From: Auanema rhodensis
Lineage: Eukaryota > Animalia > Nematoda
Assembly: GCA_964057225.1 (NCBI GenBank)
Contig: OZ059899.1
Span: 3,224,001 to 3,288,000 of the forward strand
Direction: 5' to 3'
DNA length: 64,000 nt
A program made the position numbers and the translations under genes. This document shows positions 1 through 64,000 of this stretch, one piece after another; within the stretch, counting starts at the first letter, position 1; every line of letters starts with the position of its first letter. The notes under the pieces were generated by a model, which saw only the letters and a list, made by a program, of their open reading frames with translations, had not been told where the DNA came from and searched no databases.

Positions 1-1230
1 ACTAGTCTCTATTGTCTCAAGTACTTGTAATGCACAAGTACATTCTCTGAGTACCTCATACAAAACTTGAGCTCTTGTGAACGATAACTTTGACATAGAC
101 AATCCGGGGTAAGCCTTCCTAGAAGTTTCTTCTAGTTTCTTACAAAAGCTTATTAGATTGCTATTGTTGTCAAACTTCAAAGATTTAAGAGCAGCTATGG
201 CATCTAACCTACTTGCTCTCTTAGAATACTCATGTTGCTTATTCAGTTCCTCTATTATTTTGTCGAGCGAACTGTTTCTGATTATTTCAGGCAACTCATC
301 ATACCTATCTCTCGCCTCTCCTCTTAATTTTTCTACAAACAGCGTTCTGCGGCCGCTTGCCGACAACGTGCTTTTTGGGTATTTCAGGTGAAACCCTTCT
401 ACAAAATAGTTCCATTTCTCGAACGACCCACTAGAAAAATCTGGAACATCAGGCAGCAATTGCGCTCGCATTATGTCCAAAAACGCTTCATTCTGCGCGC
501 TGAGTCCATTTAAAGGCAAAGATGACTCACCCTTGGAGTCTAATCCCTCTTTTTTCTGTTCCTGTTGAACATCCGTCAACCATTTCTGAGTTGTTCTTAA
601 CTCCTTCTGTCGATGCAACTGTAAAATATATTCAATTTCAGAATTTTCCTCTTCTATTTTACCTGCTGCTTTGTCATCAATCATCATATCCGCCATAGCT
701 AATTGCGCTTGGCTCTCGATAGCTGCTGATCTCTGCAAATTAAAACTATTAAATATTTCATGCTTCAAAGATTTCTTATCACATTTAAAAAAATCGCATA
801 AATCTTTCATAGTACTATTAATGGCCCTCATCTCGTCCACTATCTCACTTTCATTGAGTTGGAAAATCTCACAAATGAATTTAGTTGTTTCCGCTCGTTT
901 ATCAGCTAACTTCAGAGTATTACCCAACTCTGAAGGCTTTTTGAGCCCACTCTTGTTCATTACTGTAATAATGGACTGGATAAATCTCCAATTTTGCCCT
1001 TTTCGCAATTCACTAGCTAAATTTTGCTTCATTGAGTTTATCAAATTAGCAACTTTCTGCTCTGCTCTCCTTTTCTCAGCAGAATTTCTGATTTTTTCCG
1101 TAAAATCTTTACGTAAACAATCATTCAACGGCTCAATAGCCGATAATATTTCAGAGATGAATGAATTCAACATTACCTCTTCGAATGCACTCTCGAAGTC
1201 CATATCGAGCAATTCATTCACAAATGACAT
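1..1230 (-). CDS. gag: Gag-protease polyprotein, N-terminal part (runs off the window edge)
   Basis: Same frame as the 773-aa ORF of copies 2-4, ATG at 1230, no stop seen. Differences in 773-aa numbering: K49E (1098), silent F152 (787), H279Y (408), S355L (179). Confidence 0.85.
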   Translation of the reverse strand, partial: MSFVNELLDMDFESAFEEVMLNSFISEILSAIEPLNDCLRKDFTEKIRNSAEKRRAEQKVANLINSMKQNLASELRKGQNWRFIQSIITVMNKSGLKKPSELGNTLKLADKRAETTKFICEIFQLNESEIVDEMRAINSTMKDLCDFFKCDKKSLKHEIFNSFNLQRSAAIESQAQLAMADMMIDDKAAGKIEEENSEIEYILQLHRQKELRTTQKWLTDVQQEQKKEGLDSKGESSLPLNGLSAQNEAFLDIMRAQLLPDVPDFSSGSFEKWNYFVEGFHLKYPKSTLSASGRRTLFVEKLRGEARDRYDELPEIIRNSSLDKIIEELNKQHEYSKRASRLDAIAALKSLKFDNNSNLISFCKKLEETSRKAYPGLSMSKLSFTRAQVLYEVLRECTCALQVLETIETS

Positions 1231-1644
1231 TTCACCTATCAATGAAAAAAATTACTAGAAGTTTCCTCTACTAATTTATTGCTATTTGAAAGAATCAAAC
1301 AAGCACTTATATCAAGAAAATGGAATTTACTTGATATTAGTTACTACTACCCAAGTTCTGAATGTAGTTCACAGCGGAAGAAATCAGAAAAAGTGTTTAA
1401 AAGAAAACACTTCAACCAAAAACAACCGTACAACAATAAACCAAGAGACACTGTTGTTACCAACACTGTCAAATGATAATTGTTCTGTAAACTTCACTTT
1501 TATTCGGCAAATACCAAACAAAATTGAATGAATACAAACAGAACCCTATTCAGGTAGCAGTGACTTTTTCACCAAACTCTATTCGAGCTTTCAAACAGGG
1601 TTATATGAGCAATTAGCTCAACCCAAACAATAAAATAGTGAAGA

Positions 1645-1659
1645 CCGGTTCGGCCCCCA
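1645..1659 (-). other. Primer-binding site, tRNA-Pro (copy 1)
   Basis: Minus strand TGGGGGCCGAACCGG directly abuts the 5' LTR. It is the complement of CCGGTTCGGCCC+CCA, the 3' end of nematode tRNA-Pro as I recall it; a TGGGGGC start is the classic tRNA-Pro PBS (cf. MLV). Confidence 0.88.
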
Positions 1660-2038
1660 AATCAAAGAACGAAAAATAAAAAGAAAAAGATTTATTTAAA
1701 AAAACAAAAAAAAAATACAAAAAAATTCAAGAGAAAATTCCAAACTGAAAAAAATATAAAAAAATTCCTTATCACAATAATTTTAGGACAAAAACAACTA
1801 AATATTGTTTTAATCAGATTACGGTAGTTGATTATCAACAGTTCACTGTTTACCAACAATCTCTAAATGGAGCGCGATTACTATGGATTGTTTTATCAAT
1901 GGGTCATTTTATTCAAATTATTCATTTTATTTAATTTTTTCATGAATAATTGTTATCTTAATATTTTATATAAATTATATTATATATTTATCTTCATTTA
2001 TACTATTCATTTTAGTATCTATAGCCATATTCTTGACA
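1660..2038 (-). repeat. 5' LTR of copy 1 (379 bp)
   Basis: Direct repeat of 4150-4528. Minus strand TGTCAAGA...CTTTGATT; G at 1901. Confidence 0.93.
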
Positions 2039-4149
2039 AAATGTTTTTGGAAGCAATGTTGAGTGTACATGGAAACTCAACATACACTAATGCATCATTT
2101 TTCAAACGATCATAACTAATTTTTGTATTAAGCGTTTCTCAATGTAATATAGTGCATTCGATGCGGATTTTTAAGCTGCGTCGATCTGTGTTATCAGATT
2201 TGCGCTAGCTTAAAAATACACCGAGATATCAACTGATATAAGTTCACACTTATATCCTCGATTTTCACCCTGAAAAAATAATTTTTTCGTTGAATAACAT
2301 TGTCCATCGTCTTTGCCTTGAAAAATGGAATCTAAAAACATCTACTTTTTGCTAAATTATTTTGAAATTTTTCGAAAAAATTTTTGTCAAAATGTTTTTG
2401 GAAGCAATGTTGAGTGTACATGGAAACTCAACATACACTAATGCATCATTTTTCAAACGATCATAACTAATTTTTGTATTAAGCGTTTCTCAATGTAGTA
2501 TAGTGCATTCGATGCGGATTTTTAAGCTGCGTCGATCTGTGTTATCAGATTCGCGCTAGCTTAAAAATGCACCGAGATATCAACTGATATAAGTTCACAC
2601 TTATATCCTCGATTTTCACCCTGAAGAAATAATTTTTTCGTTGAATAACATTGTCCATCGTCTTTGCCTTGAAAAATGGAATCTAAAAACATCTACTTTT
2701 TGCTAAATTATTTTGAAATTTTTCGAAAAAATTTTTGTCAAAATGTTTTTGGAAGCAATGTTGAGTGTACATGGAAACTCAACATACACTAATGCATCAT
2801 TTTTCAAACGATCATAACTAATTTTTGTATTAAGCGTTTCTCAATGTAGTATAGTGCATTCGATGCGGATTTTTAAGCTGCGTCGATCTGTGTTATCAGA
2901 TTTGCGCTAGCTTAGAAATGCACCGAGATATCAACTGATATAAGTTCACACTTATATCCTCGATTTTCACCCTGAAGAATTAATTTTTTCGTTGAATAAC
3001 ATTGTCCATCGTCTTTGCCTTGAAAAATGGAATCTTAAAACATCTACTTTTTGCTAAATTATTTTGAAATTTTTCGAAAAAATTTTTGTCAAAATGTTTT
3101 TGGAAGCAATGTTGAGTGTACATGGAAACTCAACATACACTAATGCATCATTTTTCAAACGATCATAACTAATTTTTGTATTAAGCGTTTCTCAATGTAG
3201 TATAGTGCATTCGATGCGGATTTTTAAGCTGCGTCGATCTGTGTTATCAGATTTGCGCAAGCTTAAAAATGCACCGAGATATCAACTGATATAAGTTCAC
3301 ACTTATATCCTCGATTTTCACCCTGAAGAATTAATTTTTTCGTTGAATAACATTGTCCATCGTCTTTGCCTTGAAAAAAGAAATCTAAAAACATCTACTT
3401 TTTGCTAAATTATTTTGAAATTTTTCGAAAAAATTTTTGTCAAAATGTTTTTGGAAGCAATGTTGAGTGTACATGGAAACTCAACATACACTAATGCATC
3501 ATTTTTCAAACGATCATAACTAATTTTTGTATTAAGCGTTTCTCAATGTAGTATAGTGCATTCGATGCGGATTTTTAAGCTGCGTCGATCTGTGTTATCA
3601 GATTTGCGCTAGCTTAAAAATGCACCGAGATATCAACTGATATAAGTTCGCACATATATACCCGATTTTCACCCTGAAGAATTAATTTTTTCGTTGAATA
3701 ACATTGTCCATCGTCTTTGAATTGAAAAATGAAATCTTAAAACATCTACTTTTTGCTAAATTATTTTGAAATTTTTCGAAAAAATTTTTGTCAAAATGTT
3801 TTTGGAAGCAATGTTGAGTGTACATGGAAACTCAACATACACTAATGCATCATTTTTCAAACGATCATAACTAATTTTTGTATCAAGTGTTTCTCAATGT
3901 AGTATAGTGCATTCGATGCGGATTTTTAAGCTGCGTCGATCTGTGTTATCAGATTTGCGCTAGCTTAAAAATGCACCGAGATATCAACTGATATAAGTTC
4001 ACACTTATATCCTCGATTTTCACCCTGAAGAATTAATTTTTTCGTTGAATAACATTGTCCATCGTCTTTGCCTTGAAAAATGGAATCTAAAAACATCTAC
4101 TTTTTGCTAAATTATTTTGAAATTTTTCGAAAAAATTTTTGTCAAAATG
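2039..4149. repeat. 351-bp satellite spacer, 6 monomers plus 5-bp TSD
   Basis: 2111 bp = 6x351+5; starts and ends with AAATG. Confidence 0.97.
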
Positions 4150-4528
4150 AATCAAAGAACGAAAAATAAAAAGAAAAAGATTTATTTAAAAAAACAAAAA
4201 AAAAATACAAAAAAATTCAAGAGAAAATTCCAAACTGAAAAAAATATAAAAAAATTCCTTATCACAATAATTTTAGGACAAAAACAACTAAATATTGTTT
4301 TAATCAGATTACGGTAGTTGATTATCAACAGTTCACTGTTTACCAACAATCTCTAAATGGAGCGCGATTACTATGGATTGTTTTATCAATTGGTCATTTT
4401 ATTCAAATTATTCATTTTATTTAATTTTTTCATGAATAATTGTTATCTTAATATTTTATATAAATTATATTATATATTTATCTTCATTTATACTATTCAT
4501 TTTAGTATCTATAGCCATATTCTTGACA
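4150..4528 (-). repeat. 3' LTR of copy 2 (379 bp)
   Basis: Direct repeat, preceded on the minus strand by the PPT; T at 4391. Confidence 0.93.
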
Positions 4529-4541
4529 TCCCCGGCCTCTC
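4529..4541 (-). other. Polypurine tract (copy 2)
   Basis: Minus strand GAGAGGCCGGGGA immediately before the TG of the 3' LTR (11/13 purines). Confidence 0.75.
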
Positions 4542-4669
4542 AAATTTCTCGTCCCGAGAAAAAATAATTCTTATTACTATTTATTCAATAGTTTAACAGT
4601 TTCATTAAAAACAACAATAAAAATAAACATTCACAACATACATGAGAAAATTTAAATTTCAACAAGAAA

Positions 4670-6979
4670 TTAGTTATGGTGCTGTTTTTTAAACTGTTGT
4701 TGAGGCTTATGGGTTTTGTGCATCTCATTCAGTGCAGTCAGCTTTTCAGTCCAATTCTCGGACTCCCATTTACCGACAATCTCTCCTTTCTTTATCGTGG
4801 TTGGCTGGCATGTCATGTTAGCCACAATCACTGTAGTGGAACTATTGGTGTCCACTTTACATATTCCCGTGGGTATATCACTCCTATGGGATACCAGTAA
4901 GCTATCTTTCTGCTCGTCACATGAGATTTGTAGCGTTCTACTTTTATTCGCAGGTATATAAACTCTCTGTAAGGCTATGGCCTCTTTTCTATAAAACTTC
5001 AAAGATATGCCCAAATCTTTCAGGGCATTCGTACCAATAAGTATAGAATCATCTCTACTTTTTCTCACCAAAAAACATACTTGTGCAGTTTTTTTACTTT
5101 CTGAGCAATAAACTTCACAGCTTATTGCTCCAACAAAATTCATTCGCGTACCCGAGGCATTTGCTATGAACTTATCTCCATTCCAAGGAAGTTGAGTTAC
5201 ACTTCTATTTAAGTCAACCCCTTCATTCATCAAATTAACTAGAGCTTGTGACGACATCACTGATATTTGCGATCCCGTGTCAATAAGAACTTTTTTATTT
5301 CTCATGCTGCAGATTAACATAGGTAGTAAACTCTGCTCACCAATCAATTTTGCATCATAGCTATTGTTGCATGTTTTGATAGTTTTGTTCCATGCAACAG
5401 CTTGCTCATTCATAACAGAACCCATATTGTTCTGTTCTTGTTCAATTCTTTTAGAATTGTCTGATGGTCGTTTTCTTTCAGCACAATGTGTTGCTATATG
5501 ACCACTTCTGTTACATATGTAACAAATAACTTCTTTTCTCTGTGGAAAATTACGAACCTTTTCAGTTACGTAACTGTCACGATTGGTCATGTGTTGACCA
5601 CTAGCAGTATTATTCTGCTTCAAAAATCTCAGCCTGGGCAGGTTTACTTCAGGTATTCTGTCCTTTCTATGCTGATTGTAGTGAATGCGCTTATTTCTTT
5701 CACAACGTAAAGCGACCTCTTTCACCTTCTCATACACCTCCCCTTCTTCACTAGTCTCTATTGTCTCAAGTACTTGTAATGCACAAGTACATTCTCTGAG
5801 TACCTCATACAAAACTTGAGCTCTTGTGAACGATAACTTTGACATAGACAATCCGGGGTAAGCCTTCCTAGAAGTTTCTTCTAGTTTCTTACAAAAGCTT
5901 ATTAGATTGCTATTGTTGTCAAACTTCGAAGATTTAAGAGCAGCTATGGCATCTAACCTACTTGCTCTCTTAGAATACTCATGTTGCTTATTCAGTTCCT
6001 CTATTATTTTGTCGAGCGAACTGTTTCTGATTATTTCAGGCAACTCATCATACCTATCTCTCGCCTCTCCTCTTAATTTTTCTACAAACAGCGTTCTGCG
6101 GCCGCTTGCCGACAACGTGCTTTTTGGGTATTTCAGGTGAAACCCTTCTACAAAATGGTTCCATTTCTCGAACGACCCACTAGAAAAATCTGGAACATCA
6201 GGCAGCAATTGCGCTCGCATTATGTCCAAAAACGCTTCATTCTGCGCGCTGAGTCCATTTAAAGGCAAAGATGACTCACCCTTGGAGTCTAATCCCTCTT
6301 TTTTCTGTTCCTGTTGAACATCCGTCAACCATTTCTGAGTTGTTCTTAACTCCTTCTGTCGATGCAACTGTAAAATATATTCAATTTCAGAATTTTCCTC
6401 TTCTATTTTACCTGCTGCTTTGTCATCAATCATCATATCCGCCATAGCTAATTGCGCTTGGCTCTCGATAGCTGCTGATCTCTGCAAATTAAAACTATTA
6501 AATATTTCATGCTTCAAAGATTTCTTATCACATTTGAAAAAATCGCATAAATCTTTCATAGTACTATTAATGGCCCTCATCTCGTCCACTATCTCACTTT
6601 CATTGAGTTGGAAAATCTCACAAATGAATTTAGTTGTTTCCGCTCGTTTATCAGCTAACTTCAGAGTATTACCCAACTCTGAAGGCTTTTTGAGCCCACT
6701 CTTGTTCATTACTGTAATAATGGACTGGATAAATCTCCAATTTTGCCCTTTTCGCAATTCACTAGCTAAATTTTGCTTCATTGAGTTTATCAAATTAGCA
6801 ACTTTCTGCTCTGCTCTCCTTTTCTCAGCAGAATTTCTGATTTTTTTCGTAAAATCTTTACGTAAACAATCATTCAACGGCTCAATAGCCGATAATATTT
6901 CAGAGATGAATGAATTCAACATTACCTCTTCGAATGCACTCTCGAAGTCCATATCGAGCAATTCATTCACAAATGACAT
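4670..6979 (-). CDS. gag: Gag-protease polyprotein (769 aa from ATG 6979; ORF track starts at TTG 6991, 773 aa)
   Basis: Capsid-like block PDFSSGSFEKWNHFVEGF...LRGEARDRY. CCHC zinc knuckle CYICNRSGHIATHC (5483-5524). Retropepsin active site LIDTGSQIS (DTG 5273-5281) with ILIGTNAL. Stop at 4670; no RT YxDD, RNase H or integrase. Confidence 0.93.
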   Translation of the reverse strand: MSFVNELLDMDFESAFEEVMLNSFISEILSAIEPLNDCLRKDFTKKIRNSAEKRRAEQKVANLINSMKQNLASELRKGQNWRFIQSIITVMNKSGLKKPSELGNTLKLADKRAETTKFICEIFQLNESEIVDEMRAINSTMKDLCDFFKCDKKSLKHEIFNSFNLQRSAAIESQAQLAMADMMIDDKAAGKIEEENSEIEYILQLHRQKELRTTQKWLTDVQQEQKKEGLDSKGESSLPLNGLSAQNEAFLDIMRAQLLPDVPDFSSGSFEKWNHFVEGFHLKYPKSTLSASGRRTLFVEKLRGEARDRYDELPEIIRNSSLDKIIEELNKQHEYSKRASRLDAIAALKSSKFDNNSNLISFCKKLEETSRKAYPGLSMSKLSFTRAQVLYEVLRECTCALQVLETIETSEEGEVYEKVKEVALRCERNKRIHYNQHRKDRIPEVNLPRLRFLKQNNTASGQHMTNRDSYVTEKVRNFPQRKEVICYICNRSGHIATHCAERKRPSDNSKRIEQEQNNMGSVMNEQAVAWNKTIKTCNNSYDAKLIGEQSLLPMLICSMRNKKVLIDTGSQISVMSSQALVNLMNEGVDLNRSVTQLPWNGDKFIANASGTRMNFVGAISCEVYCSESKKTAQVCFLVRKSRDDSILIGTNALKDLGISLKFYRKEAIALQRVYIPANKSRTLQISCDEQKDSLLVSHRSDIPTGICKVDTNSSTTVIVANMTCQPTTIKKGEIVGKWESENWTEKLTALNEMHKTHKPQQQFKKQHHN

Positions 6980-7393
6980 TTCACCTATCAATGAAAAAAA
7001 TTACTAGAAGTTTCCTCTACTAATTTATTGCTATTTGAAAGAATCAAACAAGCACTTATATCAAGAAAATGGAATTTACTTGATATTAGTTACTACTACC
7101 CAAGTTCTGAATGTAGTTCACAGCGGAAGAAATCAGAAAAAGTGTTTAAAAGAAAACACTTCAACCAAAAACAACCGTACAACAATAAACCAAGAGACAC
7201 TGTTGTTACCAACACTGTCAAATGATAATTGTTCTGTAAACTTCACTTTTATTCGGCAAATACCAAACAAAATTGAATGAATACAAACAGAACCCTATTC
7301 AGGTAGCAGTGACTTTTTCACCAAACTCTATTCGAGCTTTCAAACAGGGTTATATGAGCAATTAGCTCAACCCAAACAATAAAATAGTGAAGA

Positions 7394-7408
7394 CCGGTTC
7401 GGCCCCCA
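7394..7408 (-). other. Primer-binding site, tRNA-Pro (copy 2)
   Basis: TGGGGGCCGAACCGG adjacent to the 5' LTR. Confidence 0.88.
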
Positions 7409-7787
7409 AATCAAAGAACGAAAAATAAAAAGAAAAAGATTTATTTAAAAAAACAAAAAAAAAATACAAAAAAATTCAAGAGAAAATTCCAAACTGAAAA
7501 AAATATAAAAAAATTCCTTATCACAATAATTTTAGGACAAAAACAACTAAATATTGTTTTAATCAGATTACGGTAGTTGATTATCAACAGTTCACTGTTT
7601 ACCAACAATCTCTAAATGGAGCGCGATTACTATGGATTGTTTTATCAATGGGTCATTTTATTCAAATTATTCATTTTATTTAATTTTTTCATGAATAATT
7701 GTTATCTTAATATTTTATATAAATTATATTATATATTTATCTTCATTTATACTATTCATTTTAGTATCTATAGCCATATTCTTGACA
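7409..7787 (-). repeat. 5' LTR of copy 2 (379 bp)
   Basis: Direct repeat; G at 7650. Confidence 0.93.
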
Positions 7788-9898
7788 AAATGTTTTTGGA
7801 AGCAATGTTGAGTGTACATGGAAACTCAACATACACTAATGCATCATTTTTCAAAAGATCATAACTAATTTTTTCATCAAGCGTTTTTCAATGTAGTATA
7901 GTGCATTCGATGCGGATTTTTAAGCTGCGTCGATCTGTGTTATCAGATTTGCGCTAGCTTAAAAATGCACCGAGATATCAACTGATATAAGTTCACACTT
8001 ATATCCTCGATTTTCACCCTGAAGAAATAATTTTTTCGTTGAATAACATTGTCCATCGTCTTTGCCTTGAAAAAAGGAATCTAAAAACATCTACTTTTTG
8101 CTAAATTATTCTGAAATTTTTCGAAAAAATTTTTGTCAAAATGTTTTTGGAAGCAATGTTGAGTGTACATGGAAACTCAACATACACTAATGCATCATTT
8201 TTCAAACGATCATAACTAATTTTTGTATTAAGCGTTTCTCAATGTAGTATAGTGCATTCGATGCGGATTTTTAAGCTGCGTCGATCTGTGTTATCAGATT
8301 TGCGCTAGCTTAAAAATACACCGAGATATCAACTGATATAAGTTCACACTTATATCCTCGATTTTCACCCTGAAAAAATAATTTTTTCGTTGAATAACAT
8401 TGTCCATCGTCTTTGCCTTGAAAAAAGGAATCTAAAAACATCTACTTTTTGCTAAATTATTTTGAAATTTTTCGAAAAAATTTTTGTCAAAATGTTTTTG
8501 GAAGCAATGTTGAGTGTACATGGAAACTCAACATACACTAATGCATCATTTTTCAAACGATCATAACTAATTTTTGTATTAAGCGTTTCTCAATGTAGTA
8601 TAGTGCATTCGATGCGGATTTTTAAGCTGCGTCGATCTGTGTTATCAGATTAGCGCTAGCTTAAAAATGCACCGAGATATCAACTGATATAAGTTCACAC
8701 TTATATCCTCGATTTTCACCCTGAAGAAATAATTTTTTCGTTGAATAACATTGTCCATCGTCTTTGCCTTGAAAAATGGAATCTAAAAACATCTACTTTT
8801 TGCTAAATTATTTTGAAATTTTTCGAAAAAATTTTTGTCAAAATGTTTTTGGAAGCAATGTTGAGTGTACATGGAAACTCAACATACACTAATGCATCAT
8901 TTTTCAAACGATCATAACTAATTTTTGTATTAAGCGTTTCTCAATGTAGTATAGTGCATTCGATGCGGATTTTTAAGCTGCGTCGATCTGTGTTATCAGA
9001 TTTGCGCTAGCTTAGAAATGCACCGAGATATCAACTGATATAAGTTCACACTTATATCCTCGATTTTCACCCTGAAGAATTAATTTTTTCGTTGAATAAC
9101 ATTGTCCATCGTCTTTGCCTTGAAAAATGGAATCTTAAAACATCTACTTTTTGCTAAATTATTTTGAAATTTTTCGAAAAAATTTTTGTCAAAATGTTTT
9201 TGGAAGCAATGTTGAGTGTACATGGAAACTCAACATACACTAATGCATCATTTTTCAAACGATCATAACTAATTTTTGTATTAAGCGTTTCTCAATGTAG
9301 TATAGTGCATTCGATGCGGATTTTTAAGCTGCGTCGATCTGTGTTATCAGATTTGCGCTAGCTTAAAAATGCACCGAGATATCAACTGATATAAGTTCGC
9401 ACATATATACCCGATTTTCACCCTGAAGAATTAATTTTTTCGTTGAATAACATTGTCCATCGTCTTTGAATTGAAAAATGAAATCTTAAAACATCTACTT
9501 TTTGCTAAATTATTTTGAAATTTTTCGAAAAAATTTTTGTCAAAATGTTTTTGGAAGCAATGTTGAGTGTACATGGAAACTCAACATACACTAATGCATC
9601 ATTTTTCAAACGATCATAACTAATTTTTGTATCAAGTGTTTCTCAATGTAGTATAGTGCATTCGATGCGGATTTTTAAGCTGCGTCGATCTGTGTTATCA
9701 GATTTGCGCTAGCTTAAAAATGCACCGAGATATCAACTGATATAAGTTCACACTTATATCCTCGATTTTCACCCTGAAGAATTAATTTTTTCGTTGAATA
9801 ACATTGTCCATCGTCTTTGCCTTGAAAAATGGAATCTAAAAACATCTACTTTTTGCTAAATTATTTTGAAATTTTTCGAAAAAATTTTTGTCAAAATG
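7788..9898. repeat. 351-bp satellite spacer, 6 monomers plus 5-bp TSD
   Basis: 2111 bp = 6x351+5. Confidence 0.97.
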
Positions 9899-10276
9899 AA
9901 TCAAAGAACGAAAAATAAAAAGAAAAAGATTTATTTAAAAAAACAAAAAAAAATACAAAAAAATTCAAGAGAAAATTCCAAACTGAAAAAAATATAAAAA
10001 AATTCCTTATCACAATAATTTTAGGACAAAAACAACTAAATATTGTTTTAATCAGATTACGGTAGTTGATTATCAACAGTTCACTGTTTACCAACAATCT
10101 CTAAATGGAGCGCGATTACTATGGATTGTTTTATCAATTGGTCATTTTATTCAAATTATTCATTTTATTTAATTTTTTCATGAATAATTGTTATCTTAAT
10201 ATTTTATATAAATTATATTATATATTTATCTTCATTTATACTATTCATTTTAGTATCTATAGCCATATTCTTGACA
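9899..10276 (-). repeat. 3' LTR of copy 3 (378 bp)
   Basis: Direct repeat; T at 10139. Confidence 0.93.
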
Positions 10277-10289
10277 TCCCCGGCCTCTC
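10277..10289 (-). other. Polypurine tract (copy 3)
   Basis: GAGAGGCCGGGGA before the 3' LTR. Confidence 0.75.
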
Positions 10290-10417
10290 AAATTTCTCGT
10301 CCCGAGAAAAAATAATTCTTATTACTATTTATTCAATAGTTTAACAGTTTCATTAAAAACAACAATAAAAATAAACATTCACAACATACATGAGAAAATT
10401 TAAATTTCAACAAGAAA

Positions 10418-12727
10418 TTAGTTATGGTGCTGTTTTTTAAACTGTTGTTGAGGCTTATGGGTTTTGTGCATCTCATTCAGTGCAGTCAGCTTTTCAGTCC
10501 AATTCTCGGACTCCCATTTACCGACAATCTCTCCTTTCTTTATCGTGGTTGGCTGGCATGTCATGTTAGCCACAATCACTGTAGTGGAACTATTGGTGTC
10601 CACTTTACATATTCCCGTGGGTATATCACTCCTATGGGATACCAGTAAGCTATCTTTCTGCTCGTCACATGAGATTTGTAGCGTTCTACTTTTATTCGCA
10701 GGTATATAAACTCTCTGTAAGGCTATGGCCTCTTTTCTATAAAACTTCAAAGATATGCCCAAATCTTTCAGGGCATTCGTACCAATAAGTATAGAATCAT
10801 CTCTACTTTTTCTCACCAAAAAACATACTTGTGCAGTTTTTTTACTTTCTGAGCAATAAACTTCACAGCTTATTGCTCCAACAAAATTCATTCGCGTACC
10901 CGAGGCATTTGCTATGAACTTATCTCCATTCCAAGGAAGTTGAGTTACACTTCTATTTAAGTCAACCCCTTCATTCATCAAATTAACTAGAGCTTGTGAC
11001 GACATCACTGATATTTGCGATCCCGTGTCAATAAGAACTTTTTTATTTCTCATGCTGCAGATTAACATAGGTAGTAAACTCTGCTCACCAATCAATTTTG
11101 CATCATAGCTATTGTTGCATGTTTTGATAGTTTTGTTCCATGCAACAGCTTGCTCATTCATAACAGAACCCATATTGTTCTGTTCTTGTTCAATTCTTTT
11201 AGAATTGTCTGATGGTCGTTTTCTTTCAGCACAATGTGTTGCTATATGACCACTTCTGTTACATATGTAACAAATAACTTCTTTTCTCTGTGGAAAATTA
11301 CGAACCTTTTCAGTTACGTAACTGTCACGATTGGTCATGTGTTGACCACTAGCAGTATTATTCTGCTTCAAAAATCTCAGCCTGGGCAGGTTTACTTCAG
11401 GTATTCTGTCCTTTCTATGCTGATTGTAGTGAATGCGCTTATTTCTTTCACAACGTAAAGCGACCTCTTTCACCTTCTCATACACCTCCCCTTCTTCACT
11501 AGTCTCTATTGTCTCAAGTACTTGTAATGCACAAGTACATTCTCTGAGTACCTCATACAAAACTTGAGCTCTTGTGAACGATAACTTTGACATAGACAAT
11601 CCGGGGTAAGCCTTCCTAGAAGTTTCTTCTAGTTTCTTACAAAAGCTTATTAGATTGCTATTGTTGTCAAACTTCGAAGATTTAAGAGCAGCTATGGCAT
11701 CTAACCTACTTGCTCTCTTAGAATACTCATGTTGCTTATTCAGTTCCTCTATTATTTTGTCGAGCGAACTGTTTCTGATTATTTCAGGCAACTCATCATA
11801 CCTATCTCTCGCCTCTCCTCTTAATTTTTCTACAAACAGCGTTCTGCGGCCGCTTGCCGACAACGTGCTTTTTGGGTATTTCAGGTGAAACCCTTCTACA
11901 AAATGGTTCCATTTCTCGAACGACCCACTAGAAAAATCTGGAACATCAGGCAGCAATTGCGCTCGCATTATGTCCAAAAACGCTTCATTCTGCGCGCTGA
12001 GTCCATTTAAAGGCAAAGATGACTCACCCTTGGAGTCTAATCCCTCTTTTTTCTGTTCCTGTTGAACATCCGTCAACCATTTCTGAGTTGTTCTTAACTC
12101 CTTCTGTCGATGCAACTGTAAAATATATTCAATTTCAGAATTTTCCTCTTCTATTTTACCTGCTGCTTTGTCATCAATCATCATATCCGCCATAGCTAAT
12201 TGCGCTTGGCTCTCGATAGCTGCTGATCTCTGCAAATTAAAACTATTAAATATTTCATGCTTCAAAGATTTCTTATCACATTTGAAAAAATCGCATAAAT
12301 CTTTCATAGTACTATTAATGGCCCTCATCTCGTCCACTATCTCACTTTCATTGAGTTGGAAAATCTCACAAATGAATTTAGTTGTTTCCGCTCGTTTATC
12401 AGCTAACTTCAGAGTATTACCCAACTCTGAAGGCTTTTTGAGCCCACTCTTGTTCATTACTGTAATAATGGACTGGATAAATCTCCAATTTTGCCCTTTT
12501 CGCAATTCACTAGCTAAATTTTGCTTCATTGAGTTTATCAAATTAGCAACTTTCTGCTCTGCTCTCCTTTTCTCAGCAGAATTTCTGATTTTTTTCGTAA
12601 AATCTTTACGTAAACAATCATTCAACGGCTCAATAGCCGATAATATTTCAGAGATGAATGAATTCAACATTACCTCTTCGAATGCACTCTCGAAGTCCAT
12701 ATCGAGCAATTCATTCACAAATGACAT
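10418..12727 (-). CDS. gag: Gag-protease polyprotein, copy 3
   Basis: ORF-track protein identical to copy 2 (CCHC knuckle, DTG protease). Confidence 0.93.
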   Translation of the reverse strand: MSFVNELLDMDFESAFEEVMLNSFISEILSAIEPLNDCLRKDFTKKIRNSAEKRRAEQKVANLINSMKQNLASELRKGQNWRFIQSIITVMNKSGLKKPSELGNTLKLADKRAETTKFICEIFQLNESEIVDEMRAINSTMKDLCDFFKCDKKSLKHEIFNSFNLQRSAAIESQAQLAMADMMIDDKAAGKIEEENSEIEYILQLHRQKELRTTQKWLTDVQQEQKKEGLDSKGESSLPLNGLSAQNEAFLDIMRAQLLPDVPDFSSGSFEKWNHFVEGFHLKYPKSTLSASGRRTLFVEKLRGEARDRYDELPEIIRNSSLDKIIEELNKQHEYSKRASRLDAIAALKSSKFDNNSNLISFCKKLEETSRKAYPGLSMSKLSFTRAQVLYEVLRECTCALQVLETIETSEEGEVYEKVKEVALRCERNKRIHYNQHRKDRIPEVNLPRLRFLKQNNTASGQHMTNRDSYVTEKVRNFPQRKEVICYICNRSGHIATHCAERKRPSDNSKRIEQEQNNMGSVMNEQAVAWNKTIKTCNNSYDAKLIGEQSLLPMLICSMRNKKVLIDTGSQISVMSSQALVNLMNEGVDLNRSVTQLPWNGDKFIANASGTRMNFVGAISCEVYCSESKKTAQVCFLVRKSRDDSILIGTNALKDLGISLKFYRKEAIALQRVYIPANKSRTLQISCDEQKDSLLVSHRSDIPTGICKVDTNSSTTVIVANMTCQPTTIKKGEIVGKWESENWTEKLTALNEMHKTHKPQQQFKKQHHN

Positions 12728-13141
12728 TTCACCTATCAATGAAAAAAATTACTAGAAGTTTCCTCTACTAATTTATTGCTATTTGAAAGAATCAAACAAG
12801 CACTTATATCAAGAAAATGGAATTTACTTGATATTAGTTACTACTACCCAAGTTCTGAATGTAGTTCACAGCGGAAGAAATCAGAAAAAGTGTTTAAAAG
12901 AAAACACTTCAACCAAAAACAACCGTACAACAATAAACCAAGAGACACTGTTGTTACCAACACTGTCAAATGATAATTGTTCTGTAAACTTCACTTTTAT
13001 TCGGCAAATACCAAACAAAATTGAATGAATACAAACAGAACCCTATTCAGGTAGCAGTGACTTTTTCACCAAACTCTATTCGAGCTTTCAAACAGGGTTA
13101 TATGAGCAATTAGCTCAACCCAAACAATAAAATAGTGAAGA

Positions 13142-13156
13142 CCGGTTCGGCCCCCA
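13142..13156 (-). other. Primer-binding site, tRNA-Pro (copy 3)
   Basis: TGGGGGCCGAACCGG adjacent to the 5' LTR. Confidence 0.88.
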
Positions 13157-13535
13157 AATCAAAGAACGAAAAATAAAAAGAAAAAGATTTATTTAAAAAA
13201 ACAAAAAAAAAATACAAAAAAATTCAAGAGAAAATTCCAAACTGAAAAAAATATAAAAAAATTCCTTATCACAATAATTTTAGGACAAAAACAACTAAAT
13301 ATTGTTTTAATCAGATTACGGTAGTTGATTATCAACAGTTCACTGTTTACCAACAATCTCTAAATGGAGCGCGATTACTATGGATTGTTTTATCAATGGG
13401 TCATTTTATTCAAATTATTCATTTTATTTAATTTTTTCATGAATAATTGTTATCTTAATATTTTATATAAATTATATTATATATTTATCTTCATTTATAC
13501 TATTCATTTTAGTATCTATAGCCATATTCTTGACA
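13157..13535 (-). repeat. 5' LTR of copy 3 (379 bp)
   Basis: Direct repeat; G at 13398. Confidence 0.93.
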
Positions 13536-16500
13536 AAATGTTTTTGGAAGCAATGTTGAGTGTACATGGAAACTCAACATACACTAATGCATCATTTTTC
13601 AAAAGATCATAACTAATTTTTTCATCAAGCGTTTTTCAATGTAGTATAGTGCATTCGATGCGGATTTTTAAGCTGCGTCGATCTGTGTTATCAGATTTGC
13701 GCTAGCTTAAAAATGCACCGAGATATCAACTGATATAAGTTCACACTTATATCCTCGATTTTCACCCTGAAGAAATAATTTTTTCGTTGAATAACATTGT
13801 CCATCGTCTTTGCCTTGAAAAAAGGAATCTAAAAACATCTACTTTTTGCTAAATTATTCTGAAATTTTTCGAAAAAATTTTTGTCAAAATGTTTTTGGAA
13901 GCAATGTTGAGTGTACATGGAAACTCAACATACACTAATGCATCATTTTTCAAACGATCATAACTAATTTTTGTATTAAGCGTTTCTCAATGTAGTATAG
14001 TGCATTCGATGCGGATTTTTAAGCTGCGTCGATCTGTGTTATCAGATTTGCGCTAGCTTAAAAATACACCGAGATATCAACTGATATAAGTTCACACTTA
14101 TATCCTCGATTTTCACCCTGAAAAAATAATTTTTTCGTTGAATAACATTGTCCATCGTCTTTGCCTTGAAAAAAGGAATCTAAAAACATCTACTTTTTGC
14201 TAAATTATTTTGAAATTTTTCGAAAAAATTTTTGTCAAAATGTTTTTGGAAGCAATGTTGAGTGTACATGGAAACTCAACATACACTAATGCATCATTTT
14301 TCAAACGATCATAACTAATTTTTGTATTAAGCGTTTCTCAATGTAGTATAGTGCATTCGATGCGGATTTTTAAGCTGCGTCGATCTGTGTTATCAGATTC
14401 GCGCTAGCTTAAAAATGCACCGAGATATCAACTGATATAAGTTCACACTTATATCCTCGATTTTCACCCTGAAGAAATAATTTTTTCGTTGAATAACATT
14501 GTCCATCGTCTTTGCCTTGAAAAATGGAATCTAAAAACATCTACTTTTTGCTAAATTATTTTGAAATTTTTCGAAAAAATTTTTGTCAAAATGTTTTTGG
14601 AAGCAATGTTGAGTGTACATGGAAACTCAACATACACTAATGCATCATTTTTCAAACGATCATAACTAATTTTTGTATTAAGCGTTTCTCAATGTAGTAT
14701 AGTGCATTCGATGCGGATTTTTAAGCTGCGTCGATCTGTGTTATCAGATTTGCGCTAGCTTAGAAATGCACCGAGATATCAACTGATATAAGTTCACACT
14801 TATATCCTCGATTTTCACCCTGAAGAATTAATTTTTTCGTTGAATAACATTGTCCATCGTCTTTGCCTTGAAAAATGGAATCTTAAAACATCTACTTTTT
14901 GCTAAATTATTTTGAAATTTTTCGAAAAAATTTTTGTCAAAATGTTTTTGGAAGCAATGTTGAGTGTACATGGAAACTCAACATACACTAATGCATCATT
15001 TTTCAAACGATCATAACTAATTTTTGTATTAAGCGTTTCTCAATGTAGTATAGTGCATTCGATGCGGATTTTTAAGCTGCGTCGATCTGTGTTATCAGAT
15101 TTGCGCAAGCTTAAAAATGCACCGAGATATCAACTGATATAAGTTCACACTTATATCCTCGATTTTCACCCTGAAGAATTAATTTTTTCGTTGAATAACA
15201 TTGTCCATCGTCTTTGCCTTGAAAAAAGGAATCTAAAAACATCTACTTTTTGCTAAATTATTTTGAAATTTTTCGAAAAAATTTTTGTCAAAATGTTTTT
15301 GGAAGCAATGTTGAGTGTACATGGAAACTCAACATACACTAATGCATCATTTTTCAAACGATCATAACTAATTTTTGTATTAAGCGTTTCTCAATGTAGT
15401 ATAGTGCATTCGATGCGGATTTTTAAGCTGCGTCGATCTGTGTTATCAGATTTGCGCTAGCTTAAAAATGCACCGAGATATCAACTGATATAAGTTCGCA
15501 CATATATACCCGATTTTCACCCTGAAGAATTAATTTTTTCGTTGAATAACATTGTCCATCGTCTTTGAATTGAAAAATGAAATCTTAAAACATCTACTTT
15601 TTGCTAAATTATTTTGAAATTTTTCGAAAAAATTTTTGTCAAAATGTTTTTGGAAGCAATGTTGAGTGTACATGGAAACTCAACATACACTAATGCATCA
15701 TTTTTCAAACGATCATAACTAATTTTTGTATTAAGCGTTTCTCAATGTAGTATAGTGCATTCGATGCGGATTTTTAAGCTGCGTCGATCTGTGTTATCAG
15801 ATTTGCGCAAGCTTAAAAATGCACCGAGATATCAACTGATATAAGTTCACACTTATATCCTCGATTTTCACCCTGAAGAATTAATTTTTTCGTTGAATAA
15901 CATTGTCCATCGTCTTTGCCTTGAAAAAAGGAATCTAAAAACATCTACTTTTTGCTAAATTATTTTGAAATTTTTCGAAAAAATTTTTGTCAAAATGTTT
16001 TTGGAAGCAATGTTGAGTGTACATGGAAACTCAACATACACTAATGCATCATTTTTCAAACGATCATAACTAATTTTTGTATTAAGCGTTTCTCAATGTA
16101 GTATAGTGCATTCGATGCGGATTTTTAAGCTGCGTCGATCTGTGTTATCAGATTTGCGCTAGCTTAAAAATGCACCGAGATATCAACTGATATAAGTTCG
16201 CACATATATACCCGATTTTCACCCTGAAGAATTAATTTTTTCGTTGAATAACATTGTCCATCGTCTTTGAATTGAAAAATGAAATCTTAAAACATCTACT
16301 TTTTGCTAAATTATTTTGAAATTTTTCGAAAAAATTTTTGTCAAAATGTTTTTGGAAGCAATGTTGAGTGTACATGGAAACTCAACATACACTAATGCAT
16401 CATTTTTCAAACGATCATAACTAATTTTTGTATCAAGTGTTTCTCAATGTAGTATAGTGCATTCGATGCGGATTTTTAAGCTGCGTCGATCTGTGTTATC

Positions 16501-16699
16501 AGATTTGCGCTAGCTTAAAAATGCACCGAGATATCAACTGATATAAGTTCACACTTATATCCTCGATTTTCACCCTGAAGAATTAATTTTTTCGTTGAAT
16601 AACATTGTCCATCGTCTTTGCCTTGAAAAATGGAATCTAAAAACATCTACTTTTTGCTAAATTATTTTGAAATTTTTCGAAAAAATTTTTGTCAAAATG
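13536..16699. repeat. 351-bp satellite spacer, 9 monomers plus 5-bp TSD
   Basis: 3164 bp = 9x351+5. Confidence 0.97.
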
Positions 16700-17078
16700 A
16701 ATCAAAGAACGAAAAATAAAAAGAAAAAGATTTATTTAAAAAAACAAAAAAAAAATACAAAAAAATTCAAGAGAAAATTCCAAACTGAAAAAAATATAAA
16801 AAAATTCCTTATCACAATAATTTTAGGACAAAAACAACTAAATATTGTTTTAATCAGATTACGGTAGTTGATTATCAACAGTTCACTGTTTACCAACAAT
16901 CTCTAAATGGAGCGCGATTACTATGGATTGTTTTATCAATTGGTCATTTTATTCAAATTATTCATTTTATTTAATTTTTTCATGAATAATTGTTATCTTA
17001 ATATTTTATATAAATTATATTATATATTTATCTTCATTTATACTATTCATTTTAGTATCTATAGCCATATTCTTGACA
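16700..17078 (-). repeat. 3' LTR of copy 4 (379 bp)
   Basis: Direct repeat; T at 16941. Confidence 0.93.
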
Positions 17079-17091
17079 TCCCCGGCCTCTC
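17079..17091 (-). other. Polypurine tract (copy 4)
   Basis: GAGAGGCCGGGGA before the 3' LTR. Confidence 0.75.
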
Positions 17092-17219
17092 AAATTTCTC
17101 GTCCCGAGAAAAAATAATTCTTATTACTATTTATTCAATAGTTTAACAGTTTCATTAAAAACAACAATAAAAATAAACATTCACAACATACATGAGAAAA
17201 TTTAAATTTCAACAAGAAA

Positions 17220-19529
17220 TTAGTTATGGTGCTGTTTTTTAAACTGTTGTTGAGGCTTATGGGTTTTGTGCATCTCATTCAGTGCAGTCAGCTTTTCAGT
17301 CCAATTCTCGGACTCCCATTTACCGACAATCTCTCCTTTCTTTATCGTGGTTGGCTGGCATGTCATGTTAGCCACAATCACTGTAGTGGAACTATTGGTG
17401 TCCACTTTACATATTCCCGTGGGTATATCACTCCTATGGGATACCAGTAAGCTATCTTTCTGCTCGTCACATGAGATTTGTAGCGTTCTACTTTTATTCG
17501 CAGGTATATAAACTCTCTGTAAGGCTATGGCCTCTTTTCTATAAAACTTCAAAGATATGCCCAAATCTTTCAGGGCATTCGTACCAATAAGTATAGAATC
17601 ATCTCTACTTTTTCTCACCAAAAAACATACTTGTGCAGTTTTTTTACTTTCTGAGCAATAAACTTCACAGCTTATTGCTCCAACAAAATTCATTCGCGTA
17701 CCCGAGGCATTTGCTATGAACTTATCTCCATTCCAAGGAAGTTGAGTTACACTTCTATTTAAGTCAACCCCTTCATTCATCAAATTAACTAGAGCTTGTG
17801 ACGACATCACTGATATTTGCGATCCCGTGTCAATAAGAACTTTTTTATTTCTCATGCTGCAGATTAACATAGGTAGTAAACTCTGCTCACCAATCAATTT
17901 TGCATCATAGCTATTGTTGCATGTTTTGATAGTTTTGTTCCATGCAACAGCTTGCTCATTCATAACAGAACCCATATTGTTCTGTTCTTGTTCAATTCTT
18001 TTAGAATTGTCTGATGGTCGTTTTCTTTCAGCACAATGTGTTGCTATATGACCACTTCTGTTACATATGTAACAAATAACTTCTTTTCTCTGTGGAAAAT
18101 TACGAACCTTTTCAGTTACGTAACTGTCACGATTGGTCATGTGTTGACCACTAGCAGTATTATTCTGCTTCAAAAATCTCAGCCTGGGCAGGTTTACTTC
18201 AGGTATTCTGTCCTTTCTATGCTGATTGTAGTGAATGCGCTTATTTCTTTCACAACGTAAAGCGACCTCTTTCACCTTCTCATACACCTCCCCTTCTTCA
18301 CTAGTCTCTATTGTCTCAAGTACTTGTAATGCACAAGTACATTCTCTGAGTACCTCATACAAAACTTGAGCTCTTGTGAACGATAACTTTGACATAGACA
18401 ATCCGGGGTAAGCCTTCCTAGAAGTTTCTTCTAGTTTCTTACAAAAGCTTATTAGATTGCTATTGTTGTCAAACTTCGAAGATTTAAGAGCAGCTATGGC
18501 ATCTAACCTACTTGCTCTCTTAGAATACTCATGTTGCTTATTCAGTTCCTCTATTATTTTGTCGAGCGAACTGTTTCTGATTATTTCAGGCAACTCATCA
18601 TACCTATCTCTCGCCTCTCCTCTTAATTTTTCTACAAACAGCGTTCTGCGGCCGCTTGCCGACAACGTGCTTTTTGGGTATTTCAGGTGAAACCCTTCTA
18701 CAAAATGGTTCCATTTCTCGAACGACCCACTAGAAAAATCTGGAACATCAGGCAGCAATTGCGCTCGCATTATGTCCAAAAACGCTTCATTCTGCGCGCT
18801 GAGTCCATTTAAAGGCAAAGATGACTCACCCTTGGAGTCTAATCCCTCTTTTTTCTGTTCCTGTTGAACATCCGTCAACCATTTCTGAGTTGTTCTTAAC
18901 TCCTTCTGTCGATGCAACTGTAAAATATATTCAATTTCAGAATTTTCCTCTTCTATTTTACCTGCTGCTTTGTCATCAATCATCATATCCGCCATAGCTA
19001 ATTGCGCTTGGCTCTCGATAGCTGCTGATCTCTGCAAATTAAAACTATTAAATATTTCATGCTTCAAAGATTTCTTATCACATTTGAAAAAATCGCATAA
19101 ATCTTTCATAGTACTATTAATGGCCCTCATCTCGTCCACTATCTCACTTTCATTGAGTTGGAAAATCTCACAAATGAATTTAGTTGTTTCCGCTCGTTTA
19201 TCAGCTAACTTCAGAGTATTACCCAACTCTGAAGGCTTTTTGAGCCCACTCTTGTTCATTACTGTAATAATGGACTGGATAAATCTCCAATTTTGCCCTT
19301 TTCGCAATTCACTAGCTAAATTTTGCTTCATTGAGTTTATCAAATTAGCAACTTTCTGCTCTGCTCTCCTTTTCTCAGCAGAATTTCTGATTTTTTTCGT
19401 AAAATCTTTACGTAAACAATCATTCAACGGCTCAATAGCCGATAATATTTCAGAGATGAATGAATTCAACATTACCTCTTCGAATGCACTCTCGAAGTCC
19501 ATATCGAGCAATTCATTCACAAATGACAT
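17220..19529 (-). CDS. gag: Gag-protease polyprotein, copy 4
   Basis: ORF-track protein identical to copy 2. Confidence 0.93.
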   Translation of the reverse strand: MSFVNELLDMDFESAFEEVMLNSFISEILSAIEPLNDCLRKDFTKKIRNSAEKRRAEQKVANLINSMKQNLASELRKGQNWRFIQSIITVMNKSGLKKPSELGNTLKLADKRAETTKFICEIFQLNESEIVDEMRAINSTMKDLCDFFKCDKKSLKHEIFNSFNLQRSAAIESQAQLAMADMMIDDKAAGKIEEENSEIEYILQLHRQKELRTTQKWLTDVQQEQKKEGLDSKGESSLPLNGLSAQNEAFLDIMRAQLLPDVPDFSSGSFEKWNHFVEGFHLKYPKSTLSASGRRTLFVEKLRGEARDRYDELPEIIRNSSLDKIIEELNKQHEYSKRASRLDAIAALKSSKFDNNSNLISFCKKLEETSRKAYPGLSMSKLSFTRAQVLYEVLRECTCALQVLETIETSEEGEVYEKVKEVALRCERNKRIHYNQHRKDRIPEVNLPRLRFLKQNNTASGQHMTNRDSYVTEKVRNFPQRKEVICYICNRSGHIATHCAERKRPSDNSKRIEQEQNNMGSVMNEQAVAWNKTIKTCNNSYDAKLIGEQSLLPMLICSMRNKKVLIDTGSQISVMSSQALVNLMNEGVDLNRSVTQLPWNGDKFIANASGTRMNFVGAISCEVYCSESKKTAQVCFLVRKSRDDSILIGTNALKDLGISLKFYRKEAIALQRVYIPANKSRTLQISCDEQKDSLLVSHRSDIPTGICKVDTNSSTTVIVANMTCQPTTIKKGEIVGKWESENWTEKLTALNEMHKTHKPQQQFKKQHHN

Positions 19530-19943
19530 TTCACCTATCAATGAAAAAAATTACTAGAAGTTTCCTCTACTAATTTATTGCTATTTGAAAGAATCAAACA
19601 AGCACTTATATCAAGAAAATGGAATTTACTTGATATTAGTTACTACTACCCAAGTTCTGAATGTAGTTCACAGCGGAAGAAATCAGAAAAAGTGTTTAAA
19701 AGAAAACACTTCAACCAAAAACAACCGTACAACAATAAACCAAGAGACACTGTTGTTACCAACACTGTCAAATGATAATTGTTCTGTAAACTTCACTTTT
19801 ATTCGGCAAATACCAAACAAAATTGAATGAATACAAACAGAACCCTATTCAGGTAGCAGTGACTTTTTCACCAAACTCTATTCGAGCTTTCAAACAGGGT
19901 TATATGAACAATTAGCTCAACCCAAACAATAAAATAGTGAAGA

Positions 19944-19958
19944 CCGGTTCGGCCCCCA
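19944..19958 (-). other. Primer-binding site, tRNA-Pro (copy 4)
   Basis: TGGGGGCCGAACCGG adjacent to the 5' LTR. Confidence 0.88.
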
Positions 19959-20337
19959 AATCAAAGAACGAAAAATAAAAAGAAAAAGATTTATTTAAAA
20001 AAACAAAAAAAAAATACAAAAAAATTCAAGAGAAAATTCCAAACTGAAAAAAATATAAAAAAATTCCTTATCACAATAATTTTAGGACAAAAACAACTAA
20101 ATATTGTTTTAATCAGATTACGGTAGTTGATTATCAACAGTTCACTGTTTACCAACAATCTCTAAATGGAGCGCGATTACTATGGATTGTTTTATCAATG
20201 GGTCATTTTATTCAAATTATTCATTTTATTTAATTTTTTCATGAATAATTGTTATCTTAATATTTTATATAAATTATATTATATATTTATCTTCATTTAT
20301 ACTATTCATTTTAGTATCTATAGCCATATTCTTGACA
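19959..20337 (-). repeat. 5' LTR of copy 4 (379 bp)
   Basis: Direct repeat; G at 20200. Confidence 0.93.
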
Positions 20338-23300
20338 AAATGTTTTTGGAAGCAATGTTGAGTGTACATGGAAACTCAACATACACTAATGCATCATTTT
20401 TCAAAAGATCATAACTAATTTTTTCATCAAGCGTTTTTCAATGTAGTATAGTGCATTCGATGCGGATTTTTAAGCTGCGTCGATCTGTGTTATCAGATTT
20501 GCGCTAGCTTAAAAATGCACCGAGATATCAACTGATATAAGTTCACACTTATATCCTCGATTTTCACCCTGAAAAAATAATTTTTTCGTTGAATAACATT
20601 GTCCATCGTCTTTGCCTTGAAAAAAGGAATCTAAAAACATCTACTTTTTGCTAAATTATTTTGAAATTTTTCGAAAAAATTTTTGTCAAAATGTTTTTGG
20701 AAGCAATGTTGAGTGTACATGGAAACTCAACATACACTAATGCATCATTTTTCAAACGATCATAACTAATTTTTGTATTAAGCGTTTCTCAATGTAGTAT
20801 AGTGCATTCGATGCGGATTTTTAAGCTGCGTCGATCTGTGTTATCAGATTCGCTCTAGCTTAAAAATGCACCGAGATATCAACTGATATAAGTTCACACT
20901 TATATCCTCGATTTTCACCCTGAAGAAATAATTTTTTCGTTGAATAACATTGTCCATCGTCTTTGCCTTGAAAAATGGAATCTAAAAACATCTACTTTTT
21001 GCTAAATTATTTTGAAATTTTTCGAAAAAAATTTTGTCAAAATGTTTTTGGAAGCAATGTTGAGTGTACATGGAAACTCAACATACACTAATGCATCATT
21101 TTTCAAACGATCATAACCAATTTTTGTATTAAGCGTTTCTCAATGTAGTATAGTGCATTCGATGCGGATTTTTAAGCTGCGTCGATCTGTGTTATCAGAT
21201 TTGCGCTAGCTTAAAAATGCACCGAGATATCAACCGATATAAGTTCACACTTATATCCTCGATTTTCACCCTGAAGAATTAATTTTTTCGTTGAATAACA
21301 TTGTCCATCGTCTTTGCCTTGAAAAATGGAATCTTAAAACATCTACTTTTTGCTAAATTATTTTGGAATTTTTCGAAAAAATTTTTGTCAAAATGTTTTT
21401 GGAAGCAATGTTGAGTGTACATGGAAACTCAACATACACTAATGCATCATTTTTCAAACGATCATAACTAATTTTTGTATCAAGCGTTTCTTAATGTAGT
21501 ATAGTGCATTCGATCCGGATTTTTGAGCTGCGTCGATCTGTGTTATCAGATTTGCGCTAGCTTAAAAATGCACCGAGATATCAACTGATATAAGTTCACA
21601 CTTATATCCTCGATTTTCACCCTGAAGAAATAATTTTTTCGTTGAATATCATTGTCCATCGTCTTTGCCTTGAAAAAAGGAATCTAAAAACATCTACTTT
21701 TTGCTAAATTATTTTGAAATTTTTCGAAAAAATTTTTGTCAAAATGTTTTTGGAAGCAATGTTGAGTGTACATGGAAACTCAACATACACTAATGCATCA
21801 TTTTTCAAAAGATCATAACTAATTTTTGTATCAAGCGTTTTTCAATGTAGTATAGTGCATTCGATGCGGATTTTTAAGCTGCGTCGATCTGTGTTATCAG
21901 ATTTGCGCTAGCTTAAAAATGCACCGAGATATCAACTGATATAAGTTCACACTTATATCCTCGATTTTCACCCTGAAGAAATAATTTTTTCGTTGAATAA
22001 CATTGTCCATCGTCTTTGCCTTGAAAAAAGGATACTGAAAACATCTACTTTTTGCTAAATTATTTTGAAATTTTTCGAAAAAATTTTTGTCAAAATGTTT
22101 TTGGAAGCAATGTTGAGTGTACATGGAAACTCAACATACACTAATGCATCATTTTTCAAACGATCATAACCAATTTTTGTATTAAGCGTTTCTCAATGTA
22201 GTATAGTGCATTCGATGCGGATTTTTAAGCTGCGTCGATCTGTGTTATCAGATTTGCGCTAGCTTAAAAATGCACCGAGATATCAACTGATATAAGTTCA
22301 CACTTATATCCTCGATTTTCACCCTGAAGAATTAATTTTTTCGTTGAATAACATTGTCCATCGTCTTTGCCTTGAAAAATGGAATCTTAAAACATCTACT
22401 TTTTGCTAAATTATTTTGAAATTTTTCAAAAAAATTTTTGTCAAAATGTTTTTGGAAGCAATGTTGAGTGTACATGGAAACTCAACATACACTAATGCAT
22501 CATTTTTCAAACGATCATAACTAATTTTTGTATCAAGCGTTTCTTAATGTAGTATAGTGCATTCGATCCGGATTTTTGAGCTGCGTCGATCTGTGTTATC
22601 AGATTTGCGCTAGCTTAAAAATGCACCGAGATATCAACTGATATAAGTTCACACTTATATCCTCGATTTTCACCATGAAGAAATAATTTTTTCGTTGAAT
22701 AACATTGTCTATCGTCTTTGCTTTGAGAAATGGAATCTAAAAACATCTACTTTTTGCTAAATTATTTTGAAATTTTTCGAAAAAATTTTTGTCAAAATGT
22801 TTTTGGAAGCAATGTTGAGTGTACATGGAAACTCAACATACACTAATGCATCATTTTTCAAAAGATCATAACTAATTTTTTCATCAAGCGTTTTTCAATG
22901 TAGTATAGTGCATTCGATGCGGATTTTAAAGCTGCGTCGATCTGTGTTATCAGATTTGCGCTAGCTTAAAAATGCACCGAGATATCAACTGATATAAGTT
23001 CACACTTATATCCTCGATTTTCACCCTGAAAAAATAATTTTTTCGTTGAATAACATTGTCCATCGTCTTTGCCTTGAAAAAAGGAATCTAAAAACATCTA
23101 CTTTTTGCTAAATTATTTTGAAATTTTTCGAAAAAATTTTTGTCAAAATGTTTTTGGAAGCAATGTTGAGTGTACATGGAAACTCAACATACACTAATGC
23201 ATCATTTTTCAAACGATCATAACTAATTTTTGTATTAAACGTTTCTCTATGTAGTATAGTGCATTCGATGCGGATTTTTAAGCTGCGTCGATCTGTGTTA

Positions 23301-26300
23301 TCAGATTTGCGCTAGCTTAAAAATGCACCGAGATATCAACTGATATAAGTTCACACTTATATCCTCGATTTTCACCCTGAAAAAATAATTTTTTCGTTGA
23401 ATAACATTGTCCATCGTCTTTGCCTTGAAAAAAGGAATCTAAAAACATCTACTTTTTGCTAAATTATTTTGAAATTTTTCGAAAAAATTTTTGTCAAAAT
23501 GTTTTTGGAAGCAATGTTGAGTGTACATGGAAACTCAACATACACTAATGCATCATTTTTCAAACGATCATAACTAATTTTTGTATTAAACGTTTCTCTA
23601 TGTAGTATAGTGCATTCGATGCGGATTTTTAAGCTGCGTCGATCTGTGTTATCAGATTTGCGCTAGCTTAAAAATGCACCGAGATATCAACTGATATAAG
23701 TTCACACTTATATCCTCGATTTTCACCCTGAAAAAATAATTTTTTCGTTGAATAACATTGTCCATCGTCTTTGCCTTGAAAAAAGGAATCTAAAAACATC
23801 TACTTTTTGCTAAATTATTTTGAAATTTTTTGAAAAAATTTTTGTCAAAATGTTTTTGGAAGCAATGTTGAGTGTACATGGAAACTCAACATACACTAAT
23901 GCATCATTTTTCAAACGATCATAACTAATTTTTGTATTAAACGTTTCTCAATGTAGTATAGTGCATTCGATGCGGATTTTTAAGCTGCGTCGATCTGTGT
24001 TATCAGATTTGCGCTAGCTTAAAAATGCACCGAGATATCAACTGATATAAGTTCACACTTATATCCTCGATTTTCACCCTGAAGAATTAATTTTTTCGTT
24101 GAATAACATTGTCCATCGTCTTTGCCTTGAAAAATGGAATCTAAAAACATCTACTTTTTGCTAAATTATTTTGAAATTTTTCGAAAAAATTTTTGTCAAA
24201 ATGTTTTTGGAAGCAATGTTGAGTGTACATGGAAACTCAACATACACTAATGCATCATTTTTCAAACGATCATAACTAATTTTTGTATCAAGCGTTTCTT
24301 AATGTAGTATAGTGCATTCGATCCGGAGTTTTGAGCTGCGTCGATCTGTGTTATCAGATTTGCGCTAGCTTAAAAATGCACCGAGATATCAACTGATATA
24401 AGTTCACACTTATATCCTCGATTTTCACCCTGAAGAAATAATTTTTTCGTTGAATAACATTGTCCATCGTCTTTGCCTTGAAAAAAGAAATCTAAAAACA
24501 TCTACTTTTTGCTAAATTATTTTGAAATTTTTCGAAAAAAGTTTTGTCAAAATGTTTTTGGAAGCAATGTTGAGTGTACATGGAAACTCAACATACACTA
24601 ATGCATCATTTTTCAAACGATCATAACTAATTTTTGTATTAAACGTTTCTCAATGTAGTATAGTGCATTCGATGCGGATTTTTAAGCTGCGTCGATCTGT
24701 GTTATCAGATTTGCGCTAGCTTAAAAATGCACCGAGATATCAACTGATATAAGTTCACACTTATATCCTCGATTTTCACCCTGAAAAAATAATTTTTTCG
24801 TTGAATAACATTGTCCATCGTCTTTGCCTTGAAAAAAGGAATCTAAAAACATCTACTTTTTGCTAAATTATTTTGAAATTTTTCGAAAAAATTTTTGTCA
24901 AAATGTTTTTGGAAGCAATGTTGAGTGTACATGGAAACTCAACATACACTAATGCATCATTTTTCAAACGATCATAACTAATTTTTGTATTAAACGTTTC
25001 TCAATGTAGTATAGTGCATTCGATGCGGATTTTTAAGCTGCGTCGATCTGTGTTATCAGATTTGCGCTAGCTTAAAAATGCACCGAGATATCAACTGATA
25101 TAAGTTCACACTTATATCCTCGATTTTCACCCTGAAGAAATAATTTTTTCGTTGAATAACATTGTCCATCGTCTTTGCCTTGAAAAAAGGAATCTAAAAA
25201 CATCTACTTTTTGCTAAATTATTTTGAAATTTTTCGAAAAAATTTTTGTCAAAATGTTTTTGGAAGCAATGTTGAGTGTACATGGAAACTCAACATACAC
25301 TAATGCATCATTTTTCAAACGATCATAACTAATTTTTGTATTAAACGTTTCTCAATGTAGTATAGTGCATTCGATGCGGATTTTTAAGCTGCGTCGATCT
25401 GTGTTATCAGATTTGCGCTAGCTTAAAAATGCACCGAGATATCAACTGATATAAGTTCACACTTATATCCTCGATTTTCACCCTGAAGAATTAATTTTTT
25501 CGTTGAATAACATTGTCCATCGTCTTTGCCTTGAAAAATGGAATCTTAAAACATCTACTTTTTGCTAAATTATTTTGAAATTTTTCAAAAAAATTTTTGT
25601 CAAAATGTTTTTGGAAGCAATGTTGAGTGTACATGGAAACTCAACATACACTAATGCATCATTTTTCAAACGATCATAACTAATTTTTGTATCAAGCGTT
25701 TCTTAATGTAGTATAGTGCATTCGATCCGGATTTTTGAGCTGCGTCGATCTGTGTTATCAGATTTGCGCTAGCTTAAAAATGCACCGAGATATCAACTGA
25801 TATAAGTTCACACTTATATCCTCGATTTTCACCATGAAGAAATAATTTTTTCGTTGAATAACATTGTCTATCGTCTTTGCTTTGAGAAATGGAATCTAAA
25901 AACATCTACTTTTTGCTAAATTATTTTGAAATTTTTCGAAAAAATTTTTGTCAAAATGTTTTTGGAAGCAATGTTGAGTGTACATGGAAACTCAACATAC
26001 ACTAATGCATCATTTTTCAAACGATCATAACTAATTTTTGTATTAAGCGTTTCTCAATGTAGTATAGTGCATTCGATGCGGATTTTTAAGCTGCGTCGAT
26101 CTGTGTTATCAGATTTGCGCTAGCTTAAAAATGCACCGAGATATCAACTGATATAAGTTCACACTTATATCCTCGATTTTCACCCTGAAGAATTAATTTT
26201 TTCGTTGAATAACATTGTCCATCGTCTTTGCCTTGAAAAAAGGAATCTAAAAACATCTACTTTTTGCTAAATTATTTTGAAATTTTTCGAAAAAATTTTT

Positions 26301-29300
26301 GTCAAAATGTTTTTGGAAGCAATGTTGAGTGTACATGGAAACTCAACATACACTAATGCATCATTTTTCAAACGATCATAACTAATTTTTGTATTAAGCG
26401 TTTCTCAATGAAGTATAGTGCATTCGATGCGGATTTTTAAGCTGCGTCGATCTGTGTTTTCAGATTTGCGCTAGCTTAAAAATGCACCGAGATATCAACT
26501 GATATATGTTCACACTTATATCCTCGATTTTCACCCTGAAGAAATAATTTTTTCGTTGAATAACATTGTCCATCGTCTTTGCCTTGAAAAATGGAATCTT
26601 AAAACATCTACTTTTTGCTAAATTATTTTGAAATTTTTCGAAAAAATTTTTGTCAAAATGTTTTTGGAAGCAATGTTGAGTGTACATGGAAACTCAACAT
26701 ACACTAATGCATCATTTTTCAAACGATCATAACTAATTTTTGTATCAAGTGTTTCTCAATGTAGTATAGTGCATTCAATGCGGATTTTTAAGCTGCGTCG
26801 ATCTGTGTTATCAGATTTGCGCTAGCTTAAAAATGCACCGAGATATCAACTGATATAAGTTCACACTTATATCCTCGATTTTCACCCTGAAGAATTAATT
26901 TTTTCGTTGAATAACATTGTCCATCGTCTTTGCCTTGAAAAAAGGAATCTAAAAACATCTACTTTTTGCTAAATTATTTTGAAATTTTTCGAAAAAATTT
27001 TTGTCAAAATGTTTTTGGAAGCAATGTTGAGTGTACATGGAAACTCAACATACACTAATGCATCATTTTTCAAACGATCATAACTAATTTTTGTATCAAG
27101 TGTTTCTCAATGTAGTATAGTGCATTCAATGCGGATTTTTAAGCTGCGTCGATCTGTGTTATCAGATTTGCGCTAGCTTAAAAATGCACCGAGATATCAA
27201 CTGATATAAGTTCACACTTATATCCTCGATTTTCACCCTGAAGAATTAATTTTTTCGTTGAATAACATTGTCCATCGTCTTTGCCTTGAAAAATGGAATC
27301 TAAAAACATCTACTTTTTGCTAAATTATTTTGAAATTTTTCGAAAAAATTTTTGTCAAAATGTTTTTGGAAGCAATGTTGAGTGTACATGGAAACTCAAC
27401 ATACACTAATGCATCATTTTTCAAACGATCATAACTAATTTTTGTATTAAGCGTTTCTCAATGTAGTATAGTGCATTCGATGCGGATTTTCAAGCTGCGT
27501 CGATCTGTGTTATCAGATTTGCGCTAGCTTGAAAATGCACCGAGATATCAACTGATATAAGTTCACACATATATACCCGATTTTCACCCTGAAGAATTAA
27601 TTTTTTCGTTAAATAACCTTGTCCATCGTTTTTGTCTTAAAAAATAGAATCTAAAAACATCTACTTTTTGCTAAATTATTTTGAAATTTTTCGAAAAAAT
27701 TTTTGTCAAAATGTTTTTGGAAGCAATGTTGAGTGTACATGGAAACTCAACATACACTAATGCATCATTTTTCAAACGATCATAACTAATTTTTGTATTA
27801 AGCGTTTCTCAATGTAGTATAGTGCATTCGATGCGGATTTTCAAGCTGCGTCGATCTGTGTTATCAGATTTGCGCTAGCTTAAAAATGCACCGAGATATC
27901 AACTGATATAAGTTCACACATATATACCCGATTTTCACCCTGAAGAATTAACTTTTTCGTTAAATAACCTTGTCCATCGTCTTTGTCTTGAAAAATAGAA
28001 TCTTAAAACATCTACTTTTTGCTAAATTATTTTGAAATTTTTCGAAAAAATTTTTGTCAAAATGTTTTTGGAAGCAATGTTGAGTGTACATGGAAACTCA
28101 ACATATACTAATGCATCATTTTTCAAACGATCATAACTAATTTTTGTATCAAGTGTTTCTCAATGTAGTATAGTGCATTCGATGCGGATTTTTAAGCTGC
28201 GTCGATCTGTGTTATCAGATTTGCGCTAGCTTAAAAATGCACCGAGATATCAACTGATATAAGTTCACACTTATATCCTCGATTTTCACCCTGAAGAATT
28301 AATTTTTTCGTTGAATAACATTGTCTATCGTCTTTGCCTTGAGAAATGGAATCTAAAAACATCTACTTTTTGCTAAATTATTTTGAAATTTTTCGAAAAA
28401 ATTTTTGTCAAAATGTTTTTGGAAGCAATGTTGAGTGTACATGGAAACTCAACATACACTAATGCATCATTTTTCAAACGATCATAACTAATTTTTGTAT
28501 TAAGCGTTTCTCAATGAAGTATAGTGCATTCGATGCGGATTTTTAAGCTGCGTCGATCTGTGTTTTCAGATTTGCGCTAGCTTAAAAATGCACCGAGATA
28601 TCAACTGATATATGTTCACACTTATATCCTCGATTTTCACCCTGAAGAAATAATTTTTTCGTTGAATAACATTGTCCATCGTCTTTGCCTTGAAAAATGG
28701 AATCTTAAAACATCTACTTTTTGCTAAATTATTTTGAAATTTTTCGAAAAAATTTTTGTCAAAATGTTTTTGGAAGCAATGTTGAGTGTACATGGAAACT
28801 CAACATACACTAATGCATCATTTTTCAAACGATCATAACTAATTTTTGTATTAAGCGTTTCTCAATGAAGTATAGTGCATTCGATGCGGATTTTTAAGCT
28901 GCGTCGATCTGTGTTTTCAGATTTGCGCTAGCTTAAAAATGCACCGAGATATCAACTGATATATGTTCACACTTATATCCTCGATTTTCACCCTGAAGAA
29001 ATAATTTTTTCGTTGAATAACATTGTCCATCGTCTTTGCCTTGAAAAATGGAATCTTAAAACATCTACTTTTTGCTAAATTATTTTGAAATTTTTCGAAA
29101 AAATTTTTGTCAAAATGTTTTTGGAAGCAATGTTGAGTGTACATGGAAACTCAACATACACTAATGCATCATTTTTCAAACGATCATAACTAATTTTTGT
29201 ATCAAGTGTTTCTCAATGTAGTATAGTGCATTCGATGCGGATTTTTAAGCTGCGTCGATCTGTGTTATCAGATTTGCGCTAGCTTAAAAATGCACCGAGA

Positions 29301-32300
29301 TATCAACTGATATAAGTTCACACATATATACCCGATTTTCACCCTGAAGAATTAATTTTTTCGTTAAATAACCTTGTCCATCGTCTTTGTCTTGAAAAAT
29401 AGAATCTTAAAACATCTACTTTTTGCTAAATTATTTTGAAATTTTTCGAAAAAATTTTTGTCAAAATGTTTTTGGAAGCAATGTTGAGTGTACATGGAAA
29501 CTCAACATATACTAATGCATCATTTTTCAAACGATCATAACTAATTTTTGTATAAAGTGTTTCTCAATGTAGTATAGTGCATTCGATGCGGATTTTTAAG
29601 CTGCGTCGATCTGTGTTATCAGATTTGCGCTAGCTTAAAAATGCACCGAGATATCAACTGATATAAGTTCACACTTATATCCTCGATTTTCACCCTGAAG
29701 AATTAATTTTTTCGTTGAATAACATTGTCTATCGTCTTTGCCTTGAGAAATGGAATCTACAAACATCTACTTTTTGCTAAATTATTTTGAATTTTTTCGA
29801 AAAAATTTTTGTCAAAATGTTTTTGGAAGCAATGTTGAGTGTACATGGAAACTCAACATACACTAATGCATCATTTTTCAAACGATCATAACTAATTTTT
29901 GTATTAAGCGTTTCTCAATGTAGTATAGTGCATTCGATGCGGATTTTTAAGCTGCGTCGATCTGTGTTATCAGATTTGCGCTAGCTTAAAAATGCACCGA
30001 GATATCAACTGATATAAGTTCACACTTATATCCTCGATTTTCACCCTGAAGAAATAATTTTTTCGTTGAATAACATTGTCCATCGTCTTTGCCTTGAAAA
30101 AAGGAATCTAAAAACATCTACTTTTTGCTAAATTATTTTGAAATTTTTCGAAAAAATTTTTGTCAAAATGTTTTTGGAAGCAATGTTGAGTGTACATGGA
30201 AACTCAACATACACTAATGCATCATTTTTCAAACGATCATAACTAATTTTTGTATTAAGCGTTTCTCAATGAAGTATAGTGCATTCGATGCGGATTTTTA
30301 AGCTGCGTCGATCTGTGTTTTCAGATTTGCGCTAGCTTAAAAATGCACCGAGATATCAACTGATATATGTTCACACTTATATCCTCGATTTTCACCCTGA
30401 AGAATTAATTTTTTCGTTGAATAACATTGTCTATCGTCTTTGCCTTGAGAAATGGAATCTACAAACATCTACTTTTTGCTAAATTATTTTGAAATTTTTC
30501 GAAAAAATTTTTGTCAAAATGTTTTTGGAAGCAATGTTGAGTGTACATGGAAACTCAACATACACTAATGCATCATTTTTCAAACGATCATAACTAATTT
30601 TTGTATTAAGCGTTTCTCAATGTAGTATAGTGCATTCGATGCGGATTTTCAAGCTGCGTCGATCTGTGTTATCAGATTTGCGCTAGCTTAAAAATGCACC
30701 GAGATATCAACTGATATAAGTTCACACATATATACCCGATTTTCACCCTGAAGAATTAACTTTTTCGTTAAATAACCTTGTCCATCGTTTTTGTCTTAAA
30801 AAATAGAATCTAAAAACATCTACTTTTTGCTAAATTATTTTGAAATTTTTCGAAAAAATTTTTGTCAAAATGTTTTTGGAAGCAATGTTGAGTGTACATG
30901 GAAACTCAACATACACTAATGCATCATTTTTCAAACGATCATAACTAATTTTTGTATTAAGCGTTTCTCAATGTAGTATAGTGCATTCGATGCGGATTTT
31001 CAAGCTGCGTCGATCTGTGTTATCAGATTTGCGCTAGCTTAAAAATGCACCGAGATATCAACTGATATATGTTCACACTTATATCCTCGATTTTCACCCT
31101 GAAGAATTAATTTTTTCGTTGAATAACATTGTCTATCGTCTTTGCCTTGAGAAATGGAATCTACAAACATCTACTTTTTGCTAAATTATTTTGAAATTTT
31201 TCGAAAAAATTTTTGTCAAAATGTTTTTGGAAGCAATGTTGAGTGTACATGGAAACTCAACATACACTAATGCATCATTTTTCAAACGATCATAACTAAT
31301 TTTTGTATTAAGCGTTTCTCAATGTAGTATAGTGCATTCGATGCGGATTTTCAAGCTGCGTCGATCTGTGTTATCAGATTTGCGCTAGCTTAAAAATGCA
31401 CCGAGATATCAACTGATATAAGTTCACACTTATATCCTCGATTTTCACCCTGAAGAATTAATTTTTTCGTTGAATAACATTGTCTATCGTCTTTGCCTTG
31501 AGAAATGGAATCTACAAACATCTACTTTTCGCTAAATTATTTTGAAATTTTTCGAAAAAATTTTTGTCAAAATGTTTTTGGAAGCAATGTTGAGTGTACA
31601 TGGAAACTCAACATATACTAATGCATCATTTTTCAAACGATCATAACTAATTTTTGTATCAAGTGTTTCTCAATGTAGTATAGTGCATTCGATGCGGATT
31701 TTTAAGCTGCGTCGATCTGTGTTATCAGATTTGCGCTAGCTTAAAAATGCACCGAGATATCAACTGATATAAGTTCACACTTATATCCTCGATTTTCACC
31801 CTGAAGAATTAATTTTTTCGTTGAATAACATTGTCTATCGTCTTTGCCTTGAGAAATGGAATCTACAAACATCTACTTTTTGCTAAATTATTTTGAATTT
31901 TTTCGAAAAAATTTTTGTCAAAATGTTTTTGGAAGCAATGTTGAGTGTACATGGAAACTCAACATACACTAATGCATCATTTTTCAAACGATCATAACTA
32001 ATTTTTGTATTAAGCGTTTCTCAATGTAGTATAGTGCATTCGATGCGGATTTTTAAGCTGCGTCGATCTGTGTTATCAGATTTGCGCTAGCTTAAAAATG
32101 CACCGAGATATCAACTGATATAAGTTCACACTTATATCCTCGATTTTCACCCTGAAGAAATAATTTTTTCGTTGAATAACATTGTCCATCGTCTTTGCCT
32201 TGAAAAAAGGAATCTAAAAACATCTACTTTTTGCTAAATTATTTTGAAATTTTTCGAAAAAATTTTTGTCAAAATGTTTTTGGAAGCAATGTTGAGTGTA

Positions 32301-35300
32301 CATGGAAACTCAACATACACTAATGCATCATTTTTCAAACGATCATAACTAATTTTTGTATTAAGCGTTTCTCAATGAAGTATAGTGCATTCGATGCGGA
32401 TTTTTAAGCTGCGTCGATCTGTGTTTTCAGATTTGCGCTAGCTTAAAAATGCACCGAGATATCAACTGATATATGTTCACACTTATATCCTCGATTTTCA
32501 CCCTGAAGAAATAATTTTTTCGTTGAATAACATTGTCCATCGTCTTTGCCTTGAAAAATGGAATCTTAAAACATCTACTTTTTGCTAAATTATTTTGAAA
32601 TTTTTCGAAAAAATTTTTGTCAAAATGTTTTTGGAAGCAATGTTGAGTGTACATGGAAACTCAACATACACTAATGCATCATTTTTCAAACGATCATAAC
32701 TAATTTTTGTATTAAGCGTTTCTCAATGAAGTATAGTGCATTCGATGCGGATTTTCAAGCTGCGTCGATCTGTGTTATCAGATTTGCGCTAGCTTAAAAA
32801 TGCACCGAGATATCAACTGATATAAGTTCACACATATATACCCGATTTTCACCCTGAAGAATTAATTTTTTCGTTAAATAACCTTGTCCATCGTCTTTGT
32901 CTTGAAAAATAGAATCTTAAAACATCTACTTTTTGCTAAATTATTTTGAAATTTTTCGAAAAAATTTTTGTCAAAATGTTTTTGGAAGCAATGTTGAGTG
33001 TACATGGAAACTCAACATATACTAATGCATCATTTTTCAAACGATCATAACTAATTTTTGTATAAAGTGTTTCTCAATGTAGTATAGTGCATTCGATGCG
33101 GATTTTTAAGCTGCGTCGATCTGTGTTATCAGATTTGCGCTAGCTTAAAAATGCACCGAGATATCAACTGATATAAGTTCACACTTATATCCTCGATTTT
33201 CACCCTGAAGAATTAATTTTTTCGTTGAATAACATTGTTTATCGTCTTTGCCTTGAGAAATGGAATCTACAAACATCTACTTTTTGCTAAATTATTTTGA
33301 ATTTTTTCGAAAAAATTTTTGTCAAAATGTTTTTGGAAGCAATGTTGAGTGTACATGGAAACTCAACATACACTAATGCATCATTTTTCAAACGATCATA
33401 ACTAATTTTTGTATTAAGCGTTTCTCAATGTAGTATAGTGCATTCGATGCGGATTTTTAAGCTGCGTCGATCTGTGTTATCAGATTTGCGCTAGCTTAAA
33501 AATGCACCGAGATATCAACTGATATAAGTTCACACTTATATCCTCGATTTTCACCCTGAAGAATTAATTTTTTCGTTAAATAACCTTGTCCATCGTCTTT
33601 GTCTTGAAAAATAGAATCTAAAAACATCTACTTTTTGCTAAATTATTTTGAAATTTTTCGAAAAAATTTTTGTCAAAATGTTTTTGGAAGCAATGTTGAG
33701 TGTACATGGAAACTCAACATACACTAATGCATCATTTTTCAAACGATCATAACTAATTTTTGTATTAAGCGTTTCTCAATGTAGTATAGTGCATTCGATG
33801 CGGATTTTCAAGCTGCGTCGATCTGTGTTATCAGATTTGCGCTAGCTTAAAAATGCACCGAGATATCAACTGATATAAGTTCACACATATATACCCGATT
33901 TTCACCCTGAAGAATTAACTTTTTCGTTAAATAACCTTGTCCATCGTCTTTGTCTTGAAAAATAGAATCTTAAAACATCTACTTTTTGCTAAATTATTTT
34001 GAAATTTTTCGAAAAAATTTTTGTCAAAATGTTTTTGGAAGCAATGTTGAGTGTACATGGAAACTCAACATATACTAATGCATCATTTTTCAAACGATCA
34101 TAACTAATTTTTGTATCAAGTGTTTCTCAATGTAGTATAGTGCATTCGATGCGGATTTTTAAGCTGCGTCGATCTGTGTTATCAGATTTGCGCTAGCTTA
34201 AAAATGCACCGAGATATCAACTGATATAAGTTCACACATATATCCTCGATTTTCACCCTGAAGAATTAATTTTTTCGTTGAATAACATTGTCTATCGTCT
34301 TTGCCTTGAGAAATGGAATCTACAAACATCTACTTTTTGCTAAATTATTTTGAATTTTTTCGAAAAAATTTTTGTCAAAATGTTTTTGGAAGCAATGTTG
34401 AGTGTACATGGAAACTCAACATACACTAATGCATCATTTTTCAAACGATCATAACTAATTTTTGTATTAAGCGTTTCTCAATGTAGTATAGTGCATTCGA
34501 TGCGGATTTTTAAGCTGCGTCGATCTGTGTTATCAGATTTGCGCTAGCTTAAAAATGCACCGAGATATCAACTGATATAAGTTCACACTTATATCCTCGA
34601 TTTTCACCCTGAAGAAATAATTTTTTCGTTGAATAACATTGTCCATCGTCTTTGCCTTGAAAAAAGGAATCTAAAAACATCTACTTTTTGCTAAATTATT
34701 TTGAAATTTTTCGAAAAAATTTTTGTCAAAATGTTTTTGGAAGCAATGTTGAGTGTACATGGAAACTCAACATACACTAATGCATCATTTTTCAAACGAT
34801 CATAACTAATTTTTGTATTAAGCGTTTCTCAATGAAGTATAGTGCATTCGATGCGGATTTTTAAGCTGCGTCGATCTGTGTTTTCAGATTTGCGCTAGCT
34901 TAAAAATGCACCGAGATATCAACTGATATATGTTCACACTTATATCCTCGATTTCCACCCTGAAGAAATAATTTTTTCGTTGAATAACATTGTCCATCGT
35001 CTTTGCCTTGAAAAATGGAATCTTAAAACATCTACTTTTTGCTAAATTATTTTGAAATTTTTCGAAAAAATTTTTGTCAAAATGTTTTTGGAAGCAATGT
35101 TGAGTGTACATGGAAACTCAACATACACTAATGCATCATTTTTCAAACGATCATAACTAATTTTTGTATTAAGCGTTTCTCAATGAAGTATAGTGCATTC
35201 GATGCGGATTTTTAAGCTGCGTCGATCTGTGTTTTCAGATTTGCGCTAGCTTAAAAATGCACCGAGATATCAACTGATATATGTTCACACTTATATCCTC

Positions 35301-38300
35301 GATTTTCACCCTGAAGAAATAATTTTTTCGTTGAATAACATTGTCCATCGTCTTTGCCTTGAAAAATGGAATCTTAAAACATCTACTTTTTGCTAAATTA
35401 TTTTGAAATTTTTCGAAAAAATTTTTGTCAAAATGTTTTTGGAAGCAATGTTGAGTGTACATGGAAACTCAACATACACTAATGCATCATTTTTCAAACG
35501 ATCATAACTAATTTTTGTATCAAGTGTTTCTCAATGTAGTATAGTGCATTCAATGCGGATTTTTAAGCTGCGTCGATCTGTGTTATCAGATTTGCGCTAG
35601 CTTAAAAATGCACCGAGATATCAACTGATATAAGTTCACACTTATATCCTCGATTTTCACCCTGAAGAATTAATTTTTTCGTTGAATAACATTGTCCATC
35701 GTCTTTGCCTTGAAAAATGGAATCTAAAAACATCTACTTTTTGCTAAATTATTTTGAAATTTTTCGAAAAAATTTTTGTCAAAATGTTTTTGGAAGCAAT
35801 GTTGAGTGTACATGGAAACTCAACATACACTAATGCATCATTTTTCAAACAATCATAACTAATTTTTGTATTAAGCGTTTCTCAATGTAGTATAGTGCAT
35901 TCGATGCGGATTTTCAAGCTGCGTCGATCTGTGTTATCAGATTTGCGCTAGCTTAAAAATGCACCGAGATATCAACTGATATAAGTTCACACATATATAC
36001 CCGATTTTCACCCTGAAGAATTAATTTTTTCGTTAAATAACCTTGTCCATCGTTTTTGTCTTAAAAAATAGAATCTAAAAACATCTACTTTTTGCTAAAT
36101 TATTTTGAAATTTTTCGAAAAAATTTTTGTCAAAATGTTTTTGGAAGCAATGTTGAGTGTACATGGAAACTCAACATACACTAATGCATCATTTTTCAAA
36201 CGATCATAACTAATTTTTGTATTAAGCGTTTCTCAATGTAGTATAGTGCATTCGATGCGGATTTTCAAGCTGCGTCGATCTGTGTTATCAGATTTGCGCT
36301 AGCTTAAAAATGCACCGAGATATCAACTGATATAAGTTCACACATATATACCCGATTTTCACCCTGAAGAATTAATTTTTTCGTTAAATAACCTTGTCCA
36401 TCGTCTTTGTCTTGAAAAATAGAATCTTAAAACATCTACTTTTTGCTAAATTATTTTGAAATTTTTCGAAAAAATTTTTGTCAAAATGTTTTTGGAAGCA
36501 ATGTTGAGTGTACATGGAAACTCAACATACACTAATGCATCATTTTTCAAACGATCATAACTAATTTTTGTATTAAGCGTTTCTCAATGTAGTATAGTGC
36601 ATTCGATGCGGATTTTTAAGCTGCGTCGATCTGTGTTATCAGATTTGCGCTAGCTTAAAAATGCACCGAGATATCAACTGATATAAGTTCACACTTATAT
36701 CCTCGATTTTCACCCTGAAGAATTAATTTTTTCGTTAAATAACCTTGTCCATCGTCTTTGTCTTGAAAAATAGAATCTAAAAACATCTACTTTTTGCTAA
36801 ATTATTTTGAAATTTTTCGAAAAAATTTTTGTCAAAATGTTTTTGGAAGCAATGTTGAGTGTACATGGAAACTCAACATACACTAATGCATCATTTTTCA
36901 AACGATCATAACTAATTTTTGTATTAAGCGTTTCTCAATGTAGTATAGTGCATTCGATGCGGATTTTCAAGCTGCGTCGATCTGTGTTATCAGATTTGCG
37001 CTAGCTTAAAAATGCACCGAGATATCAACTGATATAAGTTCACACATATATACCCGATTTTCACCCTGAAGAATTAACTTTTTCGTTAAATAACCTTGTC
37101 CATCGTCTTTGTCTTGAAAAATAGAATCTTAAAACATCTACTTTTTGCTAAATTATTTTGAAATTTTTCGAAAAAATTTTTGTCAAAATGTTTTTGGAAG
37201 CAATGTTGAGTGTACATGGAAACTCAACATATACTAATGCATCATTTTTCAAACGATCATAACTAATTTTTGTATCAAGTGTTTCTCAATGTAGTATAGT
37301 GCATTCGATGCGGATTTTTAAGCTGCGTCGATCTGTGTTATCAGATTTGCGCTAGCTTAAAAATGCACCGAGATATCAACTGATATAAGTTCACACATAT
37401 ATCCTCGATTTTCACCCTGAAGAATTAATTTTTTCGTTGAATAACATTGTCTATCGTCTTTGCCTTGAGAAATGGAATCTACAAACATCTACTTTTTGCT
37501 AAATTATTTTGAATTTTTTCGAAAAAATTTTTGTCAAAATGTTTTTGGAAGCAATGTTGAGTGTACATGGAAACTCAACATACACTAATGCATCATTTTT
37601 CAAACGATCATAACTAATTTTTGTATTAAGCGTTTCTCAATGTAGTATAGTGCATTCGATGCGGATTTTTAAGCTGCGTCGATCTGTGTTATCAGATTTG
37701 CGCTAGCTTAAAAATGCACCGAGATATCAACTGATATAAGTTCACACTTATATCCTCGATTTTCACCCTGAAGAAATAATTTTTTCGTTGAATAACATTG
37801 TCCATCGTCTTTGCCTTGAAAAAAGGAATCTAAAAACATCTACTTTTTGCTAAATTATTTTGAAATTTTTCGAAAAAATTTTTGTCAAAATGTTTTTGGA
37901 AGCAATGTTGAGTGTACATGGAAACTCAACATACACTAATGCATCATTTTTCAAACGATCATAACTAATTTTTGTATTAAGCGTTTCTCAATGAAGTATA
38001 GTGCATTCGATGCGGATTTTTAAGCTGCGTCGATCTGTGTTTTCAGATTTGCGCTAGCTTAAAAATGCACCGAGATATCAACTGATATATGTTCACACTT
38101 ATATCCTCGATTTCCACCCTGAAGAAATAATTTTTTCGTTGAATAACATTGTCCATCGTCTTTGCCTTGAAAAATGGAATCTTAAAACATCTACTTTTTG
38201 CTAAATTATTTTGAAATTTTTCGAAAAAATTTTTGTCAAAATGTTTTTGGAAGCAATGTTGAGTGTACATGGAAACTCAACATACACTAATGCATCATTT

Positions 38301-41300
38301 TTCAAACGATCATAACTAATTTTTGTATTAAGCGTTTCTCAATGAAGTATAGTGCATTCGATGCGGATTTTTAAGCTGCGTCGATCTGTGTTTTCAGATT
38401 TGCGCTAGCTTAAAAATGCACCGAGATATCAACTGATATATGTTCACACTTATATCCTCGATTTTCACCCTGAAGAAATAATTTTTTCGTTGAATAACAT
38501 TGTCCATCGTCTTTGCCTTGAAAAATGGAATCTTAAAACATCTACTTTTTGCTAAATTATTTTGAAATTTTTCGAAAAAATTTTTGTCAAAATGTTTTTG
38601 GAAGCAATGTTGAGTGTACATGGAAACTCAACATACACTAATGCATCATTTTTCAAACGATCATAACTAATTTTTGTATCAAGTGTTTCTCAATGTAGTA
38701 TAGTGCATTCAATGCGGATTTTTAAGCTGCGTCGATCTGTGTTATCAGATTTGCGCTAGCTTAAAAATGCACCGAGATATCAACTGATATAAGTTCACAC
38801 TTATATCCTCGATTTTCACCCTGAAGAATTAATTTTTTCGTTGAATAACATTGTCCATCGTCTTTGCCTTGAAAAATGGAATCTAAAAACATCTACTTTT
38901 TGCTAAATTATTTTGAAATTTTTCGAAAAAATTTTTGTCAAAATGTTTTTGGAAGCAATGTTGAGTGTACATGGAAACTCAACATACACTAATGCATCAT
39001 TTTTCAAACAATCATAACTAATTTTTGTATTAAGCGTTTCTCAATGTAGTATAGTGCATTCGATGCGGATTTTCAAGCTGCGTCGATCTGTGTTATCAGA
39101 TTTGCGCTAGCTTAAAAATGCACCGAGATATCAACTGATATAAGTTCACACATATATACCCGATTTTCACCCTGAAGAATTAATTTTTTCGTTAAATAAC
39201 CTTGTCCATCGTTTTTGTCTTAAAAAATAGAATCTAAAAACATCTACTTTTTGCTAAATTATTTTGAAATTTTTCGAAAAAATTTTTGTCAAAATGTTTT
39301 TGGAAGCAATGTTGAGTGTACATGGAAACTCAACATACACTAATGCATCATTTTTCAAACGATCATAACTAATTTTTGTATTAAGCGTTTCTCAATGTAG
39401 TATAGTGCATTCGATGCGGATTTTCAAGCTGCGTCGATCTGTGTTATCAGATTTGCGCTAGCTTAAAAATGCACCGAGATATCAACTGATATAAGTTCAC
39501 ACATATATACCCGATTTTCACCCTGAAGAATTAATTTTTTCGTTAAATAACCTTGTCCATCGTCTTTGTCTTGAAAAATAGAATCTTAAAACATCTACTT
39601 TTTGCTAAATTATTTTGAAATTTTTCGAAAAAATTTTTGTCAAAATGTTTTTGGAAGCAATGTTGAGTGTACATGGAAACTCAACATATACTAATGCATC
39701 ATTTTTCAAACGATCATAACTAATTTTTGTATAAAGTGTTTCTCAATGTAGTATAGTGCATTCGATGCGGATTTTTAAGCTGCGTCGATCTGTGTTATCA
39801 GATTTGCGCTAGCTTAAAAATGCACCGAGATATCAACTGATATAAGTTCACACTTATATCCTCGATTTTCACCCTGAAGAATTAATTTTTTCGTTGAATA
39901 ACATTGTCTATCGTCTTTGCCTTGAGAAATGGAATCTACAAACATCTACTTTTTGCTAAATTATTTTGAATTTTTTCGAAAAAATTTTTGTCAAAATGTT
40001 TTTGGAAGCAATGTTGAGTGTACATGGAAACTCAACATACACTAATGCATCATTTTTCAAACGATCATAACTAATTTTTGTATTAAGCGTTTCTCAATGT
40101 AGTATAGTGCATTCGATGCGGATTTTTAAGCTGCGTCGATCTGTGTTATCAGATTTGCGCTAGCTTAAAAATGCACCGAGATATCAACTGATATAAGTTC
40201 ACACTTATATCCTCGATTTTCACCCTGAAGAAATAATTTTTTCGTTGAATAACATTGTCCATCGTCTTTGCCTTGAAAAAAGGAATCTAAAAACATCTAC
40301 TTTTTGCTAAATTATTTTGAAATTTTTCGAAAAAATTTTTGTCAAAATGTTTTTGGAAGCAATGTTGAGTGTACATGGAAACTCAACATACACTAATGCA
40401 TCATTTTTCAAACGATCATAACTAATTTTTGTATTAAGCGTTTCTCAATGAAGTATAGTGCATTCGATGCGGATTTTTAAGCTGCGTCGATCTGTGTTTT
40501 CAGATTTGCGCTAGCTTAAAAATGCACCGAGATATCAACTGATATATGTTCACACTTATATCCTCGATTTTCACCCTGAAGAATTAATTTTTTCGTTGAA
40601 TAACATTGTCTATCGTCTTTGCCTTGAGAAATGGAATCTACAAACATCTACTTTTTGCTAAATTATTTTGAATTTTTTCGAAAAAATTTTTGTCAAAATG
40701 TTTTTGGAAGCAATGTTGAGTGTACATGGAAACTCAACATACACTAATGCATCATTTTTCAAACGATCATAACTAATTTTTGTATTAAGCGTTTCTCAAT
40801 GTAGTATAGTGCATTCGATGCGGATTTTCAAGCTGCGTCGATCTGTGTTATCAGATTTGCGCTAGCTTAAAAATGCACCGAGATATCAACTGATATAAGT
40901 TCACACATATATACCCGATTTTCACCCTGAAGAATTAATTTTTTCGTTAAATAACCTTGTCCATCGTCTTTGTCTTGAAAAATAGAATCTTAAAACATCT
41001 ACTTTTTGCTAAATTATTTTGGAATTTTTCGAAAAAATTTTTGTCAAAATGTTTTTGGAAGCAATGTTGAGTGTACATGGAAACTCAACATATACTAATG
41101 CATCATTTTTCAAACGATCATAACTAATTTTTGTATCAAGTGTTTCTCAATGTAGTATAGTGCATTCGATGCGGATTTTTAAGCTGCGTCGATCTGTGTT
41201 ATCAGATTTGCGCTAGCTTAAAAATGCACCGAGATATCAACTGATATAAGTTCACACTTATATCCTCGATTTTCACCCTGAAGAATTAATTTTTTCGTTG

Positions 41301-44300
41301 AATAACATTGTCCATCGTCTTTGCCTTGAAAAATGGAATCTAAAAACATCTACTTTTTGCTAAATTATTTTGAAATTTTTCGAAAAAATTTTTGTCAAAA
41401 TGTTTTTGGAAGCAATGTTGAGTGTACATGGAAACTCAACATACACTAATGCATCATTTTTCAAACGATCATAACTAATTTTTGTATTAAGCGTTTCTCA
41501 ATGTAGTATAGTGCATTCGATGCGGATTTTCAAGCTGCGTCGATCTGTGTTATCAGATTTGCGCTAGCTTAAAAATGCACCGAGATATCAACTGATATAA
41601 GTTCACACATATATACCCGATTTTCACCCTGAAGAATTAATTTTTTCGTTAAATAACCTTGTCCATCGTTTTTGTCTTAAAAAATAGAATCTAAAAACAT
41701 CTACTTTTTGCTAAATTATTTTGAAATTTTTCGAAAAAATTTTTGTCAAAATGTTTTTGGAAGCAATGTTGAGTGTACATGGAAACTCAACATATACTAA
41801 TGCATCATTTTTCAAACGATCATAACTAATTTTTGTATCAAGTGTTTCTCAATGTAGTATAGTGCATTCGATGCGGATTTTTAAGCTGCGTCGATCTGTG
41901 TTATCAGATTTGCGCTAGCTTAAAAATGCACCGAGATATCAACTGATATAAGTTCACACTTATATCCTCGATTTTCACCCTGAAGAATTAATTTTTTCGT
42001 TGAATAACATTGTCTATCGTCTTTGCCTTGAGAAATGGAATCTACAAACATCTACTTTTTGCTAAATTATTTTGAATTTTTTCGAAAAAATTTTTGTCAA
42101 AATGTTTTTGGAAGCAATGTTGAGTGTACATGGAAACTCAACATACACTAATGCATCATTTTTCAAACGATCATAACTAATTTTTGTATTAAGCGTTTCT
42201 CAATGTAGTATAGTGCATTCGATGCGGATTTTTAAGCTGCGTCGATCTGTGTTATCAGATTTGCGCTAGCTTAAAAATGCACCGAGATATCAACTGATAT
42301 AAGTTCACACTTATATCCTCGATTTTCACCCTGAAGAAATAATTTTTTCGTTGAATAACATTGTCCATCGTCTTTGCCTTGAAAAAAGGAATCTAAAAAC
42401 ATCTACTTTTTGCTAAATTATTTTGAAATTTTTCGAAAAAATTTTTGTCAAAATGTTTTTGGAAGCAATGTTGAGTGTACATGGAAACTCAACATACACT
42501 AATGCATCATTTTTCAAACGATCATAACTAATTTTTGTATTAAGCGTTTCTCAAGGAAGTATAGTGCATTCGATGCGGATTTTTAAGCTGCGTCGATCTG
42601 TGTTTTCAGATTTGCGCTAGCTTAAAAATGCACCGAGATATCAACTGATATATGTTCACACTTATATCCTCGATTTTCACCCTGAAGAAATAATTTTTTC
42701 GTTGAATAACATTGTCCATCGTCTTTGCCTTGAAAAATGGAATCTTAAAACATCTACTTTTTGCTAAATTATTTTGAAATTTTTCGAAAAAATTTTTGTC
42801 AAAATGTTTTTGGAAGCAATGTTGAGTGTACATGGAAACTCAACATACACTAATGCATCATTTTTCAAACGATCATAACTAATTTTTGTATTAAGCGTTT
42901 CTCAATGAAGTATAGTGCATTCGATGCGGATTTTTAAGCTGCGTCGATCTGTGTTTTCAGATTTGCGCTAGCTTAAAAATGCACCGAGATATCAACTGAT
43001 ATATGTTCACACTTATATCCTCGATTTTCACCCTGAAGAAATAATTTTTTCGTTGAATAACATTGTCCATCGTCTTTGCCTTGAAAAATGGAATCTTAAA
43101 ACATCTACTTTTTGCTAAATTATTTTGAAATTTTTCGAAAAAATTTTTGTCAAAATGTTTTTGGAAGCAATGTTGAGTGTACATGGAAACTCAACATACA
43201 CTAATGCATCATTTTTCAAACGATCATAACTAATTTTTGTATCAAGTGTTTCTCAATGTAGTATAGTGCATTCAATGCGGATTTTTAAGCTGCGTCGATC
43301 TGTGTTATCAGATTTGCGCTAGCTTAAAAATGCACCGAGATATCAACTGATATAAGTTCACACTTATATCCTCGATTTTCACCCTGAAGAATTAATTTTT
43401 TCGTTGAATAACATTGTCCATCGTCTTTGCGTTGAAAAATGGAATCTAAAAACATCTACTTTTTGCTAAATTATTTTGAAATTTTTCGAAAAAATTTTTG
43501 TCAAAATGTTTTTGGAAGCAATGTTGAGTGTACATGGAAACTCAACATACACTAATGCATCATTTTTCAAACGATCATAACTAATTTTTGTATTAAGCGT
43601 TTCTCAATGTAGTATAGTGCATTCGATGCGGATTTTCAAGCTGCGTCGATCTGTGTTATCAGATTTGCGCTAGCTTAAAAATGCACCGAGATATCAACTG
43701 ATATAAGTTCACACATATATACCCGATTTTCACCCTGAAGAATTAATTTTTTCGTTAAATAACCTTGTCCATCGTTTTTGTCTTAAAAAATAGAATCTAA
43801 AAACATCTACTTTTTGCTAAATTATTTTGAAATTTTTCGAAAAAATTTTTGTCAAAATGTTTTTGGAAGCAATGTTGAGTGTACATGGAAACTCAACATA
43901 CACTAATGCATCATTTTTCAAACGATCATAACTAATTTTTGTATTAAGCGTTTCTCAATGTAGTATAGTGCATTCGATGCGTATTTTCAAGCTGCGTCGA
44001 TCTGTGTTATCAGATTTGCGCTAGCTTAAAAATGCACCGAGATATCAACTGATATAAGTTCACACATATATACCCGATTTTCACCCTGAAGAATTAACTT
44101 TTTCGTTAAATAACCTTGTCCATCGTCTTTGTCTTGAAAAATAGAATCTTGAAACATCTACTTTTTGCTAAATTATTTTGAAATTTTTCGAAAAAATTTT
44201 TGTCAAAATGTTTTTGGAAGCAATGTTGAGTGTACATGGAAACTCAACATATACTAATGCATCATTTTTCAAACGATCATAACTAATTTTTGTATCAAGT

Positions 44301-47300
44301 GTTTCTCAATGTAGTATAGTGCATTCGATGCGGATTTTTAAGCTGCGTCGATCTGTGTTATCAGATTTGCGCTAGCTTAAAAATGCACCGAGATATCAAC
44401 TGATATAAGTTCACACTTATATCCTCGATTTTCACCCTGAAGAATTAATTTTTTCGTTGAATAACATTGTCTATCGTCTTTGCCTTGAAAAATGGAATCT
44501 TAAAACATCTACTTTTTGCTAAATTATTTTGAAATTTTTCGAAAAAATTTTTGTCAAAATGTTTTTGGAAGCAATGTTGAGTGTACATGGAAACTCAACA
44601 TACACTAATGCATCATTTTTCAAACGATCATAACTAATTTTTGTATTAAGCGTTTCTCAATGAAGTATAGTGCATTCGATGCGGATTTTTAAGCTGCGTC
44701 GATCTGTGTTTTCAGATTTGCGCTAGCTTAAAAATGCACCGAGATATCAACTGATATATGTTCACACTTATATCCTCGATTTTCACCCTGAAGAAATAAT
44801 TTTTTCGTTGAATAACATTGTCCATCGTCTTTGCCTTGAAAAATGGAATCTTAAAACATCTACTTTTTGCTAAATTATTTTGAAATTTTTCGAAAAAATT
44901 TTTGTCAAAATGTTTTTGGAAGCAATGTTGAGTGTACATGGAAACTCAACATACACTAATGCATCATTTTTCAAACGATCATAACTAATTTTTGTATCAA
45001 GTGTTTCTCAATGTAGTATAGTGCATTCAATGCGGATTTTTAAGCTGCGTCGATCTGTGTTATCAGATTTGCGCTAGCTTAAAAATGCACCGAGATATCA
45101 ACTGATATAAGTTCACACTTATATCCTCGATTTTCACCCTGAAGAATTAATTTTTTCGTTGAATAACATTGTCCATCGTCTTTGCCTTGAAAAATGGAAT
45201 CTAAAAACATCTACTTTTTGCTAAATTATTTTGAAATTTTTCGAAAAAATTTTTGTCAAAATGTTTTTGGAAGCAATGTTGAGTGTACATGGAAACTCAA
45301 CATACACTAATGCATCATTTTTCAAACGATCATAACTAATTTTTGTATTAAGCGTTTCTCAATGTAGTATAGTGCATTCGATGCGGATTTTCAAGCTGCG
45401 TCGATCTGTGTTATCAGATTTGCGCTAGCTTAAAAATGCACCGAGATATCAACTGATATAAGTTCACACATATATACCCGATTTTCACCCTGAAGAATTA
45501 ATTTTTTCGTTAAATAACCTTGTCCATCGTTTTTGTCTTAAAAAATAGAATCTAAAAACATCTACTTTTTGCTAAATTATTTTGAAATTTTTCGAAAAAA
45601 TTTTTGTCAAAATGTTTTTGGAAGCAATGTTGAGTGTACATGGAAACTCAACATATACTAATGCATCATTTTTCAAACGATCATAACTAATTTTTGTATA
45701 AAGTGTTTCTCAATGTAGTATAGTGCATTCGATGCGGATTTTTAAGCTGCGTCGATCTGTGTTATCAGATTTGCGCTAGCTTAAAAATGCACCGAGATAT
45801 CAACTGATATAAGTTCACACTTATATCCTCGATTTTCACCCTGAAGAATTAATTTTTTCGTTGAATAACATTGTTTATCGTCTTTGCCTTGAGAAATGGA
45901 ATCTACAAACATCTACTTTTTGCTAAATTATTTTGAATTTTTTCGAAAAAATTTTTGTCAAAATGTTTTTGGAAGCAATGTTGAGTGTACATGGAAACTC
46001 AACATACACTAATGCATCATTTTTCAAACGATCATAACTAATTTTTGTATTAAGCGTTTCTCAATGTAGTATAGTGCATTCGATGCGGATTTTTAAGCTG
46101 CGTCGATCTGTGTTATCAGATTTGCGCTAGCTTAAAAATGCACCGAGATATCAACTGATATAAGTTCACACTTACATCCTCGATTTTCACCCTGAAGAAA
46201 TAATTTTTTCGTTGAATAACATTGTCCATCGTCTTTGCCTTGAAAAAAGGAATCTAAAAACATCTACTTTTTGCTAAATTATTTTGAAATTTTTCGAAAA
46301 AATTTTTGTCAAAATGTTTTTGGAAGCAATGTTGAGTGTACATGGAAACTCAACATACACTAATGCATCATTTTTCAAACGATCATAACTAATTTTTGTA
46401 TTAAGCGTTTCTCAATGAAGTATAGTGCATTCGATGCGGATTTTTAAGCTGCGTCGATCTGTGTTTTCAGATTTGCGCTAGCTTAAAAATGCACCGAGAT
46501 ATCAACTGATATATGTTCACACTTATATCCTCGATTTTCACCCTGAAGAATTAATTTTTTCGTTGAATAACATTGTCTATCGTCTTTGCCTTGAGAAATG
46601 GAATCTACAAACATCTACTTTTTGCTAAATTATTTTGAATTTTTTCGAAAAAATTTTTGTCAAAATGTTTTTGGAAGCAATGTTGAGTGTACATGGAAAC
46701 TCAACATACACTAATGCATCATTTTTCAAACGATCATAACTAATTTTTGTATTAAGCGTTTCTCAATGAAGTATAGTGCATTCGATGCGGATTTTCAAGC
46801 TGCGTCGATCTGTGTTATCAGATTTGCGCTAGCTTAAAAATGCACCGAGATATCAACTGATATAAGTTCACACATATATACCCGATTTTCACCCTGAAGA
46901 ATTAATTTTTTCGTTAAATAACCTTGTCCATCGTCTTTGTCTTGAAAAATAGAATCTTAAAACATCTACTTTTTGCTAAATTATTTTGAAATTTTTCGAA
47001 AAAATTTTTGTCAAAATGTTTTTGGAAGCAATGTTGAGTGTACATGGAAACTCAACATATACTAATGCATCATTTTTCAAACGATCATAACTAATTTTTG
47101 TATCAAGTGTTTCTCAATGTAGTATAGTGCATTCGATGCGGATTTTTAAGCTGCGTCGATCTGTGTTATCAGATTTGCGCTAGCTTAAAAATGCACCGAG
47201 ATATCAACTGATATAAGTTCACACTTATATCCTCGATTTTCACCCTGAAGAATTAATTTTTTCGTTGAATAACATTGTCCATCGTCTTTGCCTTGAAAAA

Positions 47301-50300
47301 TGGAATCTAAAAACATCTACTTTTTGCTAAATTATTTTGAAATTTTTCGAAAAAATTTTTGTCAAAATGTTTTTGGAAGCAATGTTGAGTGTACATGGAA
47401 ACTCAACATACACTAATGCATCATTTTTCAAACGATCATAACTAATTTTTGTATTAAGCGTTTCTCAATGTAGTATAGTGCATTCGATGCGGATTTTCAA
47501 GCTGCGTCGATCTGTGTTATCAGATTTGCGCTAGCTTAAAAATGCACCGAGATATCAACTGATATAAGTTCACACATATATACCCGATTTTCACCCTGAA
47601 GAATTAATTTTTTCGTTAAATAACCTTGTCCATCGTTTTTGTCTTAAAAAATAGAATCTAAAAACATCTACTTTTTGCTAAATTATTTTGAAATTTTTCG
47701 AAAAAATTTTTGTCAAAATGTTTTTGGAAGCAATGTTGAGTGTACATGGAAACTCAACATATACTAATGCATCATTTTTCAAACGATCATAACTAATTTT
47801 TGTATCAAGTGTTTCTCAATGTAGTATAGTGCATTCGATGCGGATTTTTAAGCTGCGTCGATCTGTGTTATCAGATTTGCGCTAGCTTAAAAATGCACCG
47901 AGATATCAACTGATATAAGTTCACACTTATATCCTCGATTTTCACCCTGAAGAATTAATTTTTTCGTTGAATAACATTGTCTATCGTCTTTGCCTTGAGA
48001 AATGGAATCTACAAACATCTACTTTTTGCTAAATTATTTTGAATTTTTTCGAAAAAATTTTTGTCAAAATGTTTTTGGAAGCAATGTTGAGTGTACATGG
48101 AAACTCAACATACACTAATGCATCATTTTTCAAACGATCATAACTAATTTTTGTATTAAGCGTTTCTCAATGTAGTATAGTGCATTCGATGCGGATTTTT
48201 AAGCTGCGTCGATCTGTGTTATCAGATTTGCGCTAGCTTAAAAATGCACCGAGATATCAACTGATATAAGTTCACACTTATATCCTCGATTTTCACCCTG
48301 AAGAAATAATTTTTTCGTTGAATAACATTGTCCATCGTCTTTGCCTTGAAAAAAGGAATCTAAAAACATCTACTTTTTGCTAAATTATTTTGAAATTTTT
48401 CGAAAAAATTTTTGTCAAAATGTTTTTGGAAGCAATGTTGAGTGTACATGGAAACTCAACATACACTAATGCATCATTTTTCAAACGATCATAACTAATT
48501 TTTGTATTAAGCGTTTCTCAATGAAGTATAGTGCATTCGATGCGGATTTTTAAGCTGCGTCGATCTGTGTTTTCAGATTTGCGCTAGCTTAAAAATGCAC
48601 CGAGATATCAACTGATATAAGTTCACACTTATATCCTCGATTTTCACCCTGAAGAATTAATTTTTTCGTTGAATAACATTGTCTATCGTCTTTGCCTTGA
48701 GAAATGGAATCTACAAACATCTACTTTTTGCTAAATTATTTTGAATTTTTTCGAAAAAATTTTTGTCAAAATGTTTTTGGAAGCAATGTTGAGTGTACAT
48801 GGAAACTCAACATACACTAATGCATCATTTTTCAAACGATCATAACTAATTTTTGTATTAAGCGTTTCTCAATGTAGTATAGTGCATTCGATGCGGATTT
48901 TTAAGCTGCGTCGATCTGTGTTATCAGATTTGCGCTAGCTTAAAAATGCACCGAGATATCAACTGATATAAGTTCACACTTATATCCTCGATTTTCACCC
49001 TGAAGAAATAATTTTTTCGTTGAATAACATTGTCCATCGTCTTTGCCTTGAAAAAAGGAATCTAAAAACATCTACTTTTTGCTAAATTATTTTGAAATTT
49101 TTCGAAAAAATTTTTGTCAAAATGTTTTTGGAAGCAATGTTGAGTGTACATGGAAACTCAACATACACTAATGCATCATTTTTCAAACGATCATAACTAA
49201 TTTTTGTATTAAGCGTTTCTCAATGAAATATAGTGCATTCGATGCGGATTTTTAAGCTGCGTCGATCTGTGTTTTCAGATTTGCGCTAGCTTAAAAATGC
49301 ACCGAGATATCAACTGATATATGTTCACACTTATATCCTCGATTTTCACCCTGAAGAATTAATTTTTTCGTTGAATAACATTGTCCATCGTCTTTGCCTT
49401 GAAAAATGGAATCTAAAAACATCTACTTTTTGCTAAATTATTTTGAAATTTTTCGAAAAAATTTTTGTCAAAATGTTTTTGGAAGCAATGTTGAGTGTAC
49501 ATGGAAACTCAACATACACTAATGCATCATTTTTCAAACGATCATAACTAATTTTTGTATTAAGCGTTTCTCAATGTAGTATAGTGCATTCGATGCGGAT
49601 TTTTAAGCTGCGTCGATCTGTGTTATCAGATTTGCGCTAGCTTAAAAATGCACCGAGATATCAACTGATATAAGTTCACACTTATATCCTCGATTTTCAC
49701 CCTGAAGAATTAATTTTTTCGTTGAATAACATTGTCCATCGTCTTTGCCTTGAAAAATGGAATCTAAAAACACCTACTTTTTGCTAAATTATTTTGAAAT
49801 TTTTCGAAAAAATTTTTGTCAAAATGTTTTTGGAAGCAATGTTGAGTGTACATGGAAACTCAACATACACTAATGCATCATTTTTCAAACGATCATAACT
49901 AATTTTTGTATTAAGCGTTTCTCAATGTAGTATAGTGCATTCGATGCGGATTTTCAAGCTGCGTCGATCTGTGTTATCAGATTTGCGCTAGCTTAAAAAT
50001 GCACCGAGATATCAACTGATATAAGTTCACACTTATATCCTCGATTTTCACCCTGAAGAAATAATTTTTTCGTTGAATAACATTGTTTATCGTCTTTGCC
50101 TTGAGAAATGGAATCTACAAACATCTACTTTTTGCTAAATTATTTTGAATTTTTTCGAAAAAATTTTTGTCAAAATGTTTTTGGAAGCAATGTTGAGTGT
50201 ACATGGAAACTCAACATACACTAATGCATCATTTTTCAAACGATCATAACTAATTTTTGTATTAAGCGTTTCTCAATGTAGTATAGTGCATTCGATGCGG

Positions 50301-53300
50301 ATTTTTAAGCTGCGTCGATCTGTGTTATCAGATTTGCGCTAGCTTAAAAATGCACCGAGATATCAACTGATATAAGTTCACACTTATATCCTCGATTTTC
50401 ACCCTGAAGAAATAATTTTTTCGTTGAATAACATTGTCCATCGTCTTTGCCTTGAAAAAAGGAATCTAAAAACATCTACTTTTTGCTAAATTATTTTGAA
50501 ATTTTTCGAAAAAATTTTTGTCAAAATGTTTTTGGAAGCAATGTTGAGTGTACATGGAAACTCAACATACACTAATGCATCATTTTTCAAACGATCATAA
50601 CTAATTTTTGTATTAAGCGTTTCTCAATGAAGTATAGTGCATTCGATGCGGATTTTCAAGCTGCGTCGATCTGTGTTATCAGATTTGCGCTAGCTTAAAA
50701 ATGCACCGAGATATCAACTGATATAAGTTCACACATATATACCCGATTTTCACCCTGAAGAATTAATTTTTTCGTTAAATAACCTTGTCCATCGTCTTTG
50801 TCTTGAAAAATAGAATCTTAAAACATCTACTTTTTGCTAAATTATTTTGAAATTTTTCGAAAAAATTTTTGTCAAAATGTTTTTGGAAGCAATGTTGAGT
50901 GTACATGGAAACTCAACATATACTAATGCATCATTTTTCAAACGATCATAACTAATTTTTGTATCAAGTGTTTCTCAATGTAGTATAGTGCATTCGATGC
51001 GGATTTTTAAGCTGCGTCGATCTGTGTTATCAGATTTGCGCTAGCTTAAAAATGCACCGAGATATCAACTGATATAAGTTCACACATATATACCCGATTT
51101 TCACCCTGAAGAATTAACTTTTTCGTTAAATAACCTTGTCCATCGTTTTTGTCTTAAAAAATAGAATCTAAAAACATCTACTTTTTGCTAAATTATTTTG
51201 AAATTTTTCGAAAAAATTTTTGTCAAAATGTTTTTGGAAGCAATGTTGAGTGTACATGGAAACTCAACATACACTAATGCATCATTTTTCAAACGATCAT
51301 AACTAATTTTTGTATTAAGCGTTTCTCAATGTAGTATAGTGCATTCGATGCGGATTTTTAAGCTGCGTCGATCTGTGTTATCCGATTTGCGCTAGCTTAA
51401 AAATGCACCGAGATATCAACTGATATAAGTTCACACTTATATCCTCGATTTTCACCCTGAAGAATTAATTTTTTCGTTGAATAACATTGTCCATCGTCTT
51501 TGCCTTGAAAAATGGAATCTAAAAACACCTACTTTTTGCTAAATTATTTTGAAATTTTTCGAAAAAATTTTTGTCAAAATGTTTTTGGAAGCAATGTTGA
51601 GTGTACATGGAAACTCAACATACACTAATGCATCATTTTTCAAACGATCATAACTAATTTTTGTATTAAGCGTTTCTCAATGTAGTATAGTGCATTCGAT
51701 GCGGATTTTCAAGCTGCGTCGATCTGTGTTATCAGATTTGCGCTAGCTTAAAAATGCACCGAGATATCAACTGATATAAGTTCACACATATATACCCGAT
51801 TTTCACCCTGAAGAATTAATTTTTTCGTTAAATAACCTTGTCCATCGTTTTTGTCTTAAAAAATAGAATCTAAAAACATCTACTTTTTGCTAAATTATTT
51901 TGAAATTTTTCGAAAAAATTTTTGTCAAAATGTTTTTGGAAGCAATGTTGAGTGTACATGGAAACTCAACATACACTAATGCATCATTTTTCAAACGATC
52001 ATAACTAATTTTTGTATTAAGCGTTTCTCAATGTAGTATAGTGCATTCGATGCGGATTTTCAAGCTGCGTCGATCTGTGTTATCAGATTTGCGCTAGCTT
52101 AAAAATGCACCGAGATATCAACTGATATAAGTTCACACATATATACCCGATTTTCACCCTGAAGAATTAATTTTTTCGTTAAATAACCTTGTCCATCGTT
52201 TTTGTCTTAAAAAATAGAATCTAAAAACATCTACTTTTTGCTAAATTATTTTGAAATTTTTCGAAAAAATTTTTGTCAAAATGTTTTTGGAAGCAATGTT
52301 GAGTGTACATGGAAACTCAACATATACTAATGCATCATTTTTCAAACGATCATAACTAATTTTTGTATCAAGTGTTTCTCAATGTAGTATAGTGCATTCG
52401 ATGCGGATTTTTAAGCTGCGTCGATCTGTGTTATCAGATTTGCGCTAGCTTAAAAATGCACCGAGATATCAACTGATATAAGTTCACACTTATATCCTCG
52501 ATTTTCACCCTGAAGAATTAATTTTTTCGTTGAATAACATTGTCTATCGTCTTTGCCTTGAGAAATGGAATCTACAAACATCTACTTTTTGCTAAATTAT
52601 TTTGAATTTTTTCGAAAAAATTTTTGTCAAAATGTTTTTGGAAGCAATGTTGAGTGTACATGGAAACTCAACATACACTAATGCATCATTTTTCAAACGA
52701 TCATAACTAATTTTTGTATTAAGCGTTTCTCAATGTAGTATAGTGCATTCGATGCGGATTTTTAAGCTGCGTCGATCTGTGTTATCAGATTTGCGCTAGC
52801 TTAAAAATGCACCGAGATATCAACTGATATAAGTTCACACTTATATCCTCGATTTTCACCCTGAAGAAATAATTTTTTCGTTGAATAACATTGTCCATCG
52901 TCTTTGCCTTGAAAAAAGGAATCTAAAAACATCTACTTTTTGCTAAATTATTTTGAAATTTTTCGAAAAAATTTTTGTCAAAATGTTTTTGGAAGCAATG
53001 TTGAGTGTACATGGAAACTCAACATACACTAATGCATCATTTTTCAAACGATCATAACTAATTTTTGTATTAAGCGTTTCTCAATGAAGTATAGTGCATT
53101 CGATGCGGATTTTTAAGCTGCGTCGATCTGTGTTTTCAGATTTGCGCTAGCTTAAAAATGCACCGAGATATCAACTGATATATGTTCACACTTATATCCT
53201 CGATTTTCACCCTGAAGAATTAATTTTTTCGTTGAATAACATTGTCCATCGTCTTTGCCTTGAAAAATGGAATCTAAAAACATCTACTTTTTGCTAAATT

Positions 53301-56300
53301 ATTTTGAAATTTTTCGAAAAAATTTTTGTCAAAATGTTTTTGGAAGCAATGTTGAGTGTACATGGAAACTCAACATACACTAATGCATCATTTTTCAAAC
53401 GATCATAACTAATTTTTGTATTAAGCGTTTCTCAATGTAGTATAGTGCATTCGATGCGGATTTTTAAGCTGCGTCGATCTGTGTTATCAGATTTGCGCTA
53501 GCTTAAAAATGCACCGAGATATCAACTGATATAAGTTCACACTTATATCCTCGATTTTCACCCTGAAGAATTAATTTTTTCGTTGAATAACATTGTCCAT
53601 CGTCTTTGCCTTGAAAAATGGAATCTAAAAACACCTACTTTTTGCTAAATTATTTTGAAATTTTTCGAAAAAATTTTTGTCAAAATGTTTTTGGAAGCAA
53701 TGTTGAGTGTACATGGAAACTCAACATACACTAATGCATCATTTTTCAAACGATCATAACTAATTTTTGTATTAAGCGTTTCTCAATGTAGTATAGTGCA
53801 TTCGATGCGGATTTTCAAGCTGCGTCGATCTGTGTTATCAGATTTGCGCTAGCTTAAAAATGCACCGAGATATCAACTGATATAAGTTCACACTTATATC
53901 CTCGATTTTCACCCTGAAGAAATAATTTTTTCGTTGAATAACATTGTCCATCGTCTTTGCCTTGAAAAAAGGAATCTAAAAACATCTACTTTTTGCTAAA
54001 TTATTTTGAAATTTTTCGAAAAAATTTTTGTCAAAATGTTTTTGGAAGCAATGTTGAGTGTACATGGAAACTCAACATACACTAATGCATCATTTTTCAA
54101 ACGATCATAACTAATTTTTGTATTAAGCGTTTCTCAATGTAGTATAGTGCATTCGATGCGGATTTTTAAGCTGCGTCGATCTGTGTTATCAGATTCGCGC
54201 TAGCTTAAAAATGCACCGAGATATCAACTGATATAAGTTCACACTTATATCCTCGATTTTCACCCTGAAGAAATAATTTTTTCGTTGAATAACATTGTCC
54301 ATCGTCTTTGCCTTGAAAAAAGGAATCTAAAAACATCTACTTTTTGCTAAATTATTTTGAAATTTTTCGAAAAAATTTTTGTCAAAATGTTTTTGGAAGC
54401 AATGTTGAGTGTACATGGAAACTCAACATACACTAATGCATCATTTTTCAAACGATCATAACTAATTTTTGTATTAAGCGTTTCTCAATGAAGTATAGTG
54501 CATTCGATGCGGATTTTTAAGCTGCGTCGATCTGTGTTTTCAGATTTGCGCTAGCTTAAAAATGCACCGAGATATCAACTGATATATGTTCACACTTATA
54601 TCCTCGATTTTCACCCTGAAGAATTAATTTTTTCGTTGAATAACATTGTCCATCGTCTTTGCCTTGAAAAATGGAATCTAAAAACATCTACTTTTTGCTA
54701 AATTATTTTGAAATTTTTCGAAAAAATTTTTGTCAAAATGTTTTTGGAAGCAATGTTGAGTGTACATGGAAACTCAACATACACTAATGCATCATTTTTC
54801 AAACGATCATAACTAATTTTTGTATTAAGTGTTTCTCAATGTAGTATAGTGCATTCGATGCGGATTTTTAAGCTGCGTCGATCTGTGTTATCAGATTTGC
54901 GCTAGCTTAAAAATGCACCGAGATATCAACTGATATAAGTTCACACATATATACCCGATTTTCACCCTGAAGAATTAACTTTTTCGTTAAATAACCTTGT
55001 CCATCGTTTTTGTCTTAAAAAATAGAATCTAAAAACATCTACTTTTTGCTAAATTATTTTGAAATTTTTCGAAAAAATTTTTGTCAAAATGTTTTTGGAA
55101 GCAATGTTGAGTGTACATGGAAACTCAACATACACTAATGCATCATTTTTCAAACGATCATAACTAATTTTTGTATTAAGCGTTTCTCAATGTAGTATAG
55201 TGCATTCGATGCGGATTTTTAAGCTGCGTCGATCTGTGTTATCAGATTTGCGCTAGCTTAAAAATGCACCGAGATATCAACTGATATAAGTTCACACTTA
55301 TATCCTCGATTTTCACCCTGAAGAATTAATTTTTTCGTTGAATAACATTGTCCATCGTCTTTGCCTTGAAAAATGGAATCTAAAAACACCTACTTTTTGC
55401 TAAATTATTTTGAAATTTTTCGAAAAAATTTTTGTCAAAATGTTTTTGGAAGCAATGTTGAGTGTACATGGAAACTCAACATACACTAATGCATCATTTT
55501 TCAAACGATCATAACTAATTTTTGTATTAAGCGTTTCTCAATGTAGTATAGTGCATTCGATGCGGATTTTCAAGCTGCGTCGATCTGTGTTATCAGATTT
55601 GCGCTAGCTTAAAAATGCACCGAGATATCAACTGATATAAGTTCACACATATATACCCGATTTTCACCCTGAAGAATTAATTTTTTCGTTAAATAACCTT
55701 GTCCATCGTTTTTGTCTTAAAAAATAGAATCTAAAAACATCTACTTTTTGCTAAATTATTTTGAAATTTTTCGAAAAAATTTTTGTCAAAATGTTTTTGG
55801 AAGCAATGTTGAGTGTACATGGAAACTCAACATACACTAATGCATCATTTTTCAAACGATCATAACTAATTTTTGTATTAAGCGTTTCTCAATGTAGTAT
55901 AGTGCATTCGATGCGGATTTTCAAGCTGCGTCGATCTGTGTTATCAGATTTGCGCTAGCTTAAAAATGCACCGAGATATCAACTGATATAAGTTCACACA
56001 TATATACCCGATTTTCACCCTGAAGAATTAATTTTTTCGTTAAATAACCTTGTCCATCGTCTTTGTCTTGAAAAATAGAATCTAAAAACATCTACTTTTT
56101 GCTAAATTATTTTGAAATTTTTCGAAAAAATTTTTGTCAAAATGTTTTTGGAAGCAATGTTGAGTGTACATGGAAACTCAACATATACTAATGCATCATT
56201 TTTCAAACGATCATAACTAATTTTTGTATCAAGTGTTTCTCAATGTAGTATAGTGCATTCGATGCGGATTTTTAAGCTGCGTCGATCTGTGTTATAAGAT

Positions 56301-59300
56301 TTGCGCTAGCTTAAAAATGCACCGAGATATCAACTGATATAAGTTCACACTTATATCCTCGATTTTCACCCTGAAGAATTAATTTTTTCGTTGAATAACA
56401 TTGTCTATCGTCTTTGCCTTGAGAAATGGAATCTACAAACATCTACTTTTTGCTAAATTATTTTGAATTTTTTCGAAAAAATTTTTGTCAAAATGTTTTT
56501 GGAAGCAATGTTGAGTGTACATGGAAACTCAACATACACTAATGCATCATTTTTCAAACGATCATAACTAATTTTTGTATTAAGCGTTTCTCAATGTAGT
56601 ATAGTGCATTCGATGCGGATTTTTAAGCTGCGTCGATCTGTGTTATCAGATTTGCGCTAGCTTAAAAATGCACCGAGATATCAACTGATATAAGTTCACA
56701 CTTATATCCTCGATTTTCACCCTGAAGAAATAATTTTTTCGTTGAATAACATTGTCCATCGTCTTTGCCTTGAAAAAAGGAATCTAAAAACATCTACTTT
56801 TTGCTAAATTATTTTGAAATTTTTCGAAAAAAGTTTTGTCAAAATGTTTTTGGAAGCAATGTTGAGTGTACATGGAAACTCAACATACACTAATGCATCA
56901 TTTTTCAAACGATCATAACTAATTTTTGTATTAAGCGTTTTTCAATGTAGTATAGTGCATTCGATGCGGATTTTCAAGCTGCGTCGATCTGTGTTATCAG
57001 ATTTGCGCTAGCTTAAAAATGCACCGAGATATCAACTGATATAAGTTCACACATATATACCCGATTTTCACCCTGAAGAATTAATTTTTTCGTTAAATAA
57101 CCTTGTCCATCGTCTTTGTCTTGAAAAATAGAATCTAAAAACATCTACTTTTTGCTAAATTATTTTGAAATTTTTCGAAAAAATTTTTGTCAAAATGTTT
57201 TTGGAAGCAATGTTGAGTGTACATGGAAACTCAACATATACTAATGCATCATTTTTCAAACGATCATAACTAATTTTTGTATCAAGTGTTTCTCAATGTA
57301 GTATAGTGCATTCGATGCGGATTTTTAAGCTGCGTCGATCTGTGTTATAAGATTTGCGCTAGCTTAAAAATGCACCGAGATATCAACTGATATAAGTTCA
57401 CACTTATATCCTCGATTTTCACCCTGAAGAATTAATTTTTTCGTTGAATAACATTGTCTATCGTCTTTGCCTTGAGAAATGGAATCTACAAACATCTACT
57501 TTTTGCTAAATTATTTTGAATTTTTTCGAAAAAATTTTTGTCAAAATGTTTTTGGAAGCAATGTTGAGTGTACATGGAAACTCAACATACACTAATGCAT
57601 CATTTTTCAAACGATCATAACTAATTTTTGTATTAAGCGTTTCTCAATGTAGTATAGTGCATTCGATGCGGATTTTTAAGCTGCGTCGATCTGTGTTATC
57701 AGATTTGCGCTAGCTTAAAAATGCACCGAGATATCAACTGATATAAGTTCACACTTATATCCTCGATTTTCACCCTGAAGAAATAATTTTTTCGTTGAAT
57801 AACATTGTCCATCGTCTTTGCCTTGAAAAAAGAAATCTAAAAACATCTACTTTTTGCTAAATTATTTTGAAATTTTTCGAAAAAATTTTTGTCAAAATGT
57901 TTTTGGAAGCAATGTTGAGTGTACATGGAAACTCAACATATACTAATGCATCATTTTTCAAACGATCATAACTAATTTTTGTATCAAGTGTTTCTCAATG
58001 TAGTATAGTGCATTCGATGCGGATTTTTAAGCTGCGTCGATCTGTGTTATCAGATTTGCGCTAGCTTAAAAATGCACCGAGATATCAACTGATATAAGTT
58101 CACACTTATATCCTCGATTTTCACCCTGAAGAATTAATTTTTTCGTTGAATAACATTGTCTATCGTCTTTGCCTTGAGAAATGGAATCTACAAACATCTA
58201 CTTTTTGCTAAATTATTTTGAATTTTTTCGAAAAAATTTTTGTCAAAATGTTTTTGGAAGCAATGTTGAGTGTACATGGAAACTCAACATACACTAATGC
58301 ATCATTTTTCAAACGATCATAACTAATTTTTGTATTAAGCGTTTCTCAATGTAGTATAGTGCATTCGATGCGGATTTTTAAGCTGCGTCGATCTGTGTTA
58401 TCAGATTTGCGCTAGCTTAAAAATGCACCGAGATATCAACTGATATAAGTTCACACTTATATCCTCGATTTTCACCCTGAAGAAATAATTTTTTCGTTGA
58501 ATAACATTGTCCATCGTCTTTGCCTTGAAAAAAGGAATCTAAAAACATCTACTTTTTGCTAAATTATTTTGAAATTTTTCGAAAAAAGTTTTGTCAAAAT
58601 GTTTTTGGAAGCAATGTTGAGTGTACATGGAAACTCAACATACACTAATGCATCATTTTTCAAACGATCATAACTAATTTTGTGGAATCGAATGGAATCT
58701 ACAAACATCTACTTTTTGCTAAATTATTTTGAAATTTTTCGAAAAAATTTTTGTCAAAATGTTTTTGGAAGCAATGTTGAGTGTACATGGAAACTCAACA
58801 TACACTAATGCATCATTTTTCAAACGATCATAACTAATTTTTGTATTAAGCGTTTCTCAATGTAGTATAGTGCATTCGATGCGGATTTTCAAGCTGCGTC
58901 GATCTGTGTTATCAGATTTGCGCTAGCTTAAAAATGCACCGAGATATCAACTGATATAAGTTCACACATATATACCCGATTTTCACCCTGAAGAATTAAT
59001 TTTTTCGTTAAATAACCTTGTCCATCGTCTTTGTCTTGAAAAATAGAATCTAAAAACATCTACTTTTTGCTAAATTATTTTGAAATTTTTCGAAAAAATT
59101 TTTGTCAAAATGTTTTTGGAAGCAATGTTGAGTGTACATGGAAACTCAACATACACTAATGCATCATTTTTCAAACGATCATAACTAATTTTTGTATTAA
59201 GCGTTTCTCAATGTAGTATAGTGCATTCGATGCGGATTTTTAAGCTGCGTCGATCTGTGTTATCAGATTTGCGCTAGCTTAAAAATGCACCGAGATATCA

Positions 59301-62300
59301 ACTGATATAAGTTCACACTTATATCCTCGATTTTCACCCTGAAGAAATAATTTTTTCGTTGAATAACATTGTCCATCGTCTTTGCCTTGAAAAAAGGAAT
59401 CTAAAAACATCTACTTTTTGCTAAATTATTTTGAAATTTTTCGAAAAAATTTTTGTCAAAATGTTTTTGGAAGCAATGTTGAGTGTACATGGAAACTCAA
59501 CATACACTAATGCATCATTTTTCAAACGATCATAACTAATTTTTGTATTAAGCGTTTCTCAATGAAGTATAGTGCATTCGATGCGGATTTTTAAGCTGCG
59601 TCGATCTGTGTTTTCAGATTTGCGCTAGCTTAAAAATGCACCGAGATATCAACTGATATAAGTTCACACATATATACCCGATTTTCACCCTGAAGAATTA
59701 ATTTTTTCGTTAAATAACCTTGTCCATCGTTTTTGTCTTAAAAAATAGAATCTAAAAACATCTACTTTTTGCTAAATTATTTTGAAATTTTTCGAAAAAA
59801 TTTTTGTCAAAATGTTTTTGGAAGCAATGTTGAGTGTACATGGAAACTCAACATATACTAATGCATCATTTTTCAAACGATCATAACTAATTTTTGTATC
59901 AAGTGTTTCTCAATGTAGTATAGTGCATTCGATGCGGATTTTTAAGCTGCGTCGATCTGTGTTATCAGATTTGCGCTAGCTTAAAAATGCACCGAGATAT
60001 CAACTGATATAAGTTCACACTTATATCCTCGATTTTCACCCTGAAGAATTAATTTTTTCGTTGAATAACATTGTCTATCGTCTTTGCCTTGAGAAATGGA
60101 ATCTACAAACATCTACTTTTTGCTAAATTATTTTGAATTTTTTCGAAAAAATTTTTGTCAAAATGTTTTTGGAAGCAATGTTGAGTGTACATGGAAACTC
60201 AACATATACTAATGCATCATTTTTCAAACGATCATAACTAATTTTTGTATCAAGTGTTTCTCAATGTAGTATAGTGCATTCGATGCGGATTTTTAAGCTG
60301 CGTCGATCTGTGTTATCAGATTTGCGCTAGCTTAAAAATGCACCGAGATATCAACTGATATAAGTTCACACTTATATCCTCGATTTTCACCCTGAAGAAT
60401 TAATTTTTTCGTTGAATAACATTGTCTATCGTCTTTGCCTTGAGAAATGGAATCTACAAACATCTACTTTTTGCTAAATTATCTTGAATTTTTTCGAAAA
60501 AATTTTTGTCAAAATGTTTTTGGAAGCAATGTTGAGTGTACATGGAAACTCAACATACACTAATGCATCATTTTTCAAACGATCATAACTAATTTTTGTA
60601 TTAAGCGTTTCTCAATGTAGTATAGTGCATTCGATGCGGATTTTTAAGCTGCGTCGATCTGTGTTATCAGATTTGCGCTAGCTTAAAAATGCACCGAGAT
60701 ATCAACTGATATAAGTTCACACTTATATCCTCGATTTTCACCCTGAAGAAATAATTTTTTCGTTGAATAACATTGTCCATCGTCTTTGCCTTGAAAAAAG
60801 GAATCTAAAAACATCTACTTTTTGCTAAATTATTTTGAAATTTTTCGAAAAAAGTTTTGTCAAAATGTTTTTGAAAGCAATGTTGAGTGTACATGGAAAC
60901 TCAACATACACTAATGCATCATTTTTCAAACGATCATAACTAATTTTTGTATTAAGCGTTTCTCAATGTAGTATAGTGCATTCGATGCGGATTTTCAAGC
61001 TGCGTCGATCTGTGTTATCAGATTTGCGCTAGCTTAAAAATGCACCGAGATATCAACTGATATAAGTTCACACATATATACCCGATTTTCACCCTGAAGA
61101 ATTAATTTTTTCGTTAAATAACCTTGTCCATCGTCTTTGTCTTGAAAAATAGAATCTAAAAACATCTACTTTTTGCTAAATTATTTTGAAATTTTTCGAA
61201 AAAATTTTTGTCAAAATGTTTTTGGAAGCAATGTTGAGTGTACATGGAAACTCAACATATACTAATGCATCATTTTTCAAACGATCATAACTAATTTTTG
61301 TATCAAGTGTTTCTCAATGTAGTATAGTGCATTCGATGCGGATTTTTAAGCTGCGTCGATCTGTGTTATCAGATTTGCGCTAGCTTAAAAATGCACCGAG
61401 ATATCAACTGATATAAGTTCACACTTATATCCTCGATTTTCACCCTGAAGAATTAATTTTTTCGTTGAATAACATTGTCTATCGTCTTTGCCTTGAGAAA
61501 TGGAATCTACAAACATCTACTTTTTGCTAAATTATTTTGAATTTTTTCGAAAAAATTTTTGTCAAAATGTTTTTGGAAGCAATGTTGAGTGTACATGGAA
61601 ACTCAACATACACTAATGCATCATTTTTCAAACGATCATAACTAATTTTTGTATCAAGCGTTTCTCAATGTAGTATAGTGCATTCGATGCGGATTTTTAA
61701 GCTGCGTCGATCTGTGTTATCAGATTTGCGCTAGCTTAAAAATGCACCGAGATATCAACTGATATAAGTTCACACTTATATCCTCGATTTTCACCCTGAA
61801 GAAATAATTTTTTCGTTGAATAACATTGTCCATCGTCTTTGCCTTGAAAAAAGGAATCTAAAAACATCTACTTTTTGCTAAATTATTTTGAAATTTTTCG
61901 AAAAAATTTTTGTCAAAATGTTTTTGGAAGCAATGTTGAGTGTACATGGAAACTCAACATACACTAATGCATCATTTTTCAAACGATCATAACTAATTTT
62001 TGTATTAAGCGTTTCTCAATGAAGTATAGTGCATTCGATGCGGATTTTTAAGCTGCGTCGATCTGTGTTTTCAGATTTGCGCTAGCTTAAAAATGCACCG
62101 AGATATCAACTGATATAAGTTCACACATATATACCCGATTTTCACCCTGAAGAATTAATTTTTTCGTTAAATAACCTTGTCCATCGTTTTTGTCTTAAAA
62201 AATAGAATCTAAAAACATCTACTTTTTGCTAAATTATTTTGAAATTTTTCGAAAAAATTTTTGTCAAAATGTTTTTGGAAGCAATGTTGAGTGTACATGG

Positions 62301-64000
62301 AAACTCAACATACACTAATGCATCATTTTTCAAACGATCATAACTAATTTTTGTATTAAGCGTTTCTCAATGTAGTATAGTGCATTCGATGCGGATTTTT
62401 AAGCTGCGTCGATCTGTGTTATCAGATTTGCGCTAGCTTAAAAATGCACCGAGATATCAACTGATATAAGTTCACACTTATATCCTCGATTTTCACCCTG
62501 AAGAATTAATTTTTTCGTTGAATAACATTGTCCATCGTCTTTGCCTTGAAAAATGGAATCTAAAAACACCTACTTTTTGCTAAATTATTTTGAAATTTTT
62601 CGAAAAAATTTTTGTCAAAATGTTTTTGGAAGCAATGTTGAGTGTACATGGAAACTCAACATACACTAATGCATCATTTTTCAAACGATCATAACTAATT
62701 TTTGTATTAAGCGTTTCTCAATGTAGTATAGTGCATTCGATGCGGATTTTCAAGCTGCGTCGATCTGTGTTATCAGATTTGCGCTAGCTTAAAAATGCAC
62801 CGAGATATCAACTGATATAAGTTCACACATATATACCCGATTTTCACCCTGAAGAATTAATTTTTTCGTTAAATAACCTTGTCCATCGTTTTTGTCTTAA
62901 AAAATAGAATCTAAAAACATCTACTTTTTGCTAAATTATTTTGAAATTTTTCGAAAAAATTTTTGTCAAAATGTTTTTGGAAGCAATGTTGAGTGTACAT
63001 GGAAACTCAACATATACTAATGCATCATTTTTCAAACGATCATAACTAATTTTTGTATCAAGTGTTTCTCAATGTAGTATAGTGCATTCGATGCGGATTT
63101 TTAAGCTGCGTCGATCTGTGTTATCAGATTTGCGCTAGCTTAAAAATGCACCGAGATATCAACTGATATAAGTTCACACTTATATCCTCGATTTTCACCC
63201 TGAAGAATTAATTTTTTCGTTGAATAACATTGTCTATCGTCTTTGCCTTGAGAAATGGAATCTACAAACATCTACTTTTTGCTAAATTATTTTGAATTTT
63301 TTCGAAAAAATTTTTGTCAAAATGTTTTTGGAAGCAATGTTGAGTGTACATGGAAACTCAACATACACTAATGCATCATTTTTCAAACGATCATAACTAA
63401 TTTTTGTATTAAGCGTTTCTCAATGTAGTATAGTGCATTCGATGCGGATTTTTAAGCTGCGTCGATCTGTGTTATCAGATTTGCGCTAGCTTAAAAATGC
63501 ACCGAGATATCAACTGATATAAGTTCACACATATATACCCGATTTTCACCCTGAAGAATTAATTTTTTCGTTAAATAACCTTGTCCATCGTTTTTGTCTT
63601 AAAAAATAGAATCTAAAAACTTCTACTTTTTGCTAAATTATTTTGAAATTTTTCGAAAAAATTTTTGTCAAAATGTTTTTGGAAGCAATGTTGAGTGTAC
63701 ATGGAAACTCAACATACACTAATGCATCATTTTTCAAACGATCATAACTAATTTTTGTATTAAGCGTTTCTCAATGTAGTATAGTGCATTCGATGCGGAT
63801 TTTTAAGCTGCGTCGATCTGTGTTATCAGATTTGCGCTAGCTTAAAAATGCACCGAGATATCAACTGATATAAGTTCACACTTATATCCTCGATTTTCAC
63901 CCTGAAGAATTAATTTTTTCGTTGAATAACATTGTCCATCGTCTTTGCCTTGAAAAATGGAATCTAAAAACACCTACTTTTTGCTAAATTATTTTGAAAT
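20338..64000. repeat. Main 351-bp satellite array (about 125 monomers, continues past the window)
   Basis: Monomer starts fall at 20338+351k up to 58597, then a 160-bp monomer, then 58757+351k up to 63671. Monomers differ only by scattered shared substitutions. Confidence 0.99.
58597..58756. repeat. Internally deleted satellite monomer (160 bp)
   Basis: Monomer positions 86-285 are missing and replaced by GTGGAATCG (58682-58690). Confidence 0.92.

What the first reader, a model, noticed from the sequence alone, without database searches (positions are those of the whole stretch)
1..20337. Composite macro-repeat: an LTR retroelement with intact Gag-protease tandemly amplified as part of a satellite array
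Seen: at least four copies of the element alternate with 6, 6 and 9 satellite monomers (units of 5749, 5748 and 6802 bp). All are in the same orientation at the same monomer base with the same AAATG flanks. All four 5' LTRs have G (1901, 7650, 13398, 20200) where all three 3' LTRs have T (4391, 10139, 16941). Established: reverse transcription makes the two LTRs of a new insertion identical, so a shared 5'/3' difference cannot come from independent transposition. Inference: a single recent insertion was multiplied by satellite turnover (unequal exchange or rolling circle). An RT-less, IN-less element thus gained copies of an intact capsid gene by hitch-hiking on satellite amplification, producing a protein-coding higher-order repeat at the array edge.
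Basis: partly seen in the sequence, partly recalled or inferred. Interest (0 to 1): 0.8.

Follow-up and report, generated by a model that had tools for sequence, protein, structure and literature searches.

The report
Retroelement co-amplified with its host satellite
One insertion of a cut-down, nematode-type LTR retrotransposon (capsid and protease gene only) into a 351-bp satellite array was later copied at least four times together with the neighbouring satellite monomers; this is a clean example of a process already known from plant centromeres and other tandem arrays.

Summary
Window 1-20337 holds three full copies and one cut copy of a 3,638-bp LTR element on the minus strand. The copies alternate with 6, 6 and 9 monomers of a 351-bp satellite, which then runs on to base 64000.

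All copies sit at the same monomer base with AAATG on both sides. All four 5' LTRs carry G and all three 3' LTRs carry T at the same LTR position. The flanking monomers are the same sequence variants. Together these exclude independent insertions, so one insertion was multiplied afterwards along with its satellite neighbours.

The 773-aa ORF is open and identical in the three full copies. It has a capsid-like helical fold, a CCHC knuckle and a DTG protease. It aligns with the first 880 residues of a Gag-Pol with Ty3/gypsy domain order. All 28 relatives that carry an organism name are nematode proteins, 27 of them from strongylids. No RT, RNase H or integrase remains.

Two corrections. The two six-monomer blocks are not the same six monomers. 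The leftmost unit carries most of the private changes, which favours stepwise unequal exchange over one burst.

"Array edge" and the true copy number cannot be checked. An assembly artefact is unlikely but not excluded. This is a new member of a known kind, of moderate interest.

The parts
1..2038 (-). Element copy E0, cut by the window start. It holds the N-terminal 414 codons of the ORF, the 5' UTR and the 5' LTR (1660-2038).
   Evidence: 99.8% identical to 5750-7777. It has 4 private transitions, 3 non-synonymous and 1 synonymous, and no stop codon.
2039..4149 (+). Satellite block S1: six 351-bp monomers, b' c' d g' e f, plus the AAATG duplication at 4145-4149.
4150..7787 (-). Element copy E1, complete, 3638 bp: 3' LTR 4150-4528, internal part 4529-7408, 5' LTR 7409-7787.
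4529..4541 (-). Polypurine tract (GAGAGGCCGGGGA on the minus strand), directly upstream of the 3' LTR.
   Evidence: Read from the sequence.
4670..6991 (-). Gag-protease ORF: 773 codons from a TTG, or 769 from the first ATG at 6979. CCHC knuckle at 5483-5524 (aa 490-503); protease DTG at 5273-5281 (aa 571-573).
   Evidence: Pfam matches are sub-threshold: zf-CCHC, DUF1759, gag-asp_proteas, RVP. 354 relatives at E<=1e-3. Colinear with Gag-PR of the Gag-Pol protein P0062. Protease fold and capsid-like fold.
7394..7408 (-). Primer-binding-site-like stretch (TGGGGGCCGAACCGG on the minus strand), directly downstream of the 5' LTR. The tRNA was not identified.
   Evidence: Read from the sequence. The window holds no tRNA gene.
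7788..9898 (+). Satellite block S2: six monomers, a b c d e f.
9899..13535 (-). Element copy E2, 3637 bp, one A shorter in an A-run of its 3' LTR. ORF at 10418-12739, identical to that of E1.
13536..16699 (+). Satellite block S3: nine monomers, a b c' d g e g e f.
16700..20337 (-). Element copy E3, 3638 bp, with one private G>A at 19908 in the 5' UTR. ORF at 17220-19541, identical to that of E1.
20338..64000 (+). Uninterrupted 351-bp satellite array: 109 monomers, one truncated 160-bp unit near 58,530-58,690, then about 15 more monomers. The first three monomers are an a/b hybrid, a c-like and a d-like monomer, which makes them the original right flank of the insertion.
7650..7650 (.). Diagnostic LTR difference: G in the 5' LTRs (1901, 7650, 13398, 20200) and T in the 3' LTRs (4391, 10139, 16941).

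Best explanation
A non-autonomous Ty3/gypsy-type LTR retrotransposon inserted once into a 351-bp satellite array, producing a 5-bp AAATG duplication. It has two LTRs, a PBS-like stretch, a polypurine tract and a Gag-CCHC-protease ORF, but no RT, RNase H or integrase.

One of its LTRs then acquired a point change. After that, out-of-register homologous exchange in the array duplicated a segment made of the element plus about seven monomers (a b c d g e f). The exchange could have been between sister chromatids or homologues, or an equivalent replication-template switch.

Once two 3.6-kb copies existed, further unequal exchange raised the unit number to at least four. Slightly misaligned exchanges inside the satellite blocks removed monomer a from one block, removed g from another and duplicated g-e in a third.

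The amplification was stepwise. The leftmost unit split off first, and the three units to its right are very recent.

Shown here: the anatomy, the single origin and the unequal divergence of the units. Inferred: the exchange mechanism and the order of events. The ORF copies are passengers; nothing here shows that they are expressed or selected.
For: Same site, same orientation and same duplication in all copies. The chance for three further independent insertions is about 3e-9 if the element has no target preference.

The LTR G/T difference is shared by every copy.

Element copies are at least 99.8% identical. Corresponding monomers in the three blocks differ by 0-2 bases, whereas the mean pairwise difference in the main array is 9.6 of 351.

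Monomer type e is at least 8 differences from all 109 main-array monomers.

The array to the right of the last copy starts with an a/b hybrid, a c-like and a d-like monomer. This fits blocks built from the original right flank (a-d) fused to the original left flank (g e f).

All block-length differences are clean whole-monomer gains or losses.

The plain array also holds multi-monomer duplications, for example 33325-36483 repeated at 36484-39642. The same process therefore acts without any element.

The leftmost unit holds 7 of the 10 private changes (binomial P about 0.001), which argues for stepwise growth.

Element identity rests.
Against: No reads were available, so the copy number and even the tandem arrangement rest on the assembly alone.

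The mechanism is inferred from the end state. Gene conversion or break-induced replication could leave the same pattern.

The excess of changes in the leftmost unit could also come from conversion by units further left, outside the window.

The proposed ancestral block of seven monomers is a parsimony guess from three blocks.
Confidence: 0.8

Rival explanations
1. Assembly artefact: a single insertion, or fewer units, was falsely expanded into a tandem by the assembler, or haplotypes were stitched head to tail.
For: Near-identical 5.7-kb units inside a satellite are hard to assemble. The only indel between copies lies in a homopolymer A-run, which is a typical read error. No reads were available to check.
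Against: Every unit is structurally distinct: b' c' d g' e f, then a b c d e f, then a b c' d g e g e f. The five point differences between element copies are all transitions, as expected of real mutations and not of long-read noise. Stitching two haplotypes would give two units, not four different ones.
Confidence: 0.07
2. One-step amplification: a circle holding the element and about seven monomers was excised, copied by rolling-circle replication and re-integrated as a concatemer.
For: The units are head to tail and nearly identical. Rolling-circle replication is one of the published routes to TE tandems (PMC5932611, read).
Against: One burst predicts equally diverged units of equal length. 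Here the leftmost unit holds 7 of 10 private changes (P about 0.001), and the three blocks differ in monomer content. Unequal exchange would still be needed afterwards. The last copy is followed by the matching a/b-c-d flank, as expected for in-place duplication.
Confidence: 0.08
3. Independent insertions by an element that targets this exact satellite site, in the way R1/R2 target rDNA.
For: The site, orientation and duplication are identical. A strictly site-specific integrase would produce this.
Against: New insertions have identical LTRs, yet all copies share the same 5'-G/3'-T difference. All copies share the same flanking monomer variants, including variants absent from the other 109 monomers. 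None of the roughly 124 monomers of the main array carries an insertion or a solo LTR.
Confidence: 0.01
4. The amplified Gag-protease genes are a functional multi-copy host or parasite gene cluster, and selection on dosage drove the amplification. They might supply Gag in trans or interfere with an autonomous partner.
For: The ORF is open and identical in three copies and open in the cut copy. The capsid and protease domains are predicted with high confidence.
Against: The copies are too young for an open ORF to mean anything. The only coding differences are 3 non-synonymous and 1 synonymous, with no sign of constraint. There are no expression data. Plain satellite segments amplify in the same way without any gene.
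Confidence: 0.04

Closest known systems
ATHILA retrotransposons duplicated after integration within Arabidopsis CEN180 centromere arrays (Naish et al. 2021 preprint, 10.1101/2021.05.30.446350, read)
   Same: A Ty3/gypsy LTR element inserted in a satellite array is copied after integration, on the same chromosome. The authors attribute this to the mechanism that generates satellite higher-order repeats.
   Different: In Arabidopsis there are five duplications, 8.9-538 kb apart, of mostly autonomous-type elements or solo LTRs. Here there are at least four directly adjacent units of 5.7-6.8 kb, forming a regular macro-repeat. The element is a Gag-PR-only derivative, and the host is probably a nematode.
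TE tandem arrays in Drosophila: LTR-LTR recombination, rolling circle and double insertion (McGurk and Barbash 2018, PMC5932611, read); R1 arrays in rDNA
   Same: A mobile element becomes a tandem repeat and then expands by unequal exchange. For R1, the host array provides the homology.
   Different: LTR-LTR recombination gives neighbours that share one LTR. Double insertion gives neighbours separated only by the target site. Here each copy keeps both LTRs and its own duplication, and 6-9 satellite monomers separate the copies. The first duplication therefore used satellite homology, not the element's own repeats or a second insertion.
Bovine 1.711 satellites, in which an LTR-like insertion in a satellite monomer was amplified with the satellite (from my own knowledge of the early-1980s literature; not checked here)
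   Same: A retroelement-derived insertion with a target-site duplication became part of the repeat unit of a satellite.
   Different: The bovine insert is a short non-coding LTR-like piece, fixed in a very large old array. Here a complete two-LTR element with an open ORF sits in a handful of very young units.
Non-autonomous LTR retrotransposons that keep gag but lack pol, such as BARE-2-type elements, LARDs and TRIMs (from my own knowledge)
   Same: LTRs, PBS and PPT are kept, pol is lost, and mobility would depend on an autonomous partner.
   Different: This element keeps Gag and protease. Its relatives are nematode Ty3/gypsy Gag-Pol proteins. No autonomous partner from the same genome was available.

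Membership tests
LTR retrotransposon, Ty3/gypsy (Metaviridae) lineage | Two direct long terminal repeats flanked by a short target-site duplication | tested here: met
   The 379-bp LTRs differ at 1 base within each copy, with AAATG on both sides. The termini are TG...TT and not the usual TG...CA.
LTR retrotransposon, Ty3/gypsy (Metaviridae) lineage | Primer binding site next to the 5' LTR and polypurine tract next to the 3' LTR | tested here: inconclusive
   A TGG-initiated 15-nt stretch at 7394-7408 and a purine-rich 13-mer at 4529-4541 sit in the right places. The matching tRNA was not identified.
LTR retrotransposon, Ty3/gypsy (Metaviridae) lineage | Gag with a capsid fold and a CCHC nucleocapsid knuckle | tested here: met
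   CX2CX4HX4C at aa 490-503. For the model of aa 245-450 (pLDDT 94), the best PDB matches are PNMA2, Copia and Arc/dArc capsids, at modest scores (E 6e-3 to 0.3, TM 0.4-0.48). Pfam matches on the window protein itself are all below the curated cut-offs. 24 of the 33 aligned sequences match zf-CCHC at E<=0.001.
LTR retrotransposon, Ty3/gypsy (Metaviridae) lineage | Retropepsin-type aspartic protease with D-T/S-G | tested here: met
   LIDTGS at aa 569-574. The model matches HIV-1, EIAV and FIV proteases with probability 1.0 and TM 0.62-0.68 normalised to the target. 18 of the 33 aligned sequences match gag-asp_proteas at E<=0.001.
LTR retrotransposon, Ty3/gypsy (Metaviridae) lineage | Pol with RT, RNase H and integrase in that order | tested here: not met
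   Only 141 bp lie between the stop codon and the 3' LTR. tblastn with the RT- or IN-bearing relatives P0062 and P0023 finds nothing beyond Gag-PR. P0062 itself has RVT_1, RT_RNaseH, Integrase_H2C2 and rve. The window element is therefore a pol-less derivative of that lineage, not an autonomous member.
BEL/Pao LTR retrotransposons | Pao-type Gag (DUF1759) with a Pao-type protease (Peptidase_A17/DUF1758) | tested here: not met
   DUF1759 scores only 14.9-21.3 bits against a cut-off of 25.4. There is no Peptidase_A17 or DUF1758 match. The full-length relative has Ty3/gypsy-type pol domains.
Composite macro-repeat made by post-integration co-amplification of a TE with its host satellite | All copies at the same site, in the same orientation and with the same duplication | tested here: met
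Composite macro-repeat made by post-integration co-amplification of a TE with its host satellite | A post-insertion mutation shared by all copies (the LTR pair differs in the same way in each) | tested here: met
   G versus T at LTR column 242 in all 7 LTRs.
Composite macro-repeat made by post-integration co-amplification of a TE with its host satellite | The flanking host repeats are copied as well (same monomer variants in the same order) | tested here: met
   The orders b' c' d g' e f, a b c d e f and a b c' d g e g e f show 0-2 differences between corresponding monomers, against 9.6 on average in the array.
Composite macro-repeat made by post-integration co-amplification of a TE with its host satellite | The tandem arrangement is present in the organism's DNA and not only in the assembly | not testable with these tools
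   No reads were available. Only indirect support exists, from unit-specific differences.
LTR-LTR recombination tandems and double-insertion tandems | Neighbouring copies share one LTR, or are separated only by the target site | tested here: not met
   Each copy has two LTRs, and 2.1-3.2 kb of satellite separates the copies.

The most novel reading that the evidence does not exclude
The array is more than a passenger. A pol-less element's capsid-protease gene has become a young multi-copy gene cluster, and its dosage matters. For example, it could act as a trans-acting Gag that parasitises or restrains an autonomous partner element. It could also be a capsid source of the kind proposed for nematode Cer1 particles. 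In this reading, satellite turnover serves as the copy-number engine.
Probability: 0.05. Interest if true: 0.75.

Novelty: new member of a known kind. Interest (0 to 1): 0.36.

Why it matters
This is an unusually legible snapshot of how satellite turnover handles a transposon insertion. The LTR difference, the duplication and the monomer variants together time-stamp each step: insertion, LTR mutation, first duplication, later duplications and monomer gains or losses. It shows that a transposon can gain copies without transposing, and that a plain satellite can start turning into a 5.7-kb composite repeat. If the host is a strongylid-related nematode, as the protein relatives suggest, it would add an animal example to a phenomenon documented mainly in plant centromeres. 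It also warns that counts of 'young intact LTR elements' in satellite-rich assemblies can be inflated by post-integration duplication.

Tried and rejected
- The word-based protein search with the whole ORF found nothing. Pfam on the whole ORF gave only a sub-threshold zinc knuckle. I therefore used the exhaustive HMMER search.
- I considered BEL/Pao membership because of weak DUF1759 hits and rejected it.
- I tried to name the satellite or the organism and failed. Satellite k-mers in the paper library gave 0 hits. A '351 bp satellite' text search gave one unrelated plant paper. A scan of metagenome contigs for a 24-mer gave 0 hits. Rfam and the tRNA scan found nothing. The window is not human: it holds an AT-rich 351-bp satellite and a nematode-type Gag.
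- I looked for a regular higher-order repeat in the main array. There is none, only local block duplications.
- I looked for pol remnants with tblastn and found none.
- The first Foldseek run on aa 230-773 was swamped by protease matches. I modelled the helical part separately.
The copies were only compared.
Full report
**What is in the window**

A 351-bp, AT-rich satellite (about 31% G+C) fills 20338-64000 without interruption, apart from one truncated 160-bp unit near 58,530-58,690. In 1-20337 the same satellite appears as three short blocks: 2039-4149, 7788-9898 and 13536-16699. These are 6, 6 and 9 monomers. The blocks alternate with four copies of a 3,638-bp sequence: 1-2038 (cut by the window start), 4150-7787, 9899-13535 and 16700-20337.

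**Anatomy of the element**

Each full copy is bounded by 379-bp direct repeats and lies on the minus strand. In that orientation the layout is:
- The 5' LTR (for example 7409-7787) is followed at once by a TGG-initiated stretch, TGGGGGCCGAACCGG, which looks like a primer binding site.
- The 3' LTR (4150-4528) is preceded by a purine run, GAGAGGCCGGGGA.
- The LTR termini are TG...TT, not the canonical TG...CA.
- An intact monomer reads TGTCAAAATGTTTTTGG. At every copy the left flank ends in AAATG and the right flank begins with AAATG, which is a 5-bp target-site duplication.
- Between the LTRs lie a 417-bp leader, one ORF of 773 codons (769 from the first ATG) and 141 bp.

**The protein**

The ORF is identical in the three full copies. 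The cut copy is open over its 414 codons, with 3 non-synonymous changes and 1 synonymous change. The ORF carries a CX2CX4HX4C knuckle at aa 490-503 and LIDTGS at aa 569-574.

Pfam matches on the window protein are all below the curated thresholds: zf-CCHC, DUF1759, gag-asp_proteas and RVP. The word-based search was blank, so I ran the exhaustive search. It found 354 proteins at E<=1e-3, with the best at 34% identity. The window's own protein family is therefore not in the collection at 50% identity or more.

Of the 28 hits I looked up, 25 carry an organism name; with three further cluster members that makes 28 named proteins, all from nematodes. Twenty-seven are strongylid (Cooperia, Ostertagia, Haemonchus, Ancylostoma, Nippostrongylus, Cylicocyclus, Trichostrongylus) and one is from Caenorhabditis japonica.

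The 2,191-aa relative P0062 has a zinc knuckle, RVT_1, RT_RNaseH, Integrase_H2C2 and rve, in that order. The window ORF (aa 159-745) aligns colinearly with its residues 218-878, and its RT starts at residue 1008. tblastn with the pol-bearing relatives finds nothing in the element beyond Gag-PR.

Structure predictions built on an alignment of relatives are confident. For aa 230-773 the mean pLDDT is 82.9. For aa 245-450 it is 94.2. The C-terminal beta domain matches retroviral proteases (probability 1.0, TM 0.62-0.68 on the target). The helical domain's best matches are the PNMA2, Copia and Arc/dArc capsids, at modest scores.

The element is therefore a pol-less, non-autonomous derivative of a nematode Ty3/gypsy lineage with an open Gag-CCHC-protease gene. 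The host is probably a rhabditine nematode near the strongylids, but I could not name it. The window is not human.

**One insertion or several?**

Three lines of evidence agree on a single insertion.
1. All copies share the site, the orientation and the duplication. For three extra independent insertions without target preference the chance is about 3e-9.
2. The seven LTRs differ at only two columns. One is a 1-base A-run length change in one LTR. The other is column 242, which is G in all four 5' LTRs (1901, 7650, 13398, 20200) and T in all three 3' LTRs (4391, 10139, 16941). Reverse transcription rebuilds both LTRs from one template (established retroviral mechanism), so a shared 5'/3' difference must be a post-insertion mutation that was copied as DNA.
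3. The flanking monomers are the same variants. I named the monomers of the second block a to f. The blocks then read b' c' d g' e f, a b c d e f, and a b c' d g e g e f. Corresponding monomers differ by 0-2 bases, against a mean of 9.6 of 351 in the main array. Type e is at least 8 differences from all 109 main-array monomers.

Independent, site-specific insertion is thus excluded for practical purposes.

**How it was amplified**

The array to the right of the last copy begins with an a/b hybrid, then a c-like and a d-like monomer, and then diverges. This fits a first unequal exchange that fused the original right flank (a-d) to the original left flank (g e f). That would create a unit made of the element plus about seven monomers. 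This step is an inference.

Later exchanges between units would raise the unit number. Small misalignments within blocks explain the clean whole-monomer differences: loss of a, loss of g and duplication of g-e.

The plain array shows the same kind of event without any element. Nine monomers at 33325-36483 are repeated at 36484-39642 with at most 1 difference each.

The units are not equally diverged. The leftmost unit has 4 of the 6 private changes in the elements (P = 0.007) and 7 of 10 when the satellite blocks are included (P about 0.001). This favours stepwise growth over a single rolling-circle burst. Conversion from unseen units further left could mimic this pattern.

**Could it be an assembly artefact?**

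I cannot test this without reads. Against it, each unit is structurally distinct and all five point differences between copies are transitions. I give it about 7%.

**Comparison with what is known**

Post-integration duplication of Ty3/gypsy elements inside satellite arrays has been described for ATHILA in Arabidopsis CEN180 arrays. There, five duplications 8.9-538 kb apart were attributed to the mechanism that makes satellite higher-order repeats (10.1101/2021.05.30.446350).

Published routes to TE tandems are LTR-LTR recombination, rolling circle and double insertion, each followed by unequal exchange (PMC5932611). None of these fits the first step here, because every copy keeps both LTRs and its own duplication, and 2.1-3.2 kb of satellite separates the copies.

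The older bovine 1.711 satellite case, an LTR-like insert amplified with a satellite, is similar in principle. I cite it from memory only.

The finding is therefore a new, very clean and very young member of a known kind. It has two less common traits: a regular adjacent macro-repeat, and an open Gag-protease gene in each unit.

**What remains open**

- Whether the structure lies at an array edge.
- How many units lie to the left of the window.
- Whether the ORF is expressed or matters.
- Which organism this is.

The open ORF by itself says little, because the copies are too young to have decayed.

One bench test, mobilisation of the element, is referred.

Noticed in passing
window 58530-58690: One truncated satellite unit of about 160 bp interrupts the otherwise strict 351-bp register of the main array.
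   Followed up: partly
window 33325-36483 and 36484-39642: A block of nine monomers is repeated directly, with at most 1 difference per monomer. The main array otherwise has no regular higher-order period, only scattered short block duplications at lags 5-46.
   Followed up: partly
window 20338-20688 (any monomer): As single-stranded DNA the monomer folds far better than shuffled versions (-50.6 versus -32.1 kcal/mol, z = -5.2). It holds several short dyad symmetries, including TTTTCGAAAA next to the insertion site.
   Followed up: no
window 4150-4528 and 7409-7787 (all LTRs): In element orientation the LTR termini are TG...TT, not the canonical TG...CA. The inner bases form an imperfect inverted repeat (TCAAG / CTTTGA).
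   Followed up: no
window 1904-1943, 4394-4433, 7653-7692 and the same place in every LTR: An 18-bp unit (TCATTTTATTCAAATTAT) is repeated 2.2 times inside each LTR, right next to the G/T difference.
   Followed up: no
window 6304-6991, minus strand (ORF aa 1-230): The N-terminal 230 or so residues of the ORF match no family. Only some relatives align there; for example P0003 aligns from aa 62. They were not modelled.
   Followed up: no
window 3443-3793, 9192-9542, 15291-15641, 15993-16343 (monomer type e): This monomer variant is identical in all four places. It is at least 8 differences from every one of the 109 main-array monomers, so the original left flank of the insertion came from a variant not seen elsewhere in the window.
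   Followed up: partly
window 7394-7408, minus strand: The PBS-like stretch implies a tRNA 3' end of ...CCGGTTCGGCCCCCA. I could not assign it to a tRNA, and the window holds no tRNA gene.
   Followed up: no
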